In this document: positions 1 through 64,000 of the stretch, piece by piece
Layout: every line of letters starts with the position of its first letter
How positions within the stretch are numbered: the first letter of the stretch is position 1
Assembly (NCBI GenBank): GCA_964359735.1
Contig: CAYHTZ010000001.1
Location: forward strand, 1,457 to 65,456
DNA from: an uncultured Candidatus Saccharibacteria bacterium
GTDB lineage: Bacteria > Patescibacteriota > Andersenbacteria > UBA10190
Direction of reading: 5' to 3'
Length of the DNA stretch: 64,000 nucleotides
Translations under genes and position numbers: made by a program
The notes under the pieces: model-generated
What the model was told of the DNA's origin: nothing
The model's input: the letters and a program-made list of their open reading frames with translations, nothing else
Database searches by the model: none

Positions 1-2063
1 CGCCCTCCAGGCCGAAAGTAAAATGACACAGAAAACTCCTGCTGTCCCTTTAGTTCATCGTGCTTCAACGGTATGGTCAGGCCGCTTCTTCCTTCCTGCT
101 GCACGAATGCGATGTCTGTCTCGAGAGGGTCGAACGGTCTAACTAACGCCGCCCCTTCCCCGTCAAATAGCAGGAAGACAGTGAATGCACCGCCCTTCAA
201 TGTTTCTTGTCTCCTTTGCTCCTCAAAATCCGATAGATCGAACGTAAGTGTTAACAGCTTTCCTTCAATCTCCGAAACTGAAATAACCTGCTCAGACAGT
301 AACACCGTAGGTTGTGTAAAGGCTAAGGAGGTACGCGGGTCAAGACGCCCACCCGGAAGCTGCCGCCACCGTCCATCCTCACCCACCAAAGTATCTTCGA
401 GAGTAAGAGGAGTTTCGTTGTACCGGTAGACATCAAAAACTGGCGTCGAGAGCATGCGCGGCAATTTTCTTCCCAAAAGTTCAGGCTGTCTTCCAAAACG
501 GCGAAGGTGTGTAAACGATCGTACGTACTGAAGAAATTCCTCTGCGAGCGTCGGCGTATACAGCTGATACCGAAAGGCGTGATCGTAATTCTCTGGTTCA
601 ATCGGCACGACCAGGTAGTTCGGCTGTCCAAACAAAAACATATGGGGGTCATCTTCGTGCGTGCGGATGCGCGTCGTGGCAGTGCGCCCCCGGTCAAATG
701 GCAGGCTCTGTCGGCCCCCCGCTTCGAATTCGCCCACGACTTCGCCGGGCTCAAGTGCCGACTCGACAAATTCCACTACCTGGATACGAATGTCTTTACC
801 CCAGGCAAAGATCGGGTAGGTTACCCACGTGACTCCAGCTGTGTAGACAAAAAGAAATAACGCCAGCACGGTGGCAAGTGTTCTACGCCCCCACACCTTC
901 GCGAAAGGGAAGTTGCCCGCGATCACCGCCGGGAAGAGCACTACGAAGGTAGAGAGCGGCATAGCATACCGATCGTCCAAAGGACCGGTGAAACTAAGAC
1001 TGTGGTAAACAAGCAGTGAAGCTAAAAGTGTCAGAAGATAAGGGACCGCTTGCTTCGCGCGCCAAGCCGCTACCACGAGCCCCGTAAAGAGAAGAGCCAT
1101 AAACGGAAACACCCGTCGCAGTGCTCCCCCAAAGATCATTTCCAAGAATACCCTGGGTGGCTCGTTATAATCCCGCCAGCTCGTGAGAAACGATTGAATC
1201 GTGGGTAGCCACTTCACCGTGAACACTTGCGTCGTAGGCTCCGTTAGCACCTTCCACCAACGAGCAAAATCAATGAATGGGTAAGGATACAGCGCGAAAA
1301 AAGCCGCCATTGCAGCTACTACGGCCGCGACAGGGTTGCCTCCCACGAGTAAACTCAGCCGTTTCTCGCGAGCAGCTCGTAGGATATGCGCCAGCAGCAC
1401 TACCGGCAGGACAACCACCACTGACGGCTTCGTTGCCGCCCCAATACCCGCCGTCAGCCCCGCCAGCACGTACCAAAATCGGCTACCACGATCGTAGATG
1501 CGAATCGCACATAAAAGTAGCAGCGCATCGTATGTAGCCACTAACAGATCCCCCTTCAGCAGCTGTGAGTAGTACCAATGGCCCGGCATAACAGCTAAGA
1601 GCGCCATGGCCAGCATGCCGCTTCTCACTCCGCCGAGCCGAACACCCAGAGCGTATACCGTGAGCAGCCCCAGCACGCCAAATACGCTATTCACTGCTCG
1701 CGCGGTGGCATACTCAAACACGACGTTCTGATCCGAGTTCCAACCTACCTTCTCACCTAGCGTAAACAGCGGCCGTGCGATGACACGCCACAGAAAAACC
1801 GGGCGCACAATCTCGTATTCATGGAACTGTTCCTTGTACTCACTCCAAGGAATTTTCAGGAAATGCATCACGTGCGGCTCATCGTGGTGGGGAGGTCCTA
1901 TGGGCTGCGTGTAAGAAAGTCCCCAATCCAGCCCACCGACTCGCAAATACACGCCGAGCAAAAAAATTGCCACCCAGAGCCAGCGGCCGGCTCGTGAGGC
2001 AGGAAGTCTCCACGCTCCCGACCACTCCTGTTTAAGATACGCCAATATTTTTTTCACCGTCAT
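1..2063 (-). CDS. GT39/ArnT/PMT-like GT-C membrane glycosyltransferase, partial (3' end beyond window start); absent from ORF track because it runs off the edge
   Basis: Manual reverse-complement translation gives an uninterrupted frame from ATG at 2063-2061 to position 1: MTVKKILAYLKQEWSGAWRLPASRAGRWLWVAIFLLGVY...SQLLKGDLLVATYDALLLLCAIRIY...KPSVVVVLPVVLLA..., multi-TM, resembling the other GT39 paralogs in the window. In-frame stop upstream at 2118-2120. Confidence 0.6.
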   Translation of the reverse strand, partial: MTVKKILAYLKQEWSGAWRLPASRAGRWLWVAIFLLGVYLRVGGLDWGLSYTQPIGPPHHDEPHVMHFLKIPWSEYKEQFHEYEIVRPVFLWRVIARPLFTLGEKVGWNSDQNVVFEYATARAVNSVFGVLGLLTVYALGVRLGGVRSGMLAMALLAVMPGHWYYSQLLKGDLLVATYDALLLLCAIRIYDRGSRFWYVLAGLTAGIGAATKPSVVVVLPVVLLAHILRAAREKRLSLLVGGNPVAAVVAAMAAFFALYPYPFIDFARWWKVLTEPTTQVFTVKWLPTIQSFLTSWRDYNEPPRVFLEMIFGGALRRVFPFMALLFTGLVVAAWRAKQAVPYLLTLLASLLVYHSLSFTGPLDDRYAMPLSTFVVLFPAVIAGNFPFAKVWGRRTLATVLALFLFVYTAGVTWVTYPIFAWGKDIRIQVVEFVESALEPGEVVGEFEAGGRQSLPFDRGRTATTRIRTHEDDPHMFLFGQPNYLVVPIEPENYDHAFRYQLYTPTLAEEFLQYVRSFTHLRRFGRQPELLGRKLPRMLSTPVFDVYRYNETPLTLEDTLVGEDGRWRQLPGGRLDPRTSLAFTQPTVLLSEQVISVSEIEGKLLTLTFDLSDFEEQRRQETLKGGAFTVFLLFDGEGAALVRPFDPLETDIAFVQQEGRSGLTIPLKHDELKGQQEFSVSFYFRPGG

Positions 2064-2119
2064 GCCTATCACTATCGCCCAGGCGCTCCCTAGTGTAAAG
2101 TAGTTGCGATAGATCGATT

Positions 2120-2854
2120 ATGATCCACATCGTTATCCCCGCGTACAACGAAGGCAAAAACCTACCCGCGCTGTTGCAAGATATTGCCAAAGCACTCGCA
2201 AAAGAACCCTACGCTGCTGCCATTGTAAATGACGGCAGCAAAGATAATACAGTAGAAGTTGCACGTGGTCTCGCCAAGCAATACCCCGTGACTGTGCTTG
2301 ATCATCACGTGAACCGCGGCGTGGCTGAGGCCTTCCGCACCGGTATAGCTCATACCAGCGCCAAGGCCGCACCGAATGACGTCATCGTAATCATGGAAGG
2401 CGACGGAACTTCCTCTCCAGTTGTTTTGCCCGAAATGGCCCGGCGCGTGCGAGCCGGCGCCGACATTGTTATTGCTTCGCGCTATGAAGCGGGCGGAAAG
2501 TATCAAAAATTCCCTCTCAAGCGGCTGATTCTCAGTAAAGGCGCAAATATTGTCTTTCAGCTCCTATTTCCGGTGAAGGGCGTTAAAGATTACTCAATTT
2601 TTTATCGCGCCTATCGAGCCGGCGCCTTGCAAGAAGCTCTCGCCCATTACGGCGACAAATTCATTACTGTGCAAACTTTTTTTGCAAACATTGAAATACT
2701 CTTGAACCTACGGCCATTTATTACACGAGTTGAAGAAGTGCCCTTTGTGTACGACTACGGTAAAAAAAGAGGTAAAAGCGGCATGAAAATCTGGAAAAAT
2801 TTGCGGTCGTATCTCTCCTTCATAGCCCAGCATGCCTTCCGAAGCGAAAAGTGA
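2120..2854 (+). CDS. GT2 polyprenol-phosphate sugar synthase (Dpm1/GtrB-like)
   Basis: MIHIVIPAYNEGKNLPALL...VNDGSKDNT...NRGVAEA: GT2 DxD-type signature, 244 aa, divergent from the GT39 gene. Confidence 0.7.
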   Translation: MIHIVIPAYNEGKNLPALLQDIAKALAKEPYAAAIVNDGSKDNTVEVARGLAKQYPVTVLDHHVNRGVAEAFRTGIAHTSAKAAPNDVIVIMEGDGTSSPVVLPEMARRVRAGADIVIASRYEAGGKYQKFPLKRLILSKGANIVFQLLFPVKGVKDYSIFYRAYRAGALQEALAHYGDKFITVQTFFANIEILLNLRPFITRVEEVPFVYDYGKKRGKSGMKIWKNLRSYLSFIAQHAFRSEK

Positions 2855-3770
2855 AGATAAATTCGTCTGTCACTTATGCGGAGCAGGCTCGTATAGAGTA
2901 GTTGTTCGAGGAAATACCAGCCGGCAACAGGCGGCGGGACATGGCGAAGTTTCCATGGAGGAGTATACGTGCACCAGCCGGCACCACGGACAATTCTTTC
3001 AGGTGGTGGAGTGTTTGCGCTGCCGCCTACGCTCCCTCTTCCCTCTGCCTCCAGCGCAGGCAGTTGAAGACGCCTACACGCGCGTTAAGGATAGCGAGTA
3101 CCTCTCCATTGAACCTCCGCGTAAAATAGCTTTCACAAAACTTCTGCAGCGGTTAAAGAATTACTCAAAGCCGCCAGGCAAGCTTCTCGATGTCGGCTGC
3201 TACACCGGCGTGTTTCCCTGGCTCGCAGAGCAGCATGGATACGATGCCTACGGAGTGGAGCCAAGCAAGTGGGCTGCAGACATTGCGGCAGAGCGACTGC
3301 CTGGCAGAATTCATCAAGGCTATTTAGAGAACGCTGCGTTTCCATCAGCCTCATTTGATCTGGTGACTTCCTGGGATGTTATCGAGCATGTCACCGACCC
3401 GGCCAAAGAAATTAAGCTCATGGCGGGCCTCCTTAAGCCGAGCGGCTGGCTTTGCCTATCCACCATGGCTTCTGAAGCGCTGATCGTAAAAACCCTCGGC
3501 TCGCGCTGGCCCTGGTACATGCCTATGCACCTTTTCTACTTCACTCCGCAAACATTAAGTGAATTTCTGCGCCGCGCTGGGCTCTCTCCAAAGCGTCCCG
3601 AGCCGTACCCGCACTACACCACTATGTCGTACGTGTTCTGGAAGTTAGAGCCAGCACTTGGGCTACTCGCCCGCGCCTTGTCCCGCAGCGCCAGGCAGTT
3701 GGGGTTTTCAGAGCGGGTTATAAAAATTGACCTAGGAGATTTCTTTCTCATCGCCGCCAAGAAGCAATGA
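2832..3770 (+). CDS. Class I SAM-dependent methyltransferase with N-terminal Cys4 zinc ribbon
   Basis: CHLCGAG...ECLRCRL zinc ribbon; LDVGCYTGVF (motif I); DLVTSWDVIEHV. Confidence 0.65.
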   Translation: MPSEAKSEDKFVCHLCGAGSYRVVVRGNTSRQQAAGHGEVSMEEYTCTSRHHGQFFQVVECLRCRLRSLFPLPPAQAVEDAYTRVKDSEYLSIEPPRKIAFTKLLQRLKNYSKPPGKLLDVGCYTGVFPWLAEQHGYDAYGVEPSKWAADIAAERLPGRIHQGYLENAAFPSASFDLVTSWDVIEHVTDPAKEIKLMAGLLKPSGWLCLSTMASEALIVKTLGSRWPWYMPMHLFYFTPQTLSEFLRRAGLSPKRPEPYPHYTTMSYVFWKLEPALGLLARALSRSARQLGFSERVIKIDLGDFFLIAAKKQ

Positions 3771-5416
3771 TAAAATACTTCTCAATGAACCGCCGCCTCC
3801 GTATCTTTGTTGATGTAACGCTGATTGTAGTGCTAGTAGCTTCCGCTCTTGCCGTCCGCGTCCCTATCGCGCTGGAGAGAAAAATCATGCCGGCCGGCGA
3901 CGTTTTTAACTTGCAACACATTGCCGATTTTATCCTGCGGTTCGACTATCCTAACCGAGAGAACCGTCTCCCAGGCTTCCCAGCCCTTTTGCTGCTAACT
4001 CGACCATTCCCCGTTGACCCAGTCCAAGCTGCGGTAGGCGTTAGCATTGCGCTCTCTTCTCTCATGCTGGCGTGCCTGTATGGCATAGGCCGCACGCTCG
4101 GCATTCACCGTGTGCCGCTTTTCGCCACATTAAGTCTGTCAATTTTTGACCCCCTTCTCACCATTGGCGCCGTGCGGCCGCTGTCCGACGCTACCTTTTT
4201 ATTCTTCTTAAGCCTGTATCTATTTTTGGTTATCCGTGTGCTGGCGGGAGAAGAAGCGCCCGCTAAGCGCTGGCTTGTCTTCATAGGGCTCGCCACTATC
4301 GCCATGATGTTTACTCGATTCGAAGGCGTCGTGGTGGCGGCTTTAACATTGCCACTTCTGTGGTTTAAACTTCCTTGGAAGAAAGTCGTGGCTACCATTG
4401 CGATTCCTTTCGTCACCGGGCTGCTCTGGATACCCGTCCACTTACATATCCACGGCTCTCTAGCCGGAGGGTACATAGCCGCCTTTGCGGACCCGAGCGG
4501 CGATTTTGGCAACCTCAGCACTGTTCCTAGCAAAATCCTCATCATGGTGAAAAGTGCTGGCTGGGGAACAGCATGGACACTTCCTGCATACGAACTCGAG
4601 CAAGAACCAAATGAAGAAGCCCTACAGCGCCTCGTGATCCAGGGCACGTGGTGGCTAAGCATTTTAGCAATACTTGGCATACCTTGGCTGCTCATTACCA
4701 AACGTTCCGCCGCCCTTCCTTTACTCCTAGCAGCTGCTGGGTACATGTGTATCCTCTCTCTTTGGTTCCTCTACAGCCGCTTTGTGGTACCGCTGGTGCC
4801 AATCTTTTATCTCACAGTCGCTGCCGGGGGAAGTTTTCTTATGAGTGCAATTGCAGGCGAGCGCAGCCGTCCAAATTATGGCGACTTAGCGCGCGGCGCG
4901 GGACTCCCAAGCTTAAGTCTTGCGAAGCAAGACGAGCAACGCATGAAAAATCGGAGCCATAATTTGGGGAGGCTGGAAGCGAGCCTCATCCTAGCCACAA
5001 TTTTCTTCGGCTGGATTCTCTGGACTGAGGCACCCCGGTTGTACCACCAAGCCCTCAGCCGCGCTTGGGAAAGCAACCAAAAAGGGTATTCGCTCTTCGA
5101 CGGCCTGCGCCAAACCGCCAAGCTAAAGGAGCCCACAGCTTATTGGACCGAGGCTCATGCCTTCGCCACACTGTATTTGAAAGAACACGGTTTCTACTTT
5201 AACCGTCGCCCTAATGACTCTCCCGAAGAGTTACATGAACTCATGCAGGAAAATAAAATTAAGCACCTCATTAATTCGGGTGACGATACACGCGTTCCCG
5301 AACTCAGAAAGCTCCTCCAAGAGCGCGGCAATGTTGCGTCCACCACCACGTACCGTGCACTCATTTGGGGCGATGGCAGCTTAGAAACAACGGACGTGGA
5401 TCACTTAGTCTGGTGA
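3767..5416 (+). CDS. Polytopic membrane protein, GT-C-like; carries an in-frame copy of the ~130-nt repeat element (family A)
   Basis: 549 aa with many TM segments; contains ERSRPNYGDLARGAGLPSLSLAKQDEQRMKNRSHNLGRLEAS encoded by 4852-4984. Confidence 0.5.
   Translation: MIKYFSMNRRLRIFVDVTLIVVLVASALAVRVPIALERKIMPAGDVFNLQHIADFILRFDYPNRENRLPGFPALLLLTRPFPVDPVQAAVGVSIALSSLMLACLYGIGRTLGIHRVPLFATLSLSIFDPLLTIGAVRPLSDATFLFFLSLYLFLVIRVLAGEEAPAKRWLVFIGLATIAMMFTRFEGVVVAALTLPLLWFKLPWKKVVATIAIPFVTGLLWIPVHLHIHGSLAGGYIAAFADPSGDFGNLSTVPSKILIMVKSAGWGTAWTLPAYELEQEPNEEALQRLVIQGTWWLSILAILGIPWLLITKRSAALPLLLAAAGYMCILSLWFLYSRFVVPLVPIFYLTVAAGGSFLMSAIAGERSRPNYGDLARGAGLPSLSLAKQDEQRMKNRSHNLGRLEASLILATIFFGWILWTEAPRLYHQALSRAWESNQKGYSLFDGLRQTAKLKEPTAYWTEAHAFATLYLKEHGFYFNRRPNDSPEELHELMQENKIKHLINSGDDTRVPELRKLLQERGNVASTTTYRALIWGDGSLETTDVDHLVW
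4852..4984. repeat. Family A structured repeat element (~130 nt), copy 1, in-frame inside CDS 3767..5416
   Basis: About 88% identical to 11950-12083; outer stem ccaaattatgg/ccataatttgg plus inner hairpin gtcttgc-gaa-gcaagac. Confidence 0.8.
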
Positions 5417-6279
5417 TACCACTCCACCGTTCGCCTGATTCCTTCCTCCAATGTAACTCCTGGCTCCCAGGCCAAGAGCCGCTTCGCTTTCGAATTATCG
5501 AGTACCCAGGAATCATCTCCTTTCCCCGGATATGGCGTTACCTGACGGGAGATCTTTTTTCCCGTCACCTGTTCGATCGCTTGCAAAATGTCTTCAAATG
5601 AATGGGCCTCATCTGCCGCGACATTGAATTCTTCATACTTTTCTCCGCTTCTCACCGAAGCTAAAAGATACACCTCCACGACATCATCAATATACGTAAA
5701 ATTGCGTACCAGCGGGCCTACCGAAATAGTAAACGGTGTACCTTCCAGCGCGGCGCGCACCGCCGTTAAAACAAAACGCGAGGGGGAGTCCCCTGGTCCA
5801 AAAACGGGAGACAAGCGCAATACACTGACTGAGATATCGTGTTTTTCAGAGAACAGCCGACAAAAAAACGTGGCCGCAGCCTTCGTCACCGCATAATCAT
5901 CCCACGGAGAGAGCGGCGTATCTTCCGTAATTGGCACGCGGCTGGTCGCATACTCTTTGGCACTGGCCGCAAAAATGAATCTCGTGCACCCATGCTTTAC
6001 TGCTGCTGAGAGCAAGTGATACGTCCCCGTGATATTCACCGCAACCATGCGCGGCACATCTTTTTCATGTCCGAATGTGCCATAGGCCGCCAAGTGAAAA
6101 ATAACTTCAGGCTTTGCCTCCTCCACTGCGCGCTCCACGGCCTCAACATCTGTGATATCTCCCTCCGGCAAAGAAAATGTTGCTACCTCAACCCCTTGCA
6201 CTTGCAACTGTCGAACCAAATGCGCCCCCACAAACCCCGTTGCCCCCGTGACCAGAGCGCGAGTGTACAGCACCTTCAT
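5401..6279 (-). CDS. NAD-dependent epimerase/dehydratase (SDR), possibly an NDP-sugar ketoreductase
   Basis: VTGATGFVGAHLV Rossmann motif; YAVTK catalytic YxxxK. Confidence 0.7.
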   Translation of the reverse strand: MKVLYTRALVTGATGFVGAHLVRQLQVQGVEVATFSLPEGDITDVEAVERAVEEAKPEVIFHLAAYGTFGHEKDVPRMVAVNITGTYHLLSAAVKHGCTRFIFAASAKEYATSRVPITEDTPLSPWDDYAVTKAAATFFCRLFSEKHDISVSVLRLSPVFGPGDSPSRFVLTAVRAALEGTPFTISVGPLVRNFTYIDDVVEVYLLASVRSGEKYEEFNVAADEAHSFEDILQAIEQVTGKKISRQVTPYPGKGDDSWVLDNSKAKRLLAWEPGVTLEEGIRRTVEWYHQTK

Positions 6280-7544
6280 ACAATTTCAATTTCCGGAAAG
6301 GGAATAATGATCTTGGCTCCTTGGTCTCGGTACGGCGATAATTTCTGCAAAATGGCATCGCGAAAGTTATAGGCAAGGAGCAGAAAGTAATCAACTTTTT
6401 CTTCTGCTAGCTTTTCTTCCGGATAAACCGGTATGTGCACACCTGGCATAAAACGGTGTTGCTTTAAGGGAGTACTATCCACCAAGTAATCTATAAGTTC
6501 GCCGTCGATTCTACAGTAATTAAGCAAAATCACACCCTTCGCTGGGGCTGCCACGCCCACTACCTTCTTACCTTGTCTCTTGAGCTTCTGCAGCAGGTTC
6601 CGCAGTCCTACGCGGTAGTCCGCTGCTTGCTTGGCAAATTTTTCGAATGCCTCTCGCTTGTGCAGCCCTGCCGCCCGCTCCTCGCGGACAACTCGCGCGA
6701 CTCCCGGTAAAATCTTGTGCTTTTTGCTCCCTGCATGGGCAACGTAAACGCGCAAACTACCGCCCTGCGTCAACACTTTCTTTACATCAAATACCTTCAT
6801 GTCATGCCCTTCAAAAAACGTGAGTAATGGTTCCAGCGCAAAGAAAGAAAGGTGTTCATGGTAAATCACATCAAAAAACTTCTGCTTAAACATTTCGAGC
6901 AAATGGGCGAATTCAATCACGAAAATTCCCTCGGGTTTAAGTAACTCTTTCACCCCGCTGGCGAAATCGTGAATATCGTTAGTGTGGGCAAAGACATTTG
7001 TAGCCGTGATGATGTCAAATTGCCCGTACTTTTTGCGCATCTTCTTCGCAAGCGCGTGAGAGAAAAACTCAGGCAACACTGTTACCCCCTTGGTCTTGGC
7101 AATGAGCACCACGTTCTTCGCCGGGTCAACACCAAGCGTTTCTGCCCCCAGAGCCTTGAACTCTAAGAGTAACGTGCCATCATTCGCCCCGACGTCGAGT
7201 ACTTTCGTCTTTTTCGTGACTCCGAACCGTTTCTTGCTCTCAGCCGCCAATTCTCGAAAGTGCGTCACCAGCGGCGCAGATGCCGAGGTCAGGTAATGAT
7301 ACGTCCCAAACAGTTTTTCCGGCGGCACGATCTCGTCGATTAAAGCCAAGCCACAGTCTGCACAGCGGCAAAACCGTAAGGGAAATAGCTCTTCCTTCTG
7401 AAAATCTCCTTCCGTTTCGAGGAATTTATTCGGCGCCGGCATCATGCCGAGGTCCAAAATCCTCGTAATTTCCCGTCCTCCACATATGCGGCAGCTGGTC
7501 ACTTTCATGGTGCTGATTGTAGACGGGCTTCCTGGAAACCTCAA
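6276..7544 (-). CDS. NDP-hexose C-methyltransferase family protein (zinc ribbon + SAM MTase + C-methyltransferase C-terminal domain)
   Basis: CRICGG...CRCADCG zinc ribbon; VLDVGANDG; 422 aa with the architecture of the TylC3-like family; 4-nt overlap with the neighbouring SDR. Confidence 0.6.
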   Translation of the reverse strand: MRFPGSPSTISTMKVTSCRICGGREITRILDLGMMPAPNKFLETEGDFQKEELFPLRFCRCADCGLALIDEIVPPEKLFGTYHYLTSASAPLVTHFRELAAESKKRFGVTKKTKVLDVGANDGTLLLEFKALGAETLGVDPAKNVVLIAKTKGVTVLPEFFSHALAKKMRKKYGQFDIITATNVFAHTNDIHDFASGVKELLKPEGIFVIEFAHLLEMFKQKFFDVIYHEHLSFFALEPLLTFFEGHDMKVFDVKKVLTQGGSLRVYVAHAGSKKHKILPGVARVVREERAAGLHKREAFEKFAKQAADYRVGLRNLLQKLKRQGKKVVGVAAPAKGVILLNYCRIDGELIDYLVDSTPLKQHRFMPGVHIPVYPEEKLAEEKVDYFLLLAYNFRDAILQKLSPYRDQGAKIIIPFPEIEIV

Positions 7545-8281
7545 CCGCGGACCGGTTGGAAGACAGGGTCCTTTCTTCCTGCTCTCGCCAGGTGGTAGCG
7601 CGCTAACGTCCAGAGCATCTCGGCCGTGTATTTAATACCTTTGCGCAGACCCATTTGCGTTACGCCCGGCGGGTATTCGCACACCACCGCTATCTCTGTA
7701 ATCGTAAAGCCGTGATAAATCGCCTGCAGAATAGTTTCAAAGCTGAATAAGTGATCATTTGAATTCGCCTCAAAGTTAACTCGCTCCAGGAACGGCCGCG
7801 TATATACGCGAAAGCCCGTCTGAAATTCCGTCAGGCGCGTGCCTAAACTTACGTTCGCAATCCAGGTCAAAATAATGTTCACCACGTACTTAATTAGCGA
7901 CATCCCCGCCTCCCGGGCCGTTCCCCCCTCCATGAGCCGAGAGCCCAGTAACATGCCGTCGGTGGGCTTTAGTGCCGCCAGCACTTTCGAGAGATCCCCG
8001 CCATTATATTGTCCGTCTGCGTGTAACTCAAAAAATATATCGCCGTCTGTCTCTAAAGCTTTTCTCAGCATCCCTTTCATATTGCCGCCATAGCCCAAAT
8101 TACGCTCATTCTGATACACCCGCGCTGGCAAGGTTTTAGCTAATTCAAATGTCTCATTATTATCGGGAGATTTATCATCCACTATAATAACTTCCTCTAC
8201 CAACTCCCGCGGGATTTTCCGAAACGTTTCAACCACACGTTTCCCAGCCCGATACGCCGGCATAAGCACTACAACCTTCAT
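7541..8281 (-). CDS. GT2 polyprenol-phosphate sugar synthase (Dpm1-like); track ORF extends to 8452 but the likely start is MKVVVLMPAY at 8281
   Basis: MKVVVLMPAYRAGK...IIVDDKSPDNN...NLGYGGNMKG...HADGQY. Confidence 0.7.
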   Translation of the reverse strand: MKVVVLMPAYRAGKRVVETFRKIPRELVEEVIIVDDKSPDNNETFELAKTLPARVYQNERNLGYGGNMKGMLRKALETDGDIFFELHADGQYNGGDLSKVLAALKPTDGMLLGSRLMEGGTAREAGMSLIKYVVNIILTWIANVSLGTRLTEFQTGFRVYTRPFLERVNFEANSNDHLFSFETILQAIYHGFTITEIAVVCEYPPGVTQMGLRKGIKYTAEMLWTLARYHLARAGRKDPVFQPVRG

Positions 8282-8309
8282 AAAAACAGTATAAACGTGG
8301 CCTTTAGTC

Positions 8310-9959
8310 TTACAACACCCATCTTGCTTTAGGATCAGAGACGATTTCCTCTTCAGCGCACTGCGGCAATTCAATAAGGTCACCGTCTCTAACTGCATCT
8401 CGCTCCTCCGTCGGCCGCTCGTTCTGCGGCAAACGTTCGAAAATCCAGACATGAGGCAGACCGTTCACAGTCAGCTGCCAGTTACATTTCCCTCGGCCAA
8501 AGTACGCCTGAAGATACCGTATAGATTCATGGCTCGGCCCACGACCGAACATGGTACGGTAAAGAATAACGTATTTGTAATCATCACGATCGTACTCATG
8601 TCCAATTGATTCAGCAATCCCCCCATAAAATTCCCGCAGGACAAACGCATATGCCACGGCGACTGGCGGCGGCTCTTCTCCTTCTAGAACGCCGCCTTGA
8701 ACCCACGCTGCTGCCCGCTCCAACCCCTCGCCCCACCCAAGCTTTTGTTGCGACGTAACGGGGTACAACGGGTTAAAATAGGTCAGATAATATGGGTGAA
8801 TGTAGCTAATATCCCAAGCCAAGATTCCAGCTAACACCAAACCTGCCACGAATGCCACCTTCTCAACTTTCCAACTCCGCGCAAGTTGCGTCACCAGAGA
8901 GGACAACCAGAGTATCCCTCCGGCTGCTACAATATCCGTAACCATAAACCCTAAGAGAAAATAGCGGTCGCTTTTCTGCCCGCTGAATGTAAGCATAACG
9001 CCGTACGCCACCGTACAAACGACCAGGAACAAAATGAGGTTCCTCGCCGGAAACTGCGGCAGGCTCTGATTCCACACCGGGAGTGGAACTTGCTTACTCT
9101 CCCGGTGTGGTCGCCAGGTTAATAGCATTCCTGCTAACCCCACCGCCCCAAACACCACTGCCACCGGCGTCACTCGAAACCACCATTCCCGAAGGTAATA
9201 GAATGGCTCCCCTCCACCCTTGCCTACTTCTGTCTCGGCAAGACTAAGTTTTGAATATTTAGTAATAATCGAAAGTGGCTCTGCTGGTGCAAACACCGTC
9301 GGCCAAATTACGGCGGATACTGCCAGCATGAGAAGAATAATCACTCCCATGCGTTTTCCCTGATGACCGTCTCCAAATCTCTTACTGAAACTGGCTGCCA
9401 ATACGAGAATTGGCAGCCACAAAGCAAAAAACTTAGAGAGAACAGCCAGGGCCGCTGCCGCTGCCGAAATATATAAGTATCGCCGGGAGTGCATCTGCCA
9501 GGCGAGCGCTAACAGCAGCAGCGCCACCAGCATAAACCCGGCTTGTAACGCATCTGTATGCACCAAGCGGCTTTGTGCAATGTGAAATGGATCTAGAGCC
9601 AAGAGCACTCCAGTCAGGACTGCCAAAGGCCAGCCCGCGAGCCGGCCGAGCAAGACTATTGCCATCAGTAAAAGAATGCTCACAGGAATCACAATCGCGG
9701 CCTGTGATGCTTTCCAGGAGTGAAGCTGGTCAGCTATGCCAGCAAATAGCATTGTCGTTACTCCCGGCTGCCCGCCCGAAAATGTCATAGCCGGGTCGAG
9801 CGTGGAAAGCCCCACCACATACCGGTGCGCCCGTCCCCGCCAAATAGGCTCATCGTTTACAATGACACTCCCCAGGTCAGCCAGGCGCGGCCAGAGAACC
9901 AAAAGAACAAGCCCCAGCGCAATCAGAATTGGTTGTAACGATTCATCGCTCGTTCGCAT
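8310..9959 (-). CDS. GT39/ArnT/PMT-like GT-C glycosyltransferase
   Basis: GGQPGVTT...AQSRLVHTDAL motif, many TM segments, C-terminal GWGEGLE domain. Confidence 0.7.
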   Translation of the reverse strand: MRTSDESLQPILIALGLVLLVLWPRLADLGSVIVNDEPIWRGRAHRYVVGLSTLDPAMTFSGGQPGVTTMLFAGIADQLHSWKASQAAIVIPVSILLLMAIVLLGRLAGWPLAVLTGVLLALDPFHIAQSRLVHTDALQAGFMLVALLLLALAWQMHSRRYLYISAAAAALAVLSKFFALWLPILVLAASFSKRFGDGHQGKRMGVIILLMLAVSAVIWPTVFAPAEPLSIITKYSKLSLAETEVGKGGGEPFYYLREWWFRVTPVAVVFGAVGLAGMLLTWRPHRESKQVPLPVWNQSLPQFPARNLILFLVVCTVAYGVMLTFSGQKSDRYFLLGFMVTDIVAAGGILWLSSLVTQLARSWKVEKVAFVAGLVLAGILAWDISYIHPYYLTYFNPLYPVTSQQKLGWGEGLERAAAWVQGGVLEGEEPPPVAVAYAFVLREFYGGIAESIGHEYDRDDYKYVILYRTMFGRGPSHESIRYLQAYFGRGKCNWQLTVNGLPHVWIFERLPQNERPTEERDAVRDGDLIELPQCAEEEIVSDPKARWVL

Positions 9960-10836
9960 ACCCTATAACTAACAAATCTAACGCTTCTTCTAGCCTATCC
10001 TTACCGACCCAAAAGCTCGACAAGGTAACCTCGTCAACATGAGCCTTCTCAGCTCGGTATGACAAAGATTTGATTGCACCTGCACCTAAGGTATAGAGCC
10101 CAAAAACGAGCGGCCGAGGCAGCCACTCTCGTGCACGCAAAAAATCTGCCCGTAGCATCATATCATTAAAATGCTGTTTTGCCCGCTTGTACCTGAGCAC
10201 ACCCTCATTGCCAAACACCCCATACAGTTCAAACCGCGAAAAATGCCTCTTTACAAGATCAGTTAACTGTGCCGGCGTGAGCTCCTTAATATGATACGGA
10301 TTAAACCCGGGAAACCTCTCTGCATTCGGAGTCGTAATAATCACTTCCCCGCCCGAGGCCGCTTGAGCCTTAAGCTGCTGCAAAAACTGGTCTTGGTCTT
10401 GAACATGTTCAACTGTTTGAAAACAGCAGACAACATCGAACTGCTTTTCTTTTATCTCAGAAGGCGGGCTATCGAGCGTCCCAGAGAAAAAAGAAAGATT
10501 CGTAGCTCGATACTTTTGTTTAGCCTCTTGAACTGTACCCGTATGCGGATCCAGCGCCACTACTTCTTGTGCCTGTTGAGCTACATACGCTGCCCCATAC
10601 CCCTCTCCGCTACCCACATCCAAAACACACTTGCCTGCCGCTCGCTGCCGGGCAAAGTCATAAGCAAATAGGCTTTCTTGATAGGTCACGTTAAATTTTC
10701 CACCCGGCAGAATTCGCTCTCCCGTGAACATATATGGTAGCGTAGCATACATGGACCAGGCAGCCTGGCAACATCTTGAAAAGCGTTTCTTCCTGGTTGT
10801 GATAATTATTCTCGTGGTTTTTCTTCTATCTGCCAT
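9943..10836 (-). CDS. Class I SAM-dependent methyltransferase (true start probably internal, about 10752)
   Basis: VLDVGSGEGYGAAYVA motif I; DVVCCFQTVEHV. Confidence 0.6.
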   Translation of the reverse strand: MADRRKTTRIIITTRKKRFSRCCQAAWSMYATLPYMFTGERILPGGKFNVTYQESLFAYDFARQRAAGKCVLDVGSGEGYGAAYVAQQAQEVVALDPHTGTVQEAKQKYRATNLSFFSGTLDSPPSEIKEKQFDVVCCFQTVEHVQDQDQFLQQLKAQAASGGEVIITTPNAERFPGFNPYHIKELTPAQLTDLVKRHFSRFELYGVFGNEGVLRYKRAKQHFNDMMLRADFLRAREWLPRPLVFGLYTLGAGAIKSLSYRAEKAHVDEVTLSSFWVGKDRLEEALDLLVIGYANER

Positions 10837-12524
10837 TGGAGAAAACCGGGTACAGCGCGCTGACCCGAATTATCAACCGATTGGCCGGGGCTATTAACTG
10901 TATGGCGTCGGACACCCCCCAAGTGCGCCAACTTGTTATCGCTCTTCTTGTTATTGCTGTCTTCCTGCCCAGGCTCACTTCGTTGGGCACCATGCTTACG
11001 GTTGATGAAGGCTTATGGCGCGGCCGTGGTGAACAGTTTATCAAATCATTTGCCTCTGGCCATTTTAACAAAACCTTGGTAGCTGGGCAGCCTGGCGTTA
11101 CTACCGCCTGGCTCGCCGGTCTAAGCCTTCCCTGGCGCTCTCTCGCTTCTGCCCAAGCGGCAATCGCAGTCACATGTGGCGCACTCATTCTTCTAATCAC
11201 GTATTCTTTGAGCCGCCTCTGGGGATTTTGGTGGGGGATGGCCAGCGGATTTCTCCTTGCGCTCGACCCCTTCCTACTCGCTCACAGCCGCCTCGTTCAC
11301 ACCGATGCCCTCTTCGCTCTTTTTTATTTAGCAAGCCTGCTATGGCTGCTCCTTGCCCTTGAGCCGGCCTGGCAAGCAGGACTGCCGAGCCGCCGTCACA
11401 TAGTAATCAGCGGCATTTTGGGGGGACTGGCGTTACTGACCAAAATATTTACGACCATACTTATCCCGACCGTCACCTGTATTTTTCTCTTAGCCGCATG
11501 GCGCAGCCGCAAGCACCTTGGGGAAACTTTCCGATCAGGAATTATCTGGCTCGTCGCCGTCGTACTAACCACACTTGCCCTCTGGCCCGCACTTTGGACC
11601 GCGCCTGACCAAGTGGCCCAGTACTTGACCGGCCGCGCTACATTGCATGTGGCCGAGGGCACCCACGTGGGCGAAACCACCGCCACCTGGTGGTACTACG
11701 GCCGGGAAAGTATTTTCCGCCTGAGCGCCATAACCACTCTTCTTCTCATTCCCGCGGCCATCGCTGCTTTCAAATCTCGAGATCGCATGTGGCGCACCGC
11801 TCTGATTCTGCTCATCAGCGGCATCGCATTTGCAATCGTTCTCAGCTTCAGCAGCGAAAAGAGCGACCGGTATATTTTAATTTCACTGCTTACGCTGGAT
11901 CTCTTTGCGGTAATGGGGCTGAGGAAAATAAATGAATGGGTTAGTTATCTGCAGAGCGAGCGCAGCCGTCCAAATTCTGGCGACTTAGCGCGCGGCGCGG
12001 GACTCCCAAGCTATAGCCCTGCGCAAGCAGGGCGAACAACGCAAGAAAATCGGAGCCAGGATTTGGGGAGGCTGGAAGCGAGCGATGGAGCGAGGAAAAC
12101 GACTGGGTGGGTTGCGCCAACTATCGCAATAACCCTTCTCGCCATCGGTGCGGCGCGAATCCATCCATACTATCTGGCGCATCACAACGCCCTCTACCCC
12201 GTGGAAGAACGTCACAAGTTAGGTTGGGGCGAGGGATTAGAACAAGCTGCGCAGTGGATTAAGAAACAAGGCTACACAGGCAAAATCGCCAGCTATTACG
12301 CCGGGGTGATGAAGTATTGGTATCCCGGCCCCGTCGATCCCTTAAACCACATTGACGGCACGAGCGCACGCTACATTGTTCTCTACCGCTCTATGTTTGA
12401 ACGCGGCCCCGGCCACGTCGACACCGAAATCGTTGCGGAGTACCTCGACAACGCATCCCGCCAACCCGCCCATATTATTTCTATCAACAACCTCCCCTAC
12501 GTTTGGATATTCGAGAGGGAATAA
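10836..12524 (+). CDS. GT39/ArnT/PMT-like GT-C glycosyltransferase carrying family A element copy 2
   Basis: AGQPGVTTAW...AHSRLVHTDAL...KLGWGEGLEQ; contains SERSRPNSGDLARGAGLPSYSPAQAGRTTQENRSQDLGRLEAS; track start is TTG. Confidence 0.7.
   Translation: MEKTGYSALTRIINRLAGAINCMASDTPQVRQLVIALLVIAVFLPRLTSLGTMLTVDEGLWRGRGEQFIKSFASGHFNKTLVAGQPGVTTAWLAGLSLPWRSLASAQAAIAVTCGALILLITYSLSRLWGFWWGMASGFLLALDPFLLAHSRLVHTDALFALFYLASLLWLLLALEPAWQAGLPSRRHIVISGILGGLALLTKIFTTILIPTVTCIFLLAAWRSRKHLGETFRSGIIWLVAVVLTTLALWPALWTAPDQVAQYLTGRATLHVAEGTHVGETTATWWYYGRESIFRLSAITTLLLIPAAIAAFKSRDRMWRTALILLISGIAFAIVLSFSSEKSDRYILISLLTLDLFAVMGLRKINEWVSYLQSERSRPNSGDLARGAGLPSYSPAQAGRTTQENRSQDLGRLEASDGARKTTGWVAPTIAITLLAIGAARIHPYYLAHHNALYPVEERHKLGWGEGLEQAAQWIKKQGYTGKIASYYAGVMKYWYPGPVDPLNHIDGTSARYIVLYRSMFERGPGHVDTEIVAEYLDNASRQPAHIISINNLPYVWIFERE
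11950..12083. repeat. Family A structured repeat element, copy 2, in-frame inside CDS 10836..12524
   Basis: Aligned to 4852-4984; inner hairpin gccctgc-gcaa-gcagggc has two compensatory base-pair changes relative to copy 1. Confidence 0.8.
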
Positions 12525-14891
12525 CTATTTCCTTCGATACAATCGAAATGGCTCTTCGGTGAGGTCATTGGGAACTTCGTCGACGAGTTCAAACTGCTCA
12601 CTCAGGATTTTTTGTCGCTCGGGGAAGTCGTCAAAATAAATTTCGCTGGTGCGCTCGTCGGTGACTACAAAACGGACGTCACGTTCGAGCCAGCGCGTTA
12701 TCTCCTCATCCTCAGCAAAGTAAATCTTGCGCAATTCTGGCGGTATGCCGCCAACCCGCGCTGCGCGGATCCACCCCGGGTGCGAGTATCCTCGAATAAT
12801 TCTGCGCTTGGCTGCAGCTGTCACCACCGGCTGGGCCGTGAATATTTCTTCTTCAGCAGACACATGCTCTTGTAAAAGATACGTCATCTCCTGAACCGAC
12901 TCCGGGGTAACAGTCCCCGAGATCGGGTGGTGAAGAACCACATTCACTCCCTGCCACCAGCTGGCTGCCAAAAGCCCTGCCAACACTCCCTGCGCCAGTG
13001 GCCGCCGAAAAAGCTGGGGGATTCCCTGCGCCAAAGCCACTGCGGCCAGTATCGCCGCTGGGGGGAGAAACTCTACAATGTAACTGGGCCGGAACATGCC
13101 CCACCCGCGGTAGAGAAGTACCAGCGCCGAAAGCCACACCACGCATACCACTGCCCATTTCCATCCTCCCTGCATAACTGTATCAGGAGCACGAGACTGC
13201 AATCGTTGTAAAAGCCACCAGGCTGGGATCCCAAACACAATGGCCAACATAGTAAAGCGCACCAGCGGCAACGAGCCCGGCAAACCATAGCCAATATCAA
13301 CGAGGTGGTAGATAGATACTCCCAAGATGGCCACCCAAACTCCGATGCCAAGCCACCTCAATGCGTCATTTTTAATACGACTCAACAGCAAAAGTGGCAG
13401 CCAAACAATACCAGCCAAGATCCAACCTCCTGCTCGCCACAATACTGTTGACGCTTCTGTTACCCACCGAATAACCGGCTCTACCCCACCCACTCTCTCT
13501 GTTTGAAGCCTGCCTACCGTAACCGCCTCAATATTGAGCATTACCGATACTTTCGCTGCATCCATCAAAAGCAGCGCAATACCGCTTACAAGAGCCATAG
13601 CAATGATTCCTGCTGCTACATACGCCCCTAAGTCCCGCCAGCGGCGTTGTGAAAATAAAAGTAAAAGCACGGCACCAGCTATACCTACGGCCACCGTGCT
13701 CGAGCGCGTAAGATACCCCACTGTCATGAGTAACCCTCCCAAACCGACAAGCCACACGCGATTCTCTTTCGACCCTTTCAGAAGTACAAGAACAGCCACC
13801 ACCGCAAAGAGCGTGCTCACCACTTGCAGGAGCAGCGGCGCTGAAGCGCTCACCACACCAGGGAGAAGCGCCAAGAGTGCCGCGGTTATGACCTGAACAG
13901 AGGCTGTCTGCCCAAACCGACGTGCGAGAAGCGCTGAAAAGCCCACCACTCCCGCCCAAAACAGCGCCGACAAGAGCCGCCAACCCGCCAGCACATCCGG
14001 CGTAATTTCTCGCCATATTTTAAGAAGGACAACATAGATTGGCCCCTTCGTCAGAAAATCTCGAAATGGTAGCAGGTCCGTAGAAGCTTGAAAAGCATCT
14101 TGAAGATAGGCTCCCTCATCAATGATCACGGGCGCATTATGCGAACGCCACACATGAAACACGATTGTTAAAATCATGAGAACTCCTATCCAGACAGATG
14201 CCGGTAATGTATACGTCTGCAACTTTCGCGCAAACACTGCGAAGCTAACCGCGACCACCACAAAAACAGCCAGCGACTGCTTCTCCCAGGGTGTAAGACT
14301 TTGAATCAACTGGTGTCCAACTCGCCGATACGTTCGGTCAATCCCAACTTGTTGAAACGCATAGTTGCCAGTCACCTTATTTCCTACGATGAATGCAGTG
14401 CCTTCGGGAAAAGCAGAGGCATCGAGTTCACGGTACACCCAGTAGGCATTGTGAGGGCCGTGAGGAGCTTCTAAAACCCACAAGAGCTTCGGGCCAGCTT
14501 CATGAATAGGGGGAAAGGTAAACACAAGGTCTTCAGTCTCCGGTTCAGGCTCAAAGATGACTGCCGCACGCACATCATCCCCAAAATACTCCCGTCGGAT
14601 GTGCAGAATCAGCGGCCCCTTTGCGCCCACATTCCTACCTACAGGCACGCGCACCTCTCGCATCCCAGGCAGCGGCACAAATACTTGTCCTACTGACTTC
14701 TCCCGGCCAAAGGTTACCTTCGCCGAATCATTGAAAGGTGCCAAAACTTCTTGCGATTGCTCCTGGGGAGACAGCAAGAACAGCACGGCTAAAACCGCCA
14801 AAACAGCGCCAACCACAACTACCGGGCGGCGCTGCAAAAAATTCACCATCGATATACGTTCACCGCTTCTGCGCATAAATCTCAAATTCAT
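12525..14891 (-). CDS. Large membrane protein: N-terminal soluble beta-rich domain plus polytopic GT-C-like region
   Basis: 788 aa; signal-anchor then soluble domain then more than 10 TM segments; abuts the convergent gene with back-to-back stops TAACTA. Confidence 0.5.
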   Translation of the reverse strand: MNLRFMRRSGERISMVNFLQRRPVVVVGAVLAVLAVLFLLSPQEQSQEVLAPFNDSAKVTFGREKSVGQVFVPLPGMREVRVPVGRNVGAKGPLILHIRREYFGDDVRAAVIFEPEPETEDLVFTFPPIHEAGPKLLWVLEAPHGPHNAYWVYRELDASAFPEGTAFIVGNKVTGNYAFQQVGIDRTYRRVGHQLIQSLTPWEKQSLAVFVVVAVSFAVFARKLQTYTLPASVWIGVLMILTIVFHVWRSHNAPVIIDEGAYLQDAFQASTDLLPFRDFLTKGPIYVVLLKIWREITPDVLAGWRLLSALFWAGVVGFSALLARRFGQTASVQVITAALLALLPGVVSASAPLLLQVVSTLFAVVAVLVLLKGSKENRVWLVGLGGLLMTVGYLTRSSTVAVGIAGAVLLLLFSQRRWRDLGAYVAAGIIAMALVSGIALLLMDAAKVSVMLNIEAVTVGRLQTERVGGVEPVIRWVTEASTVLWRAGGWILAGIVWLPLLLLSRIKNDALRWLGIGVWVAILGVSIYHLVDIGYGLPGSLPLVRFTMLAIVFGIPAWWLLQRLQSRAPDTVMQGGWKWAVVCVVWLSALVLLYRGWGMFRPSYIVEFLPPAAILAAVALAQGIPQLFRRPLAQGVLAGLLAASWWQGVNVVLHHPISGTVTPESVQEMTYLLQEHVSAEEEIFTAQPVVTAAAKRRIIRGYSHPGWIRAARVGGIPPELRKIYFAEDEEITRWLERDVRFVVTDERTSEIYFDDFPERQKILSEQFELVDEVPNDLTEEPFRLYRRK

Positions 14892-15759
14892 CGCCGAGGT
14901 TCACGGGTACTACGAACCCAGAACTCGATTGAGTCTTCGCTCTTAACTGCACGCCTAGCTGTGCCAAAAACCGGGCCCAAACATATTGCCAACCCAAATA
15001 ACGCGTATGCCGGTGTACGTGCTCCACTGTAAAGCCAGCCTGTTCCAATAGCCGCGTCAAAGACTCCCGCGTAAAATAATGAAGATGAGCTGGGAAAATA
15101 CAGTACCAGTTTTTTCCCATGAGACGTGCCAGCGGGCTGTCGAACCAGGGTGTCGTTATCACCAGCCATCCATCTGTCTTAAGTGCCTGGGCACCCGCTC
15201 TTAAAAACTCAATCGGTGACACCAAGTGCTCAATGACATCAAAGGCGCAGACCACGTCAAGAGACTGAGCCGGCCAGGTGAGGAGTTTCTTATAGTCGCC
15301 TTGCTCAATATCTAGGCCTAACTGTTCTCGTCCAAAAGTTGCCGCCCAGTTGGCCACTTCCAAACCCTTCACGGTCCAGCCCCGCGCCTCCGCCTCTGCC
15401 AGAAAAAACCCTGGTCCGCTGCCGACATCAGCTAACGCGCCTCGCGCGGGAGCGAGTGCCTCAATGCGGTACAAGACCTGACGGGCTGTTTTGCGCCGGC
15501 CCACTGACGTTGTAACATAGGACTCGTCTTGCTCCGCCGCCCGATACCAGGCCAGAATCGTGGCTTCGTCGGGAACGTGCGGCGTAAATCCATGACCGCA
15601 CCGCTGACACCGTACTACCGTCAAATGTTCCTTAGCATCGCCGGCCGCTACTTTATATGAAGATGGTCTACGAAAAAAGTCATCTGCCGGAACGGCACCG
15701 GGTTTAAATAGCTCTGTTTTTCCACCGCACACTGGACACACTTCATCTCGCTGCACCAT
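14860..15759 (-). CDS. Class I SAM-dependent methyltransferase with N-terminal zinc ribbon
   Basis: CPVCGG...CQRCGH; LADVGSGPGFF; DVVCAFDVIEHL. Confidence 0.65.
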   Translation of the reverse strand: MVQRDEVCPVCGGKTELFKPGAVPADDFFRRPSSYKVAAGDAKEHLTVVRCQRCGHGFTPHVPDEATILAWYRAAEQDESYVTTSVGRRKTARQVLYRIEALAPARGALADVGSGPGFFLAEAEARGWTVKGLEVANWAATFGREQLGLDIEQGDYKKLLTWPAQSLDVVCAFDVIEHLVSPIEFLRAGAQALKTDGWLVITTPWFDSPLARLMGKNWYCIFPAHLHYFTRESLTRLLEQAGFTVEHVHRHTRYLGWQYVWARFLAQLGVQLRAKTQSSSGFVVPVNLGDEFEIYAQKR

Positions 15760-15783
15760 ATAGGCATTTCACCACTATTTGCT

Positions 15784-16092
15784 ATGCTGATCAATATGAA
15801 AGTCACCGCGGTGTTGCCGGCCTTTAACGCCGAAAAGACCTTACAGAAAACGTACGACGCCATTCCCAAGGGCCACGTTCACGAAATTATTCTGGTCGAC
15901 GACGCCAGCACGGATAATACGGTGGCACGAGCCCAAACTATTCCCGATTTAATTGTTGTCATACATCAGAAAAACCGCGGGTATGGTGGCAACCAAAAAA
16001 CGTGCTACGACGAAGCCTTACGCCGCGGCGCATCGCTTCGCGCCGGCAGGTACGCTGACAGGCGCGGGGGCCTCCACACGCGAACGTCTTGA
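15784..16092 (+). pseudogene. GT2 (Dpm1-like) N-terminal fragment, truncated after about 100 aa
   Basis: MKVTAVLPAFNAEKTL...ILVDDASTDNT...NRGYGGNQK, then similarity ends (RRGASLRAGRYADRRGGLHTRTS*) where paralogs continue DIVV..HGDGQY; the 3' end overlaps the convergent gene. Confidence 0.45.
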
Positions 16093-17330
16093 GTGGGATT
16101 CACGGGCCATGCCCAGAACAAAAGTTCGAGACCTACCACTGCCAGAACTACCTGTGAGAAATAGGGAACTTTCTGCCACCAGCTCCGTGCCATCAGCGCC
16201 CCTGCCCCCAACGCCGCGAGTAGCGACCAACCCACGTGCACGAAGACAATTGCTCGCCCTGGGTTCGCAAAGCGAGCCACGAGCCAAACATGCTCGTGCA
16301 ACCAGCGAAAAATGGGGGAATACTCACCTCCGGCTAAAGCAAATCCGACAACTATCAGAGCAATGGCACTCCTTCCCGCGGATTCCTGCCACGTGCGACG
16401 TCGCATGAGGGCTACTACTCCTAGCATCAACCCTGCAATTCCAAAGTAGGTCATGAGCTCGGGCTCATTTTTGGCCCCGCGATACTGCGCTTGGTGGCCG
16501 AAGATACTCGGCTTAAACCACGTGAGAAGATGTTGCGTGGGATAGCTTACGTCAAAGGCCTCGGGGCCCTCGAGTTCTTGTGCTCTTCGGGAAGAGCCTA
16601 CGAGCTCCGCCGCCGGCAAAATGTGGACCGCCGTCAAACCAAAAAGAATCAGGGGCACTAATAAGAGGCGCCAGCGCATCTTCCATGTGCGCGGCGCAGT
16701 TACCGAAAGCTCACCCACAAGCACAATTATTCCCATAAGCGCCGCGTACACCGCCATTTGAATGTGGCCGGCAAATACGAGCCCGGCGGCGGTGACGCAG
16801 GCCACTGCCACCCGCTTCCAAGAAGGTTGCCGCCAGGCAGAGACAGCCGCCCACATCACCAGCGGAATCCACGTGGCCGGGAAAAAGAGGTGCGGTAATG
16901 TGATCCGCCCAATGAAGTAACCTCCCATCGCAAATATGATCCCGCCGAGTGCCGCCGCCGCGCGAGGTAGCCGATAGAGCGAAAGCCACGCGTACATTCC
17001 GAAGGCGGCTAGCCATAGATGCAGCAAGAGAGAAAAATTAACCGCGAGGACACCGGGCAATACGGCACGCAGCACCACATGTGGCACGTAGAAAAAACTT
17101 TGAAAGGCATTGGCCATGAGCGGGAACCCACCGTGAAATTCCGGTGCCCACAGTGGAATCTCGCCCGCCCGCTGGTAGCGCGCAAAAAGATCTTCCAGCG
17201 CAATTGCCATGTGCCCTAGGTCGAACGTTCCAAAAACTTTTCCCGACACCCACATGGGCACAAACAATAATGCTGGCACTACTACCAGCCACACGAAAGG
17301 AGCCCATGTCTTCACCTGCTTCATTTCCAT
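16005..17330 (-). CDS. YfhO-family-like membrane protein, N-terminal TM domain only (possibly truncated)
   Basis: 441 aa; FDLGHMAIALEDLFARYQRAGEIPLWAPEFHGGFPLMANAFQSFFYVPHVV is homologous to the N-termini of 17971 and 24834, but the large C-terminal periplasmic domain is absent. Confidence 0.5.
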   Translation of the reverse strand: MEMKQVKTWAPFVWLVVVPALLFVPMWVSGKVFGTFDLGHMAIALEDLFARYQRAGEIPLWAPEFHGGFPLMANAFQSFFYVPHVVLRAVLPGVLAVNFSLLLHLWLAAFGMYAWLSLYRLPRAAAALGGIIFAMGGYFIGRITLPHLFFPATWIPLVMWAAVSAWRQPSWKRVAVACVTAAGLVFAGHIQMAVYAALMGIIVLVGELSVTAPRTWKMRWRLLLVPLILFGLTAVHILPAAELVGSSRRAQELEGPEAFDVSYPTQHLLTWFKPSIFGHQAQYRGAKNEPELMTYFGIAGLMLGVVALMRRRTWQESAGRSAIALIVVGFALAGGEYSPIFRWLHEHVWLVARFANPGRAIVFVHVGWSLLAALGAGALMARSWWQKVPYFSQVVLAVVGLELLFWAWPVNPTQDVRVWRPPRLSAYLPARSDAPRRKASS

Positions 17331-17376
17331 ACTGTTACTCTATACTCTGCTTACACCCTCATGCTACACTGCCGCC

Positions 17377-17910
17377 ATGACGCGCCCTCAAATTGAGTAT
17401 ACTATTGCCGGCGTCATCGCGATCTTCCTACTCGCCCTCCTACTGAACGCCATCGTTCATGCCCGCGCCGCCGTCAGAGACGATTTACGTAAAACCGACG
17501 TAACGACCCTTAAACGCGGAGCCGAGATATACTACAACCAACATGTGTTTTACCCGACGCCACCCAGCCAAGAGCCTGGCTGCACCGAAGTAGCCGACGA
17601 AGATAGCTGGCTTTTCAGCTCAGCTTCTCTGTTGCTCAGAGAGCAGCATTTAGATGCCATCCCTCACGATGTTCGCGAATCGCGCGGCCACACGTATAGA
17701 TACTGCACGACTCATATCGAATCAGGGAAGACTAACGGATACTTCTTTGAAGCTCAATTGGAAGTAGAACAGCCGGACACCATTGCTCTCGACGAAGACG
17801 AGACGCGGAACTTTACATATCGTATCCTTCACGAAGATGGCAAAATCCTCTACCGCGTCTGCGGCGGAACAGAAAATCAATGTACGCCGCAAGAGAACGC
17901 GGCTGAATAA
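17377..17910 (+). CDS. Hypothetical membrane-anchored protein
   Basis: MTRPQIEYTIAGVIAIFLLALLLNAIV hydrophobic N-terminus; track ORF starts upstream at 17209. Confidence 0.4.
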   Translation: MTRPQIEYTIAGVIAIFLLALLLNAIVHARAAVRDDLRKTDVTTLKRGAEIYYNQHVFYPTPPSQEPGCTEVADEDSWLFSSASLLLREQHLDAIPHDVRESRGHTYRYCTTHIESGKTNGYFFEAQLEVEQPDTIALDEDETRNFTYRILHEDGKILYRVCGGTENQCTPQENAAE

Positions 17911-17970
17911 ACATGAAGCGGGTGGCACAGCGGAAAACCGGCCCGAGGACGAATTGCAGAGGCTCCTATC

Positions 17971-20844
17971 ATGAGTAATTTTAAAAATGACGGAGAAGTG
18001 CAATTCGAACCGCAGGGCCGGAAGGCTGCTGCAGTGACAGGACCCGCCTTCAATAAAGCTTCAGTGGGCAGACCCGCCGACTTCATTGCCATATCGCTCA
18101 TCGCCCTCACGTGGCTGATTTTTTTCTGGCGCATTATTTTCGGCGGGCAAGTTTATTTTTTGGACGATCTCAAAATCCTCTACTACCCCATCGAAGCTGC
18201 GTATAGCCAGTTCCAATCGCAGTGGCAACTTCCCGTCTGGAGCCCGCTCTTTGGGTTCGGCCAACCCTTGCTCGCTTGGGGGCAACTCGGTTTCTTTACA
18301 CCCGTTCATCTTGTATTACGGCTCTTCCAGCTTCACCCTGTCACTCTCTTGAACGCATCTATCGCTATATACAGCGCCGTGGGACTGATTGGGACATATG
18401 TATTTTTGCGTCGCCACAAACTTTCTTCACTCGCAAGTTCTTTGGGCGCCATTGTCTTCGGCTTCTGCGGCTTCACCATCGGTCACTTGAATCACGTTAA
18501 CTTTTATACAGCTACGATGCTATTGCCCTGGCTACTCTTTGCGACCTACTCGCTCATTCAGAAACCGACGCTGCCACGAACTGCTGCCCTCGCCCTCATC
18601 GCGGCCGCTATTCCCATAAGCGGACAGCCGCAGGTATCGCTGTATACATTCATAACCGCCGGAATTTGGGGTCTTGTGCTACTGATCTCTCAAAGGAAAA
18701 AGCTACTCACTACAAACTACTCACTACAAACTATTAGCTTCACTATCCTCGCCGGCGTGTTGGCCTTCTCCCTCGCCTCTTTTTCTATTCTCCCCCTCAA
18801 AGAATTCCTGCCCAGCACCGACCGCTCAGGCGACCTCCCCATTATCGAACTCTACGAATTTAGCTATCCTCCCTCGCATGCCATTACCCTTCTCTCTCCC
18901 TACTATTTTGGTAATCACGATCTTTACCGCGGCGCTAAAAACTTCCAAGAGCTCGCTGCGTATGTCGGCATCGTCCCGCTCCTCCTGGCCCTGCTTGCTC
19001 TTTTTACCTGGCGAAATTTCATAGCACTACGCATCACCGCACTTGTACTCATCGTAATTGCAATCCTCTTTACTCCGGGAATCTACTCACCCATTTACAG
19101 ATACCTGGTTGAGAATCATATTCTCACTTCTCTCGCCGTCCCCGGCCGTTTTGTGTACTTTTTTGACGTCGGCGTCGCGATCTTGGCGGCATTGGGATTA
19201 GAGACAATAGTAAAGAGCAGCCAGCAATTTGCTCGAATGGGCTTTCGGAATCCACGCCGGTATGGTCTGTCAAGGCAAGCACTTGACAGCGGCGAGGATG
19301 AGACTAAGCGCGGCCCGCTCGCTGGGCGGGACGACGCGGCCCTGAGAGCAAAGTGGTGGATGCTCTTCCCACTTTCTCTAGTCCTTCTCACCGCCGCCAA
19401 CCTCATCTGGTGGGGCTGGGATTATAACCCCATGGTGAGCCGCGAGAGCGCTCTGGCGGAATCCCCCCTCGCCGACACCCTGCAGCAATACCAAAAAACT
19501 CACGGCGTCCCCCCACGCCTCTACGCCAGTGAAAATATACCGTTAGCCGGTATCGGTGCTGTTGCTTCGGAACCTACCGAACCAATTGGACCCAACTTTA
19601 CTATTCATCAGCCGCTGCGCATTCGCGAGAATGTCGCCTGTCTGTCTCTACCCTTCATGGTGACCAATGAATATCCTGACGGCGAAGTTACTCTTTCCCT
19701 AAGTGATTTGCTTCAAGCCCAGCCATTCTTTTCAGCACAAATCTCGTCTCAAAACATTCGTGATCGATCTTTACAGAAGTTCTGTATTGAAGAGCTCCGC
19801 AGTCGCAGCGGCCAAGATGTTATTCTCACCCTGAGAAGCAGTGAGCCTTCCAACCTCCAAACCTTCCAGCGTCTCCCCCAAGGCGCCGAACTTGGCGCCT
19901 CGTACGTGCGCGTTGAAAATCCCACCCCACAGCAACTCGAACAATCTCGCAAAATTGCCCACCTCGTCGTGACTCAAGACCAACCCATTCATACAGACCT
20001 TGAGAAAAACCTCCTGCTGCGCCACATCCAAGCCACGGCAGGTACCAGCGCCGCCCGTTGGATCGGCGCGCTCGGAATCGATAATTTTCGCTCTTTCATC
20101 GACGCCTTCTTTGCCAACGACCACGATCCCATCGATGGCGAGGGCATTCACGCCTTAACCCGTCACCAAAACCTCGTCAACATGAGCGGTATCACCCACC
20201 TGGCGCAAGCCTTGCCCGACCACGAAGCCGACCGCGATCCGGTGCTGGCGGCGGGATATCCACTAGCCACTGAGACGACTATCGGGACTACCCGCTTTCG
20301 CTTGTATGAGAATCCGAAAGCTTTTCCTAAAGCCTTCCTCGTCGGCACTGCTATCTGGGAATCTGGGCCAGATCAAACGCGCCACGCCTTGAGCTCTCCT
20401 GAATACGAAGGGGAGCGCCTTATCTTCATAAGCGGACCTACACCCCCGGAGACAGGAACAATTCCGAACGCCGAAACGCCTGAAGCTCTCAACATGCGCC
20501 GCTTCCCTCGTACGGCATTTGATACCGGCACTGCCAACATTACTCGCTACGAAAGTACGCAGGTAGACATTAATGTCAAAACATCTGAGCCCGCCTGGCT
20601 CGTGCTTACCGACTCATACACACCCCAGTGGCACACATTCATTGATAACGTCGAAGCGCGACAATACATCGCCAACACCGTCTTCCGCGCCGCCCAAGTC
20701 CCCGCCGGTTCCCACACTGTTTCGTTCCGCTACATCTCCCAGGCCATTGCCCAAGCGAAAATTCTTACGCTGGCCGGCCTCATAGTTACTGCCCTAATTC
20801 TCGCTCTACCTTTGCTTCAATTGCGTCATTCTCCACGTAAATAG
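17971..20844 (+). CDS. YfhO-family GT-C-like membrane protein
   Basis: 957 aa; YFLDDLKILYYPIEAAYSQF...WSPLFGFGQP; N-terminal polytopic domain, large periplasmic domain, C-terminal TM segment. Confidence 0.65.
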   Translation: MSNFKNDGEVQFEPQGRKAAAVTGPAFNKASVGRPADFIAISLIALTWLIFFWRIIFGGQVYFLDDLKILYYPIEAAYSQFQSQWQLPVWSPLFGFGQPLLAWGQLGFFTPVHLVLRLFQLHPVTLLNASIAIYSAVGLIGTYVFLRRHKLSSLASSLGAIVFGFCGFTIGHLNHVNFYTATMLLPWLLFATYSLIQKPTLPRTAALALIAAAIPISGQPQVSLYTFITAGIWGLVLLISQRKKLLTTNYSLQTISFTILAGVLAFSLASFSILPLKEFLPSTDRSGDLPIIELYEFSYPPSHAITLLSPYYFGNHDLYRGAKNFQELAAYVGIVPLLLALLALFTWRNFIALRITALVLIVIAILFTPGIYSPIYRYLVENHILTSLAVPGRFVYFFDVGVAILAALGLETIVKSSQQFARMGFRNPRRYGLSRQALDSGEDETKRGPLAGRDDAALRAKWWMLFPLSLVLLTAANLIWWGWDYNPMVSRESALAESPLADTLQQYQKTHGVPPRLYASENIPLAGIGAVASEPTEPIGPNFTIHQPLRIRENVACLSLPFMVTNEYPDGEVTLSLSDLLQAQPFFSAQISSQNIRDRSLQKFCIEELRSRSGQDVILTLRSSEPSNLQTFQRLPQGAELGASYVRVENPTPQQLEQSRKIAHLVVTQDQPIHTDLEKNLLLRHIQATAGTSAARWIGALGIDNFRSFIDAFFANDHDPIDGEGIHALTRHQNLVNMSGITHLAQALPDHEADRDPVLAAGYPLATETTIGTTRFRLYENPKAFPKAFLVGTAIWESGPDQTRHALSSPEYEGERLIFISGPTPPETGTIPNAETPEALNMRRFPRTAFDTGTANITRYESTQVDINVKTSEPAWLVLTDSYTPQWHTFIDNVEARQYIANTVFRAAQVPAGSHTVSFRYISQAIAQAKILTLAGLIVTALILALPLLQLRHSPRK

Positions 20845-21001
20845 TTTACCGCATTCGTGGCCTAATTGTCGCGTCTGGTCTATCCGTTCGCTCTGCCTTC
20901 TCTTCCCCCCGCTCCCCGCGGATGCTCTCCGCTACCTCCCTGACAGTATCGCCAAAAATTTCGTATTCATGACCCATCTCTGCAAATTGATCTTGTATAG
21001 C

Positions 21002-21199
21002 TCAAATAATATCGTCACCCTCTTCTTCTTCCGCATTCAAAGCGTCCTGGATAATTCCGCGCAATTGCTCATCTACTTGTTTAGCGTGATTTACGGTGCC
21101 TTCATCGTCACCTCTCCTTATCGCACCACTGACATCCTTCTGCATCCACGCTGCATTTCTCAAAATACGTCGCACAAATTCTTCTGGTTGGTATTTCAT
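21002..21199 (-). CDS. Small acidic hypothetical protein (65 aa)
   Basis: ORF in the 400-bp gap between convergent genes; followed in frame, after a single TGA, by a further 43-codon ORF. Confidence 0.2.
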   Translation of the reverse strand: MKYQPEEFVRRILRNAAWMQKDVSGAIRRGDDEGTVNHAKQVDEQLRGIIQDALNAEEEEGDDII

Positions 21200-21251
21200 A
21201 ACTCGATGTTACCAAACATATAATCCCTTGTCAAGCGCAATATTTACTGCT

Positions 21252-23327
21252 CTAATTAGCCAATAGTTTCGTATCCTCCTCCGTCGCTTCCTGACCGTTC
21301 ACTTTATAACGCAAGCGGACTGCCAAGCGGTCCGCATGACGTCTCAACGTCGGCGCATTTCCTACCGATGTGCCTTTCGCCGAAACTTCAACCATAACTT
21401 GTTCGCCTTTTAGATCCATGGGATCCGGTAACTTCAACGTCAGCCAGCGATCATCTTGAATTTCTGACACAGGAACGTGCCAAGTGCGCAACACTTGATC
21501 CTGAGCCTGTCGAAGGACCACTACCAGCTCTCCAGCTTTCGCTTTTCCCGAATAGGTAGCAACCATTACGTCAATCCCAACCAGATTATCGTACCTGACT
21601 TCAACTTCTTGACTTACCTTTTTACCTGGCACCAGTTCCCCAACAATTCTGTCGAACACCCATTTCTCATACACCCAGGCAAATTCCTCACCAGCCACCT
21701 TTGCCACAAATATCGGCTCGCGTTTTTTGTAATACTCATCGATAAAATTATTTGCGTAATGGTCAGGTGCTCGCCCAAACATGTTTCGGTACAAAACCAC
21801 GTATTTCACTTTGCTCTGCTCATGGGCGTTAATATGGGCTACCTGCGCCGAAGTATATGCACCCAATTCTTCCGGGTACCACGAGGCCACCACCGCATCT
21901 GGATCGTTTTCGTTTAGCCACTTCGCCACTTGCTCCAAGCCCTCGCCCCATCCCAATTCTTGACTCAAGTCATCACGAAAGAGAGGGTTACTGTAAGCAA
22001 TGGCATACGGATGGTAATTGAAAACCACTGCCACTAAGTAAACAATCGCTGCAACACCAAGAATGTGCTCAAAACGCAATCGCCAATGACGAATTCCTAA
22101 CGACAAATGGCTAAGGAACGAACTAATGCCCAAGATCCCAACTACCGCCAAAGCGTCGAGCGCCGGAAACACGGGCAATATGTACCGGTCCCCTTTCTTA
22201 GCAACGATTGTCATCATAATCACAAAAAAGAATACATACGCGACTAGCAGCCACGAAGTAGTAGCAGGTAGTAAGTAGTAAGTATCATGCTTCCTGTTTC
22301 TTGCTGCTTGATACATGCTACTTGCTACTAGATACACGACGCCGACGGCTGCAAAAATGAGAGTTATGGGCGTAGTTCTAGTTAATAGCGCCAATGGATA
22401 ATGGAATGTATTAAGCGTGTAATCTTCTACCATGTGGTGCGGAGTCAGCGCGGCAGCGCTTAGATCACGTTTCAATATTAATGCATTCCCCTTTGGATCT
22501 GGCACAAAGAGCATGGCTGGCCAAATGATAACGAACATAAGTGCTACAATGATGAACCACAATGTCAGATCCCGCGCTCGCAGAATGAGTGACTCCTTTC
22601 TCAACCAGAACTTTGGTTCGTATACCGAGACTACCAGCACAAAAAATGGCAAAAGAAACATCGCCGGAACTTTGGTTAAGATCGCCAGCCCCGATAACAC
22701 CGACGAAGTAATCAGCCAATTCCTTCTATATCCACTCTGTACATATATCATTGTCGCTAGCGCTGCTAAAAACATAAGGCTGGCGAGTAAGGCATCCACA
22801 TGAATTACGCGCGAGTAGCCGATAAGCAATGGATTCAGTGCAATGAAAAGGGAAGCAAGAAGAGGCATGAAACCCCCACCCAGCCTCCCCCTGTCAGGGG
22901 AGGCACTTTGAGATCCCCCTGACAGGGGGGATAGAGGGGGGTCAAGCAATCTCCGCAAGAATAAATAGATAACAGGCACTGCCAGACTATTCACGAGCGC
23001 GACAGGGAACTGCGCCGCGGCGGCAAAATGCGCCAGATTCTCATACGAAAATGGTGTATGGCTTAAGTATATCTTGGCCGTGATGGCGAGCCCACTGAGC
23101 CACGTGACCGTTACCCCGGGGTGAGTCGTCTGCAATGTGTCATTAAACCGCCAATCCTTGATTGCGCGAATAAACTCATAGCTCCTCCCCATCCAATTCT
23201 TTTCGTCCGCTGTAAGAAACGTCCCCAAATCTGTCATTCTCGGCACCGCCGCGACAATAAACAAAACCAGAGCAATTGCAACATCGACTCGATTCTCCGA
23301 GAGCCAGTTTTTAAGCTTCGCAAGCAT
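21252..23327 (-). CDS. GT39/ArnT/PMT-like GT-C glycosyltransferase with C-terminal soluble domain; carries family C and family D insertions
   Basis: HPGVTVTW...YSRVIHVDALL...ELGWGEGLEQVAKW; 691 aa. Confidence 0.7.
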   Translation of the reverse strand: MLAKLKNWLSENRVDVAIALVLFIVAAVPRMTDLGTFLTADEKNWMGRSYEFIRAIKDWRFNDTLQTTHPGVTVTWLSGLAITAKIYLSHTPFSYENLAHFAAAAQFPVALVNSLAVPVIYLFLRRLLDPPLSPLSGGSQSASPDRGRLGGGFMPLLASLFIALNPLLIGYSRVIHVDALLASLMFLAALATMIYVQSGYRRNWLITSSVLSGLAILTKVPAMFLLPFFVLVVSVYEPKFWLRKESLILRARDLTLWFIIVALMFVIIWPAMLFVPDPKGNALILKRDLSAAALTPHHMVEDYTLNTFHYPLALLTRTTPITLIFAAVGVVYLVASSMYQAARNRKHDTYYLLPATTSWLLVAYVFFFVIMMTIVAKKGDRYILPVFPALDALAVVGILGISSFLSHLSLGIRHWRLRFEHILGVAAIVYLVAVVFNYHPYAIAYSNPLFRDDLSQELGWGEGLEQVAKWLNENDPDAVVASWYPEELGAYTSAQVAHINAHEQSKVKYVVLYRNMFGRAPDHYANNFIDEYYKKREPIFVAKVAGEEFAWVYEKWVFDRIVGELVPGKKVSQEVEVRYDNLVGIDVMVATYSGKAKAGELVVVLRQAQDQVLRTWHVPVSEIQDDRWLTLKLPDPMDLKGEQVMVEVSAKGTSVGNAPTLRRHADRLAVRLRYKVNGQEATEEDTKLLAN
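22262..22336. repeat. Family D low-complexity repeat (TAGTAAG/TAGCAAG units), in-frame in the GT39 CDS
   Basis: gtagtaagtagtaagtatca...gcttgatacatgctacttgctactagataca; related to 30713-30758. Confidence 0.6.
22884..22940. repeat. Family C double-hairpin element, in-frame in the GT39 CDS
   Basis: cctcccc-tgtca-ggggagg (7-bp stem), then atccccc-tgaca-gggggat (7-bp stem); contains two G6 tracts. Confidence 0.65.
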
Positions 23328-23351
23328 GCGCCTTGAGTACCAGAAAAACGG

Positions 23352-24809
23352 CTAGTTAGCAACTACTTGAAAGTGAGCAAGCTCTGGGCAGAGGTCGCCG
23401 GGGTCGGGTTGCTTGGCATCACGGTAATGCACAAGCCACTCGGCATGGGAACTGTCGTCTTGAGGTACGACCTTAAGGTCAGAATACCCATGGCTCAAAA
23501 ACTGCAACCGGTTCCAAATGTGCACGTTTTCGGAGGAAACTGGGCCGGCACCGCGTAGACACTCTATGAGCGGACGCGTATCCACCAAAGCTGCAGCGCT
23601 ATCCGTGCGGTTTCCCAGCGAAAAATCCGCCGTGCTGCCGCCAGTTTTAAGAAATGGAATCAAAACAACAAAAGCAGACCAACCTACTAAAACTATAGAA
23701 AACAAAATAGGTATCCCCCACTTTACGCTCCCGGAGCGTAAAGTGGGGAAAGATTCAATTAAAGTTCCCAACCCCACCCCCGCCAACATCCACGCCGCTA
23801 TCACAAACATGACAAAGTAGCGCAATGTGAACCGGTCGATCATGTATAGCAGAACAGCAAGATGAATAATCATCCCGAGCAGCCACAGCAGCACCACTTT
23901 GCGCGGCCGCACGAGTAAGACGGCGGCTAATCCCAAAAGAGCTATCACTGCTGTAACTACCCAAACAACCGCCGGCGCGAACTCTACCCCTGTATATCGC
24001 GCTACGTATGAAGATCCAGATAAAACAAGTGGCAAAAGCCTAGGCAAATCGGCCAGGCGCTCCCAAAAACTCTGCGCCACTTCCACCACATCCCCTTGAT
24101 CTTCCCGAAAACTCAACAACACCCATAATTGCAGCGCGAATCCCGCAGCAAAGCCAGCAAATGCTAGTAAAGTGGACAGAACTTTTCTGCCCACTGAAAG
24201 AGCTTTCCGCAACCATAATACCAACGTTCCCGCCACTACAACTGCTGTCAGAGTTGGTAAGAACAAAATATGGTTAGAGAGAGCTATTCCGGCCGCGAAT
24301 CCTGCCAGCAACACCCGCACCGGCCTGCTCGCCGAAGCTTTAGGGAAAGCCGGCTCCCCCAGTAACCACAAAATCAGAAAGAAGAAAAAAGGGAACAATG
24401 CAATTGCCCAACCGATTCGCTCCTGGGTTAGGTATATAGGATTAAAAAACCCAAACACAAGCGCAAAAAGTGCTTGAGCTTGTCCCCCGCTCTCCGCTCC
24501 AAAAGCTCTCAGAAACACACAGGCAGCCAACCAAAAAGCCGCAAAAGATGCGAGCACCACCACGAGCCGTAATGCCAGGGGTGTATAACCAAACCCCAGA
24601 ATAAATGGCACGCGCGCATAATCAATAAGAGGCCCTATATACGATCGCTCACCCTGCACCACAAACTTTTCTGATTGTAACAGCTCGTACACATTTTCGC
24701 CCTCTGAGGCTTCATCCCCCATGAGCCCGGGCACGCTGTGTAAGAATGCCGCGTTCGCCGCTACAAAAATTCCGAATAAAATCCACACCGTTTTCCAGTA
24801 CGCACCCAT
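23352..24809 (-). CDS. Polytopic membrane protein, GT-C (PMT_2/ArnT)-like
   Basis: 485 aa, more than 10 TM segments, first periplasmic loop rich in D/E. Confidence 0.45.
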   Translation of the reverse strand: MGAYWKTVWILFGIFVAANAAFLHSVPGLMGDEASEGENVYELLQSEKFVVQGERSYIGPLIDYARVPFILGFGYTPLALRLVVVLASFAAFWLAACVFLRAFGAESGGQAQALFALVFGFFNPIYLTQERIGWAIALFPFFFFLILWLLGEPAFPKASASRPVRVLLAGFAAGIALSNHILFLPTLTAVVVAGTLVLWLRKALSVGRKVLSTLLAFAGFAAGFALQLWVLLSFREDQGDVVEVAQSFWERLADLPRLLPLVLSGSSYVARYTGVEFAPAVVWVVTAVIALLGLAAVLLVRPRKVVLLWLLGMIIHLAVLLYMIDRFTLRYFVMFVIAAWMLAGVGLGTLIESFPTLRSGSVKWGIPILFSIVLVGWSAFVVLIPFLKTGGSTADFSLGNRTDSAAALVDTRPLIECLRGAGPVSSENVHIWNRLQFLSHGYSDLKVVPQDDSSHAEWLVHYRDAKQPDPGDLCPELAHFQVVAN

Positions 24810-24833
24810 TGCTGCTTAGTGTAATCTATCCAC

Positions 24834-26771
24834 ATGCCCCAGTGGGAATTTATCGTCGAAGTTACGCAGCATCTCTGGCCGGGGCTATTCGCCGCATTGG
24901 CCTTTGCTCTGGGAGCAGTCGTCATCCATATCCTCCCCAAATACAAATGGCTGGCCGCCGCCATTCTTATAGTGGCCATTACGCCTGTGGCCATACCTGG
25001 TTTCTGGATCTCCAGCGCTGACTTAGGCATTTCCGACTGGGACCAGTACTTTTCCCACTACCACTACTTGCGACGCATCATTACGGAATTTAAAGAATTC
25101 CCCCTTTGGAACCCGTGGATGTGCGGCGGCACCGCCGCGTGGGGAGACCCTGAGTTCACCGGCTTCTCCCCTACCTTTCTAGCCGTTCTCGCTCTCGGCG
25201 TTGAACGGGGCTTGAAACTCATCATCTACATCGCCACTATCGTGGGCGCACTGGGCATGCTCATGCTGGGAAAGCGCCTAGGTTTTTCCGTATACGCCGC
25301 GCTCCTGGCCGCCATAGGAGTGACATTCAGCAGCGTCAACTTGCTCGAAATCGTCGAAGGCCACCCTAATATTTTCTCGGCCATGTGGATTCCGTGGATA
25401 TTCTGGTCGTGGCTGGCTGCATACCGATCAGCAAGTGATCGGCGGAAAGCAAGCGTCTGGTCAATAATCTGCGGCATCTTCTTAGCACTGACATTCTTCC
25501 AGGGCGGCATTTATCTTTTGTCGTATACCACGCTTGCATTTCTGGTTTTGATACTGCTGGCCTCTAATCATAAGCAAGCTTTCTTAGTTACTCTGAAGTC
25601 TGGGCTTTGGGCGCTGGGCTTTGCCGGAATCAAGCTCATTCCCGCGCTCTTCTGGCTCTCCCAATTTCCGGACAAAACCTACGCGGGATCTACGTACACA
25701 TTGCCCTATTTGCACCACGTTCTCTTTGGCCGCTACTTGCACAGCCATGGCGACCCAAAAGGAATTATTCCGAATCAAGGCAGCGGCTGGCATGAATACG
25801 GCGCTTATATCGGCCCATTCATCGGCGCTCTTGCTTTGATTGGCCTTACCAAAATCCGCAAAACTCGCATCGTCCTTGCGCTAGCCATAGCAGCGATCCT
25901 TGCCATTATACTCTCCTCGGCTGGTCCAGTACTCAAATCTGTCTTTGATCAAATCCCCTTCATCCCGCGCTCCAATATCTCGCGCGTGATTCTCTTCGCC
26001 GTGATTCCCCTGGCCCTCCTCGCGGGATATGGTCTCGATGTTTTGCGGGAGCGCGCCAGTCGAAAATGGGTAGCAGCCTTGTTCTCAGTTGCACTCCTTA
26101 CATATGTTGCTGGTGACCTATTCACGCTCTCTCAGCAGCTGTCTCAACAGGCCTTCGTGATCCCGTACCCCGAGATTCCCATCTCGCCTGCACCAGCTCC
26201 CATTGCCCACCTTACCCACACATACGAATATCGCCACCATGGCGTTGATTACACGCGAGCGTACGCCGCCAGCCTCCAGGGCTACGGCACCAACGCGCAT
26301 TGTACGGTCTTAGGACCTCCACAAACCATCCGGACCATTCACGATAAAGAAAACTTCGGTCCTGTTCTACAGAATGAGCGACTCGTCATTCTTAATATCC
26401 AGTGGGCACCCAGCCAAGTCACCACTCGTGTCCAAGCGCTCAAGCCGCCGCCGAACAGCCCATGGGGCGCCGGTGTTCAACTCAACACCAATTATGCGAA
26501 AGGCTGGTGGGTAGAGTTCGAAGGGGACGACACCCCAAAACCGGCTCAAAATCTTGAAGGACATGTCGGCACATTTGCCCCTCTCGGAGAGCATACCATG
26601 ACGTTTTACTACCGCCCCCGCGGCATGTGGGCAGGCATCGTTGTCAGTGCTCTCACCATCCTTAGCGCGATCATTTGGGGAGCCGGTAAGCGACGTCACG
26701 GCCAGGCAGAGACGTTCCGTTCTTCACCATCTCCCCCGCCGCCAGATCCGAGTTCGCAAACCGCACCGTAA
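24834..26771 (+). CDS. YfhO-family-like membrane protein
   Basis: EFPLWNPWMCGGTAAWGDPEFTGFSPTF is homologous to the N-termini of 16005 and 17971; 645 aa. Confidence 0.55.
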   Translation: MPQWEFIVEVTQHLWPGLFAALAFALGAVVIHILPKYKWLAAAILIVAITPVAIPGFWISSADLGISDWDQYFSHYHYLRRIITEFKEFPLWNPWMCGGTAAWGDPEFTGFSPTFLAVLALGVERGLKLIIYIATIVGALGMLMLGKRLGFSVYAALLAAIGVTFSSVNLLEIVEGHPNIFSAMWIPWIFWSWLAAYRSASDRRKASVWSIICGIFLALTFFQGGIYLLSYTTLAFLVLILLASNHKQAFLVTLKSGLWALGFAGIKLIPALFWLSQFPDKTYAGSTYTLPYLHHVLFGRYLHSHGDPKGIIPNQGSGWHEYGAYIGPFIGALALIGLTKIRKTRIVLALAIAAILAIILSSAGPVLKSVFDQIPFIPRSNISRVILFAVIPLALLAGYGLDVLRERASRKWVAALFSVALLTYVAGDLFTLSQQLSQQAFVIPYPEIPISPAPAPIAHLTHTYEYRHHGVDYTRAYAASLQGYGTNAHCTVLGPPQTIRTIHDKENFGPVLQNERLVILNIQWAPSQVTTRVQALKPPPNSPWGAGVQLNTNYAKGWWVEFEGDDTPKPAQNLEGHVGTFAPLGEHTMTFYYRPRGMWAGIVVSALTILSAIIWGAGKRRHGQAETFRSSPSPPPPDPSSQTAP

Positions 26772-28689
26772 TAGCATCACCCGGGGCAGATGTAGGGCTC
26801 TCCAAAAAAATGTAGTACGTTTTTCCCGCGGAATCTACGATCGGCTCGAACTCAAAGCGGTGGTAGAAGCTGTCCTGAACATCACTAGCATTCACCCGCA
26901 CTGTCCGTACATCCTGTTGCGAAGCAACAAGCCCTGAGCCTGCTTGCAGTGAGCCCGTCGAAGGGCCAACCACTTCACGCACATGCATAATGACATCCTG
27001 CGTGTTATGGCGGCTGCTGAACGTGGCCATGCCGACCTCGATAGCATGCCACCCATTTGTAAGTATCGGCACAAGTTGTCCAACAGTTGCCCCGCCATAT
27101 AACTCACCCACGTGGTTAGGAAAATAGTGCAGCCCACGCGTGTCGTAGACCCATACATACGGCACCCCTTGTATCTCCACCACGTGCGCTACTTTCTCAT
27201 TCTGGAATTCCTCCCATACCTCTGTCGCTGAATTTGCCGGCCCTCTTCCCAGCATGTTTCGATAGAGCACCACAAATCCTACTCGCTCATCAGCCCGTGA
27301 GCTTAAGCCCAACGTTTTTCCTTGAAAATACGCTCGCATGACCCCCGGATACCAGGAAGCTACAAACAACTCCTCCACACTTGGCTGTCTATTAAGCCAA
27401 GCGGCCGCTTCCTCCAAACCCTCTCCCCACCCTTGCTGCGACAGCGGGCGCACATCAAAAAATGGGTTGTTATAGGCAATGCTGTGGGGAATCCAAATAA
27501 AAAGCTGGGCCGCAATTAAAATAGCTATCAGAGACAGGCCTGCCCCGCGAAGCTTTAGCGAAGTGGGGACCCATCCAGAAGCGGTAAATGCAATAGCCAA
27601 CGCCCACCCTGCCACCACTGGCAACACCACCAACCCCGGCAACGCATACCGATCCGCTTTCTTCGCAGCGATCGTTATAAAAATCAAGAATCCTAAAGCA
27701 TAAACAATTAACCAAATGACATTAGAAGCCTGTGGAGACACCGTAGAGCGAAGATCCCGCGAAGCTTTAGCGAAGTGGGATCGCAGCAGAGTCATTGCAC
27801 AAGCAATTAGCGCTCCCGCGCCCAAAATCAATACAAACGGCGTTGTTCTCCCCAGAATCGTACGCACATAGAAGCTAGCGGGGGAAGTCGGCTCTTCTGA
27901 CTCTTCCAATACCACGTGAGTATCCTGAATAACGTAAGGGACTTCACGGCGGAAGTATTTCTCAAGGTCGGCGTAAAACCATAATGCCGGCCATAGGATA
28001 TAGAAAACCAGCGCCGCTATACCTAAGGTGAACCCTAGTCGCCGTACCACCTCCCCTACCCGGGTGCGATAGTCCCAAAGCAGGACCGCAGCGAAGAAGA
28101 GCACTACCCACGCCGTTGGTAAAAATTTCGTCGCCATCGCCAGCCCCAGGAAAACTCCTGCGGCAGCTAACCCTACAAAACCCCCTGCCCGGCGATAGAG
28201 GAGAAAACACAACGCTGCATTCAGCATAAATAGCGCCAGCAGCGCATCCAAGTGCACAATCTGGCTCATACCCACGCCATACGGCTCAAGCGCGAGCAAA
28301 ACTCCGGCAACCACGCCCGGCCACACGCCAAAGAGGCGTTGCAACAGCCAAGTGGCAGCACCAATCAGCCCAGCCACCACTAATACAATCGGCCAGAGTG
28401 CGGCTCGACGGAACTGCACCAAATTCGCTGGCTCCTGAGTAACTCCTAAGCGCTGCTCTTGCAGCATGATTCCCGCGCCAGCTATCCACATAGCCGTGGC
28501 CCCAGGGTGAGTCGTCATAAACGCTCCCCCGGGATCGTGGTCAATGAAGAGGTTGCGATAGAGTCCGGCGCTGCGCAGCATCCAATTTTCCTCATCCACC
28601 GTCATGAAACTGCCCAGCCCGGGCAGGCGCGCTCCTAGGGCAATGATGCCTACTCCAAGAGCAGCCCAAAATACTTTTGATATCCGCAT
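26671..28689 (-). CDS. GT39/ArnT/PMT-like GT-C glycosyltransferase with C-terminal soluble domain; carries two family B insertions
   Basis: HPGATAMW...SQIVHLDALL...QQGWGEGLEEAAAW; C-terminal domain has FYHRFEFEPIVDSAGKTYYIFL. Confidence 0.7.
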   Translation of the reverse strand: MRISKVFWAALGVGIIALGARLPGLGSFMTVDEENWMLRSAGLYRNLFIDHDPGGAFMTTHPGATAMWIAGAGIMLQEQRLGVTQEPANLVQFRRAALWPIVLVVAGLIGAATWLLQRLFGVWPGVVAGVLLALEPYGVGMSQIVHLDALLALFMLNAALCFLLYRRAGGFVGLAAAGVFLGLAMATKFLPTAWVVLFFAAVLLWDYRTRVGEVVRRLGFTLGIAALVFYILWPALWFYADLEKYFRREVPYVIQDTHVVLEESEEPTSPASFYVRTILGRTTPFVLILGAGALIACAMTLLRSHFAKASRDLRSTVSPQASNVIWLIVYALGFLIFITIAAKKADRYALPGLVVLPVVAGWALAIAFTASGWVPTSLKLRGAGLSLIAILIAAQLFIWIPHSIAYNNPFFDVRPLSQQGWGEGLEEAAAWLNRQPSVEELFVASWYPGVMRAYFQGKTLGLSSRADERVGFVVLYRNMLGRGPANSATEVWEEFQNEKVAHVVEIQGVPYVWVYDTRGLHYFPNHVGELYGGATVGQLVPILTNGWHAIEVGMATFSSRHNTQDVIMHVREVVGPSTGSLQAGSGLVASQQDVRTVRVNASDVQDSFYHRFEFEPIVDSAGKTYYIFLESPTSAPGDAITVRFANSDLAAGEMVKNGTSLPGRDVAYRLPK
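27539..27568. repeat. Family B palindromic element, copy 1 (encodes PTSLKLRGAG in the host frame)
   Basis: cctgccccgcgaagctttagcgaagtgggg. Confidence 0.8.
27753..27782. repeat. Family B element, copy 2 (encodes HFAKASRDLRS); perfect 6-bp TIR gatccc/gggatc
   Basis: gatcccgcgaagctttagcgaagtgggatc. Confidence 0.8.
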
Positions 28690-29486
28690 CTACCCTGTAT
28701 GATGGGCGCATGTTTCGCCAATGTAAAATTTGTGGAGGAGCGGTTACTCCTCGGCATACGGTAAGCAGCATTACCTACTATCACTGCTCCAGCTGCGATT
28801 TTCTACAGAATTATCATTGGGAGGACCATCACTTCTCCGCCCCGGAACAAGCAGTGGCCAACGATGAAGCCCGGGCCGACCGCTGGCCGGCCGGGAAAAA
28901 GAAAGATATGTATGAAGCCGGCTGGCGCATGCTGGAGCTTCTCACGTCCCCTATCGCCTGGGGCTCTCGGAAGGTTCACAACGTCTTTAAAATAATCCCC
29001 GGATACACTCATCTCACCCGCACCCTCGCCAAACGTCGCCTAAAGCGCGTTCTCGATTTCGGCTGCGGCCACGGCGTCAGCGTACTGGAAATACGCAATC
29101 GCGACGGTATCGACATTATCGGCCTAGACCCCTACAGCCCCACAGCTAGCCCCCACATCGTGCGCAAACCCATTCATGACGCTAACCTCGAACCTGAGTC
29201 TCTTGATGCTATTATCTCTGTGGAAACAATGGAGCACATCTCCGATGTCCTCCCCACATTCCGGGCTCTCCACCGCATACTTCGCCCCGGCGCTGCACTT
29301 TTGATACAAACTCACCGCCTGGAAGACCCCGGGTACATTCGCGACCAAGACAAATGGTTTTACCTAAAAGACCCCAAAACTCACGTCAGTATTTACAGTG
29401 ACCGCGCTCTAGACGAGATCGCCAAGAGAACCGGATTTAGCCGAGCCGAAACCCGCGACATCCGCACCGCCCGCCTTTGGAAATAA
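28677..29486 (+). CDS. Class I SAM-dependent methyltransferase with N-terminal zinc ribbon
   Basis: CKICGG...CSSCDF; VLDFGCGHGV; DAIISVETMEHI. Confidence 0.65.
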   Translation: MISASTLYDGRMFRQCKICGGAVTPRHTVSSITYYHCSSCDFLQNYHWEDHHFSAPEQAVANDEARADRWPAGKKKDMYEAGWRMLELLTSPIAWGSRKVHNVFKIIPGYTHLTRTLAKRRLKRVLDFGCGHGVSVLEIRNRDGIDIIGLDPYSPTASPHIVRKPIHDANLEPESLDAIISVETMEHISDVLPTFRALHRILRPGAALLIQTHRLEDPGYIRDQDKWFYLKDPKTHVSIYSDRALDEIAKRTGFSRAETRDIRTARLWK

Positions 29487-29492
29487 ACCCAA

Positions 29493-30017
29493 CTAGGCCA
29501 GTGTTGGATATATGCCTGGCGGTTCCGGCTCACGGAATACCTCTGCTCGTTGGATTAGTTCCGTAGTAGTCGCTTGTACTTGCCCCGAACGCTCTAACGC
29601 TTGTATCTCCGAAAGTGTTTTCCACTCTGCTCTAACATGGCCCCCACGAGCCACTACATCAGGCTTTTGCCCCGGAGGAAACTCCACAATCAGAATATCA
29701 ATAGAGCGGTCAACAAATTTAGTTTCATCACGCGGATCAGGCAATCTTCGAAAGACATGGCCACCGCGGCGAAGGTCGTCCTGCCCCACAAGAATCCCTG
29801 TCTCTTCCTCTAATTCACGTGCCGCAGCTTTCCAGGCCAGATCCCCGTCCTCTTCTTCAACCTTACCTCCTGGCAGATTTAATTGATTCGCCCAACGTTT
29901 GCCTGGCGCTCTCTCGAGCAGCAAGTATTCATCCCCGCATTTCACAACAATAACCACAAATGGTCGCACGCCATCCCGCCCGAAATCTGGAATGTCCGCG
30001 GCCTTATTCGTTAACAT
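29493..30017 (-). CDS. NUDIX hydrolase
   Basis: NUDIX box GGKVEEEDGDLAWKAAARELEEETGI. Confidence 0.7.
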   Translation of the reverse strand: MLTNKAADIPDFGRDGVRPFVVIVVKCGDEYLLLERAPGKRWANQLNLPGGKVEEEDGDLAWKAAARELEEETGILVGQDDLRRGGHVFRRLPDPRDETKFVDRSIDILIVEFPPGQKPDVVARGGHVRAEWKTLSEIQALERSGQVQATTTELIQRAEVFREPEPPGIYPTLA

Positions 30018-30027
30018 CCCTCTTCTT

Positions 30028-32682
30028 CTACCGCACCCGCCGGTAAAAGGTCAATGGGTTTGAGCCGTTCTCAACTTCGTGTACCTTCACGAAATCTCTA
30101 GGTAAACCTTGCTCTAAATCGGCGTACTCCACGAAGAAAGAAAATTGGGTTTGCGACTCGTGCAATACCCACTTCGCATCTTTGAATGCTTGTACCATTT
30201 CCTCCGCCGGGGGCAAGAAGGTGTTGAGGCGCTCAGTATCTTTCCTCGTGAACTCATACGCGTACCAACGCGGGTGGGCAATGTCAAGCGACACCGCGTG
30301 CCCTGAAACATACGGAACAAGAGCAGCGCCAGTGAAAACGGGGTCGTCAGGCGGAACATGTTCTTTGGCCCACTGGGCAGCTTCATTAATCGAGCTTTGG
30401 CCAAACGTACCGGTGTGCTCAAACAAGAACGTAATGTAACTTCCCGTATACAGCGCCCAGAACATCACTGCGACCGCGCCAGCCACCACTAGTTTCCGCA
30501 GCACTGCGATCGGCGGGTAATCGCTAGAAAGGAACAAGGGCGCCCGTAAGCGGTCAAAGAGGTACATCACCCCGGGAGCCGCCAATAAAATAAGCGGGGG
30601 AATAAACTCGGCTATATAATTGGCATGGAATTTAATCCAGTTCGTATAGAACACCACAAGTCCCAACATCCACAGCGGCCCCACGAGCGCTGCAGTAACC
30701 TTTGGTAGGAAATCTTTCTGCTTGCTACTTGATATCTGATACTTACTACTAGACATTGGTTGCGTGCTCTTCGGAACTACTGGCGGCTCTTCGAGAAGGC
30801 GAAGCGCATCTTCTTGCTGCCGCGGCATGAGCGCAACCAGCAAAACTCCCAACCCCATCACCCACCACAGCGTGGGAATACCGAGAATACGAAAGGCCTC
30901 GCCTTCATATTCGTTAAAGAATCCCCACGCCCAGCCGAACACTAACAGAGCAGGCACCCAACCCAGCTTTGGCACGTAATGATCCAGGAAGCGAATAGTT
31001 ACGCGAGAGAGGCTGTCCCGCGTAGCCTTGGCGAAGTGGGACAGCCATTCTATGCCAGCGCGTATCGCCCGCTCGCAGGCAATGCCAAACCCTAACAGTC
31101 CAAACCAAATGAGCGCTAACGACTCGCGGAAAAAGGGTGTCATCCCCCGCAGAGAATACGCGCGTATTAATCCGGCATCTTCTTCTGCCACGTTGATCCC
31201 GTCTTCGGCTGAGTTAGCGCCTAACGCTTCCCAAACTCCCTCTACCCCATACGTGAGCCAGGCTACTCCCAAGAAGAGACCGATGACTACTGCAAAACTA
31301 ATGCCCACAGTAAAAAATTGCCGCCAAACCTGCCTGCCCCGCGAAGCCTTGGCGAAGTGAGGGCCATAGAGAAGTATGAAAAGTATCGGGACAAGCCCCA
31401 ACGCCAACATGCTCTTCCGCGAGGCCACGGCGAGTCCCAGCAACACCCCAGCGAGCGCAAACCACCAACTCGCGGCCGGCGCCCTTGGCGCAAAAAGAGA
31501 GGCGCGTGGCGTGGTTCCCCTTAGTGCCATCAGAAGCACGGCGAGACCTGAGATGCCCAAAAATATTGCCACCGGCTGCGTGTGCACGTAGATATCGAAA
31601 ACAATCGCGCTGCCGAAGAATGCCCAAGCCGCAGCTGCTACCAGCCCTGTTTTCTTATCAAATAAATCCCGACCTAAGGAGTAGATGGGGAGAAGTGTTA
31701 AGGCACCGATCACAACACTCGAAAGTCTGCCTGCCAAAATGGTATGGCCAAAAATGAATTGCCAAATTGAAATCCACGCTACTACGAGCGGCGCTTTTAC
31801 ATATCCATCCCCACCCGCGAGGTTCCCCTTGAGTAAAGTCCAGGCATCGTATAAATAGTTTCCTTCATCGGTGGTGAGCGGCAGCTCCAATGCGTACCAG
31901 AGACGCATAAAGAACGCGGCTAAGAGAAGTATGGGCAACCATACGGCCAAGCTTAAAGTATGACGGCGAATCAAGCCTACGCAGACGAGAAACAGCACCG
32001 CGGGGAGCGCTAGCCTAGCCCACAACCAATATGTGCTTTTTTTCTCATCCCACGTGCCGATAAACGTCCGCGCGTATCCTTGTGCCTTGGTCCAGACAGC
32101 CTCGCGCGCTGTGACCGTGTGGTACGTTTCAAAAACCACATCAATCGTCGGCTTCCCGGCCGCGGCCAGGGTTGCCGGATCAGTCACCGCCGAGCCTTGA
32201 TCCTTGACTATAAATGCCGAGCCTAAGTGATAAGGGTCTTGGGTATTGAGATCCACCGTCACCGCGTTACCCGGCGTACTCTCCGGCGAAACCAAAAAGA
32301 AGAAGTATGTTTTGCCTTTAGAATCAGGAATTGGATCAAAAGTAAAACGATGGAATTGATTGTCACGAAGCTCGCTGGCTGACACCGACGCCACTCGTAC
32401 ATCTTCTTTTGCCGAAAGCCCCTCGCGTACATGGAGCTTCACAAGCTGCGTGTTGTCTCGATTCGAGTACGTCGCGAACATCACCGAGAGGCCCGATAAA
32501 TCATCTTTCTGTGCTACGAATGTCTGCCCCACCAACACATCGCGCACTATTTCCCCCGCGTTCGTGGTGTATTTCCCAATTTGCGTCTCAACTAATCTCA
32601 CTTTCACAAATTGGCTCGCAATCGTAGCCGCCGCTACCAGAAGTACAATCATCCCCAGCGCAAATTTTGTCGTCGTCTTCAC
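30028..32682 (-). CDS. Large membrane protein: N-terminal soluble beta domain plus GT-C-like polytopic region; carries two family B copies and one family D copy
   Basis: 884 aa; N-terminal domain has NQFHRFTFDPIPDSKGKTYFFFL; more than 12 TM segments. Confidence 0.55.
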   Translation of the reverse strand: MKTTTKFALGMIVLLVAAATIASQFVKVRLVETQIGKYTTNAGEIVRDVLVGQTFVAQKDDLSGLSVMFATYSNRDNTQLVKLHVREGLSAKEDVRVASVSASELRDNQFHRFTFDPIPDSKGKTYFFFLVSPESTPGNAVTVDLNTQDPYHLGSAFIVKDQGSAVTDPATLAAAGKPTIDVVFETYHTVTAREAVWTKAQGYARTFIGTWDEKKSTYWLWARLALPAVLFLVCVGLIRRHTLSLAVWLPILLLAAFFMRLWYALELPLTTDEGNYLYDAWTLLKGNLAGGDGYVKAPLVVAWISIWQFIFGHTILAGRLSSVVIGALTLLPIYSLGRDLFDKKTGLVAAAAWAFFGSAIVFDIYVHTQPVAIFLGISGLAVLLMALRGTTPRASLFAPRAPAASWWFALAGVLLGLAVASRKSMLALGLVPILFILLYGPHFAKASRGRQVWRQFFTVGISFAVVIGLFLGVAWLTYGVEGVWEALGANSAEDGINVAEEDAGLIRAYSLRGMTPFFRESLALIWFGLLGFGIACERAIRAGIEWLSHFAKATRDSLSRVTIRFLDHYVPKLGWVPALLVFGWAWGFFNEYEGEAFRILGIPTLWWVMGLGVLLVALMPRQQEDALRLLEEPPVVPKSTQPMSSSKYQISSSKQKDFLPKVTAALVGPLWMLGLVVFYTNWIKFHANYIAEFIPPLILLAAPGVMYLFDRLRAPLFLSSDYPPIAVLRKLVVAGAVAVMFWALYTGSYITFLFEHTGTFGQSSINEAAQWAKEHVPPDDPVFTGAALVPYVSGHAVSLDIAHPRWYAYEFTRKDTERLNTFLPPAEEMVQAFKDAKWVLHESQTQFSFFVEYADLEQGLPRDFVKVHEVENGSNPLTFYRRVR
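30713..30758. repeat. Family D repeat, in-frame (encodes MSSSKYQISSSKQKD)
   Basis: gcttgctacttgatatctgatacttactactagaca, related to 22262-22336. Confidence 0.55.
31011..31046. repeat. Family B element, copy 3 (encodes SHFAKATRDSLS); 9-bp perfect TIR ggctgtccc/gggacagcc
   Basis: ggctgtcccgcgtagccttggcgaagtgggacagcc. Confidence 0.8.
31333..31365. repeat. Family B element, copy 4 (encodes GPHFAKASRGRQ)
   Basis: cctgccccgcgaagccttggcgaagtgagggcc. Confidence 0.8.
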
Positions 32683-33644
32683 CAGTAATGCTTCCTATAC
32701 TTTTTGTAGTACTCCACCATCTGCCGGATGCCATCTTTCAAAGAAACTCTAGCCTGCCAGCCGGTGAGGGATTCTATCTTAGACGTGTCGGCCACGTAGT
32801 TGCCCGTCTCATTCTTCTCATAATTTTCCGGCCAGGGCACGTGCTTTTTGCTGCCGCTACCTACTTCGGCCAGCACCGCGTCCACCATGTCCACAAACTT
32901 CACGCGCTCGTGCGTGCCAATGTTATAGATTTCACCTGCCTCGCCTTTGCCTGCCAGCTGTAAGAACGCATCGACGATGTCGTCCACGTACATGTAATCC
33001 CGCTCCTGTTGGCCATCGCCAAATATTTGGATTTCTTTATCCTCCATGGCGAGCCGCACAAACCAGCCCACAATAGAGTACTTGCTGTGTTTCATCTGCT
33101 GCCTGGGCCCATACGGGTTAGGAATATGTACTGACACCGTGTGTAAGCCAAATGTGTCCGCGTAGTAACGGTAATATTTTTCTCCGAGAAGTTTATGAAT
33201 CCCGTAAACCGAAAGGGGATTCGTAGGGTGGTCCTCTTTCACTGGTGTCGTCAAAATCTTCCCGTACGCCAAGCGCGAGGAGGAAAACAAAATCTTGGCC
33301 TTCGGGTTATGCTCGCGCATGGCTTCTAGCACATTGAGATGTCCCCGGCCATTGATATCTAAATCCAAAAACGGCTGGTCTTTTGAGTCTATGTAGCTCA
33401 CCTGCGCCGCGAAATTGAAGATTAAGTCTTTTTCCTGAACCAGCTTGTCTATTACCTCTTTGTCGCGAATGTCACCTCTAATAAATTCAACCTTGTCCCG
33501 AATCCCTTCCAAATTAAATTCATTTCCTCCGTAGAGAGGCAACATCGCGTCAAGGACAGTCACGGTATCTCCGCGTGCCACCAAAGCATGAGCAAGATTG
33601 CTGCCTATAAATCCGGCGCCGCCCGTAATGAGAACTTTCGCCAT
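32679..33644 (-). CDS. NAD-dependent epimerase/dehydratase (GalE-like extended SDR)
   Basis: ITGGAGFIGSNL; YGIHKLLGE (YxxxK). Confidence 0.7.
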   Translation of the reverse strand: MAKVLITGGAGFIGSNLAHALVARGDTVTVLDAMLPLYGGNEFNLEGIRDKVEFIRGDIRDKEVIDKLVQEKDLIFNFAAQVSYIDSKDQPFLDLDINGRGHLNVLEAMREHNPKAKILFSSSRLAYGKILTTPVKEDHPTNPLSVYGIHKLLGEKYYRYYADTFGLHTVSVHIPNPYGPRQQMKHSKYSIVGWFVRLAMEDKEIQIFGDGQQERDYMYVDDIVDAFLQLAGKGEAGEIYNIGTHERVKFVDMVDAVLAEVGSGSKKHVPWPENYEKNETGNYVADTSKIESLTGWQARVSLKDGIRQMVEYYKKYRKHYW

Positions 33645-33653
33645 TCCTTTAGC

Positions 33654-34796
33654 TTACGACTTCGCGTACTTCAAGTACAGTTCGTGATACTGCTGCATAA
33701 TGTTGCCCCAATCGTACTTCATAGCCATCTCTCGGCTGACGTTCCCCATTTTTTTGCGCACCTCCACATTGTTAATTAGGGTAGCCAAATCCTGGGCTAG
33801 TTTTTCAGTGTCTTCACCAGGAATCAAGAATCCATTTCCACCTTCTTTGACAATCTCGTTATTACCTCCGACATCACTGGCCACGATGGGGAGCCCTACG
33901 CCCATCGCCTCTAAAATCACCGCTGGCATGCCTTCATAAAGAGAAGTCAGCACAAAAATATCCGCATACTGATACGACTTCTCCAGCTGGTCGTAGGGAA
34001 CTGTACCTACGTACTGGATCAAGTCCGTCACACCACGTTCCTCGGCCATTTGGTCGAGGGTAGTACGAAACGCGCCGCTGCCCACCACTTCCACTACAAA
34101 GGGAACCTTTGCCAGCTCGCGCAAGCGCGGCAGCGCCTTAATCACTCGCTGGAAACCCTTGCGCTCAATCAGGCGGCCGATAAACAATACTTTTACTTTA
34201 GCGTTTGCCGGCCGTTCGATAGGCTTAAAACGCTCAGTCTCTACCCCATTCGGTATCATCAAGAACTCGCTTTCTGGGTCAGCCTTCTTTCCCAACCGCA
34301 CCAGCTCATCTGAACACACCGTCCGAAACTCGGCGCGGCGCCAGATCACGCGCAGGAGTGGAGCAATAATCGGATATAAATTTTTGTAGCGCGAAGGGTT
34401 AGCGCCAGGGATGTCCGAACCGCCAAAATACACCGCGTAGGGAATGCCTCGCAGGTATGAAATGATCCACGCCACCCAACCTGCCGGCAAGGCAAAATAC
34501 GCCTGAATAAAATCCATTTGGTGCTGCAACGTATAGAAGAGTGTATAAACCAATGCGGAGACACCAAACGTTACCAATTCCCACGGCGCGGAGAAATCCT
34601 TAAAGCGACGGATTGCCGGAATACGGATCACCTTCGCTCCTTCCACCGTCTCTGTTTTAGGCAACCCCTTGAAAGAAGAGGTAATGAGCGTCACCTCATG
34701 CCCCGCTTTCACAAGATATCGCAGGGCGTATTTCGTTACCGTTGAACCACCGCCGCCGATCGGCGGGAACTCATTGTTAATCAGCAGCAGCTTCAT
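33654..34796 (-). CDS. GT4 glycosyltransferase
   Basis: N-terminal FPPIGGGGS; C-terminal E-x7-E region LYEGMPAVILEAMGVGLPIVASDVGG. Confidence 0.7.
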   Translation of the reverse strand: MKLLLINNEFPPIGGGGSTVTKYALRYLVKAGHEVTLITSSFKGLPKTETVEGAKVIRIPAIRRFKDFSAPWELVTFGVSALVYTLFYTLQHQMDFIQAYFALPAGWVAWIISYLRGIPYAVYFGGSDIPGANPSRYKNLYPIIAPLLRVIWRRAEFRTVCSDELVRLGKKADPESEFLMIPNGVETERFKPIERPANAKVKVLFIGRLIERKGFQRVIKALPRLRELAKVPFVVEVVGSGAFRTTLDQMAEERGVTDLIQYVGTVPYDQLEKSYQYADIFVLTSLYEGMPAVILEAMGVGLPIVASDVGGNNEIVKEGGNGFLIPGEDTEKLAQDLATLINNVEVRKKMGNVSREMAMKYDWGNIMQQYHELYLKYAKS

Positions 34797-35730
34797 TAAA
34801 CCCCTTCGTTGTCTTAATTGAATATAGTTTCTTTTCCGCGTAGTAGGTGTGCGCCACTACATCCGCCAGCACTCCCGTGAGCAAAAACTGAAACCCCAGC
34901 AGTACCAGCAGCACGGCCAAGAGCGGAGATGACCGCCCTGCCAAGCTAATCACTCTGAGTAGCCACAGGAGCCCCAACATCCCGCCAAGGATGAACCCAA
35001 CCGCGATAAAGGCCGCCCCAATCGCCCCGAAGAAGTGCATCGGGCGGGCCGAATACTGAATCCAAAACTTCACCACCAAAAGATCCAAAAACCCCTTGAG
35101 CTTCTTTTTAATAGAATATTTGGTTTGCCCGCTCTGGCGCGGATGGTGTCGGACGGGAGCCTCTCCCACTTTAAACCCCTTCCAGGCTAGGAGCGCCGTA
35201 ATATACCGATGCATCTCCCCGTACAACTCTAAGTCCTGCAGGGCCTCCCGCCGGTACACTTTGAGGCTGCAACCATGGTCATGAATTTTTTCACCAGTAA
35301 CCCACCGACGTAGTGAATTTCCAATTCTGCTGCCCAACATGAGTAGCTGGTTATCTTTCCGCTTTTGCCGCCAACCGGATACCACGTCGTAGCCTTCTTC
35401 TAATTTGGCGAGCAGCTTAGGAATGTCCTCTGGATCATTCTGCAAATCTGCATCGAGCACGATCACTACCTCTCCCGCGGCGTGGTCAAACCCAGCCGAC
35501 CACCCGGCAGTTTGCCCGAACTTTTTGCGAAATTGGATCAGCTTGACTCGAGGGTCCTGCCCAGCGAGCTGGCTAATAATTTCTCCGGTACGGTCGGTGG
35601 AGCCGTCGTCAACCATGATCAGTTCCCACTCGCCAACGGCATCCATAACTTTCTTCACAGCGTCGTGGAGCGGGCGAACGTTTTCCTCCTCATTATGTGC
35701 GGGGACAACAATCGAATATTTCACTGGCAT
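34777..35730 (-). CDS. GT2 polyprenol-phosphate glycosyltransferase (ArnC/GtrB-like) with C-terminal TM helices
   Basis: YSIVVPAHNEEEN...MVDDGSTDRT...VLDADLQNDPEDIP; two C-terminal TM segments. Confidence 0.7.
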   Translation of the reverse strand: MPVKYSIVVPAHNEEENVRPLHDAVKKVMDAVGEWELIMVDDGSTDRTGEIISQLAGQDPRVKLIQFRKKFGQTAGWSAGFDHAAGEVVIVLDADLQNDPEDIPKLLAKLEEGYDVVSGWRQKRKDNQLLMLGSRIGNSLRRWVTGEKIHDHGCSLKVYRREALQDLELYGEMHRYITALLAWKGFKVGEAPVRHHPRQSGQTKYSIKKKLKGFLDLLVVKFWIQYSARPMHFFGAIGAAFIAVGFILGGMLGLLWLLRVISLAGRSSPLLAVLLVLLGFQFLLTGVLADVVAHTYYAEKKLYSIKTTKGFNEAAAD

Positions 35731-35808
35731 AGACTTTAGTATAGGCTACGAAAACCAAATAATATGGAAAAATAGCGAAAAGTCAACCTTCCACTACCTG
35801 GTCAATCC

Positions 35809-36690
35809 CTACGGATTCTCTTCAACAATCTCCAGCAAATACTCGCCGTACCCACTTTTGATAAGATCTTGAGCTAGCTGTTTTAATTGGCCTTTGCCAA
35901 TGTACCCCATCCGGTAGGCAACCTCTTCTAGGCAACCAATCTTGAGCCCCTGTCGCTCTTCAATGATCTGCACGAAATTAGCGGCCTGTAGGAGAGATCG
36001 ATGCGTTCCTGTATCCAACCAGGCCGTCCCGCGGCTCAAGACTGAGACGCGCAGTTTTCCTTCTGATAAATAGCGATTGTTAACATCGGTGATTTCCAGT
36101 TCCCCGCGGTCAGAAGGGCTGAGACCCTTGGCAATACCTACTACCTCGTTATCAAAGAAATACACCCCCGGTACCGCAAAATGGGATTTAGGCTGTTTCG
36201 GTTTCTCTTCAATCGAGACCGCCTTGCCGTCCTCATCGAATTCAACTACGCCGTATCGCCCTGGGTCGACGACGTGGTAGGCGAAAATCATTCCGCCGCC
36301 TTCATCCTCAACCTGCGCGCGGGCAGATTGCACCGTCGTACTTAACTCATTCCCATAAAAAATATTATCGCCTAAAATGAGCGCCACACCATCTTTACCT
36401 ACAAATTTCTGGCCGATAATGAAGGCTTGCGCCAAGCCTTCCGGCTTGGGCTGGGAAGCATACTGGAATTTCATACCTAACCGCGAGCCGTCGCCTAAGA
36501 GTTTTTCGTACTGAGGCAAGTCATACGGAGTGGAAATAATCAAAATTTCACTAATGCCTGCCAGCATGAGCGTGCTAATGGGGTAGTACACCATCGGCTT
36601 GTCATAAACAGGCATGAGCTGTTTACTCACCGGGATGGTCAGCGGGTACAGCCGCGTTCCCGATCCCCCGGCCAGAACAATTCCTTTCAT
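35809..36690 (-). CDS. rmlA: Glucose-1-phosphate thymidylyltransferase
   Basis: [18 protein letters not shown]...[16 protein letters not shown]. Confidence 0.85.
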
Positions 36691-36699
36691 AGGCTCATA

Positions 36700-37710
36700 T
36701 TATTCTCCCAGACTCTTTTTGGGAATGAGATAATTCTGCACATAATCAGCAATGGCATCCTCCAGCTCCGTCATCTCTTCTCCATAGCCAGTGGCTCTGA
36801 GTTTAGAAATATCCGCCTGGGTAAAATTCTGGTACTGGTTTTTCAAGTTGGCCGGCATATCCACGTAGCGAATGTTCGGCATTTTCCCCACCGCGAAAAA
36901 CATCGCCCTCGCCACGTCGTTCCAACTCCTGGCTTTGCCAGTACCAACATTGTATATACCCGCGGCCTCGCGGTGATCCAGTAACCACAAAGTAGCAGCT
37001 AGTACATCTTTAATGTAAATGAAGTCTCGCTTCTGCTCGCCATCACCGAAGTCGGGGTGGTTCGACTTAAAGAGCTCAACCACTCCCTCCTGCTGCATCT
37101 GGTGAAACTTCTTAAACGGCACGCTAGCCATTTCTCCCTTGTGGTACTCATTAGGTCCAAACACATTAAAGTAGCGCACCCCCGCCACTCCGCCAGTTGG
37201 CGGATTGAGGTAGCCCCCGTCCCGCGCCCAAATATCTACCAGCAACTTGGATTTCCCATACAGGTTGAGCGGCACCAGTTCCCCAAAGAGAGCATGGTCA
37301 TCGCTGTATCCCCGCGCGCCATCGCCGTAGGTTGCCCCGCTTGAGGCATATACGCAGCGCGCCCCGCGGTCTGAACACCAGCGGATAATATCCTTAGAAT
37401 ACTCAACGTTATTATCCAACAAGTATTCCCAGTCCGTTTCCGTTGTACTGCTACATGCCCCCATGTGCAGTATGGCTTCGATGCCTGCCCCGCGAAGCCT
37501 CGGTGAAGTGGGGTCGTAATCGCCTGCCCGCAGCCTTTCTCGAAATTCTTTGATTCCAACCAACTCCTCATACTTGAGCGGAGCAATGTTGCACTCCTTC
37601 TCGTCGTGACCAACATCGTCTACCAAGAGAATATTGCTTTCTCCGCGCTCGTTTAAAGCCCATAACAGCGCCGAGCCGATAAAGCCCGCCGCGCCAGTGA
37701 TAACAATCAT
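36700..37710 (-). CDS. hldD: ADP-L-glycero-D-manno-heptose 6-epimerase (HldD/RfaD); carries a family B insertion
   Basis: MIVITGAAGFIGSAL...ILHMGACSSTTE...YASSGATYG aligns along its length with E. coli HldD; ATGA overlap with the upstream gene; track ORF extends to 37803. Confidence 0.75.
   Translation of the reverse strand: MIVITGAAGFIGSALLWALNERGESNILLVDDVGHDEKECNIAPLKYEELVGIKEFRERLRAGDYDPTSPRLRGAGIEAILHMGACSSTTETDWEYLLDNNVEYSKDIIRWCSDRGARCVYASSGATYGDGARGYSDDHALFGELVPLNLYGKSKLLVDIWARDGGYLNPPTGGVAGVRYFNVFGPNEYHKGEMASVPFKKFHQMQQEGVVELFKSNHPDFGDGEQKRDFIYIKDVLAATLWLLDHREAAGIYNVGTGKARSWNDVARAMFFAVGKMPNIRYVDMPANLKNQYQNFTQADISKLRATGYGEEMTELEDAIADYVQNYLIPKKSLGE
37484..37514. repeat. Family B element, copy 5, in-frame in hldD (encodes PTSPRLRGAG)
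   Basis: cctgccccgcgaagcctcggtgaagtgggg. Confidence 0.8.
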
Positions 37711-38219
37711 GTCCGTATCTTGGCGATGAGGCGCGTAGTTGACAAGTGATTGCGTCGCGGAGTGGTGTATCCTTTCGCCCCCACTTCTTGCATGGCGGGC
37801 CACTCAACCCACGTTTCCGGCAGGCCATAATCCGGGCCGTTGATATGCACGTGCGGTTTCACTGCTCGCACGAGCGCCTGCGGCACTCCGCCTCCATACG
37901 GGGCATCAATGACTATCACATAATCCACACACGCGAGCGCTGCTAACATAGCGGCGCGGGCTGCCTCAGGAATATAAGGACGGCTGGTCCCTTTCCCCTG
38001 CTGCACAGATTCATCTGAGTTCAGTCCCACGAATAACACATCGCCTTGGCGCCTCGCCTCTTCGAGCTGGTCAAGATGCCCGGCGTGTAAAAAGTCGAAC
38101 GAACCATTCACCGTCACAATCTTCTTGCCAGCACCCCGCAGCTCCCCAGCAACCTTGGCCGCCTCCTCGAGCGTTTTCATTTTCTCAGTCCGCCAGTTCG
38201 TTGTATCGAATTCAGGCAT
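37707..38219 (-). CDS. hldE: D-glycero-beta-D-manno-heptose 1-phosphate adenylyltransferase (stand-alone HldE domain II)
   Basis: KIVTVNGSFDFLHAGHLDQLEEAR...LFVGLNSDESV matches the E. coli HldE C-terminal domain. Confidence 0.7.
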   Translation of the reverse strand: MPEFDTTNWRTEKMKTLEEAAKVAGELRGAGKKIVTVNGSFDFLHAGHLDQLEEARRQGDVLFVGLNSDESVQQGKGTSRPYIPEAARAAMLAALACVDYVIVIDAPYGGGVPQALVRAVKPHVHINGPDYGLPETWVEWPAMQEVGAKGYTTPRRNHLSTTRLIAKIRT

Positions 38220-39207
38220 GTTTATGGACTACCATATTAAGCAATACCTCTGGGGTGATACCAACCGCTCCCACCCTACTGACTACTATAGCACCTGCCG
38301 CATTCGCGAGCTCAGCGGCTTCCACATCCGTCCCTCCCGCGAGCTTAGATAGTGCAATGGCCACCGCAGCCGTATCGCCAGCGCCGGAGGTGTCGGCTAC
38401 CTCCACTTCATGCTCCTGGCGTACATGGCGGCCTTCCCGATCCTTCCCCAGCACGTAGATGCCCTCTTCCGAGAGAGTGAGGTATATGTCTGATCCGAAT
38501 TTTTTGCGTAACTCCTGTGCCAATTCCTCCTTCGGTCTCCCCCCTTTATCGTACATATCTACTCCTAGATACTCATGCGCTTCTTTGCGATTAGGAGAAA
38601 TAATAGACACACCCACAAAGTATGCCGCCCGCGAAGGCTTTACGTCTGCCATGACCAACACATGTTCCTGTGTTTGCTTGCGCATAACAGCCTCTGCCAC
38701 TTTCGCCGTCACTACCCCCTTGGCGTAGTCAGACACAATAATCGCGTCGATATTTCCTACACTCTCCAGTGCCCGGAGCAATTCTTTTTCAATATCTTCT
38801 GGAATCTCCCGTGCCTCCTCATAATCAACTCTGAGCATTTGCTGGCTGCGTACGATATATCGAATCTTCTCAGTGGTGGGCCGGCTGGCGTCGCGCACCA
38901 GGTTAAGTTCATAGCCTTCCTCGCGAGCCGCTGCCTCCACGCGCCGGGCGATATCGTCATCACCCACCACCCCGATTAGCACCGCCTTAGCCCCTAGGGT
39001 TGCCACGTTCTTAGCTGTGTTGCCGGCCCCCCCCGTGGCGTATTTCTCCTCCTTGGCATGCAAAATTGGCACTGGCGCTTCAGGGTTAAGCCGCTCCACG
39101 TTGCCGAATACATACCGGTCCAACATGACGTCGCCCACCACCAGTACACGTTTGCCCGCGAACTGATCAATTATTTCCTTGGCTCGCTTCGGGTTCAAAG
39201 GATTCAC
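38212..39207 (-). CDS. hldE: D-glycero-beta-D-manno-heptose-7-phosphate kinase (stand-alone HldE domain I, PfkB family)
   Basis: RVLVVGDVMLDRY...PEAPVPIL...DTSGAGDT matches the E. coli HldE N-terminal domain. Confidence 0.7.
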   Translation of the reverse strand: MNPLNPKRAKEIIDQFAGKRVLVVGDVMLDRYVFGNVERLNPEAPVPILHAKEEKYATGGAGNTAKNVATLGAKAVLIGVVGDDDIARRVEAAAREEGYELNLVRDASRPTTEKIRYIVRSQQMLRVDYEEAREIPEDIEKELLRALESVGNIDAIIVSDYAKGVVTAKVAEAVMRKQTQEHVLVMADVKPSRAAYFVGVSIISPNRKEAHEYLGVDMYDKGGRPKEELAQELRKKFGSDIYLTLSEEGIYVLGKDREGRHVRQEHEVEVADTSGAGDTAAVAIALSKLAGGTDVEAAELANAAGAIVVSRVGAVGITPEVLLNMVVHKHA

Positions 39208-39739
39208 AAATTAAGTGTATAGCGTGCAAATGGAGCTCCTGCATGCGGGATGGCGTCTCACTCGGGGAGATAACCGCATAGTCGGCCGTATTCTTGAACG
39301 TGCCGCGCGGCCCGGTAAATGCAATCACTGTCATACCTTGATCGTGCGCAGCTTCAGCAGCCTTCAAAATATTCTTGGAAGTACCTGAAGTCGTGAGCCC
39401 AATAAAAATGTCTCCCTCATTCCCCAGCGCCCGCACCTGCCGAGCGAATACTTCTTCGTACCCGTAATCATTGCCAATACAGGTAATGACAGCGCCATCG
39501 GCCGTAAGCGCTACCACGGGATAGGCCGGCCGGTCCTCCTTGTAGCGGCCCACCATCTCATCAGAAAAATGTAGGGCTTCGGCCGCACTACCGCCATTGC
39601 CAGCCACCAAAACCTTATTCCCATTCCCAAATGCCTCTTTCAGCTGTTGCACCACCATGGCTACTTGTCCATGAAATTCTCCCAGATTACCGAGCACTGC
39701 TTGCAATTCCTGCGAATGTTTTTGGAACACATCTTTCAT
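39167..39739 (-). CDS. gmhA: Phosphoheptose isomerase (SIS domain)
   Basis: KVLVAGNGGSAAEALHFSDEMVGRY...RPAYPVVALT matches E. coli GmhA. Confidence 0.8.
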   Translation of the reverse strand: MKDVFQKHSQELQAVLGNLGEFHGQVAMVVQQLKEAFGNGNKVLVAGNGGSAAEALHFSDEMVGRYKEDRPAYPVVALTADGAVITCIGNDYGYEEVFARQVRALGNEGDIFIGLTTSGTSKNILKAAEAAHDQGMTVIAFTGPRGTFKNTADYAVISPSETPSRMQELHLHAIHLICESFEPEASQGNN

Positions 39740-39754
39740 AGGCGCTAACAGTAC

Positions 39755-40624
39755 CTACATTGTAGCCGAAGTCAAATACTCCTGCAGCGCGTCTTGCCAA
39801 TGGCGCAGCTTCGGTCCGCGCGTGTTCTGAAGAATACTGTATTTCGGCCGCTTAGCCGGTCGTACAAACTTATCCGAGGTGGTCGGCTGTACATCCACCG
39901 AGATTCCCGCCGTCTCAAAAATCTTCTTCGCAAAATCATACCACGTGGTCTCACCAAAGTTCACCGCGTGGTAAATTCCTGGCGGATACTTTTCCCGATT
40001 CTCTAAAACAGCCCGGGTGGCCCCTGCCACATCCTTCGTAAACGTCGGGCTGCCGTGCTGGTCATCAACTACCTGCAACGCAGGTAACCCTGAGCTTGTC
40101 GAAGGGCTGCTTCGCTCTTTGCCCAGCTTCAGCATAGTATCCACAAAGTTTTTACCCCCCGGCCCATAGAGCCAAGCCGTGCGCAGAAGATAAAATCGTC
40201 CACCTACTTCCTTCAGCGCGCGCTCACCCGCCAGTTTGGATTGGCCGTAATAGTTAACCGCCGGCCCCGGCGCGTCGTCCTCGGCATAGCCCGTTTTCTT
40301 ATCGCCCGGGAACACGTAGTCAGTACTATAGTGCACCAATGGAATATCCAACTCTTTGGCCACACTCGCCAAGTAGCGCACCGCGTTTCCGTTTACCGTA
40401 AGACAAACCTCTTGGTTCGCTGAATCCTCTGCGCCATCGACATTGGTGTAGGCAGCCGCATTTACAACTACATTAGGGCGAAGTTCGATGACTTTCTGCC
40501 GCACTTCCGCTTCGTTGGTAATGTTGAGCTCTTCCTTATCCCATGGCGCAACGTCCCAGTCGTTCAACACTTTTTGCAGCATGCCCCCAAGCATACCCTT
40601 GGCACCTAAGATCAACACCTTCAT
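39755..40624 (-). CDS. rmlD: dTDP-4-dehydrorhamnose reductase
   Basis: MKVLILGAKGMLG...VVVNAAAYTNVDGAED. Confidence 0.8.
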   Translation of the reverse strand: MKVLILGAKGMLGGMLQKVLNDWDVAPWDKEELNITNEAEVRQKVIELRPNVVVNAAAYTNVDGAEDSANQEVCLTVNGNAVRYLASVAKELDIPLVHYSTDYVFPGDKKTGYAEDDAPGPAVNYYGQSKLAGERALKEVGGRFYLLRTAWLYGPGGKNFVDTMLKLGKERSSPSTSSGLPALQVVDDQHGSPTFTKDVAGATRAVLENREKYPPGIYHAVNFGETTWYDFAKKIFETAGISVDVQPTTSDKFVRPAKRPKYSILQNTRGPKLRHWQDALQEYLTSATM

Positions 40625-40676
40625 ATAACGAAATTATTATATCAGACTCTTCAGTCAGTTTTGCACCTACCAATCA

Positions 40677-40706
40677 ATGTTACAATTAATCGATATATTG
40701 TAACAT
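40677..40706. promoter_or_regulatory. AT-rich palindromic operator-like site immediately upstream of the TrpR/YerC-like gene
   Basis: atgttacaat-taatcgatat-attgtaacat: 10-bp inverted arms; shares the 17-mer tacaattaatcgatata with the site at 41201. Confidence 0.5.
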
Positions 40707-40712
40707 AAGCCT

Positions 40713-41189
40713 ATGGGAAAAGTGGATTACACAACTGTGCCAACTCCAGAACGGCAGACGATGATTCGAGAGCTCGCCAAGTTTCTTCTCTCAGTCAAGG
40801 ATGAGAAAGACATGATCCAAGTACTGTACCGTCTTCTCACCCACAGTGAAGTTGTTATGCTCGGCCGCCGCTTGCAAATCGCGGAGGAGCTTCTGCAAGG
40901 AAGTCCCTATCACACGATCCGCGAAAAACTCAAAGTCGGCATTACGACCATTAAGTCGATCGACAACTGGCTCGAATACGCCGTTCGCGACTACGACATG
41001 TATCGAAGCAAAAAACACCATGAGGAAACAACTCGAGAAGCGCGGGAACGATCCCGACAGCGCCTTGAACCTGGTATGCCGGGGTCCTTTACACACCTTC
41101 GCCGCAGTCATCCTGGCCACTTTCTACTTCTCAATCTTCTCCTTGACCTCCCTTCGAAAAATCCTAAACCAAGCAAAGCGAAATCATGA
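40713..41189 (+). CDS. TrpR/YerC/YecD-family DNA-binding protein (paralog 1)
   Basis: LTHSEVVMLGRRLQIAEELLQGSPYHTIREKLKVGITTIKSIDNWL helix-turn-helix region typical of the family; paralogous to 49459..49890. Confidence 0.6.
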   Translation: MGKVDYTTVPTPERQTMIRELAKFLLSVKDEKDMIQVLYRLLTHSEVVMLGRRLQIAEELLQGSPYHTIREKLKVGITTIKSIDNWLEYAVRDYDMYRSKKHHEETTREARERSRQRLEPGMPGSFTHLRRSHPGHFLLLNLLLDLPSKNPKPSKAKS

Positions 41190-41202
41190 TCTGGTGTACA
41201 TA

Positions 41203-41228
41203 CAATTAATCGATATATCGATTAATTG
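41203..41228. promoter_or_regulatory. Perfect 26-bp palindrome downstream of the TrpR-like gene
   Basis: caattaatcgatatatcgattaattg; inverted CGATAT half-sites. Confidence 0.5.
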
Positions 41229-41246
41229 ATACAGGAACCAAACTCC

Positions 41247-41618
41247 CTATTCTGCTTTGACGCGGACAAAGAAGTACTCGCTCGTCTCGTTACCAGTCGC
41301 CTCAATTTTGTGTCGGCCACCTGCAGGAATTGTTACGACATCTCCTTTCCGGTAATCCACTACCTCAGCCTCAAAGTAAAATTTGCCCTCCCCACGCAGC
41401 ACAACAAAGAACTCATCTACAGTGTCGTGAGAGTGCCAGTCAAATACTGAGCCTGATTCCAGATATCCCTTCGTCATGGCCTCAACATGCGAGCCTACTA
41501 GCATATCTGATGTGATCAGGACTTGCCTCGAACCTGATCCCCCATGCGCTTGTTCAATTGGAATATCGCCAAGGTTTCGCTTGGTAAATCGCTTCGTCAT
41601 TTCAGAAGCGCATTCCAA
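41247..41618 (-). CDS. Cupin-domain protein
   Basis: VFDWHSHDTVDEFFVVLRGEGKFYFE...VVTIPAGGRHKIEA. Confidence 0.55.
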   Translation of the reverse strand: MECASEMTKRFTKRNLGDIPIEQAHGGSGSRQVLITSDMLVGSHVEAMTKGYLESGSVFDWHSHDTVDEFFVVLRGEGKFYFEAEVVDYRKGDVVTIPAGGRHKIEATGNETSEYFFVRVKAE

Positions 41619-42463
41619 TCGTCCGAGAATCGCTTCAAACCCACGTCGGTCAGCTCGTGATGCAAGTTATACTCGCGCCACGGTTTCCCCAGCTCAATCT
41701 CCTCATAAGAGATATCTTTACCTTCAAATACATAAGTAAAATTTTCATCAGGTAGCGGAAACCCAGCATCTGCCCATAGCTGAAATCGCTCGTAGTTAAT
41801 TGTTAAAATATCAGCCCCCGCTTGGATGATCGCCAAAATATTCTCTACCCGCCGAAAACTCGCTGCCAATACTTTCACATGACCATCACCCTGCTTCAAC
41901 ATGCGTACTACATTACTCACAAATTGCACACCGTTCTCTCCCCGGTCATCTAACCTGCCCACAAAGGGAGAGATCACAACGGGCTCTTTTGCCCCCGCTG
42001 TGGCGGAATATACTGCAGCGGCCTGCTGCTGCGAAAAGCAAAGTGTCATATTAAGCCGAAGTTCGTTCTTCAACGTTTCCGCTGCTATTAGCCCCTGCTT
42101 GACCGTTGGCAATTTAATCCTGGCTGTTGGTATCCAGGTATACATTTCCCGAGCTTGGCGAATCATCTCTTCCGCCAATGTGGTTGCATCAGCATACACC
42201 TCTACCGAAATATCACCTCCGGGAATAATCTCCAGCAGCTTTTCTACGGCCTCACGATAGGCCCCGAGCAACTCCTCACGGGTGTACTTTTTCCCTTCTT
42301 TGATACGTGTCTGAACTTCAGGATTCTTGGCAAAATAGGAAGGATTAGTGGTAGCACCGTCTAAACCACCATATCCCGCACCCTGCACCATACCCTGAAC
42401 CTTCTCCGCCTCGCCGGGGTCCCCGGTATCAACAAAGAGACTTGCTTGTGTAAGTCGCTTCAT
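41597..42463 (-). CDS. tal: Transaldolase (short subfamily)
   Basis: GLDGATTNPSYFAK motif; 288 aa. Confidence 0.75.
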   Translation of the reverse strand: MKRLTQASLFVDTGDPGEAEKVQGMVQGAGYGGLDGATTNPSYFAKNPEVQTRIKEGKKYTREELLGAYREAVEKLLEIIPGGDISVEVYADATTLAEEMIRQAREMYTWIPTARIKLPTVKQGLIAAETLKNELRLNMTLCFSQQQAAAVYSATAGAKEPVVISPFVGRLDDRGENGVQFVSNVVRMLKQGDGHVKVLAASFRRVENILAIIQAGADILTINYERFQLWADAGFPLPDENFTYVFEGKDISYEEIELGKPWREYNLHHELTDVGLKRFSDDWNALLK

Positions 42464-43386
42464 TTCAAGAATGATTTAGTCGTCTGATAGATTCCCTCGG
42501 CATCAATCCCGAGTTTACCGATCAGATCAGCATATTTCCCAGATTCTCCGAATTGTGTCACACCAATGCGCTTCAAGCGCGTCGGCTGATACTCTGAGAG
42601 AACCTCTGCCACGGCAGAGCCTAAGCCCCCGTTAATATTGTGGTCCTCGACTGTTACCACCTTCCCAGTTTTCTTCGCCGAGGCGGCCACAGTTTTCGCA
42701 TCGATTGGCTGAAGGGTATGAACATTCACCACTTCGGCATCGATCCCCCCACCCTTCAGCTTCTCCGCAGCCTCCAACGCAAAAGCTACTTGCGGCCCGG
42801 TGCCTATAATTGTCACATCTTTCCCGGGGCGCACCACCTTGGCTTTGCCGATGGCAAATTTCTCTTGAGGTTTCGTAAAGAGAGACGTCGGTTCGCGGTA
42901 GAGTCGCAGATACACCGGCCCTTTGGCGGCCACTACAGCTTTCAGTGCCTGCTTCATTTCATTCGCGTCTGCCGGAAATATCACTGTCATATTGGGAAGG
43001 GCCCGCATATATGCGAGGTCTTCCAGAGCATGGGCGCTGCCGCCATCAAGCGCATTCGAAACTCCTCCGTGGGAGCCCACCATCACCGCGTGGACATTAT
43101 TCTGGCAGATTTGCATGCGGATATGGTCGAATGCCCGCGTCATAAAGATTCCAAATGTCCCCGCCACCGGTATATAACCAGCCAGAGCCAATCCAGCGGA
43201 AACTCCGGCCATGTTCGCCTCAGCCACACCGGTATCAATGAACCGCTCGGGCATTTCCTCCCGAATTTTCAGCATGCGTAGGCTCTCGCCCAAATCGGCT
43301 GTGAGCGCCACAACCTTCTCATTCTTTTCCATGATTTCGTATAACCCATCCCCGAATGCCTGCCGTGTTGCCACCAGTTCTTTCAT
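42460..43386 (-). CDS. Transketolase, C-terminal subunit
   Basis: Pyrimidine-binding and C-terminal domains; GVAEANMAGVSAGLALAGYIPVAGTF. Confidence 0.8.
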   Translation of the reverse strand: MKELVATRQAFGDGLYEIMEKNEKVVALTADLGESLRMLKIREEMPERFIDTGVAEANMAGVSAGLALAGYIPVAGTFGIFMTRAFDHIRMQICQNNVHAVMVGSHGGVSNALDGGSAHALEDLAYMRALPNMTVIFPADANEMKQALKAVVAAKGPVYLRLYREPTSLFTKPQEKFAIGKAKVVRPGKDVTIIGTGPQVAFALEAAEKLKGGGIDAEVVNVHTLQPIDAKTVAASAKKTGKVVTVEDHNINGGLGSAVAEVLSEYQPTRLKRIGVTQFGESGKYADLIGKLGIDAEGIYQTTKSFLK

Positions 43387-44207
43387 GCAAGTTCCTTCTT
43401 AGCAATTTCATATTGTTCAGCCGATATCGCCCCCGCGTGCCAGTGGTCGCTGCCTTCCATGTAAGAAACCCCTTTGCCGCGCACCGTGTGCGAGATTAAG
43501 ACCGTCGGCCCTTCCATTCCTTTTGCATCTTGAAACGCGCGCAGCACCGCCTCGATATCATGGCCATCCACTTCAATCACATTCCAGTTAAAAGCCTGGT
43601 ACTTATCTGGGAGAGGATCAAGCGTAGGCATGACGTCCTCCGTGGCCCCATCGATCTGAAACTTGTTTTTGTCGACAATCGCCACTAAATTATTCAGCCC
43701 AAGCTTTGGGGCCAGCATGACTGCTTCCCAGGTTGAGCCTTCCTGCTGCTCGCCATCGCTCATCATAACGTAGATGCGATTGCCTTTCTTCTGCAGCCTA
43801 TGCGCATACGCGAGCCCGATGCCCACCGAAAGGCCTTGCCCCAGGCTGCCCGATGAGATCTCAATCCCTGGTAAGCTCCCTCGGTGAGGGTGGCCTTGCA
43901 CGCGAGCGCCCAGCTGCCTCAAGTTCTTCAATTCTTTCTTGGGAAAGTACCCCGACTCTGCTAAAACTACATACAATCCCGGGCACGCGTGGCCATTACT
44001 CAGTAAGAAGTAATCCCGCGCAGGGTCCTGGGGCTTCTTCGGGTCATGGCGCAGAACTCCGCCAAAGTAGAGTGCCACTAATACCTCCATGATCGACAGG
44101 GCGCTCCCCGGATGCCCCGACTGCGCTGCATATAACATTCCAATCGCATCCCACTTGAGTTTTCGTACCAACGGTGCCAGCTCGTCAACTTTCATCATAG
44201 GCATCAT
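43383..44207 (-). CDS. Transketolase, N-terminal subunit (TPP-binding)
   Basis: AQSGHPGSALSIMEVLVALYF...MMSDGEQQEGSTWEA; 4-nt overlap with the C-terminal subunit gene. Confidence 0.8.
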   Translation of the reverse strand: MMPMMKVDELAPLVRKLKWDAIGMLYAAQSGHPGSALSIMEVLVALYFGGVLRHDPKKPQDPARDYFLLSNGHACPGLYVVLAESGYFPKKELKNLRQLGARVQGHPHRGSLPGIEISSGSLGQGLSVGIGLAYAHRLQKKGNRIYVMMSDGEQQEGSTWEAVMLAPKLGLNNLVAIVDKNKFQIDGATEDVMPTLDPLPDKYQAFNWNVIEVDGHDIEAVLRAFQDAKGMEGPTVLISHTVRGKGVSYMEGSDHWHAGAISAEQYEIAKKELA

Positions 44208-44210
44208 ACG

Positions 44211-45158
44211 TTAGGGCTGCGTCTTCATCCAGTCCATTAAACGTTGTGCACCTTCGGCCAGGGAAACCTTCGGGTTATAGCCCAGCATCTCCCGCGCCTT
44301 ATCAATGTTGGCATAGGTAATCGTCAGTTCCCCCTCTGGCGCCTCGCGCGCCTCAATGCGCGGAGTTTTATGGGCGGCGCGGGAGAGCGCCGCCACCAAC
44401 TCGTGCAGCGACTGCGGCTCTCCTCTACCAATATTGAAAATTTCAAACGCAAATTGACGCTGCGTTGCGGCCATCACCCCGGCCACTACATCATCGATAT
44501 ACGTAAGATCGCGCTTCCTTCCCTCAGTAACATAGAGCGGCTCATCGTTCAGAATTTGCCGGGCGAAAACCGCGGGCGCCATATCCGGCCTGCCCCACGG
44601 GCCGTACACGCTGAAGAAACGCAGCACCGTCATCGGCAAACCGTGCAGCTCATGCCACATAGCGCAAAACGCCTCCGCCGATGCCTTAGACGCTCCATAC
44701 GGAGAGCGAGGCAGGAGCGGCCACATATCTTCTTTAAACGGCGTTTGCTCGTCGTTATACACGCTCGAACTCCCCGCAAAAATGAAGCGGGGAATTTCAT
44801 GCACGGAAGCTGCCTCCAGCACATTTACCGTACCCAAGACGTTAACCAGCGTATATTCTTGCGCGCTTTCAAGACTGCGCGCCGGATTGGCGAGAGCGGC
44901 AAAATGCAGCACGGTGTCGAACTTTTCCTCCGTAAACACCGTATTCAGAAGCTGGGAGTCTAAGACATTACCAACGACGAGGCGCGGTCGCTCTGATTGC
45001 TGGGGAAAGAGGTGGCTGAGCCGCACTTCCTTGAGCTCCGCCGGATACAAGAAGCTATTCATGTCGTCGTACAGCACAACCGTATCTCCCCGGTCTACCA
45101 AGGCGCGCGAGACAAATGCCCCAATAAACCCCGCCCCGCCTGTGATGAGCACCTTCAT
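44211..45158 (-). CDS. NAD-dependent NDP-sugar epimerase (UDP-glucuronate 4-epimerase-like)
   Basis: ITGGAGFIGAFV...YGASKASAE...RFFSVYGPWGRPDMA. Confidence 0.7.
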   Translation of the reverse strand: MKVLITGGAGFIGAFVSRALVDRGDTVVLYDDMNSFLYPAELKEVRLSHLFPQQSERPRLVVGNVLDSQLLNTVFTEEKFDTVLHFAALANPARSLESAQEYTLVNVLGTVNVLEAASVHEIPRFIFAGSSSVYNDEQTPFKEDMWPLLPRSPYGASKASAEAFCAMWHELHGLPMTVLRFFSVYGPWGRPDMAPAVFARQILNDEPLYVTEGRKRDLTYIDDVVAGVMAATQRQFAFEIFNIGRGEPQSLHELVAALSRAAHKTPRIEAREAPEGELTITYANIDKAREMLGYNPKVSLAEGAQRLMDWMKTQP

Positions 45159-45709
45159 ACAGTGAAATTACTTTCGGCGCTCGCAAGCCCCGGGTACACC
45201 TGGTCTTTGCCGGATAGTACGGGAGTAGATGTCGGCCAAGGGATACCGAGCGCGGGATCATTCCAGATAATTCCACGCTCACGTTCAGGAGAGTACACGT
45301 CGGTCACATAGTACATAACCTCGGCTGTCTCCGACGTCACACAAAAACCGTGGGCAAACCCCTCTGGCACGTAAACCAGGTTTTTCTTCGCGGACGACAG
45401 CTGCAGACTCACCCATCTCCCGAAAGTGGGGGAACCTTTGCGGATATCCACGGCTACATCAAAAACTTCCCCTGAGATAGCCGTGAGTAACTTCCCTTGG
45501 GCTTTCGGGTTGAGCTGGTAATGCAAACCTCGGAGAACGTTCCGGGAACTCCGGGAATAATTAAACTGCACGAATTGGACCTCTATACCCGCCTCAACAA
45601 AATCCTTTTCCTTATACATCTCCGCAAAGCCGCCGCGCTCATCCCCAAATACCTGTGGAATTACCTCAACTACGTCCGGAATTTCAAGCGGCCGAAATTG
45701 AAAAGCCAT
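45155..45709 (-). CDS. rmlC: dTDP-4-dehydrorhamnose 3,5-epimerase
   Basis: RGGFAEMYK...LRGLHYQ...KLLTAISGEVFDVAVDIRKGSPTFG...VPEGFAHGF. Confidence 0.8.
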   Translation of the reverse strand: MAFQFRPLEIPDVVEVIPQVFGDERGGFAEMYKEKDFVEAGIEVQFVQFNYSRSSRNVLRGLHYQLNPKAQGKLLTAISGEVFDVAVDIRKGSPTFGRWVSLQLSSAKKNLVYVPEGFAHGFCVTSETAEVMYYVTDVYSPERERGIIWNDPALGIPWPTSTPVLSGKDQVYPGLASAESNFTV

Positions 45710-45721
45710 GCTACGAGAATA

Positions 45722-46072
45722 TCACTTCCGCTGCTGCTTCACCAAGAAATCATCAAGCCACTGCCGTGCTTGCTCAGAGGAAAAAATATGGTCTTCCACC
45801 CGAAATGGCGCGGCTGGTTTCTCTTTCATTTCGGAAACCGCCGGAGGTTCGGGTAAGGTCGCGGAGGAACCTGGCTGCTCTCCCCCGTTCCATCTTCGAT
45901 ACGTCCCAGTAAACCCAAACCAACCCACTGCCAGGCCAAGAGCCGCAAAAAACACAATCACCCGGAACGGCAGGTCTAAAGCAACACCTAAGGCCAGGCC
46001 CGAGAGGAGCCCAATCAGGCTCCAGGCGGCTCCGGCCGCAAACGATGGTACTTGAGGGCTCTTATTGTTCAT
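45722..46072 (-). CDS. Small membrane protein, hypothetical
   Basis: Two predicted TM helices; 116 aa. Confidence 0.4.
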   Translation of the reverse strand: MNNKSPQVPSFAAGAAWSLIGLLSGLALGVALDLPFRVIVFFAALGLAVGWFGFTGTYRRWNGGEQPGSSATLPEPPAVSEMKEKPAAPFRVEDHIFSSEQARQWLDDFLVKQQRK

Positions 46073-46140
46073 AAACGCGCCATCGTAAGCTATTGCGCCC
46101 CGTTTGGCAACAGGAGTACACTAGTGGTATACAAACGGCC

Positions 46141-46416
46141 ATGGACAAGAATAAATTCACAACCGGGCTGTTAGCACAGGTGTGGCGGGTGGACCGCCGG
46201 GGATCTGGCCGCGGAAAAGACGCGCAGCTGCGCCTGGTTCATATTGAGTTCCGCATCGAGAAAGCGCGCCGGGTGTTGCAGCAGATCGAGCAGCACGCTG
46301 AGAAAGCCCTCGAAGAGGTTGAACAAGCCCAGCGCCGCTTTGAAGCTATCAAGGATTCTTTTACCTCTCTCCAACAAGAGTGGAGAAACTGGAAAAACGA
46401 GCAGGATAACAATTAA
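46141..46416 (+). CDS. Hypothetical coiled-coil protein (track ORF 46093..46416)
   Basis: MDKNKFTTGLLAQ...KARRVLQQIEQHAEKALEEVEQAQRRFEAIKDS. Confidence 0.35.
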   Translation: MDKNKFTTGLLAQVWRVDRRGSGRGKDAQLRLVHIEFRIEKARRVLQQIEQHAEKALEEVEQAQRRFEAIKDSFTSLQQEWRNWKNEQDNN

Positions 46417-46428
46417 GACGGAATCTGC

Positions 46429-46788
46429 ATGACCGATACCGAACCCGTCATTCGTCCGGAGGATTTTAGTGGCACGCTAGAAAATTACTTGAGACGGAAA
46501 TTTGGCCTTCCCACCACTGAAGACAGCCAAGAGTCAGACATCCGGATCAGACTTGGTCCCTTCCCCAAGGAAGGAGCACCCACCGAGGAAGAAGTTGCCG
46601 AACACATCAAGCGATACTACGCGCAACCCAGTGCCCCCGGCGGTCCTTACGAATTTCGTTTGCAGAGGGGGACAGGCCTCATTTACAAGGCAGGAGACGG
46701 CAAGCCCGTGAGTATAGCTATTACTGTACTGAGTCAATCACCCAACGAAGTAGTAGTGCAAATTACGATCGTCAAAAAGCAAGATTGA
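46429..46788 (+). CDS. Hypothetical protein
   Basis: 119-aa ORF immediately after the previous ORF on the same strand. Confidence 0.4.
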   Translation: MTDTEPVIRPEDFSGTLENYLRRKFGLPTTEDSQESDIRIRLGPFPKEGAPTEEEVAEHIKRYYAQPSAPGGPYEFRLQRGTGLIYKAGDGKPVSIAITVLSQSPNEVVVQITIVKKQD

Positions 46789-46791
46789 ATC

Positions 46792-47547
46792 TTACCCCTC
46801 CTGCACAGCTCTCTTGCGCAATACAACCGGGTGACCGTGTAACTCGACGAGCGTTTCAAATCGCCGCTGTTCGGACTTAATATCCTCTTCTACCACATAA
46901 TCAATGAGTTGCTGGTCGAGAAAAATAACACTACCGTCCCTTTGGTCTCGGGACTCCACGGAATTTCCTGCTCCCATTATCAGCTGCCCAGGAGAACACA
47001 CTCGCATCATTTCCCGCGCCACGGCCCGAGCTTTCTCCTCACCAAGCACCACTCCAAAAACTGCTACCGAACGCGGCGCCAAAGCCTGATCTTCTCCATC
47101 AGGCATCCGCTGAAGAGCATCTAACACATCAGCGCGGACATTGATGTCGGGACCGTGGACAGAATACGGCACGCCTTGACTAGTCTCCTGGTTGGCCCTG
47201 GCAACTACATTAATGTTCACATGATGCTGTACTTGAACACCTACCCGCTCACGAAGTAACGCTGGGAAGGAACCTGTGCCTCCAACTTCAACAAGTACTC
47301 CCGTCGGAAAAGACTCAGCCATAACATCCTTCATTGTGTGGTCCCCAACTGTGAGCAAATGCGCTTGATGCAAAAACCCATGGTATCCTCCTGGTCTAGT
47401 GTTCACACCCAGCATGCTTGGTTCTTGCCGGATCAAGTGCTCGTCCACTCTCCTACCATCTGGGTGAGTCGGCGGCTGCCGGCTAAAAAGCGCTTCTACG
47501 TTTAAAGGTTGCGGCCTGGGCTCATGACCATTAAGTCCCTGAGACAT
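46792..47547 (-). CDS. Conserved hypothetical protein (251 aa)
   Basis: Long clean ORF; VEVGGTGSFPALL...GQLIMGAGNS glycine-rich motifs; family not recognised. Confidence 0.5.
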   Translation of the reverse strand: MSQGLNGHEPRPQPLNVEALFSRQPPTHPDGRRVDEHLIRQEPSMLGVNTRPGGYHGFLHQAHLLTVGDHTMKDVMAESFPTGVLVEVGGTGSFPALLRERVGVQVQHHVNINVVARANQETSQGVPYSVHGPDINVRADVLDALQRMPDGEDQALAPRSVAVFGVVLGEEKARAVAREMMRVCSPGQLIMGAGNSVESRDQRDGSVIFLDQQLIDYVVEEDIKSEQRRFETLVELHGHPVVLRKRAVQEG

Positions 47548-47562
47548 ACCTTCACATTATGC

Positions 47563-49362
47563 CTACCTCTTCAACACCTCAATGTAGGCGCTGGGGGGAA
47601 TGTCAACCCGGCCCTTCGAGGCCAGTTTCTTCTTGCCCTTCTTTTGCTTGGCCAAAAGTTTCTTTTTGCGGGTGACATCACCCCCATACAAATAGCCAGT
47701 GACATCTTTGCGCATGGCGGCCAACGTCTCGCGCGCCACCACTTTACCCCCGACGGCGGCTTGAATGGGGACCGCAAAGAGTTGCTTCGGGATCACTATC
47801 TTTAATTTCTCAGTCATTCGGCGCCCTATTCGCTCGGCTTTCGTGCGAGGGGTGATTACCGACAGCGCCTCCACCGGCTCAAAATTAATTAGTATTGAAA
47901 GCTTGACTACGTCCGTGAGACGCCAATCGGTTACTTCGTAACTCATTGACCCATACCCGGCCGTAGCCGATTTAAGCTGGTCGTACAGATCCACCACCAG
48001 CTCCCTGAGTGGCAAGCTGTAGCGCAACACCACGCGCTCCTTGCCTAAAAATTCCTGGTGCTCCAGTGCTCCTTCACGGTCCTTCATAATTTCAAACACC
48101 GCGCCTATGTATTCCTTCGGTACAATTACCTCCACACGCGCCAACTGTTCCTCCACTTGCTCAATCTGCCCGGCATCGGGAAATTGATCAGGTGTTTTCA
48201 CGAGAATAATCTCCCCACCCCTCACTTTCACCCGGTACATCACGCTCGGCGTGGTCACCACTACATCTAAGTTGTGCTCGCGCTTCAAGCGCTCCTGAAT
48301 AATTTCCAGGTGCAACATGCCTAAGAAGCCGCAACGGAATCCTTGCCCCAGAGCTTGGCTTCGCTCTTGCTGTGCGGCTAGGCTCGCGTCGTTTAACTGC
48401 AATTTCGCGATTGCCTCCCTCAGCAAATGAAAATCATCGCCCTGCGCCGGATATATCCCGGCAAACACCTTGGGTTGAGGAATAGTAAACCCGGCGAGCG
48501 GCTCGGCCTTAACGTCAGAGGCTATAGTATCCCCCACCCGCGCTTGCCGGATATCTTTTAAGCCCGTCGCAACATACCCTATCTCCCCCGGACCAATGCC
48601 CTCCGACGCCATCAGCTGCGGCTTAAAAAAGCCCACTTCTACCACTCGGTCACTGGCATCTGTGCTCAGAAAGCGCACTGTATCCCCCCGCGCCACGTTG
48701 CCTTCCATCACCCGCACGTACGCCACCACTCCTTTGTAATCGTCGTAAATAGAATCGAAAATAAGCGCCCGCAGACCCTCTGACATGCGGGATAGAGGAG
48801 GCTTTACTCCTGCAACTACCGCATCCAAAACCTCCCGTACGCCTTCGCCCGTTTTCGCCGAAATTTTTAGAATTTCGTTCTCGCTCACACCGAGCAAGTT
48901 CACAAACTCTTGAGTAACGCCTTCGACATCCGCCGCCGGCAAGTCAATCTTATTAATCACCGGAATCACAGCTAGGTTCTGCTCCAAGGCCAAATACAAG
49001 TTTGCCAACGTTTGCGCCTGCACGCCCTGCGTGGCGTCCACCAGTAGAATGGCCCCCTCCACCGCCTGTAAGCTGCGGCTGACCTCGTACTGGAAATCGA
49101 CATGACCGGGAGTATCAATCAGGTTCAAGACAAACGTCTTTTTACCCTGAGCGGAGTCGAAGGGCCACTCCATGCGCACAGGCTGCAGCTTAATGGTGAT
49201 TCCCTTCTCGCGCTCCAATTCCATCTGGTCCAACACTTGCTCGCGCATCTCGCGCTTCGAAATCGTTCCCGTCATCTCCAACATCCGATCCGCCAAGGTT
49301 GATTTCCCATGGTCAATGTGAGCGATTATGGAAAAGTTACGAATATTTTCTGTCTGAACCAT
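47563..49362 (-). CDS. lepA: Elongation factor 4 (LepA)
   Basis: IRNFSIIAHIDHGKSTLADRML...LIDTPGHVDF; 599 aa. Confidence 0.9.
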   Translation of the reverse strand: MVQTENIRNFSIIAHIDHGKSTLADRMLEMTGTISKREMREQVLDQMELEREKGITIKLQPVRMEWPFDSAQGKKTFVLNLIDTPGHVDFQYEVSRSLQAVEGAILLVDATQGVQAQTLANLYLALEQNLAVIPVINKIDLPAADVEGVTQEFVNLLGVSENEILKISAKTGEGVREVLDAVVAGVKPPLSRMSEGLRALIFDSIYDDYKGVVAYVRVMEGNVARGDTVRFLSTDASDRVVEVGFFKPQLMASEGIGPGEIGYVATGLKDIRQARVGDTIASDVKAEPLAGFTIPQPKVFAGIYPAQGDDFHLLREAIAKLQLNDASLAAQQERSQALGQGFRCGFLGMLHLEIIQERLKREHNLDVVVTTPSVMYRVKVRGGEIILVKTPDQFPDAGQIEQVEEQLARVEVIVPKEYIGAVFEIMKDREGALEHQEFLGKERVVLRYSLPLRELVVDLYDQLKSATAGYGSMSYEVTDWRLTDVVKLSILINFEPVEALSVITPRTKAERIGRRMTEKLKIVIPKQLFAVPIQAAVGGKVVARETLAAMRKDVTGYLYGGDVTRKKKLLAKQKKGKKKLASKGRVDIPPSAYIEVLKR

Positions 49363-49423
49363 GGCCAGACAATATCACTTCCGCCCACGTTCCGTCCACG
49401 CAAATGACACCGCTCGGCTTATC

Positions 49424-49443
49424 ACGATATTTCGTAATATCGT
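49424..49443. promoter_or_regulatory. Palindromic site downstream of TrpR-like paralog 2
   Basis: acgatat-ttcgta-atatcgt; shares the 11-mer cgtaatatcgt with 49911-49921. Confidence 0.45.
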
Positions 49444-49458
49444 ATTGCATCTCCAGGT

Positions 49459-49890
49459 TCAGTGGCCGAGCATCAGACTCACCAATAAAAAATGCAGCGG
49501 GTAACGGCGGCGTAAACTGTCAAAGGACCCCAATGTATCACCGTATCGGCGGCGAAATTCTTTCTTTTTAGTCTTAGGATCCTTCCGGAAAGTAGCCAGA
49601 ATCTGGGGATAATTATCCAAGGACTTACGTAACCACCGATCAACAGATTCAATGGTCGAAAATCCTACTCCCAGTTTGAAGCGAATATCAAAATAGGACT
49701 TTTCCTCAAGCAACATTTTCGCAATCTGCCAACGCCGGCCAACCATCGCCAACTCGCTTGGCGTGAGAAGCTGCTCAAGAAATCGTCGCACATCTTCTGT
49801 GCTCTCAAGTTTTCGAATGGACATTGCCATCTCGCGAAGCAGGTTGTCTCGCTGTACTTTCTCCAATTTCCGATAATCAAACCTTGCCAC
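49459..49890 (-). CDS. TrpR/YerC/YecD-family DNA-binding protein (paralog 2)
   Basis: LTPSELAMVGRRWQIAKMLLEEKSYFDIRFKLGVGFSTIESVDRWL; the C-terminal tail LRRRYPLHFLLVSLML parallels paralog 1. Confidence 0.6.
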   Translation of the reverse strand: MARFDYRKLEKVQRDNLLREMAMSIRKLESTEDVRRFLEQLLTPSELAMVGRRWQIAKMLLEEKSYFDIRFKLGVGFSTIESVDRWLRKSLDNYPQILATFRKDPKTKKKEFRRRYGDTLGSFDSLRRRYPLHFLLVSLMLGH

Positions 49891-49904
49891 CTAGGAATAT
49901 TACC

Positions 49905-49918
49905 ATATTACGTAATAT
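49905..49918. promoter_or_regulatory. Perfect 14-bp palindrome upstream of TrpR-like paralog 2
   Basis: atattacgtaatat, followed by cg to give an ATATCG half-site. Confidence 0.45.
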
Positions 49919-49964
49919 CGTGATAGAACAAATACCAGAGTTAACAATTGTGGATAGGCAATAC

Positions 49965-51578
49965 TTACTCCAGCAACCCGCCGAAGCGCGTGGTTTCGGT
50001 AGCCGCCAGCGGCAGGAAGCGCCGCGGAATGTAACGCCTCAGCGCCTGCAATTCTTCACACCGTAAAATCCAGCACATGAAAATATAGACCCCGACTCCC
50101 GCCCCACCCGCCACCACCAGCTGAGTAGCCACCCCCCAGAACCGCTGCATATCCACCACCGCCGCAATCGGATACTTAAGGAATTGGACGACTCCACCCG
50201 CCACCAGTGCAGCCAACACCATCCGCGCTCCGCTGCGTAGTAAATCCCGCCCATCAAAGCCATGGAGTTGCCCGCGCAAGGTCAGGATGAGGAGGAGGAG
50301 ATTCAGGACTGCGGCTGCAGAAAACGCTAACGCCAACCCCTGCACTCCCATAATGGGAGCCAAGTACACCGCCAAAAAAACGTTGACCGCAATGCTCGCT
50401 GAGGAAATAAGAACCGGGGTCATCGTGTTCTGCCGCACGTAAAACGCCCTGGTGAGAAGCGGAATCGTAGCCTGCGCAAAGATGCTCAAGGTTAACCACC
50501 CGAACGTTTCGAAAGTAAGAATGGTGTCTTCCCAGTCGAAAGCGCCGTCTCCAAAGAGAACACGAATGATTTGGGCACGCAGTAAAAAGAAAAAAACCGA
50601 GAGGGGAATAACGAAGAAGAGAATATAACGAAACGTCTGCGTGAGCGTATGCAAAAACTGGCGATGCTCCCTTCTGGCCTCATGTTCCGCCAAAGTAGGA
50701 AAAGCCGCTTGGGCAAAGGCCAAGCCAAAAATGGCTACCGGGAGAGTTTGGACGTTGTTAGCCAGGTGAAATGCGCTAATGCTCCCTGCCAGCAGCGTTG
50801 AGCCGATGATAGTCACAATCAGAAGGTTAATTTGCTGAGCCGCTAAACCAAAAACACGCGGCACCAACATACGCCAGAGCGCCGTGAGATCCTTGCTTCC
50901 CCAACGGATGTCGGATCGCCAACGAAAGCCAGATCTCCATACGCTCGGGAACTGTACCAGCATATGCAAGAACGCTCCGAGCACCACCCCCCACCCCAAC
51001 CCCGTCACGCCCATCATCGGAACCAGAGCGAGCACGCCAAAAATAATTCCCACGTTGTACAAAATGGGAGCGAGCGCATACATCACAAATTTTTTGAAAG
51101 AGTTTAAGATCCCAGAGAACACAAAACTGATCGAGAGAAGAATCGGCTGCCAGGCCATGATGCGCGAGAGCAAAATGGTAAGTTCCAGTTTCTCGCCGGT
51201 GAAACCAGGAGTGATCAGCGGCACAATCCTGTCCGCCAGCAGCGCATACGCCGCCATACAGGCAGCCACGATCAGAAGGACGGCATTCAGAACAGCTAGT
51301 GCGAAATCAAACGCCCGCTTCTTGCCTTCCTTCCCCTGAACCAATTTATCCGTAAAAAGCGGAATAAAGGTGGCGGACAGCGCACCTACCACTACCAAGT
51401 TAAATACGAGGTCGGGAATACGAAAAGCGGCCACAAATGCGTCGAACGTATCCCCCGCGCCAAACGTAGTCGTAAAGACACGCTGCCGCACGAGCCCAAC
51501 CAGTGCGCTGGCCAGCGAGGAAGCGCCCAAAACGAGAGCTGCACCTACCACCGAACCATTCTTCGTGGACTCTGACAT
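49965..51578 (-). CDS. murJ: Lipid II flippase MurJ
   Basis: 537 aa, 14 TM segments; FRIPDLVFNLVVVGALSATFIPLF. Confidence 0.8.
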   Translation of the reverse strand: MSESTKNGSVVGAALVLGASSLASALVGLVRQRVFTTTFGAGDTFDAFVAAFRIPDLVFNLVVVGALSATFIPLFTDKLVQGKEGKKRAFDFALAVLNAVLLIVAACMAAYALLADRIVPLITPGFTGEKLELTILLSRIMAWQPILLSISFVFSGILNSFKKFVMYALAPILYNVGIIFGVLALVPMMGVTGLGWGVVLGAFLHMLVQFPSVWRSGFRWRSDIRWGSKDLTALWRMLVPRVFGLAAQQINLLIVTIIGSTLLAGSISAFHLANNVQTLPVAIFGLAFAQAAFPTLAEHEARREHRQFLHTLTQTFRYILFFVIPLSVFFFLLRAQIIRVLFGDGAFDWEDTILTFETFGWLTLSIFAQATIPLLTRAFYVRQNTMTPVLISSASIAVNVFLAVYLAPIMGVQGLALAFSAAAVLNLLLLILTLRGQLHGFDGRDLLRSGARMVLAALVAGGVVQFLKYPIAAVVDMQRFWGVATQLVVAGGAGVGVYIFMCWILRCEELQALRRYIPRRFLPLAATETTRFGGLLE

Positions 51579-51599
51579 GGGTCGATTGTAGCAGGCCGC

Positions 51600-54137
51600 C
51601 TACCGGCGCTCAAACACGGCACCTAAAACGAGATCTTGTGAGAGTTCTCCCCGAAAGACCAGTTCGCTCGCGCTCACTGGCGTAACACCATTTTCAGGAA
51701 TGTGCGTGATCATACGCATCTCTTCCGGCAACTGTAGCGCCACTCGCAGCGAGGTGCGCGCCTCTCCCGGCTGCTTCGCTATATACGTAGAGAGGCGTGA
51801 AGCTTCATCAATCATGCCGGGCATTGCGAGTCGGCCAGGTAACTGGTAGCGCAAAAACGTCTCGTTCGTTTGCCCAGGTGGAGTGATCACCCAATTCGCA
51901 AAAAAAGTATAGCCAGCTTCCCGGCCAACCATCGTTCCGCTCTTGTGGGCTACCTGTCCACGCTGCCACTCGGCAACATCGGCATCTACTGAAAGTGGTA
52001 TCCCCTCTTCTGCCTCAACTAATCGCGGCACCGTGGCCGCCGGCGAAAACCCCCGCGCTTCGATAAGCGTGGCTCCCGCTGGGACCAGAACTCGCTGATA
52101 AACAATGTTATCCTTCACCGCCGGGTCTTCTCCAGGTGAATACGGATAGTCTCCTTTCTCACTCGGTCCACGGTGGGTGCGCCGGACGGCGACTGTCGCC
52201 GCGGCAGTTCCATCGCTGTCCACCTCCAGGCGGTAATCAATTTCCTGTTCTATAAACTGATCGCTTTTATGGCCGCCAATATTCGCATTATTGACCATCA
52301 GGAAATGCGGCGCGTCAGGCGGTAGTTTTCCTCCCCACCCTAGCTCCACGACCTTCTTCTGTAATTCATCATCTCGAAAAAAGAGGAGTAAGTGCTTCTG
52401 GGCTAAGTTACGAGTTAACACCGAGAGCAGAGCGAGCGGTTCTGTCTCCTCGGCTTGAAAGAGACGATTGAGTAAAATAGGTGTCAAGTCAGCCAAAAAT
52501 TGCTTAGGCCGGTTAAGACTTCTGTCATACTCGTACGTTACTTCCCGCTGGGTAACTTCCGTAAAATTATCAGCGGTAACCACCACATCATAGCCAGGCA
52601 TGGAAATCGGGCCGGCCGCTCGGAGCAAATCCTGAATAACCTGGGGCGTGAGTAAAATTACGCCATCAACTGTTTGTCCCCCTTCCTTCTCGAAGAACTG
52701 AGCTGCCTTCGCGGCGCTCACGGCGTAATCGACAAACCAGTTAGAGTCGCGCAGATACCATCGATTGACAATGGGTGTGAGTGGATCAGGCGGAGCGATG
52801 AAATCCTTCAGCTGGCCGTCTCCTTCGTATACAGTCTTAACATCGATCTCCTCAACTACCCCTTGATCGATGCTAATGAGGCCCAAACTTCCGATAAAGC
52901 CTCCCACCGGCCGCAGTTCATGGTTATTCGCAAATAGTACAAGGTATTCTCGTTCCCGTTCATGCCCCAACAACGTCAGGAAACCATCCGCTTGTTCGTC
53001 AAACTGGGCCAGCAGCGTTCGAATCCGGGGCAGAGCTGCCGCAATTCCCTTTACATCAGTCTGAACCTCGGCCGGTAACAGGCTGCTTTGCACAACCGCA
53101 AATTCCTTTTCAGCATGGGCCAAGAGATCTTCAGCTTGCATAAACTCACTCCGCGCCTGCCGAGTGGCCGCTATCAGCGAATTACTCTCGCTTGAAGCCT
53201 CTTTATTAATCAGGACATCGGCGGAAAGAAGCGCCGCTAGCGCCCGTGAAACATGCTGCCCCGCCTGAGTAAGCGCCTCTCCCCCGGCGAGCAATGCTTC
53301 TCCAGAACGAACTGTGCCGGTGACATCTACGAGCTTAAGAGCATGCCGGGAAGTTGAGAGAGCACCTTCCAGCTCAGCCCTGGCGGAAGCAATAATCACT
53401 TCAGCGTCAGCAAAGGCAGTTTCACTGCGAGCAAAGTCGGCTTCCGCTAAAGCCGACCGTGCACTCGTAAGACGCGCTAACGCCTGTTGGGCCTGGTGCT
53501 CCACGCTTCGAAAAACTTTCCAGCCCTGCCCCGCACCCTGCAAGTTCCAGATCACGCCGGTCGCAAAAAGACAGCCCGCCAGCAGCAAGCTAAGATTGAG
53601 CGAGCCTATCGGGACTTTTTTTTTAGCCACCACGCGACGGGGGGTACCCTCTTCAACATGGGACCTCCCAAACAGCGCCATCGGCCAAACACTTATGTGA
53701 AATGGCAACCGTAGCGCACGTTTTGGCTCAGCAATCACTCTGGGAGAAGCCACGGCTGCCGGCTGTACCGAAGTAGCAGGCGCCCGAGGGAAATCATGTT
53801 GCGGCCACTGCCTGGCTCTGCCGCCACGATCCAAGGCACCTTTCATAATCGAACCCATGTAGGGGGGCGAGATCAAACGCAACTGCGGCCGGCTCCCGCG
53901 CTCTACCTCCCTCCGACGGCGCTCCGCTCGGGTCGCTGGCTCACCGACAATGCGCTGCGTATTGAGCGGCCGGCGGCGGAAGCCTTGCACCGCCAGCTGC
54001 TGCCTCGCGGACTTACGCAGCCTGGCCGGTAACTTCCACTGTATTTTCAAAACGTGTCGACTAGCTCGAGAACGCGAGGGCGGCCTGCCCCGCGCCGCGG
54101 CGCTCTGCGGAGTGGAGTAGGGAACCACATCAAGCAT
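51600..54137 (-). CDS. Large membrane-anchored extracytoplasmic protein (DUF4012-like?); true start probably an internal Met
   Basis: Basic N-terminus, single TM (SLNLSLLLAGCLFATGVIWNL), long coiled-coil region, about 500-aa C-terminal domain. Confidence 0.5.
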   Translation of the reverse strand: MLDVVPYSTPQSAAARGRPPSRSRASRHVLKIQWKLPARLRKSARQQLAVQGFRRRPLNTQRIVGEPATRAERRRREVERGSRPQLRLISPPYMGSIMKGALDRGGRARQWPQHDFPRAPATSVQPAAVASPRVIAEPKRALRLPFHISVWPMALFGRSHVEEGTPRRVVAKKKVPIGSLNLSLLLAGCLFATGVIWNLQGAGQGWKVFRSVEHQAQQALARLTSARSALAEADFARSETAFADAEVIIASARAELEGALSTSRHALKLVDVTGTVRSGEALLAGGEALTQAGQHVSRALAALLSADVLINKEASSESNSLIAATRQARSEFMQAEDLLAHAEKEFAVVQSSLLPAEVQTDVKGIAAALPRIRTLLAQFDEQADGFLTLLGHEREREYLVLFANNHELRPVGGFIGSLGLISIDQGVVEEIDVKTVYEGDGQLKDFIAPPDPLTPIVNRWYLRDSNWFVDYAVSAAKAAQFFEKEGGQTVDGVILLTPQVIQDLLRAAGPISMPGYDVVVTADNFTEVTQREVTYEYDRSLNRPKQFLADLTPILLNRLFQAEETEPLALLSVLTRNLAQKHLLLFFRDDELQKKVVELGWGGKLPPDAPHFLMVNNANIGGHKSDQFIEQEIDYRLEVDSDGTAAATVAVRRTHRGPSEKGDYPYSPGEDPAVKDNIVYQRVLVPAGATLIEARGFSPAATVPRLVEAEEGIPLSVDADVAEWQRGQVAHKSGTMVGREAGYTFFANWVITPPGQTNETFLRYQLPGRLAMPGMIDEASRLSTYIAKQPGEARTSLRVALQLPEEMRMITHIPENGVTPVSASELVFRGELSQDLVLGAVFERR
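53616..53624. repeat. T9 (A9 on the coding strand) homopolymer inside the CDS
   Basis: gggactttttttttagcc encodes VAKKKVP just before the TM anchor. Confidence 0.6.
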
Positions 54138-54166
54138 AGCATTCAGTATATATCAGTTTTGAATTT

Positions 54167-54195
54167 CCTGCCCCGCGAAGCTTCAGCGAAGTGGG
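54167..54195. repeat. Family B element, copy 6, overlapping the 3' end and stop codon of the GT4 gene
   Basis: cctgccccgcgaagcttcagcgaagtgggg; host frame reads ...T P L R TGA. Confidence 0.8.
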
Positions 54196-55328
54196 GTGCG
54201 TTCCGACTTTTGAGCCTTGGCATACACCTCAAGCGTGGCTCTGGCACAATCGTCCCAAGAAAACTGCTGCGCTCTCTCCTTGCCCTGTGCAATGAGCCTT
54301 TCTCTGACTGCTGAATCAGTGACAATGTGCTTGAGCGCCCGCACTATACCCGGCACGTACTCGGGGTTCACAAGCCGAGCCGCTCCCTCCATGATTTCCG
54401 CTGACCCAGCCACATTAGAGGTAATAACGGGCGCACCCGCCGCTGCTGCTTCCAGCGCGGGCAGCCCGAACCCCTCGTAGAGGCTGGGGAGTAAGAGGCA
54501 CACTGATTCAGCATACAACGCCGGCAAAAGCTCTTCCGGCACAAATCCAGGGAAAACAACGTGCTTTGTGATCCCGAAGCGCTGGACTAACTTCACCATA
54601 TTGATATACCGGGGCCGAGGCTTGCCAATTAAGACAAGTTTCAGCTGGGGCATGTGCTCGCGTACCTGAGAAAAAGCAGTCAAAAGGCGCGGCAAATTCT
54701 TGTGGCTCATCCAAACACCCACGTAGAGCACAAATGGATCGCGGGATCCTATCAGGGCGCGCACCTTTGCCTTATGGGTGGCGCTCACGGGCTGGAAAAA
54801 TTGCTCATCGACTCCCTCGTATATAACCGACGGCCGTGGGAGCTTGAGAGGTAAGCGCTCTAATTCCTCCCGCGTGGTTTTCGAAACGCAGATCACTGCT
54901 CGAGCGCGGACCACCGCCCGGGCAAATACCAATTCATACACAAATTGCTTAAGTAAGCTCTGTTGTATCTGTCCCGGAAAAAGAAACCGCGTGGCATCGT
55001 GGATTGTCACCACATATGGCTTACGAAATAACATAGGCACGTTGAAATGGGTAAAGTGAAAAAGATCAGCCTTCACCGCTTCTGCTTGCCTCCAAAAAAC
55101 AGTTTGTTCTTTAACCGAGTAGTATTCGCCTTCGACTGCCACGACCGAAAAGCGATCGTGCAATAAATGCTGCCGGCGAAAGGTTTCAAACTCGGCGCGG
55201 TCCGCGCGCGGCAGCAGCACCACATATTCGTGTCCTACCGGCGTCCGGCTTAGGCTCGCAAGCAGCGAGCGCGTATACCGCCCTAAGCCCGGCCAGCCAA
55301 ATGCCCGAGCATCAATAGCAACCTTCAT
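54183..55328 (-). CDS. GT4 glycosyltransferase
   Basis: MKVAIDARAF N-terminal domain; C-terminal LYEGFGLPALEAAAAGAPVI. Confidence 0.7.
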   Translation of the reverse strand: MKVAIDARAFGWPGLGRYTRSLLASLSRTPVGHEYVVLLPRADRAEFETFRRQHLLHDRFSVVAVEGEYYSVKEQTVFWRQAEAVKADLFHFTHFNVPMLFRKPYVVTIHDATRFLFPGQIQQSLLKQFVYELVFARAVVRARAVICVSKTTREELERLPLKLPRPSVIYEGVDEQFFQPVSATHKAKVRALIGSRDPFVLYVGVWMSHKNLPRLLTAFSQVREHMPQLKLVLIGKPRPRYINMVKLVQRFGITKHVVFPGFVPEELLPALYAESVCLLLPSLYEGFGLPALEAAAAGAPVITSNVAGSAEIMEGAARLVNPEYVPGIVRALKHIVTDSAVRERLIAQGKERAQQFSWDDCARATLEVYAKAQKSERTPLR

Positions 55329-55331
55329 TTC

Positions 55332-56456
55332 TCAAGGGTAGGCAACTCGTGCCAAAACGCCTAGGGTCTCGCGCGCCGCCCTCTCCCACGAAAATCGAGC
55401 CCGGATAGTCTCCTGAACAAATCCTGGGACAAGGGGGAGTTCTCCCAGAAGCTCGCGCAGCACCAGCGCTAACTCCCCCACGTCGTACGGATCCACCAGC
55501 GTGGCCCACTCGCCTACCACCTCAGGCAGCGCCGAGTTAAACGATGTCACCACCGGCGTGCCGGCCAGTAGCGCCTCGAGCGGGGGAAAGCCGAACCCTT
55601 CATATAAGCTGGGGTAAACAAACAAATCGGCCGCGGTATAGAGAGCTGCCTTTTCCTCCTCAGGGATAAAACCAAGCACATGAATGCGATCGCGGGCCCG
55701 GGAAGCGCGCATCGCTTTGTCAATTTCACCCGTTGACCACCCAGCCGCACCCGCGATCACAAGATCCTGCGCCACGTGATCAGCAATCGCCGAATAGGCG
55801 CAGATTAAGCTATCAACATTCTTACGCGGCTCTAATGTACCCAAGTAAAGAACGAAGTGTGCAGGAAGCCCAGCGACAGGCCTACCCGCCGAAGCCTTGG
55901 CGAAGGCGGGACCCGTCGTGAGTCCCAACGAGACCCCTGAATATACCACCTGAACCTTTTCCTCTGGCACCCCGTACACATTCACTAAATCTTGTTTGGT
56001 GTGTTCGGACACCGCTATCACCGCCTGCGAGCGTTGCGCCAGCTGACGCGGCTTCATCACCGCGTGCCAAACCCGCTGCTTAAAATTAAATAACTCAGGA
56101 AAATGCTCATACGACAAGTCATGGAAAACCGACACCAGGGGGAGGCCGGCCGAAAGCGGAACGAGCCCCAGACTCGGCATAAATACGCAATCAACAGCGG
56201 GGAGCCAGCGGTCCCATTTGGGCGCGTCCAGGAAACGCTGGGCCAGTTTGAATACTTTATTCGGGTAGCGAAACTCGTGCACGGCTACGCCGCTGCCAAA
56301 ATCCGGCAGCGTAACCTTGCGCGCCGAATTGTAAAACAAGTGGTACTCATTCTGCGGCGCGACGGCCGCCAAGGCTCGCACCATCTCAGCCGTGTACCGC
56401 TCTATGCCGCTAACACCCCCCTCCATCAGCGAGCGAACGTCAATGGCAATTTTCAT
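55332..56456 (-). CDS. GT4 glycosyltransferase; carries a family B variant copy
   Basis: C-terminal LYEGFGFPPLEALLAGTPVV; contains PAFAKASAGRPVAG. Confidence 0.7.
   Translation of the reverse strand: MKIAIDVRSLMEGGVSGIERYTAEMVRALAAVAPQNEYHLFYNSARKVTLPDFGSGVAVHEFRYPNKVFKLAQRFLDAPKWDRWLPAVDCVFMPSLGLVPLSAGLPLVSVFHDLSYEHFPELFNFKQRVWHAVMKPRQLAQRSQAVIAVSEHTKQDLVNVYGVPEEKVQVVYSGVSLGLTTGPAFAKASAGRPVAGLPAHFVLYLGTLEPRKNVDSLICAYSAIADHVAQDLVIAGAAGWSTGEIDKAMRASRARDRIHVLGFIPEEEKAALYTAADLFVYPSLYEGFGFPPLEALLAGTPVVTSFNSALPEVVGEWATLVDPYDVGELALVLRELLGELPLVPGFVQETIRARFSWERAARETLGVLARVAYP
55881..55912. repeat. Family B element, copy 7 (variant)
   Basis: cctacccgccgaagccttggcgaaggcgggac. Confidence 0.7.
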
Positions 56457-56507
56457 GGAAGTTGGAATTTAGGATTTGGAATTTAGAAAAAATCCAGATT
56501 CCATATT

Positions 56508-57143
56508 CTATATTCCGGATTCTCTATTCTTCAGGCTCTCAACCAACAAAACCCCATTCAAAGTAACTAAGAAAGTAAATAGAAAAGCAGCGGTCACCAC
56601 CAGCAGAACTGACAGCCGGACGACCCCGCTCCACGCCTCGGTGGATACCACGGCGAATGAGACCGCCGGCACCCCTTCATTATGGTAGCGGGCCACGTTG
56701 TGTTCCATCACGCGGCGGACTCCCTCGGCCAGAACAGCGGCTTCCTCGCGTGTTGCCCCCCGCACGGTGACCGTCACCAATTGCGGGGCCACTTTCTCTG
56801 CTTTGACAATTCTCGCCAACGCCCGAGGGTCATCGCTGGGTAATTCCAAATTCGCTTCTTGGTGCGCAGCCACAACTACTTCAGGAATGGCTACCCAGCG
56901 GGCAAGCGTGGCGGCGAAGAGGTCGGTGGCTTGAAGCGCGTAGTAACCGTCAAAACGAAAATCTTGGCTCGGGTCTCTGGCACTCAGCGATATCAAATAG
57001 GAAAAGTGGACTTCGTGGCTAGGTTTAACCTGCTTTGCTGCGAACAGCGCGGCCACGGCCACGGTCACACTGATGAGGATAATCATGGGGAGGCGTTCTC
57101 TCACCACTCCCCAGTAATGTTCCAGGCTAGATTTCATATTCAA
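56508..57143 (-). CDS. Wzz-like polysaccharide chain-length determinant protein (short form)
   Basis: 211 aa; TM, periplasmic region, TM topology; 4-nt overlap with the downstream GT4. Confidence 0.5.
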   Translation of the reverse strand: MNMKSSLEHYWGVVRERLPMIILISVTVAVAALFAAKQVKPSHEVHFSYLISLSARDPSQDFRFDGYYALQATDLFAATLARWVAIPEVVVAAHQEANLELPSDDPRALARIVKAEKVAPQLVTVTVRGATREEAAVLAEGVRRVMEHNVARYHNEGVPAVSFAVVSTEAWSGVVRLSVLLVVTAAFLFTFLVTLNGVLLVESLKNRESGI

Positions 57144-58267
57144 GGCTCTGTATTCTGCCTAAAGGCTAACCACTCAGTATGCACGAATTCGGTAATTTTA
57201 TCCATAAACACCTGCGGGCGATACCGCTCGGCGTGAGCGCGGATTACGCCCCGCTCCCACCGCCGCTGCTCCGACGCAGTTATCGCCTGCGAGAGAGCCT
57301 GAGGTGACTGCTCATAAAAAAGCATCCCCGTCACATTCGGGATAATAGTCTCGAGCGCGCCGCCGGCCCCATACGCAATGGTAGGTTTGCCGCTGGCCGC
57401 CGCTTCCAAGGGAGTAATGCCGAAATCTTCCTCCTGAGGAAAAAGGAGTGCCTTCGCTCCGGCGTATAAGGCAGGCAACTGGGCATCTGGCACAAACCCC
57501 AGGAATTCGGTCCGCGAAGTGGACCGCCCGCCGTATTGGCGGGCCAGCGTTTTCAAGACTTCTGCCTCCGGACCCGTACCCGCCACCTTCAGACGCCGGC
57601 CTAATCTCTCACAAGCCTCAATCGCAATTTCAATCCGCTTATACGGCACCAGCCGGGAGACCACCAAGTAGTATCCCTCATCATGCTCACTCACCGTAAA
57701 CCGATCCACTTCAACAGGAGGAGCAATCACCGTGGCTGCGCGGTGGTAATACTTCTTGATCCGCTGCGCGACATAACGCGACAACGTTAGGTACGAATCC
57801 ACGCGCGCAGATGCGTAGTAATCCCAAATACGGATGTAGGAGAGACCCAATGGAGCCAAACGCTGGAAAAAACGGCTGCGGGAAAACTCCCGCACATAGC
57901 GGTGGCTATCATCCCACACGTACCGCGTAGGGGTAAAGCAGTACGATATGTGCAGCGTCTGGGGGCTGGTTACCACCCCTTTCCCAAAACTATGGCTGGC
58001 TGAAAGCACCACGTCGTAGTCGGAAAGATCAAATTGTTCTACCGCCAACGGCATGAGCAAGGGGAAGTACCGGTGGTGCCGGCGCGCGCCGGGAATACGC
58101 TGTAAAAACGAGGTCTTGAGCCTCGGACCAGAAAACTCCGGCAACTGCTGCGGGTCATGGGCCAAGGTAAATACCGGCGCATATGGAAAGGCGCGCATTA
58201 AATTCAACAGCACCCGCTCCGCCCCACCCAGCTGGGTCAAATAGTCATGTACCAGCGCCACCCGCAT
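57140..58267 (-). CDS. GT4 glycosyltransferase
   Basis: MRVALVHDYLTQLGGAERV; E-x7-E region FPQEEDFGITPLEAAASGKP. Confidence 0.7.
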   Translation of the reverse strand: MRVALVHDYLTQLGGAERVLLNLMRAFPYAPVFTLAHDPQQLPEFSGPRLKTSFLQRIPGARRHHRYFPLLMPLAVEQFDLSDYDVVLSASHSFGKGVVTSPQTLHISYCFTPTRYVWDDSHRYVREFSRSRFFQRLAPLGLSYIRIWDYYASARVDSYLTLSRYVAQRIKKYYHRAATVIAPPVEVDRFTVSEHDEGYYLVVSRLVPYKRIEIAIEACERLGRRLKVAGTGPEAEVLKTLARQYGGRSTSRTEFLGFVPDAQLPALYAGAKALLFPQEEDFGITPLEAAASGKPTIAYGAGGALETIIPNVTGMLFYEQSPQALSQAITASEQRRWERGVIRAHAERYRPQVFMDKITEFVHTEWLAFRQNTEP

Positions 58268-58289
58268 ATTCCCCCTGCATGGAATAAGC

Positions 58290-59711
58290 CTACACCGCGT
58301 TGGGGTCTGTGAACAGAATCTTGAAGGTCTTCAGCAGTAAAATCACGTCTAGGCGCAGGGACCATTGTTCGATGTAGGCGATATCCAGCTTCGCTTCCTC
58401 ATCGAACGGCAAGCTGGACGATCCCGCCACTTGCGCCATGCCCGACATACCCGGCTTAATCGTAAACAATTTACGCTGGAACTTATCATACCGGGCTACT
58501 TCCTTGGCTAAGTGGGGGCGGGGTCCCAAAAGACTCATCTCGCCTCGTAAAACATTGATAAGCTGCGGCAACTCGTCGATGCGCCACCTGCGCAAAAATC
58601 GGCCCACACGGGTAATTCGAGGATCCTGCTTCATCTTAAAAAGCGGCCCCCGCCGCTCATTCACTGCCTGGCGTAACCTCTCGTCGAAGGCGGCGGCCTT
58701 GACGCCTCCATATGCCTCGCCCACGCAGTACTCCGCGTGCATGCTGCGGAATTTATACATTTCAAACGGGCGCATATTGCGCCCGACTCTCACCTGTTTG
58801 TAGAAAATCGGACCGGGAGTATCGAGCCTAATCCAAAGCGTCACCAACGCCAAAAACGGGCTCAGCAGAGTGAGCCCAAACACGGCTCCCACAATATCCA
58901 TGGTGCGCTTTGCGATTCTGCCCCACCCATCGAGCGGCGTACGCAGGAGCTCCATGATAGGCACGGATCCCAACTGGCGAAACCGCATGTGCGCGGCATG
59001 GGTTTCGAAGAGATTCGGAATATATTTATAATCAATTTTGTATTGCTCGCAAAAATCAAGCAGCAGCAAGTTATCTTCCTCCGGCAAGGTTGGATCAGTT
59101 TGAATAACTTCATCAACGCCTTGCTCGCGCAATACGGCCTCGAGTATATCCCAACGCACAATGGGGAGGTTCGCCACGACCCAATAGCCCAGCTCCCGTC
59201 GCGCGCCAAACACGCGCGAGAGCTTTTCGGCGAGGCGCCCATTGCCTGCCAAGAGCACGCGGTGCACGCCATACCCTCGGGAAAGGAGCCAACGCTGTAT
59301 TCGGCGTACGCCAAACCGTCCCGCGAGCACAAAAGCCACGGCAAAGGAGTACGCCGCTAATAAGATAAAACGCGAATGGAAAACTTCAGCGCGCAAGAAC
59401 ATGGCTACAATCACCAGCATCACGCCCAACGTGATGCCTGAGAAAATACTCGTTGTTTCATCCAACGCTCGCCGGGTGGCCTGCATCGAGTACAACCCCT
59501 GAATGGAAAAAATCGCCACAATGACCGCGGCGACTATGGCCACGAGTTGCATAAACTCGGCGAAGGGCAGATCAACTTGGAAGACAGCCGGCCGCAGCCG
59601 CTGCACGAGCGGACTCACGCGCAAGTAGTAAGCCGCCGCCCCCGCGAGAAGCAAAGCCACAAAATCTATAGGCAGAACTATGGCTCCAAAAAAGAGCTCT
59701 GACTTTTTCAT
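58290..59711 (-). CDS. Undecaprenyl-phosphate sugar phosphotransferase (WbaP/CpsE bacterial sugar transferase family)
   Basis: N-terminal TM segments; C-terminal GPLFKMKQDPRITRVGRFLRRWRIDELPQLINVLRGEMSLLGPRP. Confidence 0.8.
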   Translation of the reverse strand: MKKSELFFGAIVLPIDFVALLLAGAAAYYLRVSPLVQRLRPAVFQVDLPFAEFMQLVAIVAAVIVAIFSIQGLYSMQATRRALDETTSIFSGITLGVMLVIVAMFLRAEVFHSRFILLAAYSFAVAFVLAGRFGVRRIQRWLLSRGYGVHRVLLAGNGRLAEKLSRVFGARRELGYWVVANLPIVRWDILEAVLREQGVDEVIQTDPTLPEEDNLLLLDFCEQYKIDYKYIPNLFETHAAHMRFRQLGSVPIMELLRTPLDGWGRIAKRTMDIVGAVFGLTLLSPFLALVTLWIRLDTPGPIFYKQVRVGRNMRPFEMYKFRSMHAEYCVGEAYGGVKAAAFDERLRQAVNERRGPLFKMKQDPRITRVGRFLRRWRIDELPQLINVLRGEMSLLGPRPHLAKEVARYDKFQRKLFTIKPGMSGMAQVAGSSSLPFDEEAKLDIAYIEQWSLRLDVILLLKTFKILFTDPNAV

Positions 59712-59825
59712 GGTTGGCTCTTACGAAACCCCTACAATACCCCCGCCTGACGATTTGTCAACATTTCCCTGCATCCTTCCCTAGTATACGTTCCCTTGAC
59801 AAAAAATCTAAAGCCAGCAGAGTAA

Positions 59826-60296
59826 AGGCGAGGTAGGTGGATGGTCGCTCCTCGCGAGTCGAGGGGAGGAAAGTCCGGACACCTGTGTTCCTTTGAACAT
59901 ATCGTGGTGGCAGGTAACGCCTGCCGGGCGCAAGCCCAGGGAAAGTGCAACAGAAACATACCGCCCTTCGACAAAACCTCAGGGTAAACTGAGCAAGTTT
60001 ACTCTGAGCGAGGCGAAAGCCGAGTCGAAGAGCAATGGTGAAATCGTGAGGTAAGAGCTCACGCATTACGGCAGTAATGCCGCGATGGTGCAAACCCCAC
60101 CTGGTGCAACTTCAAGCAGCCCCGCACCCTTGTGAAATGACAAGGGTGCGGGGCGGGTAGAAGGCAAACTGTTCTGTAGCTCGTCATGACGCTAGAGAAC
60201 GACGAAGCCTGCCGCGAGGCAGGCTCCAGAGAGATGATCATTCATGACCCCGCCTCGGCGGGGCAAGACAGAATCCGGCTTATAGCCTACCTCAGA
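59826..60296 (+). ncRNA. rnpB: RNase P RNA, bacterial type A
   Basis: P4 strands GGAAAGTCCGGAC and ACAGAATCCGGCTTA; GGCAGGTAACGCCTGCC; AGTGCAACAGAAA; GGTAAGAGCTCAC; P1 pairing gaggtaggt/acctacctc; possible TTGACA -35 at about 59797. Confidence 0.8.
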
Positions 60297-60337
60297 CCCC
60301 GTGGTCGCTTTCCAGAGCGCTACGGGGTTTTCTTTTT
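60294..60337 (+). terminator. Putative rho-independent terminator after rnpB
   Basis: ccccgt...acgggg stem followed by ttttcttttt; overlaps the 3' codons of the convergent rnhA. Confidence 0.4.
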
Positions 60338-60736
60338 CGCGAGCTCAGCATCAATAGCCTGATTCACGAGAGCGTCCGCTTCGGCATTCTGCTGGCGGGG
60401 CACATGTTCAAAGACAACTTGGAAGAATCCGGAAGCAATACTTTTTACCTCATCGAATAAGGGCTTTAAATCCGGGTCTTTAACTCGGTACTCGCCGCTG
60501 AGCTGCTTCACAGCCAACTCGCTGTCGAGCCGACACAGCAGCTGACTCACCCCTTCCGCCCGGGCGCGCGCCATCCCTGCGCGCAGCGCCTTGTATTCCG
60601 CTTGGTTGTTGGTAGCTTCCCCAATGTACGTTCCCTTGCTAACCTCCCTGCCATCTTCAAAAGACAGTATGTAGCCAATGCCTCCGGGGCCCGGATTCCC
60701 GCGCGCGCCCCCGTCAGTGTACAGCGTGGCCTGCAT
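60320..60736 (-). CDS. rnhA: Ribonuclease HI
   Basis: LYTDGGARGNPGPGG...NNQAEYKAL...EADAL. Confidence 0.8.
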   Translation of the reverse strand: MQATLYTDGGARGNPGPGGIGYILSFEDGREVSKGTYIGEATNNQAEYKALRAGMARARAEGVSQLLCRLDSELAVKQLSGEYRVKDPDLKPLFDEVKSIASGFFQVVFEHVPRQQNAEADALVNQAIDAELAKKKTP

Positions 60737-62417
60737 CCCCTACTTGTACACGAACGCGGCCTGCCGGCGCAATCTCACGCAGTTTCAACGAGAGCTGCCG
60801 GCGCCCCCCAAATTCATTCGTCTCCACCGTGAAGAGAGCATCAATGCGCCTGCCCACCTCTTTGCGCGCCTGGGCTAATCCAAAGCCGATGGCATCAACC
60901 GCCTCGCTCCCCGCTGCCAACTTCAGCTTCAAGTGGTCTTTGCTCTTGCCCACTACGCGCGCATCGAGAACAGGCAGTCCCCGCGCCACGAAGACCGGCT
61001 CCTGGTTGCCCTCGCCAAAGGGTGCGAAAGACTCTATGAGCTCAAGTAAATCCCACGAGAGGAGGGAATGATCTACCCAGGCGTCAGCCACCACTGCTGC
61101 GGGCGCTCGCGCCGAGAGCCCTCCATACGCCTTCCGCAAAGCCTGGTGAAAACGAGGGATGCTGGCAGGCGTGAGCGAAAATCCAGCCGCGCGCGTGTGC
61201 CCTCCCAACCGAAGCAGATGTGTCCGCCCCAGTTCCAGAATTTGTAATACATTCGCTCCGCTGCCAGCGCGCGCCGATCCAACCGCCCCGTCTCCCGCTC
61301 CTCCCACCACAATCGCCGGCTTGGCAAACTCTTCCGCGAGCTTTGCTGCGGCTAACCCCAATACTCCCGCCGGCCAGTCTGTGCTCGCCACAAAGACAAA
61401 AGGGGAGGCAGGATCAACCTGCCCCCTCGCCTCTGCCATAACACGCCGCGTAACTATTTGCCTTTCGCTATTATATGCATTAAGGCGCAAAACCAAGTCC
61501 CGAGCTTGCTGCGCACTCTGGGTAAGGAGCAGATCGAGCGCGGGCTGAGGGTGGTCCATCCTCCCTGCCGCATTGAGCCGAGGGAGCAAGCGGAAGGCCG
61601 CGTCTTGAGCTGTCACTGCCTTGCCCTGGGCAAGGCGGCATTCGGATAAGAGACATGACAACCCCACCCGGCTGCGACGGCCAAGCATAGAGAGTCCAAA
61701 CCGCGCAATGGCTCGATTTTCTCCCAGCATCGGCACCACATCCGCAATTGTTCCGAGCGCTGCCAAGTCCAGTAACGCATGCTCGTCGTGAGCTTCCCCG
61801 ACCCGCCGCGCCCGCGCGTCCCGAAGTAAGCCTTGCGCTAGTTTGAAGGCCACGCCGGCGCCGGACAGATAAGGAAAAGGGTAGCTGGGAAGACGCGGGT
61901 GTAATATGGCAAAGGCCGACGGCAAGTGCGCGGGAAGTTCATGGTGGTCAACAATTATGACGTCCTTCCCGCGGCTCGCCAGGTAAGCAATCTCCTCTGC
62001 ATTGCTAATGCCGCAGTCAGCCGAAATAAGGAGATCAAACTCAGGCAGTAGGCGTTCCAACGCTCGGCGGTTAAGCCCGTAGCCATCCTCCAGACGGTGA
62101 GGGAGATACGGTATCACTTGAATACCAAGTTTCCTAAGCACTGTCACCAAGAGCGCCGTCGCAGTGACGCCATCCGCATCGTAGTCTCCGTAGACCAGCA
62201 CGCGCTCGCCTGCCTCCCGCGCGGCAAATAGGCGGTCGACCGCCCGGCGCATACCCCGCATCAGCAGGGGAGCGTGAATCGTACTGTCGTACTCAGGTAA
62301 AAAAAATCCCGCGGCCTCCTCCGGGTCAATGCCCCGCAATCCCAGGAGCACCTCCCGCAGGCGTTCCAGGGTGGCAACAACTTCGGTTCCTGCTCCTACC
62401 TTCCAGGAAAGCGCCAT
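60714..62417 (-). CDS. recJ: Single-stranded-DNA-specific exonuclease RecJ
   Basis: DHH motifs VYGDYDADGVTA and IIVDHH; DHHA1 domain GGHTRAAG. Confidence 0.8.
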   Translation of the reverse strand: MALSWKVGAGTEVVATLERLREVLLGLRGIDPEEAAGFFLPEYDSTIHAPLLMRGMRRAVDRLFAAREAGERVLVYGDYDADGVTATALLVTVLRKLGIQVIPYLPHRLEDGYGLNRRALERLLPEFDLLISADCGISNAEEIAYLASRGKDVIIVDHHELPAHLPSAFAILHPRLPSYPFPYLSGAGVAFKLAQGLLRDARARRVGEAHDEHALLDLAALGTIADVVPMLGENRAIARFGLSMLGRRSRVGLSCLLSECRLAQGKAVTAQDAAFRLLPRLNAAGRMDHPQPALDLLLTQSAQQARDLVLRLNAYNSERQIVTRRVMAEARGQVDPASPFVFVASTDWPAGVLGLAAAKLAEEFAKPAIVVGGAGDGAVGSARAGSGANVLQILELGRTHLLRLGGHTRAAGFSLTPASIPRFHQALRKAYGGLSARAPAAVVADAWVDHSLLSWDLLELIESFAPFGEGNQEPVFVARGLPVLDARVVGKSKDHLKLKLAAGSEAVDAIGFGLAQARKEVGRRIDALFTVETNEFGGRRQLSLKLREIAPAGRVRVQVGDAGHAVH

Positions 62418-62418
62418 G

Positions 62419-62820
62419 TCACCGCGCCTTACGGCGTTCCACCCGAAAACGCGGTGCCGCCTGCCGCGTGAGTCGCCCGAGCAGCTCTACAATTGCCGAG
62501 TATTGATTAATGATTCCAGAAAGATCGCGCTGGACTTCGTCTTCTTGCTGCAACAGGTAGAGAAGCCGCAACCAGTAATCAGTCTCGATTGCCGAAAGAC
62601 GCGCCTCCTCTAACGCTTCCTTAAACCGCGCCGCCTCGTCAGCGGCGTTGGCGCGCACCAAGTGGCGGCCTACATTCATGGCTGATTTTACCATTTCCGT
62701 TTTACATACGTTCATGCCTGTGCCCTCGCCGGGGAGATCAGCCAGCGACACGACATCCTGGGTTACTTGGAATACCCGTTCCCATAACTCCCCCTGCTTT
62801 TGCTCCCAGCCCGGATTCAT
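62419..62820 (-). CDS. Four-helix-bundle protein (23S rRNA intervening-sequence protein family-like)
   Basis: 133 aa, all-helical; ANAADEAARFKEALEEARLSAIETDYWLRLL pattern. Confidence 0.4.
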   Translation of the reverse strand: MNPGWEQKQGELWERVFQVTQDVVSLADLPGEGTGMNVCKTEMVKSAMNVGRHLVRANAADEAARFKEALEEARLSAIETDYWLRLLYLLQQEDEVQRDLSGIINQYSAIVELLGRLTRQAAPRFRVERRKAR

Positions 62821-62827
62821 AGCACTG

Positions 62828-64000
62828 CTAAGTATACACTATCTCCCGTGAGCCCCTATACCGCTCGGAAAGGCGTGTGCGATACCCCTGCAGTGGCTGT
62901 GCCAGGGGGAGCTGCAAGCGTTCTTCTATTTCGAGTAAACGATTGTACTTTTCGGTTCTTTCGCTTCTCGCTGGAGCGCCGGCTTTGATTTGTCCCGCGC
63001 CGCACGCTACGGCAAGGTCGGCAATGAATGTATCTGCCGTTTCCCCCGAACGATGCGAAATTATTACATTCATGCCTGCTTTTTGGGCAAGGGCAATAGC
63101 CTGAAGCGTCTCCGAAAGCGTTCCAATCTGGTTGGGTTTCACCAGCACCGCCGTCGCAGCCTTCTCCCGTATGCCACGCTCAATCCGCGTAGGGTTTGTC
63201 ACAAAAAAGTCATCTCCGATTATCTGGCACACTGAACTGTGCTCTTTCGTAAACACACTCCAGTCCTGCCAGCCTTCTTCCTGGAACGGATCTTCGATCG
63301 AAATGATAGGGAACTGCGCTGTCCATTGCCGATATAGCTCTGAGAGCCCATCGGCCTCGACATCTCTGCGGTCTATCTGGTATTGATTTTTCTCAGCTTC
63401 AAAAAATTCTGAAGCGGCCACATCGATGCCCAGCACTACTTGGGAAGCGGGGTCGTACCCGGCTCTCTCGATTGCCCGTACCAAGAACGTGAAAGCCTCT
63501 GCCGATTCGTCGAGAGCTTTTGAGCCAAGGGCATCATATCCCCCTTCGTCTCCCAACCCCACGGCGACATTCGCCTCTTTCACTACTTCCCTGAGCGTAT
63601 GGTACACCTCCGCCCCCCAGCGCAACGCTTCACTAAAGGTCGCCGCTCCCACAGGGATGATTTGAAATTCCTGCACAGAAAGGGGGTTATTCGCGTGTTT
63701 ACCTCCGTTAATCACATTGATGAGCGGCACCGGCAAGCTTGGTTTTCCTCCCGGGAACAGCTGTTGCAGGTATAAGTAGAGCGGCAGTCCCTGGGATGCC
63801 GCCTCTGCCCGCGCACAGGCGAGGGAAACAGCTAGAATTGCATTGGCCCCCAGGCGCCGTTTACTGGGCGTGCCGTCCAGGTCAAGCATGGTGCGGTCAA
63901 TGTCCCTCTGCTTTCCCGCATCTTTACCCAAGAGCGCGGCATGAATTTCATTATTGACGTGGGCAACGGCTGTCAGTACTCCTTTCCCACGATACCGCTT
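62828..64000 (-). CDS. eno: Enolase, partial (N-terminus beyond window end; track start 63931 is an internal Met)
   Basis: GANAILAVSLA...SHRSGETADTFIADLAV...KYNRLLEIEE; the reading frame continues open to position 64000. Confidence 0.85.
   Translation of the reverse strand, partial: KRYRGKGVLTAVAHVNNEIHAALLGKDAGKQRDIDRTMLDLDGTPSKRRLGANAILAVSLACARAEAASQGLPLYLYLQQLFPGGKPSLPVPLINVINGGKHANNPLSVQEFQIIPVGAATFSEALRWGAEVYHTLREVVKEANVAVGLGDEGGYDALGSKALDESAEAFTFLVRAIERAGYDPASQVVLGIDVAASEFFEAEKNQYQIDRRDVEADGLSELYRQWTAQFPIISIEDPFQEEGWQDWSVFTKEHSSVCQIIGDDFFVTNPTRIERGIREKAATAVLVKPNQIGTLSETLQAIALAQKAGMNVIISHRSGETADTFIADLAVACGAGQIKAGAPARSERTEKYNRLLEIEERLQLPLAQPLQGYRTRLSERYRGSREIVYT

Follow-up and report, generated by a model that had tools for sequence, protein, structure and literature searches.

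A dense array of GT-C-type glycosyltransferase genes in a candidate cell-envelope glycan locus of a Candidate Phyla Radiation bacterium

Introduction

Why would a bacterium with a small genome encode a dozen membrane glycosyltransferases side by side, and what would they glycosylate? We addressed this question for a 64,000-nt stretch of DNA (the window) from an uncultured Candidate Phyla Radiation (CPR) bacterium of Hainich groundwater, whose nearest relative is Ca. Andersenbacteria. The original prediction described repeated modules of a GT2 glycosyltransferase, a zinc-ribbon methyltransferase and a GT-C glycosyltransferase, and proposed that methylated sugars are transferred to periplasmic or surface targets. 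In the established framework, a monosaccharide is first attached to polyprenyl phosphate by a GT2 and then transferred by a GT-C on the extracytoplasmic side; GtrA-GtrB-GtrC, CsbB-GtcA-YfhO and GacI/J-GacK-GacL are three- or multi-component examples (PMC8035078, PMC11127046).

Twelve GT-C-type proteins are encoded in one array

ORF and Pfam analyses indicated that 12 GT-C-type polytopic proteins are encoded in positions 1-32,682, where their genes (named here by first coordinate) occupy 23.7 of 32.7 kb, or 73% of the DNA; the predicted gene content was real and lies at the coordinates given for it. The GT-C density exceeded chance expectation: 12 of the first ~22 genes were of this type, versus none of the next ~27 in a Pfam scan of the window. 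Other genes there encode three polyprenyl-phosphate-sugar-synthase-like GT2s and one GT2 fragment, four class I methyltransferases, of which three have a zinc ribbon at the N-terminus, and one sugar 3-C-methyltransferase. Genes on the same strand abut or overlap.

All 12 polytopic proteins were assigned to the GT-C type by Pfam, by profile and hhalign comparisons and by two AF2 models with GT-C matches. The HMM assignment that had been suggested as a check gave PMT_2 (PF13231) matches above the gathering cut-off in six proteins (3-2063, 8310, 10836, 12525, 26671 and 30028), PMT in 26671 and PF09586 in 17971. Eleven of the enzymes are intact and fall into four or more divergent groups: GWGEGLE/PMT-like, the large 12525/30028 type, YfhO-like and the 3767 family. 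An acidic motif following the first transmembrane helix is retained in the GT-C enzymes, with a DE dyad in 8 of the 12, and the acidic first-loop motifs are kept across orthologs.

The GT-C proteins belong to divergent groups

Five paralogs had been predicted to share an HxDAL loop and a GWGEGLE domain; the two motifs occurred together in exactly four proteins. The first, 26671 (26671-28689, minus strand), matched PMT (PF02366, 37 bits) and PMT_2 (28 bits), and contains an alpha/beta periplasmic domain and a C-terminal beta-sandwich. Its invariant residues are D32-E33, H146, D148 and G420WGEGL, and its AF2 model (pLDDT 84) was matched by Foldseek to AglB, STT3, ArnT and Pmt4 (TMt 0.60). The profile of the 26671 family, A1, recovered 8310 (8310-9959, minus strand; PMT_2 33 bits; HTDAL at 134, GWGEG at 408) at E 6e-63 and 21252 (21252-23327, minus strand; HVDAL at 176, GWGEG at 459) at E 1e-128. 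Protein 8310 forms its own orthologous clade with the related locus L030; 21252, also in its own orthologous clade, has no Pfam PMT_2 match and carries a C-terminal beta-sandwich (DUF6212, 27.8 bits). In 10836 (10836-12524, plus strand; PMT_2 29.5 bits; HTDAL at 155, GWGEG at 463), the match to A1 is interrupted by a ~50-aa insertion; the L030 ortholog has 501 aa. The supposed fifth member, 3-2063 (minus strand), whose C-terminus is cut by the window edge, lacks both motifs and had no BLAST match to the four carriers. It is a PMT_2-type GT-C outside the subfamily (31 bits, above the cut-off) that matched A1 in the membrane core only (E 1e-10) and the Agl23-type model TIGR03663 at 40 bits, below the cut-off. 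It has HDEP after the first helix region, and its L030 ortholog (722 aa) is 40% identical.

Four further polytopic GT-C-like proteins had been proposed, and all four stood. Two are large. Protein 12525 (12525-14891, minus strand; 788 aa) has an N-terminal extension, a PMT_2 core (34 bits, residues 282-436), an IDEG motif at 258 and a C-terminal domain in common with 30028, which it resembles at E 7.5e-16; its orthologs are 64% (L030) and 54% (L031) identical. Protein 30028 (30028-32682, minus strand; 884 aa; PMT_2 35.5 bits) has orthologs at 43-52% identity in nearly all related loci. Homology links its N-terminal extracytoplasmic beta-sandwich (residues 33-161) to the C-terminal domain found in 26671 and 21252 (A1 positions 510-637, E 6e-38). 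In Foldseek, the beta-sandwich domains of these three proteins weakly resembled lectin or jelly-roll modules (E 4.5e-5 to 0.2, TM 0.11-0.17). The third, 23352 (23352-24809, minus strand; 485 aa), has no Pfam match of its own and was related to PMT_2 by hhalign against A1 (94%, E 1.5e-7); its orthologs bear PMT_2, and PGLxGDE is invariant.

The fourth, 3767 (3767-5416, plus strand), represents a rare family not modelled in Pfam (23 homologs in a set of 5.8e9 proteins; 40 representative clusters at E<=1e-30) and had no Pfam or NCBIfam match. Its AF2 model (pLDDT 86, pTM 0.83) was compared with the PDB by Foldseek, and ranks 1-32 were all GT-C enzymes (STT3A E 1.4e-7, ArnT TM 0.50), so that 3767 is a GT-C by predicted fold alone.

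Of the three YfhO-like proteins in the original prediction, two held and one proved to be a truncated remnant. Protein 17971 (17971-20844, plus strand; 957 aa) matched PF09586 at 40.8 bits and has an LDDL motif at 65; its ortholog in L031 is 70% identical and those in syntenic loci 38-44%. A small membrane protein without a Pfam match is encoded 5' of it (17209-17910, plus strand), with a 65% ortholog at the equivalent position in L031. The divergent 24834 (24834-26771, plus strand; 645 aa) had no Pfam match; it was assigned by hhalign against the YfhO-like profile A6 (99.9%, E 2e-33), and D68-W-D70 is invariant. The remnant, 16005 (16005-17330, minus strand), comprises the membrane half alone and is 30% identical to residues 47-417 of 17971 (E 2e-39); its relatives of ~760 aa bear PF09586, and 16005 is without their C-terminal half.

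Donor synthases, methyltransferases and sugar-supply genes adjoin the GT-C genes

The lipid-linked-donor logic of the original prediction was supported by two soluble GT2s resembling dolichol-phosphate-mannose synthase and one ArnC/GtrB-like GT2. The soluble 2120 (2120-2854, plus strand; PF00535 86 bits; no transmembrane helix predicted) is a predicted polyprenyl-phosphate-sugar synthase; its top PDB match was Pyrococcus Dol-P-Man synthase (5mlz, E 2.8e-25, residues 2-234), followed by ArnC and GtrB. For 7541 (7541-8452, minus strand; PF00535 49 bits), 5mlz was the sole PDB match (E 1.3e-10), and PpgS and Dol-P-hexose transferase were the top NCBIfam matches, both below cut-offs. Its L030 ortholog is 84% identical and has 246 aa, so the true start of 7541 probably lies downstream. 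Both proteins lack membrane anchors and scored far below every NCBIfam equivalog cut-off. The membrane-anchored 34777 (34777-35730, minus strand; PF00535 131 bits; C-terminal transmembrane helices) aligned near end to end with the ArnC (169 bits) and PgfS (162 bits) models, below the equivalog cut-offs. Weak NCBIfam matches in the locus to AglJ, haloarchaeal Dol-P-hexose transferase and Agl23-type models were all far below cut-offs. The predicted GT2 fragment (15784-16092, plus strand) exists as a remnant of a Dpm1-like GT2 gene, limited to ~100 N-terminal aa; tblastn aligned 79 aa at 42% identity with residues 56-133 of 7541 (E 3.6e-15).

All four genes predicted to encode zinc-ribbon methyltransferases encode class I SAM methyltransferases, and two CxxC pairs are present in three: 2832 (2832-3770, plus strand; Methyltransf_23 107 bits; CHLC and CLRC), 14860 (14860-15759, minus strand; 91 bits; CPVC and CQRC; 31% identical to 2832) and 28677 (28677-29486, plus strand, divergently oriented to 26671; 84 bits; CKIC and CSSC). 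The fourth, 9943 (9943-10836, minus strand; Methyltransf_11/23/25 matches), has no CxxC pair. Gene 2832 overlaps the GT2 gene 2120 by 23 nt and the GT-C gene 3767 by 4 nt, 9943 overlaps GT-C 8310 by 17 nt, and 14860 overlaps GT-C 12525 by 32 nt. The proposed GT2-methyltransferase-GT-C trio is complete twice (2120/2832/3767 and 9943/8310/7541); a pair of methyltransferase and GT-C alone is present at two other places (14860/12525 and 28677/26671). A 65% ortholog of 9943 lies at the equivalent position in L030, where the 9943-8310-7541 arrangement is conserved, and 28677 has orthologs (~51%) in L007, L008, L016 and L023 but is missing from other relatives.

Protein 2832 has 851 homologs, and distant ones adjoin GT2/GT-C genes. 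We sampled four distant contexts only, a Rokubacteria MAG plus three further unrelated contigs; in all four, homologs of the zinc-ribbon methyltransferase, full-length and ~40% identical with the CxxC pairs conserved, adjoined GT2 and/or polytopic GT-C-type genes (GT87, Mannosyl_trans2, PMT_2 and YfhO). The predicted methylation link thus gained support from both gene overlaps and distant neighbourhoods, and the latter make it the most novel element of the locus.

The predicted C-methyltransferase 6276 (6276-7544, minus strand; PF08484 174 bits, PF08421 60 bits) matched MtmC over its full length (PDB 4rv9, E 6e-93), placing it in the MtmC/TcaB9/KijD1 family of NDP-hexose 3-C-methyltransferases. 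The final gene of this C-methyl-sugar operon, 5401 (5401-6279, minus strand), encodes an NDP-sugar epimerase/reductase of the SDR type (Epimerase 153 bits, RmlD_sub_bind 71 bits) with a 71% ortholog at the equivalent position in L030. A NUDIX hydrolase (29493-30017, minus strand; PF00293 53 bits) possibly acts on a nucleotide sugar. The conserved core includes an NDP-sugar 4-epimerase/dehydratase-type SDR (32679-33644, minus strand; GDP_Man_Dehyd 198 bits; orthologs 59-78% identical) and a cytoplasmic GT4 glycosyltransferase (33654-34796, minus strand; Glycos_transf_1 141 bits; orthologs ~70%). Beyond them lie nucleotide-sugar supply genes (35809-40624, minus strand; Pfam), syntenic in related MAGs: RmlA-like, SDR epimerase, heptose-1-P nucleotidyltransferase-like, PfkB kinase, GmhA-like SIS isomerase and RmlD.

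The array is old and maintained

So many similar-looking genes, packed densely in a sequence of metagenomic source, could stem from faulty assembly or binning, with contigs collapsed or duplicated, or from the recent acquisition or amplification of an island, and the original prediction spoke of an extreme local expansion. This explanation is effectively refuted. The paralogs are just 27-32% identical at the protein level, and the region contains no long DNA repeats other than a 133-135-bp element. Replicate assemblies R1-R3 reproduced parts of 2.6-8.1, 5.3-6.3 and 25.7-30.0 kb at >99.8% identity. GC content is uniform across the region (0.49-0.56), and housekeeping genes form the right flank. 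The paralog phylogeny, which had been proposed for dating the duplications, showed four separate orthologous clades of the paralogs, shared with Andersenbacteria-type MAGs, indicating ancient rather than recent paralogy. The core order GT2-GT4-epimerase-GT-C-GT-C-YfhO-like is conserved in ~20 Andersenbacteria-type loci, and the order of the left half of the array is kept in L030 and L031. Judged from these comparisons, the array is old and maintained, not a recent expansion, with some decay. Since GT-C 16005 and the GT2 fragment 15784 have decayed, not every gene need be functional.

Proposed function of the locus

We propose, with a probability of about 0.6, that the region makes up the GT-C-rich half of a chromosomal locus for a cell-envelope glycan, working by multi-component transmembrane glycosylation. 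Its most likely product is a complex surface coat of sugars, some of them methylated. Neighbouring genes of the dTDP-rhamnose, heptose and epimerase types would supply nucleotide sugars, one of which may be a 3-C-methyl-6-deoxyhexose made by the MtmC-like 6276 and the reductase 5401. At the cytoplasmic face, 2120, 7541 and 34777 would load single sugars onto polyprenyl phosphate. The four SAM methyltransferases, taken as cytoplasmic, would O-methylate the sugar, on its nucleotide or lipid carrier, before export, because SAM is available in the cytoplasm only. A putative flippase, for which no GtrA-type or other candidate was found in the island, would export the lipid-linked sugar, and the 11 intact GT-Cs would pass it to a surface acceptor at the outer face, each GT-C group with a distinct acceptor or linkage specificity. 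Because one donor must serve several GT-Cs, the array's most likely task is to elongate and decorate a glycopolymer associated with the wall, and possibly surface proteins, instead of placing a single sugar on a single target. The analysis establishes the family and fold assignments, the conserved motifs of catalytic type, the operon-like overlaps, the synteny, the ancient paralogy and the methyltransferase-GT2-GT-C neighbourhood across phyla. Which donors and acceptor are used, when methylation takes place and in which direction each reaction runs are inferred; mannose, protein acceptors and methylated sugars are likewise presumptive at this locus.

Alternatively, and closest to the original prediction, the array could serve mainly protein O-glycosylation of the PMT/Ppm1 or streptococcal Pgf type, in which proteins that are secreted or lie in the membrane (pili, S-layer, disordered tails) receive single sugars on Ser/Thr, with polyprenyl phosphate as the carrier, and the paralogs differ in protein substrate. 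Consistent with this, 26671 matches Pfam PMT and, by profile, yeast Pmt1 (E 0.0028), has Pmt4 as its top TM-score and bears the first-loop DE dyad found in PMTs, and Dpm1-like GT2s adjoin. In streptococci, Ser/Thr-rich regions are modified by the YfhO-type PgfM1 together with PgfS (PMC12041528), whose model 34777 matches. However, no protein of the window contains a Ser/Thr-rich segment (>=40% over 30 aa), Foldseek placed oligosaccharyltransferases and ArnT above PMTs, and 12 GT-Cs with three donors are unlike any described system of this type. Nor can the acceptor be read from the family, as teichoic acids and wall polysaccharides, too, are glycosylated by PMT_2 and YfhO members (PMC8035078). 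We consider protein O-glycosylation as the main role unlikely.

The methyltransferases might instead be bystanders acting on a lipid, a quinone-like compound, a protein or a nucleic acid, beside an ordinary three-component-type cluster with no methylation step. Their closest solved structures are generic class I enzymes (UbiG/UbiE-like), none sugar-specific, their homologs are annotated by JGI as benzoquinol methylases, and 28677 occurs in some relatives only, all of which would favour this reading. To our knowledge, quinone synthesis is not known in CPR bacteria. This, the 4-32 nt overlaps, the arrangement kept in L030 and the recurrence of GT2 and GT-C neighbours in all four distant contexts make a bystander role quite improbable.

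Among known systems, three- and multi-component ones likewise rely on a GT-A-fold GT2 and a GT-C encoded by adjacent genes; the GT-C is of PMT_2 or YfhO type or unclassified and has its acidic motif on the extracytoplasmic side. They differ in having one or few such pairs, whereas 12 GT-C and three GT2 genes share the present locus. Here, two GT2 enzymes are soluble, genes for SAM methyltransferases and a sugar C-methyltransferase lie between the glycosyltransferase genes, a flippase gene of the GtrA or Wzx type is missing from the neighbourhood, and the host is a small-genome CPR bacterium. In mycobacterial and corynebacterial assembly of LM, LAM and arabinogalactan (Ppm1 and DPA donors with PimE, MptA-C, EmbA-C and AftA-D), many divergent GT-Cs, some with extracytoplasmic carbohydrate-binding-type domains, draw on a very small number of polyprenyl-phosphate-sugar donors to assemble and branch a wall glycopolymer on the outer side of the membrane; the present models match AftA, AftB, AftD and Emb. 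The enzymes are not orthologous at the sequence level, the genes in mycobacteria are dispersed rather than gathered in one 33-kb array, and the donors and acceptors of the CPR locus are putative. With 12 GT-Cs for three donor synthases, this pattern would fit no worse than protein O-mannosylation of the PMT type.

Protein O-mannosylation (eukaryotic Dpm1 with PMT; actinobacterial Ppm1 with Pmt) also pairs a Dpm1-like GT2 with a PMT-family GT-C bearing a DE motif, and the streptococcal Pgf system (PgfS, PgfM1, PgfE and PgfM2) resembles the conserved core of an ArnC/PgfS-like GT2, an epimerase and YfhO-like GT-Cs. The present locus, in contrast, has no MIR domain, no nearby Ser/Thr-rich acceptor, far more paralogs and added methyltransferases, and Foldseek does not favour PMTs over other GT-Cs. 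Haloferax volcanii N-glycosylation employs the GT2s AglD and AglJ, the methyltransferase AglP, which acts on dolichol-phosphate-bound sugar, and the GT-C AglS. It recalls the present locus in combining a GT2 for polyprenol phosphate, a SAM methyltransferase that modifies lipid-linked sugar on the cytoplasmic side and a GT-C with Dol-P-sugar as donor; the differences are a bacterial host, a zinc ribbon in the methyltransferase and no oligosaccharyltransferase gene (AglB/PglB) in the window. Protein 6276 resembles the 3-C-methyltransferases MtmC, TcaB9 and KijD1 of antibiotic deoxysugar pathways, aligning over its full length (E 6e-93 to MtmC) and having both the zinc-binding and the C-terminal domains, but it is encoded beside a Dpm1-like GT2 and a GT-C in a CPR operon for a probable cell-envelope glycan, not in a secondary-metabolite cluster.

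A palindromic element lies within two GT-C genes

A 133-135-bp palindromic element was observed in frame within GT-C genes 3767 and 10836. Copy 1 (4852-4984, plus strand) is 89.6% identical to copy 2 (11950-12083, plus strand), which folds into a long hairpin (-62.8 kcal/mol, z -3.55). Copy 1 is an in-frame insertion missing from 3767 orthologs at 66-75% identity, and it was recovered in the independent assemblies L029 and L032.

GT-C families and folds

ORF calling and Pfam searches bore out the gene content predicted for the array (window 1-32,682; genes are named by their window start coordinates). Twelve GT-C-type genes, one of them truncated, span 23.7 of its 32.7 kb. Their proposed placement in GT-C families was confirmed by HMM for 3-2063, 8310, 10836, 12525, 26671 and 30028, which passed the PMT_2 cut-off, 26671 passing that of PMT as well. 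The 26671 family is already annotated as GT39 by NCBI. The products of 21252, 23352 and 3767 themselves fell short of the Pfam PMT_2/PMT gathering threshold. Among these, 21252 matched a profile built from 29 orthologs of 26671 with an E value of 1e-128, 23352 matched the same profile by hhalign (94%) and has orthologs with PMT_2, and 3767 showed a weak link to PMT_2-type proteins (hhalign 52.6%). All 12 candidates contained about 6-16 hydrophobic segments by a crude Kyte-Doolittle count, which we counted as agreeing with the roughly 8-13 transmembrane helices of GT-C enzymes.

3-2063 had been predicted as a fifth paralog sharing the HxDAL loop and the GWGEGLE motif. Both motifs were present in four proteins (8310, 10836, 21252 and 26671), not five; the motif scan, BLAST and the 26671 ortholog profile indicated that 3-2063 encodes a different PMT_2-type GT-C.

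The 3767 protein had no match in Pfam or NCBIfam. Only 23 homologs were found among 5.8 billion proteins, an exhaustive HMMER search returned only 40 representative clusters at E<=1e-30, and most of its remoter relatives likewise lacked a Pfam match. 3D similarity to solved GT-C enzymes was checked for two representatives, 3767 and 26671, the rest being linked to them through sequence or profile homology. Both AlphaFold2 models were helical bundles. The 3767 model, calculated from its 23 homologs (pLDDT 86, pTM 0.83), retrieved only GT-C enzymes at ranks 1-32 of a PDB search (STT3A, ArnT with TM 0.50, ALG12, AglB, PglB, Pmt4, DPY19, AftA/B). The 26671 model (pLDDT 84) comprised a membrane domain, an alpha/beta periplasmic domain starting near GWGEGLE and a C-terminal beta-sandwich, and it resembled AglB, STT3, ArnT, Pmt4 (TMt 0.60), AftA, AftD and Emb. 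The beta-sandwich, which gave weak jelly-roll/lectin-type matches only, is also carried by the N-terminus of 30028. Sequence-profile searches of the PDB with the 24834 and 23352 families found nothing meaningful.

Three further genes are YfhO-like. 17971 scored 40.8 bits against PF09586 (cut-off 28.5), its best stretch being the C-terminal end only; 16005 and 24834 had no Pfam match. The 16005 protein aligned with the membrane half of 17971 at 30% identity (BLAST E 2e-39) and lacked the C-terminal half found in its relatives of about 760 aa, and the 24834 family matched a YfhO-like profile by hhalign at 99.9%. The GT2 fragment predicted at 15784 was confirmed (42% identity to the 7541 protein over 79 aa): an N-terminal remnant of about 100 aa of a Dpm1-like GT2 (15784-16092, plus strand) overlaps the 3' end of the truncated 16005-17330 (minus strand), and this overlap marks a decay or rearrangement scar. 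Next to it, 17209-17910 (plus strand) encodes a small membrane protein of 233 aa with a cysteine-containing extracytoplasmic part and no Pfam match. An ortholog in a related locus (L031; 65% identity) lies directly upstream of a YfhO-like gene, and the 17209 product may be a partner of the YfhO-like GT-C 17971.

A DE dyad followed the first helix in 8 of the 12 proteins (3-2063, 8310, 10836, 12525, 21252, 23352, 26671 and 30028). 17971 had DD at the equivalent place, 24834 had DWD, and 3767 had an invariant GD45. In ortholog alignments, the residues D32-E33 (26671), GDE (23352), D-W-D (24834) and GD (3767) were invariant just past the first transmembrane helix. The predicted loop topology places an acidic motif in the first extracytoplasmic loop, where it is expected in a GT-C enzyme. 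These proteins would use a polyprenyl-phosphate-linked sugar donor, for which the adjacent Dpm1/ArnC-like GT2 genes are no more than circumstantial evidence.

Age of the array

The original prediction had described a local expansion that might prove to be an assembly artefact. The GWGEGLE paralogs are mutually only 27-32% identical, the window contains a single DNA repeat of at least 40 nt, and replicate assemblies reproduced several segments at >99.8% identity. A core gene order was common to about 20 Andersenbacteria-type loci: heptose genes, an RmlA-like gene, GT2 34777, a GT4, an epimerase, 30028, optionally 28677, then 26671, 24834, 23352, 21252 and the YfhO-like 17971. In a closer relative, L030, proteins of the left half (3-2063 to 12525) were conserved at 64-84% identity, apart from the 3-2063 protein at 40%; L031 kept part of this half. 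In a neighbour-joining tree, each of the four window paralogs grouped in a clade of its own together with orthologs from other MAGs; a further, fifth clade had no window member, and Chloroflexales sequences fell outside. Paralog divergence, synteny, the tree and the replicate assemblies together led us to reject both an assembly artefact and a recent amplification. Because each paralog has its own ortholog clade and the order is conserved, the duplications took place before these lineages diversified. The array as a whole is maintained, although genes have been gained and lost and some have decayed.

The one repeat is a palindromic element of 133-135 bp, with copies at 4852-4984 and 11950-12083 (plus strand) that are 89.6% identical overall and 93% identical over a 68-nt core. 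It lies in frame in two otherwise unrelated GT-C genes, 3767 and 10836, and in both it encodes ERSRPNxGDLARGAGLPS...NRS..LGRLEAS. The element folds into a long hairpin with terminal inverted repeats of about 28 nt (-62.8 kcal/mol, z -3.55). It was found in independent assemblies and was missing from the closest orthologs; a more distant ortholog (P0128) had a degenerate insertion at the same site. One metagenome scan and BLAST against 560 kb of related loci returned contigs of the same organism only. Its features suggest a miniature mobile element whose insertion into a loop-coding region is tolerated, and it resembles known palindromic elements that lie in frame, for example in Rickettsia.

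Sugar donors

Genes for putative GT-A-fold polyprenyl-phosphate-sugar synthases were found together with the GT-C genes, at 2120, 7541 and 34777. The 2120 and 7541 proteins are soluble, and their best solved relative was the dolichol-phosphate-mannose synthase of Pyrococcus (E 2.8e-25 and 1.3e-10, respectively), followed by ArnC and GtrB. Their top NCBIfam models were the mycobacterial polyprenyl-phospho-GalNAc synthase PpgS and a haloarchaeal Dol-P-hexose transferase, all far below the cut-offs. The 34777 protein has C-terminal transmembrane helices and aligned almost end to end with the ArnC (169 bits) and PgfS (162 bits) models, below the equivalog cut-offs.

GT2 7541 belongs to a minus-strand operon with methyltransferase 9943, GT-C 8310, C-methyltransferase 6276 and reductase/epimerase 5401, an arrangement kept in L030. 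The 6276 protein contains the PF08421 N-terminal zinc-binding, PF13489 SAM and PF08484 C-terminal domains and aligned over its full length with the NDP-hexose 3-C-methyltransferases MtmC, KijD1 and TcaB9 (4rv9, E 6e-93; 5t64, E 5.5e-66; 3ndi, E 2.4e-61), suggesting that it is a 3-C-methyltransferase. RmlA-, RmlB-, RmlC- and RmlD-like genes are also present within the window. We infer from these assignments that a branched 3-C-methyl-6-deoxyhexose would be made from dTDP-4-keto-6-deoxyhexose and would then be fed into the lipid-linked route. MtmC/TcaB9-type enzymes are best known from antibiotic pathways. Such an enzyme with an SDR reductase in an envelope-glycan operon (5401-7544, minus strand) implies a putative branched-chain C-methyl deoxysugar on the surface.

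A sugar-supply cluster occupies 36700-45721 (minus strand). It encodes a GmhA-like SIS protein, a PfkB kinase and a separate nucleotidyltransferase (a split HldE-like pair), SDR epimerases, and RmlD, RmlC and RmlB-like proteins, together with a transaldolase and a transketolase split in two (43386-44210 and 42463-43398). A supply of sedoheptulose-7-phosphate for heptose synthesis is plausible.

Association of methyltransferases with GT2 and GT-C genes

Four zinc-ribbon methyltransferases had been predicted (2832, 9943, 14860 and 28677). A CxxC scan found the double CxxC ribbon in only three of them, so the fourth zinc ribbon was rejected. On inspection of the sequences, the methyltransferases had no predicted membrane segments. 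They resembled generic class I enzymes only, and their reading frames extend 4-32 nt into those of GT2 or GT-C genes. The zinc-ribbon type had 851 homologs, among which full-length ones from Actinomycetota, Gaiellales and Rokubacteria were about 40% identical. We sampled the surroundings of distant homologs (n=4, picked solely for long contigs). GT2 and/or polytopic proteins were encoded beside the homolog in 4/4 contexts, and the CxxC pairs were conserved. The neighbours were a GT87 and two GT2s in a Rokubacteria MAG (GCA_016196245.1; L035), a Mannosyl_trans2 protein on L036, a protein with a weak PMT_2 match on L037, and a protein with a weak YfhO match and a GT2 on L038/L039. These four contexts, a small sample, point to a putative functional module of methyltransferase, GT2 and GT-C, and this module may be widespread.

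SAM is cytoplasmic, and methylation must therefore precede export; its substrate would be either the nucleotide sugar or the lipid-linked one. We tentatively propose, with a probability of about 0.3, that a Dpm1-like GT2, a GT-C and a class I methyltransferase with a zinc ribbon form a hitherto unrecognised, phylum-spanning 'methyl-sugar' three-component module. O-methylation would take place on the polyprenyl-phosphate carrier, or immediately before the sugar is loaded onto it, and the sugar would then be transferred outside. Multiplied in Andersenbacteria-type CPR bacteria and joined by a 3-C-methyl deoxysugar, the module would give an unusually methylated, relatively hydrophobic coat. If true, such a coat could matter for host attachment or phage evasion.

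Export and acceptor

In multi-component transmembrane glycosylation, as described for O antigens and for the wall polymers of Gram-positive bacteria, the product of a GT2, a polyprenyl-phosphate-sugar, is exported by a flippase, and its sugar is then transferred outside by a GT-C (PMC8035078, PMC11127046). By analogy, the locus fits this scheme. Three donor synthases would serve eleven intact GT-Cs, so several GT-Cs would share one donor; this is closer to the assembly of mycobacterial lipomannan, LAM and arabinan than to single-sugar decoration. The original prediction, a diversified pathway for methylated sugars on lipid-linked donors modelled on Ppm1/Dpm1 and PMT O-mannosylation, was supported in part: the lipid-linked scheme stood, and the expansion proved not to be recent. 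The observation itself was confirmed with the corrections given above.

No small multi-helix ORF that could encode a three-component flippase (GtrA-, Wzx/MATE- or ArnE/F-type) was found outside annotated genes in 1-45.7 kb; the only small multi-helix ORFs seen were two 2-helix ones at 45,725-46,476. The sole transporter-like gene in the window (49968-51599) is of the MurJ/MOP family and may serve lipid II. The flippase gene may lie in another part of the genome.

The PMT_2 and YfhO families include enzymes for both protein and polymer acceptors (PMC8035078). Ser/Thr O-glycosylation of a protein acceptor, of the PMT or Pgf type, is possible and has a precedent in the Pgf system (PMC12041528), but the window encodes no protein rich in Ser/Thr. 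A second glycan cluster may supply a polymer for modification by the array. This cluster (49968-59720, minus strand) encodes a Bac_transf phosphoglycosyl transferase (58293), GT4s (57143, 55335 and 54186), an 850-aa DUF4012 protein (51603) and the MurJ/MOP-family flippase (49968). It also includes 56511, a small protein of two to three helices with no Pfam match that might be Wzz-like.

CPR bacteria, mostly uncultured and with small genomes, are thought to be attached to other cells. The locus offers concrete genes for testing CPR surface glycans. That about 24 kb coding for a dozen extracytoplasmic glycosyltransferases is conserved suggests strong selection on the complexity of surface glycans in this lineage. 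The methyltransferase-GT2-GT-C link recurs in unrelated phyla, which suggests that methylated surface sugars are made by a general route not described so far. Literature searches on GT-C arrays in CPR/Patescibacteria and on methyltransferase-coupled GT-C systems returned no directly relevant paper, with partial coverage that does not prove absence. The parts are all from known superfamilies. What appears new, and was described in no paper that these searches returned, is the size of the array and its conservation in a CPR lineage with small genomes, the presence of interleaved methyltransferases with a GT2/GT-C association that crosses phyla, the C-methyl branched-sugar branch feeding a GT2/GT-C pair, and GT-C families invisible to Pfam (3767 and 24834). 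Since HMM libraries miss these whole families, GT-C counts in metagenomes are underestimates.

Source and genomic setting

Proteins identical to those of the window were found on contigs named Hain_H51_01um (ENA ERZ1292623, ERZ1292627 and ERZ1292643), a name that we read as Hainich groundwater, well H51, 0.1-um filter fraction. The same proteins occur on a 122,981-bp NCBI contig annotated 'Patescibacteria group bacterium'. The nearest homologs of the GT-C proteins were almost all from Ca. Andersenbacteria MAGs, some auto-labelled Saccharibacteria. Exact-protein look-ups for the left border of the island (2120, 5401 and the protein P0144) returned short Hainich contigs only, or nothing.

The window is chromosomal DNA. 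Its GC content is even (0.49-0.56), and its right half carries, besides the second glycan cluster, the housekeeping genes for LepA, RecJ and enolase, the MurJ-family gene and RNase P RNA. A stretch of about 1.07 kb (45722-46794) is without a long ORF or annotation; each of its only two short ORFs has two hydrophobic segments. The RNase P RNA (59829-60298, plus strand) is of bacterial class A (197 bits); at 470 nt against a 367-position model, it carries insertions of about 100 nt.

Follow-up and report, generated by a model that had tools for sequence, protein, structure and literature searches.

How did two membrane-protein genes on one patescibacterial contig come to carry nearly the same 129-nt sequence in frame, and is that sequence kept as a nucleic-acid structure or as a peptide? 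A large part of bacterial diversity belongs to the Patescibacteria, whose genomes are very compact and whose repeat content is almost undescribed; our literature search found no paper linking this group to MITE- or REP-like elements. We analyzed the window (the whole 64,000-nt stretch of DNA) by blastn and with a covariance model (CM) and identified two full-length copies of a repeat, here called family A.

Two copies in glycosyltransferase-like genes

The copies and the genes concerned are:
3767-5416, + strand: host gene 1, a 549-aa membrane protein with a predicted GT-C glycosyltransferase fold and no Pfam match
4856-4984, + strand: family A copy 1 (c1), full length, 129 nt or 43 codons (blastn and CM)
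8310-9959, - strand: paralogue of host 2, 37% identical and without the insert, an internal control
10836-12524, + strand: host gene 2, a 562-aa PMT_2/GT39-like glycosyltransferase with the insert in the loop preceding the last transmembrane helix
11955-12083, + strand: family A copy 2 (c2), full length, 129 nt (blastn and CM)

The original prediction of two near-identical copies in unrelated flanks was borne out, with the limits refined to the coordinates above. The copies were 89.9% identical across the repeat by blastn (E 1e-34), and the CM scored c1 at 145.5 bits (E 6e-30) and c2 at 147.6 bits (E 2e-30); the CM search found no third copy in the 64-kb window. End patterns of 21-23 nt had 2 exact occurrences in the window against 0 expected. 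The 90 nt flanking c1 and c2 on each side were no more alike than random sequence, at 42-50% identity. As predicted, both copies were in frame and stop-free and both ORFs read through, c1 forming residues 364-406 of the ORF at 3767-5416 and c2 residues 374-416 of the ORF at 10836-12524. The c1 sequence was identical in two independent replicate assemblies.

The two hosts had been described as unrelated membrane proteins; their membrane nature stood while their unrelatedness did not. Foldseek matched the structure model of host 1 to STT3/PglB, DPY19, ALG12 and ArnT (E to 4e-7), and hhalign aligned host 1 with the host 2 family at a probability of 77% and 21% identity. On these structure-model and profile comparisons, the window hosts are predicted remote GT-C relatives and not unrelated proteins. 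The copies occupied the equivalent loop, ahead of the last transmembrane helix. In host 1 the insert fell between helices 343-363 and 385-435, in a loop modelled with low confidence, with pLDDT below 50 at residues 366-383 and confident helices on either side. Since the hosts are only 21% identical, common descent cannot account for a 129-mer that is 90% identical.

Pairing in family A is maintained by compensatory changes

Family A is a 129-nt unit bounded by GCGAGC, in which arms of ~20 nt form a long stem around three small hairpins. Its parts in the two copies are:
4857-4862, + strand: 5' terminal GCGAGC of c1; the hexamer recurs at the other end of the element, 4979-4984
4864-4882, + strand: 5' arm of the c1 long stem, CAGCCGTCCAAATTATGGC, pairing with 4956-4975
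4889-4908, + strand: small side hairpins of c1, GCGC-GCG-GCGC and GGG-ACT-CCC
4917-4933, + strand: inner 7-bp hairpin of c1, GTCTTGC GAA GCAAGAC
4956-4975, + strand: 3' arm of the c1 long stem, GCCATAATTTGGGGAGGCTG, partner of 4864-4882
11963-11981, + strand: 5' arm of the c2 long stem, pairing with 12055-12074
12016-12033, + strand: inner hairpin of c2, GCCCTGC GCAA GCAGGGC
12055-12074, + strand: 3' arm of the c2 long stem, partner of 11963-11981

GCGAGC was present at both termini in every complete copy found, and the arms of all complete copies were complementary, forming terminal inverted repeats. Between c1 and c2, the outer stem (CCAAATTATGG/CCATAATTTGG vs. CCAAATTCTGG/CCAGGATTTGG) was preserved with one A-T to C-G change and one G-U pair, and the inner stem carried two double changes; both agreed with what had been predicted. 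We extended the comparison to further copies, which are described in the next section. The side hairpin GCGC-GCG-GCGC of c1 had double changes in c7 and c3, and the basal stem of c7 was fully rewritten, from CAGCC/GGCTG to CCGGCGGAG/CTCCGCCGG, with pairing retained. In five copies from three genomes, 94% of the stem cells were paired as compared to 30-46% in partner-slid controls. Both sides were changed in 13 of the 34 stem pairs, and none of 500 shuffles reached the pairing and double-change values. RNAalifold independently predicted identical helices.

We also measured fold stability on either nucleic acid. RNA fold z-scores were -3.2 to -6.4 in 5 of 6 copies, while c9 (z +0.6) folded no better than its shuffles. 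The z-scores for single-stranded DNA were weaker (-0.7 to -4.5), and the antisense folds were almost as stable as the sense folds. On the sense strand, G-U pairs filled 8 cells and A-C mismatches, which equal G-U on the other strand, filled 1; counted as independent events, the ratio was ~5:1. Rfam gave nothing meaningful on family A at E up to 10, and RNase P was the only match in the window at gathering score.

The predicted sharing of the encoded peptide held for the 5' part, where the frame was common to all copies and gave SERSRPNxGDLxRG-like peptides. It did not hold for the middle, which differed between c1 and c2 owing to a frame shift from two compensating 1-nt indels. The conserved 3' end was translated as LEAS in c1 and, in a different frame, as WKRA in c9. 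Family A is conserved as nucleotides rather than as peptide.

Further copies and their inheritance

A further seven copies or remnants turned up, some in this MAG and others in related metagenome contigs. Copies c3, in the interdomain linker of AsnB (asparagine synthase), and c4, in a 613-aa GT39-like protein, lay on one contig of the same NCBI MAG; both of their host proteins (MEK7556425 and MEK7556976) carry the label Patescibacteria group bacterium. Copies c5 and c9 were on contigs of sample SRR22388241, c7 and c8 were in asparagine synthase genes of two further samples, and a remnant was located at L007:8699-8751. Shortened copies measured 111, 81 and 77 nt. Searches of 185,579 GTDB species genomes, IMG/VR, plasmids and phages returned no copy with intact ends; spread is documented only within this lineage. 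The ~81 kb of this genome that was covered held 4 copies, all in glycosylation-type gene clusters. Of the four occupied genes, two encode predicted remote GT-C glycosyltransferases, one a further GT39-like protein and one an asparagine synthase. Since the asparagine synthase is unrelated to the membrane hosts, recent paralogy is excluded. The position of c4 within its protein differed from that of c1 and c2. All copies were sense-oriented, at four independent sites, with only one antisense frame open.

At each of the four occupied sites, other species likewise had a copy, a shortened version or a vestige, indicating that the insertions are old and inherited and are not recent jumps; family A has been inherited at orthologous sites in several species. 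The insertion-free orthologues that the original prediction had called for do exist, in fully or nearly insertion-free form: orthologues of the hosts had empty or reduced sites, and in the close orthologues L005, L006, L011 and L012 the element was absent or left only scraps. The shortened versions and remnants in other species we read, from their sequences, as probable decay via internal deletions, which preserved the reading frame given that the host ORFs are intact. Arm identity was 90-97% within a genome as compared to 66-81% between orthologous copies, while the interiors followed orthology. The greater likeness of arms within a genome suggests that they may undergo concerted evolution.

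Signs of movement were sought as well. When the 47 ORFs of the window were scanned against Pfam, neither a transposase nor a reverse transcriptase came up. A variable target-site duplication, also raised in the original prediction, was not found; the sole flanking repeat was the invariant GCGAGC, and its 122-nt period, not being a multiple of 3, rules out that it arose as a simple duplication around an in-frame insert. No presence/absence polymorphism was detected at any site within the Hainich assemblies seen, replicate assemblies being identical, and the four loci in ~81 kb gave no sign of recent movement. With transposase, target duplication and insertion polymorphism all not found, the mobility of family A is an inference.

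Nature of the element

Family A is real and had not been described before; it exemplifies a known kind of small repeat DNA, not a new kind of system. It is probably a non-autonomous, hairpin-forming palindromic repeat of the RPE or intragenic MITE kind, tolerated in loops and linkers. The original prediction had proposed either a MITE- or RPE-like mobile element or a structured RNA; the kind is supported, and the sequence fits both alternatives. We propose that family A spread through a lineage of groundwater Patescibacteria, originally by transposition with a putative enzyme supplied in trans, and survived only at low-harm places, namely loop- or linker-coding gene parts. Being read in the sole consistently open sense frame, it would add ~43 hydrophilic residues. 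The hairpin may be kept because the trans enzyme or a conversion process, or else the mRNA, needs it, and copies within a genome may exchange sequence or be re-seeded, so that the arms stay alike.

The window shows small hairpin repeats persisting inside genes in Patescibacteria. Family A adds peptide segments to envelope glycosyltransferases and an asparagine synthase, and it outlasts speciation with its fold kept through compensatory change. For Patescibacteria, such inserts both inflate and confuse protein families, alignments and structure predictions, and those of family A offer lineage-tracking markers in groundwater metagenomes. Within-genome homogenisation, if real, would be a tractable case for repeat-population maintenance in minimal genomes.

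Mobile GC clusters and double-hairpin elements of fungal mitochondrial genes are short hairpin-forming repeats which enter coding regions and are there either tolerated or translated in frame; unlike family A, they are organellar, have much shorter units and show no sequence relation to it. In-frame RPEs are known in Rickettsia (PMC10969869, citing Ogata 2000). As RPEs are summarised there, family A shares with them a length of ~100-150 bp with the ability to form a long hairpin, in-frame placement in unrelated protein genes (with orthologues or paralogues of the family A hosts lacking the insert), a hydrophilic peptide segment at fold-compatible positions, the lack of its own transposase, inheritance at orthologous sites across species with decay there, and a small, reduced genome. 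It differs in its invariant GCGAGC ends, in far fewer copies so far (4 in ~81 kb, all in glycosylation clusters), in arms that are closer within the genome than between orthologues, and in being partly read in different frames among copies; Patescibacteria are a different phylum, and the likeness is one of functional class, with no sequence membership claimed. MITEs with intragenic copies, such as ERIC, Correia and Coxiella QMITE1 (PMC10969869, PMC5896051, PMC3184786), are likewise small with terminal inverted repeats, have no transposase coding capacity, occasionally fuse with ORFs in frame and are possibly transcribed as structured RNA. However, MITE copies are mostly intergenic, in contrast to the intragenic family A; a typical MITE also has target-site duplications that vary and an identifiable parent insertion sequence, and for family A neither was found.

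REP sequences and REPINs, mobilised by RAYT (Y1, HUH) transposases (PMC3116915, PMC8266576), resemble family A in their ~100-nt hairpin of two inverted conserved arms around a less conserved spacer, in vertical persistence in a lineage with within-genome sequence populations, and in frequent compensatory changes, which have been reported for REPIN hairpins (PMC3116915). REPINs are extragenic and occur in hundreds of copies, whereas family A is entirely intragenic and rare (2 in the 64-kb window). The related contigs L011 and L012 contained Y1_Tnp genes with hairpins on either side. In REPIN-RAYT systems a single-copy Y1 transposase is flanked by the system's own repeat, but these genes were flanked by an unrelated hairpin, TTACCACATCCGATGTGGTAA, and not by family A. 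Both the Y1_Tnp gene and TTACCACATCCGATGTGGTAA were absent from the window, from L013 and from the syntenic place in the Hainich genome.

We consider it unlikely that the hairpin is a cis-acting mRNA element benefiting the host, through ribosome slowing at a domain or helix boundary or through mRNA stability, with spread being secondary. The preference for sense-strand G-U over A-C mismatches, RNA z-scores that beat those of single-stranded DNA, sites ahead of the last transmembrane helix or at a domain boundary, and persistence across species all agree with such a role, and the all-sense copies together with the equivalent loops of c1 and c2 in remote homologues would fit an mRNA or a protein function. 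On the other hand, close orthologues do without the element or keep scraps of it, copies have shrunk to as little as 77 nt, c9 does not fold better than chance, Rfam holds no match, the antisense folds are nearly equal in stability, and the orientation bias rests on four independent sites with one antisense frame open. A peptide module selected as protein (a sorting, modification or interaction motif), with nucleotide similarity as a by-product, is highly improbable. The common 5' frame would suit it but the frame changes in the middle of c1/c2 and at the 3' end of c9 largely refute it; moreover, the substitutions pair up across the stem and show no concentration at third codon positions, model confidence in the region is low, and a 44-aa peptide profile run against 1.84 billion representative proteins gave just two weak repetitive matches, none of them a convincing homologue.

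An old GT-C loop sequence kept alike by gene conversion among paralogues, with no transposition, is improbable. Copies c1, c2 and c4 all have GT-C or PMT_2-like hosts, c1 and c2 sit in equivalent loops, and the arm identities fit conversion; yet family A is also in asparagine synthase, an unrelated cytoplasmic enzyme, the c1/c2 flanks are at random identity and thus offer no anchor, c4 is at a different position of its protein, and the paralogue at 8310-9959 lacks the element. Diversity-generating retroelements, common in this phylum, have repeats of ~100-150 nt that are ~90% identical, a range that c1 and c2 fit as template and variable repeats. The chance that they are such repeats, or an assembly or binning artefact, is negligible: all four bases occur among the mismatches, which pair across stems and are not limited to the adenines of either copy, the copies lie mid-gene instead of at a C-terminal variable region, the Pfam scan of the 47 window ORFs revealed no reverse transcriptase, and orthologous copies occur in other samples. 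The mismatch pattern and the identity of c1 in independent assemblies refute this reading.

Rather unlikely, too, is a version in which family A, perhaps with the adjoining 30-nt D1 hairpins, consists of long-lived intragenic replicators co-evolving with a genome-specific trans factor, or of a co-opted mRNA fold pacing translation at helix or domain boundaries. Tiny genomes with almost no intergenic space would, in this version, have led a REPIN-like symbiosis to move inside coding sequence. The signs of it are arms homogenised per genome with interiors following orthology, the invariant GCGAGC ends, and a stem that survived complete rewriting of its sequence.

Copies of family A in the window and on related contigs

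We aligned the two places at which a repeat of about 130 nt had been predicted and found a 129-nt copy at each.

Copies of family A in the window, from alignment of both places
4856-4984, +, copy c1, 129 nt
11955-12083, +, copy c2, 129 nt

The copies were 89.9% identical across the repeat (blastn, E about 1e-34), while the 90 nt flanking them on each side were 42-50% identical, as expected at random. The end sequences of the repeat occurred exactly twice in the window and never in shuffles, and repeat finding, short-word blastn and a covariance model of family A detected no third copy in the 64 kb. One candidate at 26658-26695 (66% over 38 nt) was recovered by neither blastn nor the model and was attributed to chance. 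Both copies proved to be stop-free and in frame with the ORFs that carry them, 3767..5416 (host 1, with c1) and 10836..12524 (host 2, with c2), as had been claimed.

A back-translated query run against metagenome contigs found c1 and c3 alone, and homologues of host 1 and of asparagine synthase gave access to related contigs from other samples. The contig carrying c3 and c4, of which L013 is a longer version, was judged from adjacent accessions to belong to the same NCBI MAG as the window. The search for additional copies yielded c3-c5, c7-c9 and a remnant in L007, including copies at an asparagine synthase site.

Further copies, remnants and scraps of family A
c3, 111 nt, interdomain linker of asparagine synthase, from the metagenome contig scan
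c4, diverged composite copy in a 613-aa GT39-like protein, same contig as c3
c5, L004:2054-2134, 81 nt, site orthologous to that of c1
c7, L009/L010 pair, full 129 nt, asparagine synthase site
c8, L009/L010 pair, 5' part joined to another hairpin, asparagine synthase site
c9, L011:7063-7139, 77 nt, site orthologous to that of c4
L007:8699-8751, 3' remnant, orthologous to c2
L005:12676-12720, scrap at the c2-orthologous site, perfect 8-bp inverted repeat CCAGCCAT/ATGGCTGG with an A/T-rich spacer
L007, scrap, 5' fragment
L011, scrap, 3' end with 17/21 bases matching

The covariance model recovered exactly this set of copies and remnants at E <= 2e-4. The remaining orthologues were shorter at the site and held scraps only. 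The inverted repeat in L005 is similar to the family A stem at its base, which hints at decay through deletion of the hairpin interior. An antisense match of the model at L005:11771-11816 (E 1.6) lay in conserved coding sequence and was taken as chance. There were no family A matches in GTDB species genomes (two scans, with stem anchors and with general ends) or in IMG/VR (two scans); the only plasmid match, of 35 nt, was put down to chance, and phages had none.

Stem pairing and the level of conservation

The outer and inner stems of the original prediction were present in the minimum-energy folds of both window copies, with RNA z-scores of -4.0 and -3.4, and 0 of 200 shuffles were as stable. 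The compensatory stem changes seen between these two copies were borne out when more copies were compared. In a structural alignment of five complete copies with 34 base pairs, 94% of stem cells were paired, as against 30-46% when the partners were slid by 1-3 columns. Changes on both sides were found in 13 pairs, and none of 500 shuffles reached the observed values. RNAalifold, which was not given the proposed structure, returned the same helices and likewise 13 compensated pairs. The strongest single case was c7, where the base of the long stem changed from CAGCC/GGCTG to CCGGCGGAG/CTCCGCCGG with pairing retained; its inner hairpin reads GTCCCGC-GAA-GCGGGAC. G-U pairs favored the sense strand, by 8 cells to 1 or about 5 events to 1, and z-scores were stronger for RNA than for ssDNA. 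Antisense folds were nearly as stable, however, and the hairpin may act either as DNA or as RNA.

The original prediction had also described a shared encoded peptide. Its in-frame read-through stood but its common middle did not, since the middle third of c1 and c2 is translated in different frames via two mutually compensating single-base indels. Family A is conserved at the nucleotide and not at the peptide level, as indicated by these frame shifts, by differences that pair across the stem and are not concentrated at third codon positions, and by the lack of a credible peptide homologue. Translation of the conserved 3' end CTGGAAGCGAGC gives LEAS in c1, c2, c3 and c5 as opposed to WKRA in c9. 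A full HMMER profile search with the 44-aa peptide against 1.84 billion representative proteins returned only two repetitive, unrelated proteins. A word-index protein search with this peptide gave no candidate; the collection does contain the host protein, so the empty result probably reflects the limits of the index. The lengths of complete copies (129, 129, 129, 111 and 81 nt) are all multiples of three; c9 has 77 nt between its conserved ends and its host frame is nonetheless open.

Host genes, age and candidate mobilizers

The window covers a region of cell-envelope glycosylation and encodes many PMT_2/GT39-like membrane proteins and GT2 and GT4 transferases, together with methyltransferases, sugar-nucleotide enzymes, LepA, MurJ, RecJ, enolase and RNase P RNA. 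The host 1 protein is on record in ENA assemblies from Hainich groundwater (well H51, 0.1 um fraction) and in NCBI as 'hypothetical protein AAB538_00425 [Patescibacteria group bacterium]'. Conserved homologues, 35-70% identical to it, occur on some twenty metagenome contigs, each time within the same glycosylation cluster.

The two hosts had been called unrelated. Host 2 is PMT_2-like by Pfam, and host 1 has no Pfam match; its AlphaFold model (mean pLDDT 77) matched GT-C glycosyltransferases including STT3/PglB, DPY19, ALG12, AftB and ArnT (E to 4e-7). Profile comparison aligned host 1 to the host 2 family with a probability of 77% and 21% identity, and the alignment stopped just upstream of the insert in both. 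Because of this alignment and the GT-C fold match, the hosts are remote homologues that carry the insert in equivalent loops, each preceding the last transmembrane helix. Homology at 21% identity cannot account for a 90% identical 129-mer. The host 2 paralogue at 8310..9959 in the window, far closer to it than host 1, has no insert. In the host 1 model the insert (residues 364-406) coincided with a low-confidence stretch (366-383) flanked by confident helices. With its predicted GT-C fold and no Pfam domain, host 1 may represent an unannotated GT-C family.

All four occupied loci were also occupied, shortened or vestigial in other species, whose host proteins were 54-78% and flanking DNA 60-80% identical. 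Since the sites are shared across species, the insertions predate the divergence of these species and have probably decayed via internal deletion. The arms of c1, c2 and c3, all from the Hainich genome, were 90-97% identical, compared with 66-81% for orthologous pairs; the c3 interior resembled its orthologue c7 (GGGAATCCTTAATGT) and the c3 arms resembled c1 and c2. We read this pattern as suggesting that occupied sites evolved in concert or were re-seeded, in a small data set and with contigs allotted to genomes by inference from sample. Ancestral arms evolving slowly in one lineage could also fit the Hainich trio, but do not fit c5 and c9, which come from different loci in one sample and have a common derived 5' arm (90%).

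As for the means of insertion, a check for target-site duplications found no variable one among the copies. Only an invariant GCGAGC was present at both ends, and a simple duplication could not give its 122-nt period in an insert that keeps the reading frame. The 47 window ORFs scanned against Pfam included no transposase or reverse transcriptase. Related contigs carried Y1 transposase genes, syntenic between L011 and L012.

Y1_Tnp genes (PF01797, HUH motif HFH, 223 aa)
L011:3437-4108, -
L011:14024-14695, +
L012:3574-4245, -

A hairpin, (G)TTACCACATCCGATGTGGTAAC, lay on both sides of the L012 gene and of the first L011 gene, a RAYT/IS200-like arrangement. This hairpin is unrelated to family A, and neither it nor the genes occurred in the window or at the syntenic Hainich place (L013 about 5221-5860), so a role of these transposases in mobilizing family A is unsupported. 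Family A has no relation to retroelement repeats, and four other readings of it (retroelement repeat pair, attC-like site, intron, bypass element) were rejected on the mismatch pattern, the absence of signature sequences and of any matching Rfam family, and the stop-free, intact-frame read-through.

Family A is a real repeat and a previously undescribed sequence family of an already known kind. The RPE- or MITE-like reading was essentially right for an in-frame hairpin repeat with compensated stems, and the closest functional match is the Rickettsia palindromic elements, which likewise sit in frame, form hairpins, and are inherited and decay in a reduced genome (PMC10969869). Family A shares with REPINs an arm-spacer-arm hairpin, compensatory changes and long vertical persistence (PMC3116915). 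However, REPINs lie outside genes, are numerous and come with a RAYT (PMC3116915), and family A shares none of these traits. It has the size and inverted repeats of a classical MITE, but no variable target duplication, parent element or evidence of movement was found for it in the contigs covered. No paper on such repeats in Patescibacteria was found in the literature searched, where they are so far unreported for this phylum. Of note are the old, vertically inherited in-frame copies and the apparent homogenization of arms within a genome.

Other repeats in the same region

A second repeat in the window, D1, is a hairpin of ~30 nt whose centre, GCGAAGCYTYRGCGAAG, is conserved and whose outer stem covaries.

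D1 copies in the window
24323-24356, +
27538-27571, +
27750-27783, +
31011-31044, +
31332-31365, +
37483-37516, +
54166-54199, +
55880-55913, +

Seven of the eight copies lie within long minus-strand ORFs, and D1 is translated in two frames (xHFAKASRGx / PAFAKASAGR or PTSLKLRGAG / PTSPRLRGAG); no paper containing these peptides was found in the literature searched. GC skew is negative over all 64 kb and the minus strand carries most genes; both family A hosts belong to the small plus-strand minority, and the D1 hairpins are all oriented alike. The bacterial class A RNase P RNA (59829-60298, +) spans 470 nt against a 367-position model, with extra hairpins of ~49 nt and ~37 nt in two helices that lack similarity to family A or D1.

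On the opposite strand the D1 hairpin encodes ARRSLGEGG, which occurs in asparagine synthase orthologues and is fused to family A at L010:1543-1575. A further in-frame module (c6-type) has its own covarying stem, GACAGC/GCTGTC versus CAGCAG/CTGCTG.

Copies of the c6-type module
L004:7885-7975
L003:1105-1192 (= L013:8792-8879)

It sits in the loop of c2 in one species and is nested in the family A copy c4 in another, suggesting that these loops are re-used by several repeat families.

What the first reader, a model, noticed from the sequence alone, without database searches (positions are those of the whole stretch)
27539..55912. Dispersed 30-nt palindromic element (family B) inserted in-frame into at least six protein-coding genes, in all three frames
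Seven copies of the consensus CCTGCCCCGCGAAGCYTNRGCGAAGTGGGG occur at 27539, 27753, 31011, 31333, 37484, 54167 and 55881. It is an imperfect palindrome with an internal GCGAAG direct repeat and C4/G4 ends, and some copies have perfect flanking inverted repeats (9 bp ggctgtccc/gggacagcc; 6 bp gatccc/gggatc). Every copy lies inside or at the very end of a minus-strand CDS and keeps the reading frame open. The same element is read in different frames: HFAKASRGR (four genes), PTSLKLRGAG (the GT39 gene and hldD), and TPLR followed by a stop (the GT4 gene). The host genes are unrelated: GT39, an 884-aa membrane protein, HldD and two GT4 genes. That argues for independent insertions rather than inherited paralogy. 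Repeats that colonise ORFs in-frame are classically described only for Rickettsia RPEs and a few other cases, so this looks like an analogous family that has not been described.
Basis: seen in the sequence. Interest (0 to 1): 0.85.

Follow-up and report, generated by a model that had tools for sequence, protein, structure and literature searches.

The report
Tiny hairpin repeat inserted inside genes
A 30-base hairpin-forming DNA repeat sits in frame inside five working genes of this groundwater bacterium. The same repeat is scattered through about a hundred other ultra-small (CPR/Patescibacteria) genomes, including essential genes, so it looks like an undescribed, very small selfish DNA element that adds 10-residue loops to proteins.

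Summary
Seven copies of a 30-nt element (C-Y-T-G-Y + CCCGCGAAGC-YTYR-GCGAAGTGGG + R) lie at the stated coordinates, all on the + strand. A covariance model scores them 44-55 bits; the next best window hit scores 12.6.

They sit in five minus-strand genes, not six or more. They are read in three frames, and one copy supplies a stop codon. Orthologues of the heptose epimerase, a GT4 transferase and a LeuRS lack the peptide at those sites. Other epimerase orthologues carry the same element elsewhere, once as a clean 30-nt insertion with no target duplication.

An exact-core scan found more than 117 copies in about 97 genome assemblies, nearly all Patescibacteria, with unrelated flanks. About 73% lie inside ORFs, in all six frames, including aaRS and UvrA/C genes. 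Two symmetric position pairs covary strongly and independently, diverged copies keep the stem by compensatory changes, and one copy is nested inside another.

No match was found in Rfam, viral contigs, plasmids or phages, and no paper describes it.

Best reading: a REP/RPE-like non-autonomous mobile hairpin. It survives in genes because it is 3n long and nearly stop-free. What mobilises it is unknown.

The parts
27539..27568 (+). Copy 1, CCTGCCCCGCGAAGCTTTAGCGAAGTGGGG. Read antisense as VPTSLKLRGAG (aa 374-384 of the 672-aa PMT-like protein).
   Evidence: R1 score 54.7 bits. It lies in a variable inter-helix loop, and homologues have loops of similar length there, so a clean insertion is not shown at this site.
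27753..27782 (+). Copy 2, with extended stem GATCCC...GGGATC. Read as RSHFAKASRDL (aa 303-313 of the same protein).
   Evidence: R1 score 44 bits. The nearest representative, P0361 (60% identical), is about 10 aa shorter at this site.
31011..31046 (+). Copy 3, with a 9-bp extended stem GGCTGTCCC...GGGACAGCC and GTA in place of the 5' GAA. Read as WLSHFAKATRDSL (aa 546-558 of the 884-aa PMT_2 protein).
   Evidence: R1 score 44.9 bits.
31333..31362 (+). Copy 4. Read as PHFAKASRGR (aa 441-450 of the 884-aa protein).
   Evidence: R1 score 47.1 bits.
37484..37513 (+). Copy 5. Read as PTSPRLRGAG in ADP-glyceromanno-heptose 6-epimerase (residues 66-76 of the 336-aa protein P0001).
   Evidence: The insert is absent from the 86%-identical orthologue P0002. 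In the AF2 model it lies in coil between helix 53-61 and strand 79-82, where pLDDT dips.
54167..54196 (+). Copy 6. It spans the 3' end of the GT4 gene and the intergenic spacer, and supplies the last four codons (TPLR) and the TGA stop.
   Evidence: The GT4 profile alignments end at about residue 371-374, before the element.
55881..55910 (+). Copy 7, a stem variant CCCGCC...GGCGGG (fully Watson-Crick, compensatory). Read as PAFAKASAGR (aa 183-192) in the inter-domain linker of the second GT4.
   Evidence: R1 score 45.9 bits. Orthologues P0124 and P0125 lack it.
26671..28689 (-). Host gene: 672-aa PMT/PMT_2 (GT39/GT-C-like) membrane glycosyltransferase, carrying copies 1 and 2.
30028..32682 (-). 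Host gene: 884-aa PMT_2-domain membrane protein, carrying copies 3 and 4.
36700..37710 (-). Host gene: hldD (ADP-glyceromanno-heptose 6-epimerase), 336 aa. The true start is downstream of the GTG at 37803. It carries copy 5.
   Evidence: TIGR02197, 366 bits, cut-off 275.
54183..55328 (-). Host gene: GT4 glycosyltransferase, 381 aa. Its stop codon comes from copy 6.
55332..56456 (-). Host gene: GT4 glycosyltransferase, 374 aa (P0121), carrying copy 7.

Best explanation
The seven copies belong to a family of 30-nt, non-autonomous, hairpin-forming insertion elements. The family is dispersed through Patescibacteria (CPR) genomes and works like a very small REP/RPE.

Shown:
- The unit is a 5-nt 5' tail (C-Y-T-G-Y) plus a 25-nt hairpin: a 6-bp basal stem containing a G.T wobble, a symmetric 3x3 purine loop GAA/GAA, a 2-bp GC stem, and a 4-nt cap whose first and last bases pair.
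- Copies appear as insertions relative to orthologues.
- One insertion is exactly 30 nt with no target-site duplication longer than 1 nt.
- Copies occur in genes, between genes, flush against tRNA gene ends, next to other hairpins, and once inside the loop of another copy.
- Density differs greatly between related genomes.

Inferred:
- New copies are made by a trans-acting host or mobile-element enzyme that recognises the folded single strand. This would explain why base pairing and the GAA/GAA loop are conserved while the apical loop may be lengthened.
- Insertion is roughly indifferent to coding status.
- Selection then removes disruptive copies. Survivors in ORFs are tolerated because 30 = 3 x 10, because five or six of the six frames are stop-free, and because they land in surface loops or linkers.
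- The excess of antisense copies reflects better tolerated peptides (PTSLKLRGA, PHFAKASRG) and a weaker hairpin in the mRNA.

The mobilising enzyme is unknown. An HUH/RAYT-like single-strand transposase is the best guess by analogy only.
For: Reality and boundaries:
- establish the seven copies.
- The position profile shows a sharp 3' edge and a decaying 5' tail.

Insertion status:
- Alignments with orthologues.
- DNA of P0080 shows a clean 30-nt insert between the conserved GAC|CAC codons.

Spread:
- More than 117 loci in about 97 assemblies, GC 31-60%, with unrelated flanks.
- A MAG labelled 'Gammaproteobacteria' is in fact CPR by its LeuRS.

Structure under constraint:
- Pair -1/+24 is CG 66, TA 36, TG 7. 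Pair 10/13 is TA 50, CG 50.
- These are the only position pairs with mutual information above the null: 0.62 and 0.75 bits against a null maximum of 0.25.
- All four combinations of the two pairs are common.
- Diverged copies keep the stem through compensatory changes (CCCGCC/GGCGGG, CCCTCC/GGAGGG) or carry extended apical helices.

Selfish-element signatures:
- A copy nested in the loop of another, plus tandem and head-to-head pairs.
- 7 copies in 64 kb here, against 3-4 copies in 673 kb of HldD-bearing metagenome loci.
- Intergenic DNA is 12.5% of the sequence but holds 27% of copies.

Translation-compatible survivorship:
- All six frames are used.
- 0 of 11 stop-making loop variants occur in the two frames where they would create stops, against about 42% elsewhere.
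- Hosts include ArgRS, AlaRS, LeuRS, IleRS/ValRS, UvrA, UvrC and transketolase.
- The epimerase insert lies in a coil in the model.

mRNA hairpin: the consensus strand folds at -12.8 kcal/mol and its complement at -7.9 to -8.8.
Against: - No transposition event, empty/filled polymorphism within a population, or mobilising gene was seen. The window encodes no transposase, integrase or HUH protein.
- There is no target-site duplication and only weak flank preferences (CCA 3' 8 observed against 1.8 expected; TTT 5' 15 against 4.6), so the insertion chemistry is unconstrained.
- A core that is nearly invariant across many deeply diverged CPR lineages is unlike REP or MITE families, which are species- or genus-specific. 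It implies either a very conserved partner or a host function.
- The exact-core scan fixed 20 of 30 positions, so conservation of those positions across loci is partly ascertainment.
- Folding energies are not exceptional against shuffles (z = -0.9 to -1.7).
- Two related MAGs carry the unit at the same UvrC site in opposite orientations. A simple copy-and-insert model does not predict this.
Confidence: 0.7

Rival explanations
1. It is a host-beneficial cis-element: a DNA or RNA hairpin bound by a protein conserved across CPR. Possible roles are nucleoid or gyrase binding as proposed for REP/BIME, transcript 3'-end protection or termination, or RNA processing near tRNAs. Its sequence would be held constant by that partner, and the copies inside genes would be by-products.
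For: - The core is nearly invariant in genomes of 31-60% GC from many CPR lineages.
- The GAA/GAA loop and the pairing are conserved.
- Five intergenic copies abut tRNA gene ends within 0-2 nt, and always by the element's 3' end.
- One copy is followed by a T-run like a terminator (L003).
- An orthologous AlaRS insertion persisted through species divergence.
Against: - 73% of copies are inside ORFs, at unrelated positions and in both orientations.
- Intergenic copies show no preferred orientation relative to neighbouring genes and no T enrichment downstream.
- Most related genomes have few or none, which is hard to reconcile with a general host function.
- In 60 of 84 genic copies the mRNA carries the weaker complementary strand.
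Confidence: 0.15
2. Copies arise by templated or retro-type insertion of a short, conserved cellular RNA or DNA hairpin at breaks or stalled forks, for example through one of the reverse transcriptases common in CPR. On this reading there is no transposase acting on existing genomic copies. A conserved master template would explain the sequence constancy across the many CPR lineages.
For: - No target-site duplication at the one clean site.
- No transposase in the window.
- Extreme conservation of the core across lineages.
- Copies lie next to stem structures such as tRNA ends and other hairpins.
Against: - No master gene was found. There is no Rfam family, and no significant match in the window's RNase P RNA.
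- The free assortment of the two covarying pairs and the many stem and loop variants fit copy-from-copy evolution better than a single template.
- No poly-A or other retro-insertion hallmarks were seen.
Confidence: 0.07
3. It is a conserved peptide motif or ancient domain segment, maintained at the protein level and shared by descent.
For: Several copies give the same peptide (HFAKASRG, PTSLKLRGA).
Against: - The same DNA is read in all six frames and also occurs between genes.
- Orthologues lack it at the same sites.
- The host families are unrelated.
- Covariation follows nucleotide pairing, not codons.
Confidence: 0.01
4. It is an assembly, adapter or chimera artefact, or a DNA-uptake signal sequence.
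For: It is short and GC-rich and recurs in many metagenome assemblies. CPR bacteria are thought to depend on DNA uptake; this rests on my own knowledge and was not tested.
Against: - It appears in assemblies from many independent projects, in a complete MAG genome (CP011213) and in a cultured isolate (Asticcacaulis taihuensis). It is always embedded in frame or in ordinary intergenic DNA.
- The density, about 1 per 9 kb to fewer than 1 per 200 kb, is far below that of known uptake sequences, which is about 1 per kb (from my own knowledge).
Confidence: 0.02

Closest known systems
Rickettsia palindromic elements (RPEs)
   Same: Palindromic selfish repeats that insert in frame into unrelated, functional protein-coding genes and add a tolerated peptide segment (PMC10969869, citing Ogata 2000). 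No transposase is known for them.
   Different: RPEs are about 100-150 bp, form about ten genus-restricted families, and encode 30-50-aa segments. This element is 30 nt (10 aa) and is found across many Patescibacteria lineages. No RPE-domain model hit any host protein.
REP / REPIN elements mobilised by RAYT (IS200/IS605-like HUH tyrosine transposases)
   Same: - A 20-40-nt imperfect palindrome with a short conserved single-stranded tag at one end.
- Conserved mismatches in the stem.
- Occasional inverted doublets.
- Occasional intragenic copies, notably in repair genes, and ends that supply stop codons (PMC3733652).
- Here: a 5-nt tag plus a 25-nt hairpin, head-to-head pairs in L011, L015, L017 and L089, and copies in UvrA and UvrC.
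   Different: - The tag is C-Y-T-G-Y, not GTAG or CGTC.
- 73% of copies are intragenic rather than a minority.
- Copy numbers appear to be tens per genome at most, rather than hundreds.
- The sequence is shared across many CPR lineages instead of being species-specific.
- No RAYT was found, and whole genomes could not be tested.
Small dispersed repeats (SDRs) of heterocystous cyanobacteria (Elhai et al. 2008; from my own knowledge, not read here)
   Same: Very small (about 21-27 nt) mobile repeats with no coding capacity. They are found nested in other repeats and occasionally in genes.
   Different: A different phylum and sequence, and not reported as systematically in frame in housekeeping genes. 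This comparison rests on memory.
Mitochondrial GC-cluster / double-hairpin / repetitive hairpin-forming elements (e.g. sponge RHEs, PMC2800124)
   Same: Short GC-rich hairpins that invade AT-richer compact genomes, including coding regions, with nesting and lineage-specific bursts.
   Different: They are organellar, of heterogeneous length and unrelated sequence. Some require translational bypass, whereas this element is simply read through.

Membership tests
Rickettsia palindromic elements (RPE) | Palindromic repeat inserted in frame in functional ORFs | tested here: met
Rickettsia palindromic elements (RPE) | Unit length about 100-150 bp, encoding a 30-50-aa conserved segment | tested here: not met
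   The unit is 30 nt (10 aa), from the position profile and the clean insertion.
Rickettsia palindromic elements (RPE) | Sequence membership in an RPE family (NCBIfam RPE-domain models) and Rickettsia host range | tested here: not met
   No RPE-domain hit in the five host proteins. The hosts are Patescibacteria.
REP / REPIN-RAYT | 20-40-nt imperfect palindrome able to fold as a single strand | tested here: met
REP / REPIN-RAYT | Conserved GTAG (or CGTC) tetranucleotide at one end | tested here: not met
   The 5' tag consensus is C-T-T-G-C/T, and neither end carries GTAG or CGTC.
REP / REPIN-RAYT | Predominantly extragenic location | tested here: not met
   84 of 115 copies lie inside ORFs. All 7 window copies touch a CDS.
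REP / REPIN-RAYT | Replicative unit is an inverted doublet (REPIN/BIME) | tested here: inconclusive
   Head-to-head pairs 9-38 nt apart occur in L011, L015, L017 and L089. Most copies, and all those in the window, are singletons.
REP / REPIN-RAYT | Cognate RAYT (HUH Y1 transposase) gene in the same genome, often flanked by the repeat | not testable with these tools
   There is none among the window's ORFs, and no recurrent transposase-like family in 117 loci. Whole genomes could not be fetched.
MITE | Terminal inverted repeats plus a target-site duplication; 50-500 bp | tested here: not met
   30 nt, with no duplication longer than 1 nt at the P0080 site.
IS200/IS605-derived single-strand elements (PATE-like) | Fixed 4-5-nt target immediately 5' of each copy, and orientation tied to the replication strand | tested here: not met
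   Flanks carry less than 0.2 bit per position beyond the unit. Intergenic copies show no GC-skew bias, 14 negative against 17 positive.
Intrinsic terminator | GC-rich hairpin followed by a T-run, at gene 3' ends, in sense orientation | tested here: not met
   No T enrichment downstream. Most copies are inside ORFs and antisense.
CRISPR or other arrayed repeats | Regularly spaced tandem array | tested here: not met
   Window spacings are 212 to 16,683 nt. The copies are dispersed.
Any Rfam RNA family | Match to a curated covariance model | tested here: not met
   The only window hit at gathering threshold is RNase P RNA, elsewhere in the window. Nothing matched over two of the copies even at E up to 10.

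The most novel reading that the evidence does not exclude
This is a new class of ultra-small mobile DNA specific to (or centred on) the Candidate Phyla Radiation: a 30-nt hairpin whose sequence is held almost constant across many deeply diverged CPR lineages because it is propagated by a conserved, still unidentified CPR enzyme that acts on folded single-stranded DNA. It would be a general source of 10-residue loop insertions in CPR proteins, including essential ones such as aminoacyl-tRNA synthetases and UvrABC. It may also be able to flip or re-insert at the same site, as at UvrC in L061 and L072.
Probability: 0.35. Interest if true: 0.85.

Novelty: new variant of a known kind. Interest (0 to 1): 0.72.

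Why it matters
CPR/Patescibacteria make up a large share of bacterial diversity, have tiny streamlined genomes, and are mostly uncultured.

- A repeat family that is shared across the radiation and sits in frame in housekeeping genes would be a new marker and a new force in CPR protein evolution: ready-made 10-aa loop insertions.
- It is a practical caveat for annotation and alignment of CPR proteins.
- It is a lead to an unknown DNA-handling enzyme conserved across the group.
- It extends the 'selfish DNA inside genes' phenomenon, best known from Rickettsia RPEs, to the smallest unit so far and to a whole radiation rather than one genus.
- The covariance model built here (R1) makes a genome-wide census immediately possible.

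Tried and rejected
- **Rfam**: the whole window at gathering threshold and a 500-nt stretch at E up to 10 gave no family for the element.
- **Literature**: exact-sequence, peptide and keyword searches turned up nothing describing it.
- **Viral contigs**: 0 exact-core hits in 2.9 million contigs. Plasmid and phage BLAST gave only chance-level partial hits. There is therefore no evidence for a phage or plasmid vector.
- **Mobilising gene**: Pfam annotation of essentially all window ORFs found no transposase or HUH protein. All-against-all clustering of 1,618 ORFs from 117 loci gave only housekeeping families plus small GIY-YIG ORFs. The GIY-YIG ORFs are not consistently adjacent to copies: one is adjacent and the rest are 2-6 kb away. 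The association was rejected.
- **Replication-strand bias**: skew tracks gene orientation, and intergenic copies are 14:17. Rejected.
- **Tail-loop covariation** (a guide-sequence idea modelled on IS608): none above the null.
- **Excess conservation of the element over its flanks** at the orthologous AlaRS insertion: 80% against 72%, which is not significant, and the comparison is biased by ascertainment.
- **Non-CPR hits**: L031, L058 and L086 (GC 63-73%) lack the 5' tag and are treated as chance matches. The 'Gammaproteobacteria' labels of many co-assembly MAGs were checked on one (L083), which proved to be Patescibacteria by LeuRS.
- **Eighth copy at 24323**: not significant.
- **Copy 1 (27539)**: not shown to be a net insertion, because homologues have equally long, unalignable loops there.

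Full report
**1. Observation**

The consensus CCTGCCCCGCGAAGCYTNRGCGAAGTGGGG matches four + strand sites with at most 1 mismatch, where dinucleotide shuffles give none.

A covariance model built from 117 copies (R1) scores the seven at 44-55 bits. The next window hit scores 12.6 bits. The family therefore has exactly seven members in this window, all between 27.5 and 56 kb.

**2. Host genes and frames**

The copies lie in five minus-strand genes with clear identities:

| Gene | Coordinates | Copies |
|---|---|---|
| 672-aa PMT/PMT_2 glycosyltransferase | 26671-28689 | 2 |
| 884-aa PMT_2 protein | 30028-32682 | 2 |
| hldD (TIGR02197, 366 bits, cut-off 275; real length 336 aa) | 36700-37710 | 1 |
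| GT4 transferase | 54183-55328 | 1 |
| GT4 transferase | 55332-56456 | 1 |

The element is read as xHFAKASRxx in four copies, as PTS(L/P)(K/R)LRGAG in two, and as TPLR-stop in one. So three frames are confirmed, but in five genes rather than 'at least six'. The 54167 copy is mostly intergenic and only supplies the last codons and the stop. The GT4 domain is already complete upstream of it.

The whole window is a cell-envelope glycan island plus some housekeeping genes, with no transposase. The closest relatives of its proteins are named Candidatus Andersenbacteria. The epimerase gene was also found on a contig from a Hainich groundwater 0.1-um sample.

**3. The copies are insertions**

- *Epimerase.* In an alignment of 22 orthologues, the window protein has DPTSPRLRGAG where the 86%-identical P0002 has DPKN. 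All others have 4 residues there. The DNA comparison shows the extra block is the element.
- *Other epimerase orthologues.* P0080 has DPTSLELRGAGH as a clean +10 aa, and its DNA shows exactly 30 nt between the conserved GAC|CAC codons with at most 1 nt of ambiguity. That means no target-site duplication, and it means the 5' tail is part of the inserted unit. P0013 has a variant, NPAFAKGYGGQ, at a third site.
- *Second GT4.* PAFAKASAGR sits in the hypervariable inter-domain linker and is absent from P0124 and P0125.
- *PMT-like protein.* The RSHFAKASRDL copy corresponds to a gap of about 10 aa in the nearest representative. At the VPTSLKLRGAG copy the homologues have unalignable loops of similar length, so that site is inconclusive.
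- *Structure.* An AlphaFold2 model of the epimerase (mean pLDDT 90) places the insert in coil between helix 53-61 and strand 79-82, with a local dip in confidence.

**4. Distribution**

Almost all are Patescibacteria: Saccharibacteria, Berkel-, Nomura-, Davies-, Woese-, Shapiro-, Zambryski-, Staskawicz-, Levy-, Gottesman-, Uhr- and Vogelbacteria, and Paceibacterota. Locus GC runs from 31 to 60%, and the flanks are unrelated.

- Many co-assembly MAGs are labelled 'Gammaproteobacteria'. The LeuRS of one of them (L083) is closest to Patescibacteria LeuRS, so at least that label is wrong.
- Three hits in DNA of 63-73% GC lack the 5' tag and are taken as chance.
- One clear non-CPR case exists: two head-to-head copies in an intergenic region of the cultured alphaproteobacterium Asticcacaulis taihuensis.
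- There are no hits in 2.9 million viral contigs, nor in plasmid or phage collections.
- In an unbiased sample of 80 HldD-bearing metagenome loci (673 kb, not all CPR), R1 finds only 3-4 members. In the 698 kb around 98 seed copies it finds about 20 further, more diverged copies. The window's 7 per 64 kb is therefore a lineage-specific enrichment.

**5. Anatomy**

The position profile gives a sharp 3' boundary after position +24. On the 5' side there is a tail (C 58%, T 59%, T 67%, G 78%, C/T) that fades by position -7. The unit is 5 + 10 + 4 + 10 + 1 = 30 nt.

RNAalifold and single-sequence folding give the same hairpin:
- a 6-bp stem (CCCCGC/GTGGGG) with a G.T wobble that is tolerable only on the consensus strand;
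- a symmetric GAA/GAA internal loop;
- a GC/GC stem;
- a YTYR cap.

Two position pairs were left free by the search pattern, and both covary strongly: -1/+24 is CG 66, TA 36, TG 7, and 10/13 is TA 50, CG 50. Their mutual information is 0.62 and 0.75 bits against a permutation maximum of 0.25, and no other pair stands out. All four combinations are common (30, 27, 19 and 14), so the pattern is not simply two subfamilies.

Diverged copies keep the helix through compensatory changes (CCCGCC/GGCGGG in window copy 7; CCCTCC/GGAGGG; a shifted wobble). They may have GTA in place of the 5' GAA, or carry an extended apical helix of unrelated sequence. One copy is inserted in the loop of another.

Folding energy alone is unremarkable (z = -0.9 to -1.7). 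The consensus strand folds at -12.8 kcal/mol and its complement at about -8 to -9 kcal/mol.

**6. Genomic context across loci**

Of 115 copies, 60 lie antisense in ORFs, 24 lie sense in ORFs, and 31 lie outside ORFs. ORFs cover 87.5% of the loci. Most copies are therefore genic, yet intergenic DNA is about 2.6-fold enriched, as expected for near-random insertion followed by purifying selection.

- All six frames are used.
- The two frames in which TTTA or TTCA caps would create stops contain none of those caps: 0 of 11 against about 42% elsewhere.
- Relative positions within ORFs are spread along the gene.
- Hosts include essential or core genes: ArgRS, AlaRS, LeuRS, IleRS/ValRS, transketolase, a UvrD-like helicase, UvrA, UvrC and EF-G-like GTPases. 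The LeuRS insert is absent from 15 orthologues.
- GC skew follows gene orientation, and intergenic copies show no skew or neighbour-orientation bias. The antisense excess is therefore more plausibly selection on the peptide or the mRNA than a replication effect.
- Five intergenic copies abut a tRNA gene end within 0-2 nt, always by the element's 3' end. Several others directly follow an unrelated hairpin.
- Flank preferences are weak: CCA on the 3' side is 8 observed against 1.8 expected, and TTT on the 5' side is 15 against 4.6.

**7. History at single sites**

- Two Woesebacteria-like genomes share an insertion at the same AlaRS site, with flanks 72% identical at the DNA level. This indicates vertical inheritance after insertion.
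- Two related Paceibacterota MAGs (L061 and L072) carry the whole 30-nt unit at the same UvrC site, within about 3 nt, but in opposite orientations. The tail lies on opposite sides. This points to a very precise hot spot or to in-situ inversion or re-insertion, and it remains unexplained.
- A ValRS and an IleRS both carry the element right after the conserved 'WP'.

**8. Interpretation**

The data fit a non-autonomous, selfish hairpin element that is inserted without target duplication. It is tolerated in ORFs because its length is 3n and its frames are almost stop-free. It is maintained as a hairpin because folding is needed for propagation.

By anatomy it is closest to REPs: a short tag plus an imperfect palindrome, occasional inverted doublets, and occasional intragenic copies and stop-codon donation (PMC3733652). 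By behaviour it is closest to Rickettsia RPEs, which insert in frame into unrelated genes (PMC10969869). It fails defining features of both. Against REPs, its tag is not GTAG or CGTC, it is mostly intragenic, and no RAYT was found. Against RPEs, it is 30 nt rather than about 150 bp, and its sequence and host group differ. It also fails the MITE criteria, having no TSD.

The distribution across many CPR lineages with an almost fixed core has no parallel among those families. It argues for a conserved partner, whether enzyme or binding protein, that could not be identified here. A host-function reading is not excluded, but it is disfavoured by the scattered, orientation-independent and lineage-variable distribution.

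**9. Novelty and limits**

No paper, Rfam family or NCBIfam model describing the element was found. The library does not cover subscription journals, so this is 'not found', not 'proven new'.

Limits:
- Conservation of the 20 fixed core positions among the loci is partly an effect of the exact-match scan.
- The genome scan was truncated.
- Whole genomes could not be examined for copy number or for a mobilising gene.
- Mobility is inferred from comparative patterns, not observed.

Noticed in passing
window 8717-8747, 21932-21962, 27411-27441 (+) and 12213-12260 (inverted): A second 31-nt repeat family, GCTCCAACCCCTCGCCCCACCCAAGC, lies inside several PMT_2/GT-C-like ORFs (D4/I1/I2).
   Followed up: no
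window 4857-4984 and 11956-12083: About 130 nt are 93-95% identical between two + strand ORFs (3767-5416 and 10836-12524, the latter PMT_2). This is far more similar than the rest of the genes and suggests recent gene conversion or partial duplication (D2/D3).
   Followed up: no
P0009, P0010 (epimerase); P0122, P0126, P0240 (GT4 linker); P0241 (LeuRS): Orthologues carry other short inserts (PVKSPGGDHGAS / PVKPADAGHGAG; GPxxLxPPxGxRR..SVxRAG..) at loop sites, sometimes at the same site as this element. This suggests further small insert families in CPR proteins.
   Followed up: partly
L061 about 6145-6180 and L072 (UvrC gene): Two related Paceibacterota MAGs have the 30-nt unit at the same UvrC codon position but in opposite orientation.
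   Followed up: partly
L089 3864-3943 (Asticcacaulis taihuensis CGMCC 1.3431): A cultured alphaproteobacterium (GC 60%) carries two head-to-head copies in an intergenic region just after a terminator-like hairpin. It is the only clear non-CPR host seen and a possible experimental handle.
   Followed up: partly
L001, L016, L056, L114 flanks; L037 ArgRS: Other GC-rich palindromic repeat fragments (GTCATTGCGAG..., peptides like VIPAEAGIQ) occur next to or around copies. CPR genomes seem to hold several small hairpin repeat families.
   Followed up: no
L015, L065, L067, L098, L116: Small GIY-YIG nuclease ORFs recur in the loci, several preceded by tRNA-like sequence. They are not consistently adjacent to the element.
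   Followed up: yes
L011 3595-3642, L015 1085-1135, L017 457-506: A sub-variant with stem CCACGC/GTGTGG and a long apical helix (48-51 nt) is repeatedly paired head-to-head with a canonical copy 22-38 nt away.
   Followed up: partly
window 59829-60298 (+): Bacterial class A RNase P RNA, 197 bits. No tRNA genes occur in the 64 kb.
   Followed up: no
window 49413-49443 / 49891-49925: 25-31-nt direct and inverted repeats (81-92% identical or complementary) flank the Trp-repressor-like ORF 49459-49890 (D12/I5). They may be operator-like sites.
   Followed up: no
loci L001, L002, L016, L022, L083 and others: Many co-assembly MAGs deposited as 'uncultured Gammaproteobacteria/Pseudomonadales' have GC of 37-48% and CPR-like genes. 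The one tested (L083) is Patescibacteria by LeuRS, so the taxonomy labels look wrong.
   Followed up: partly
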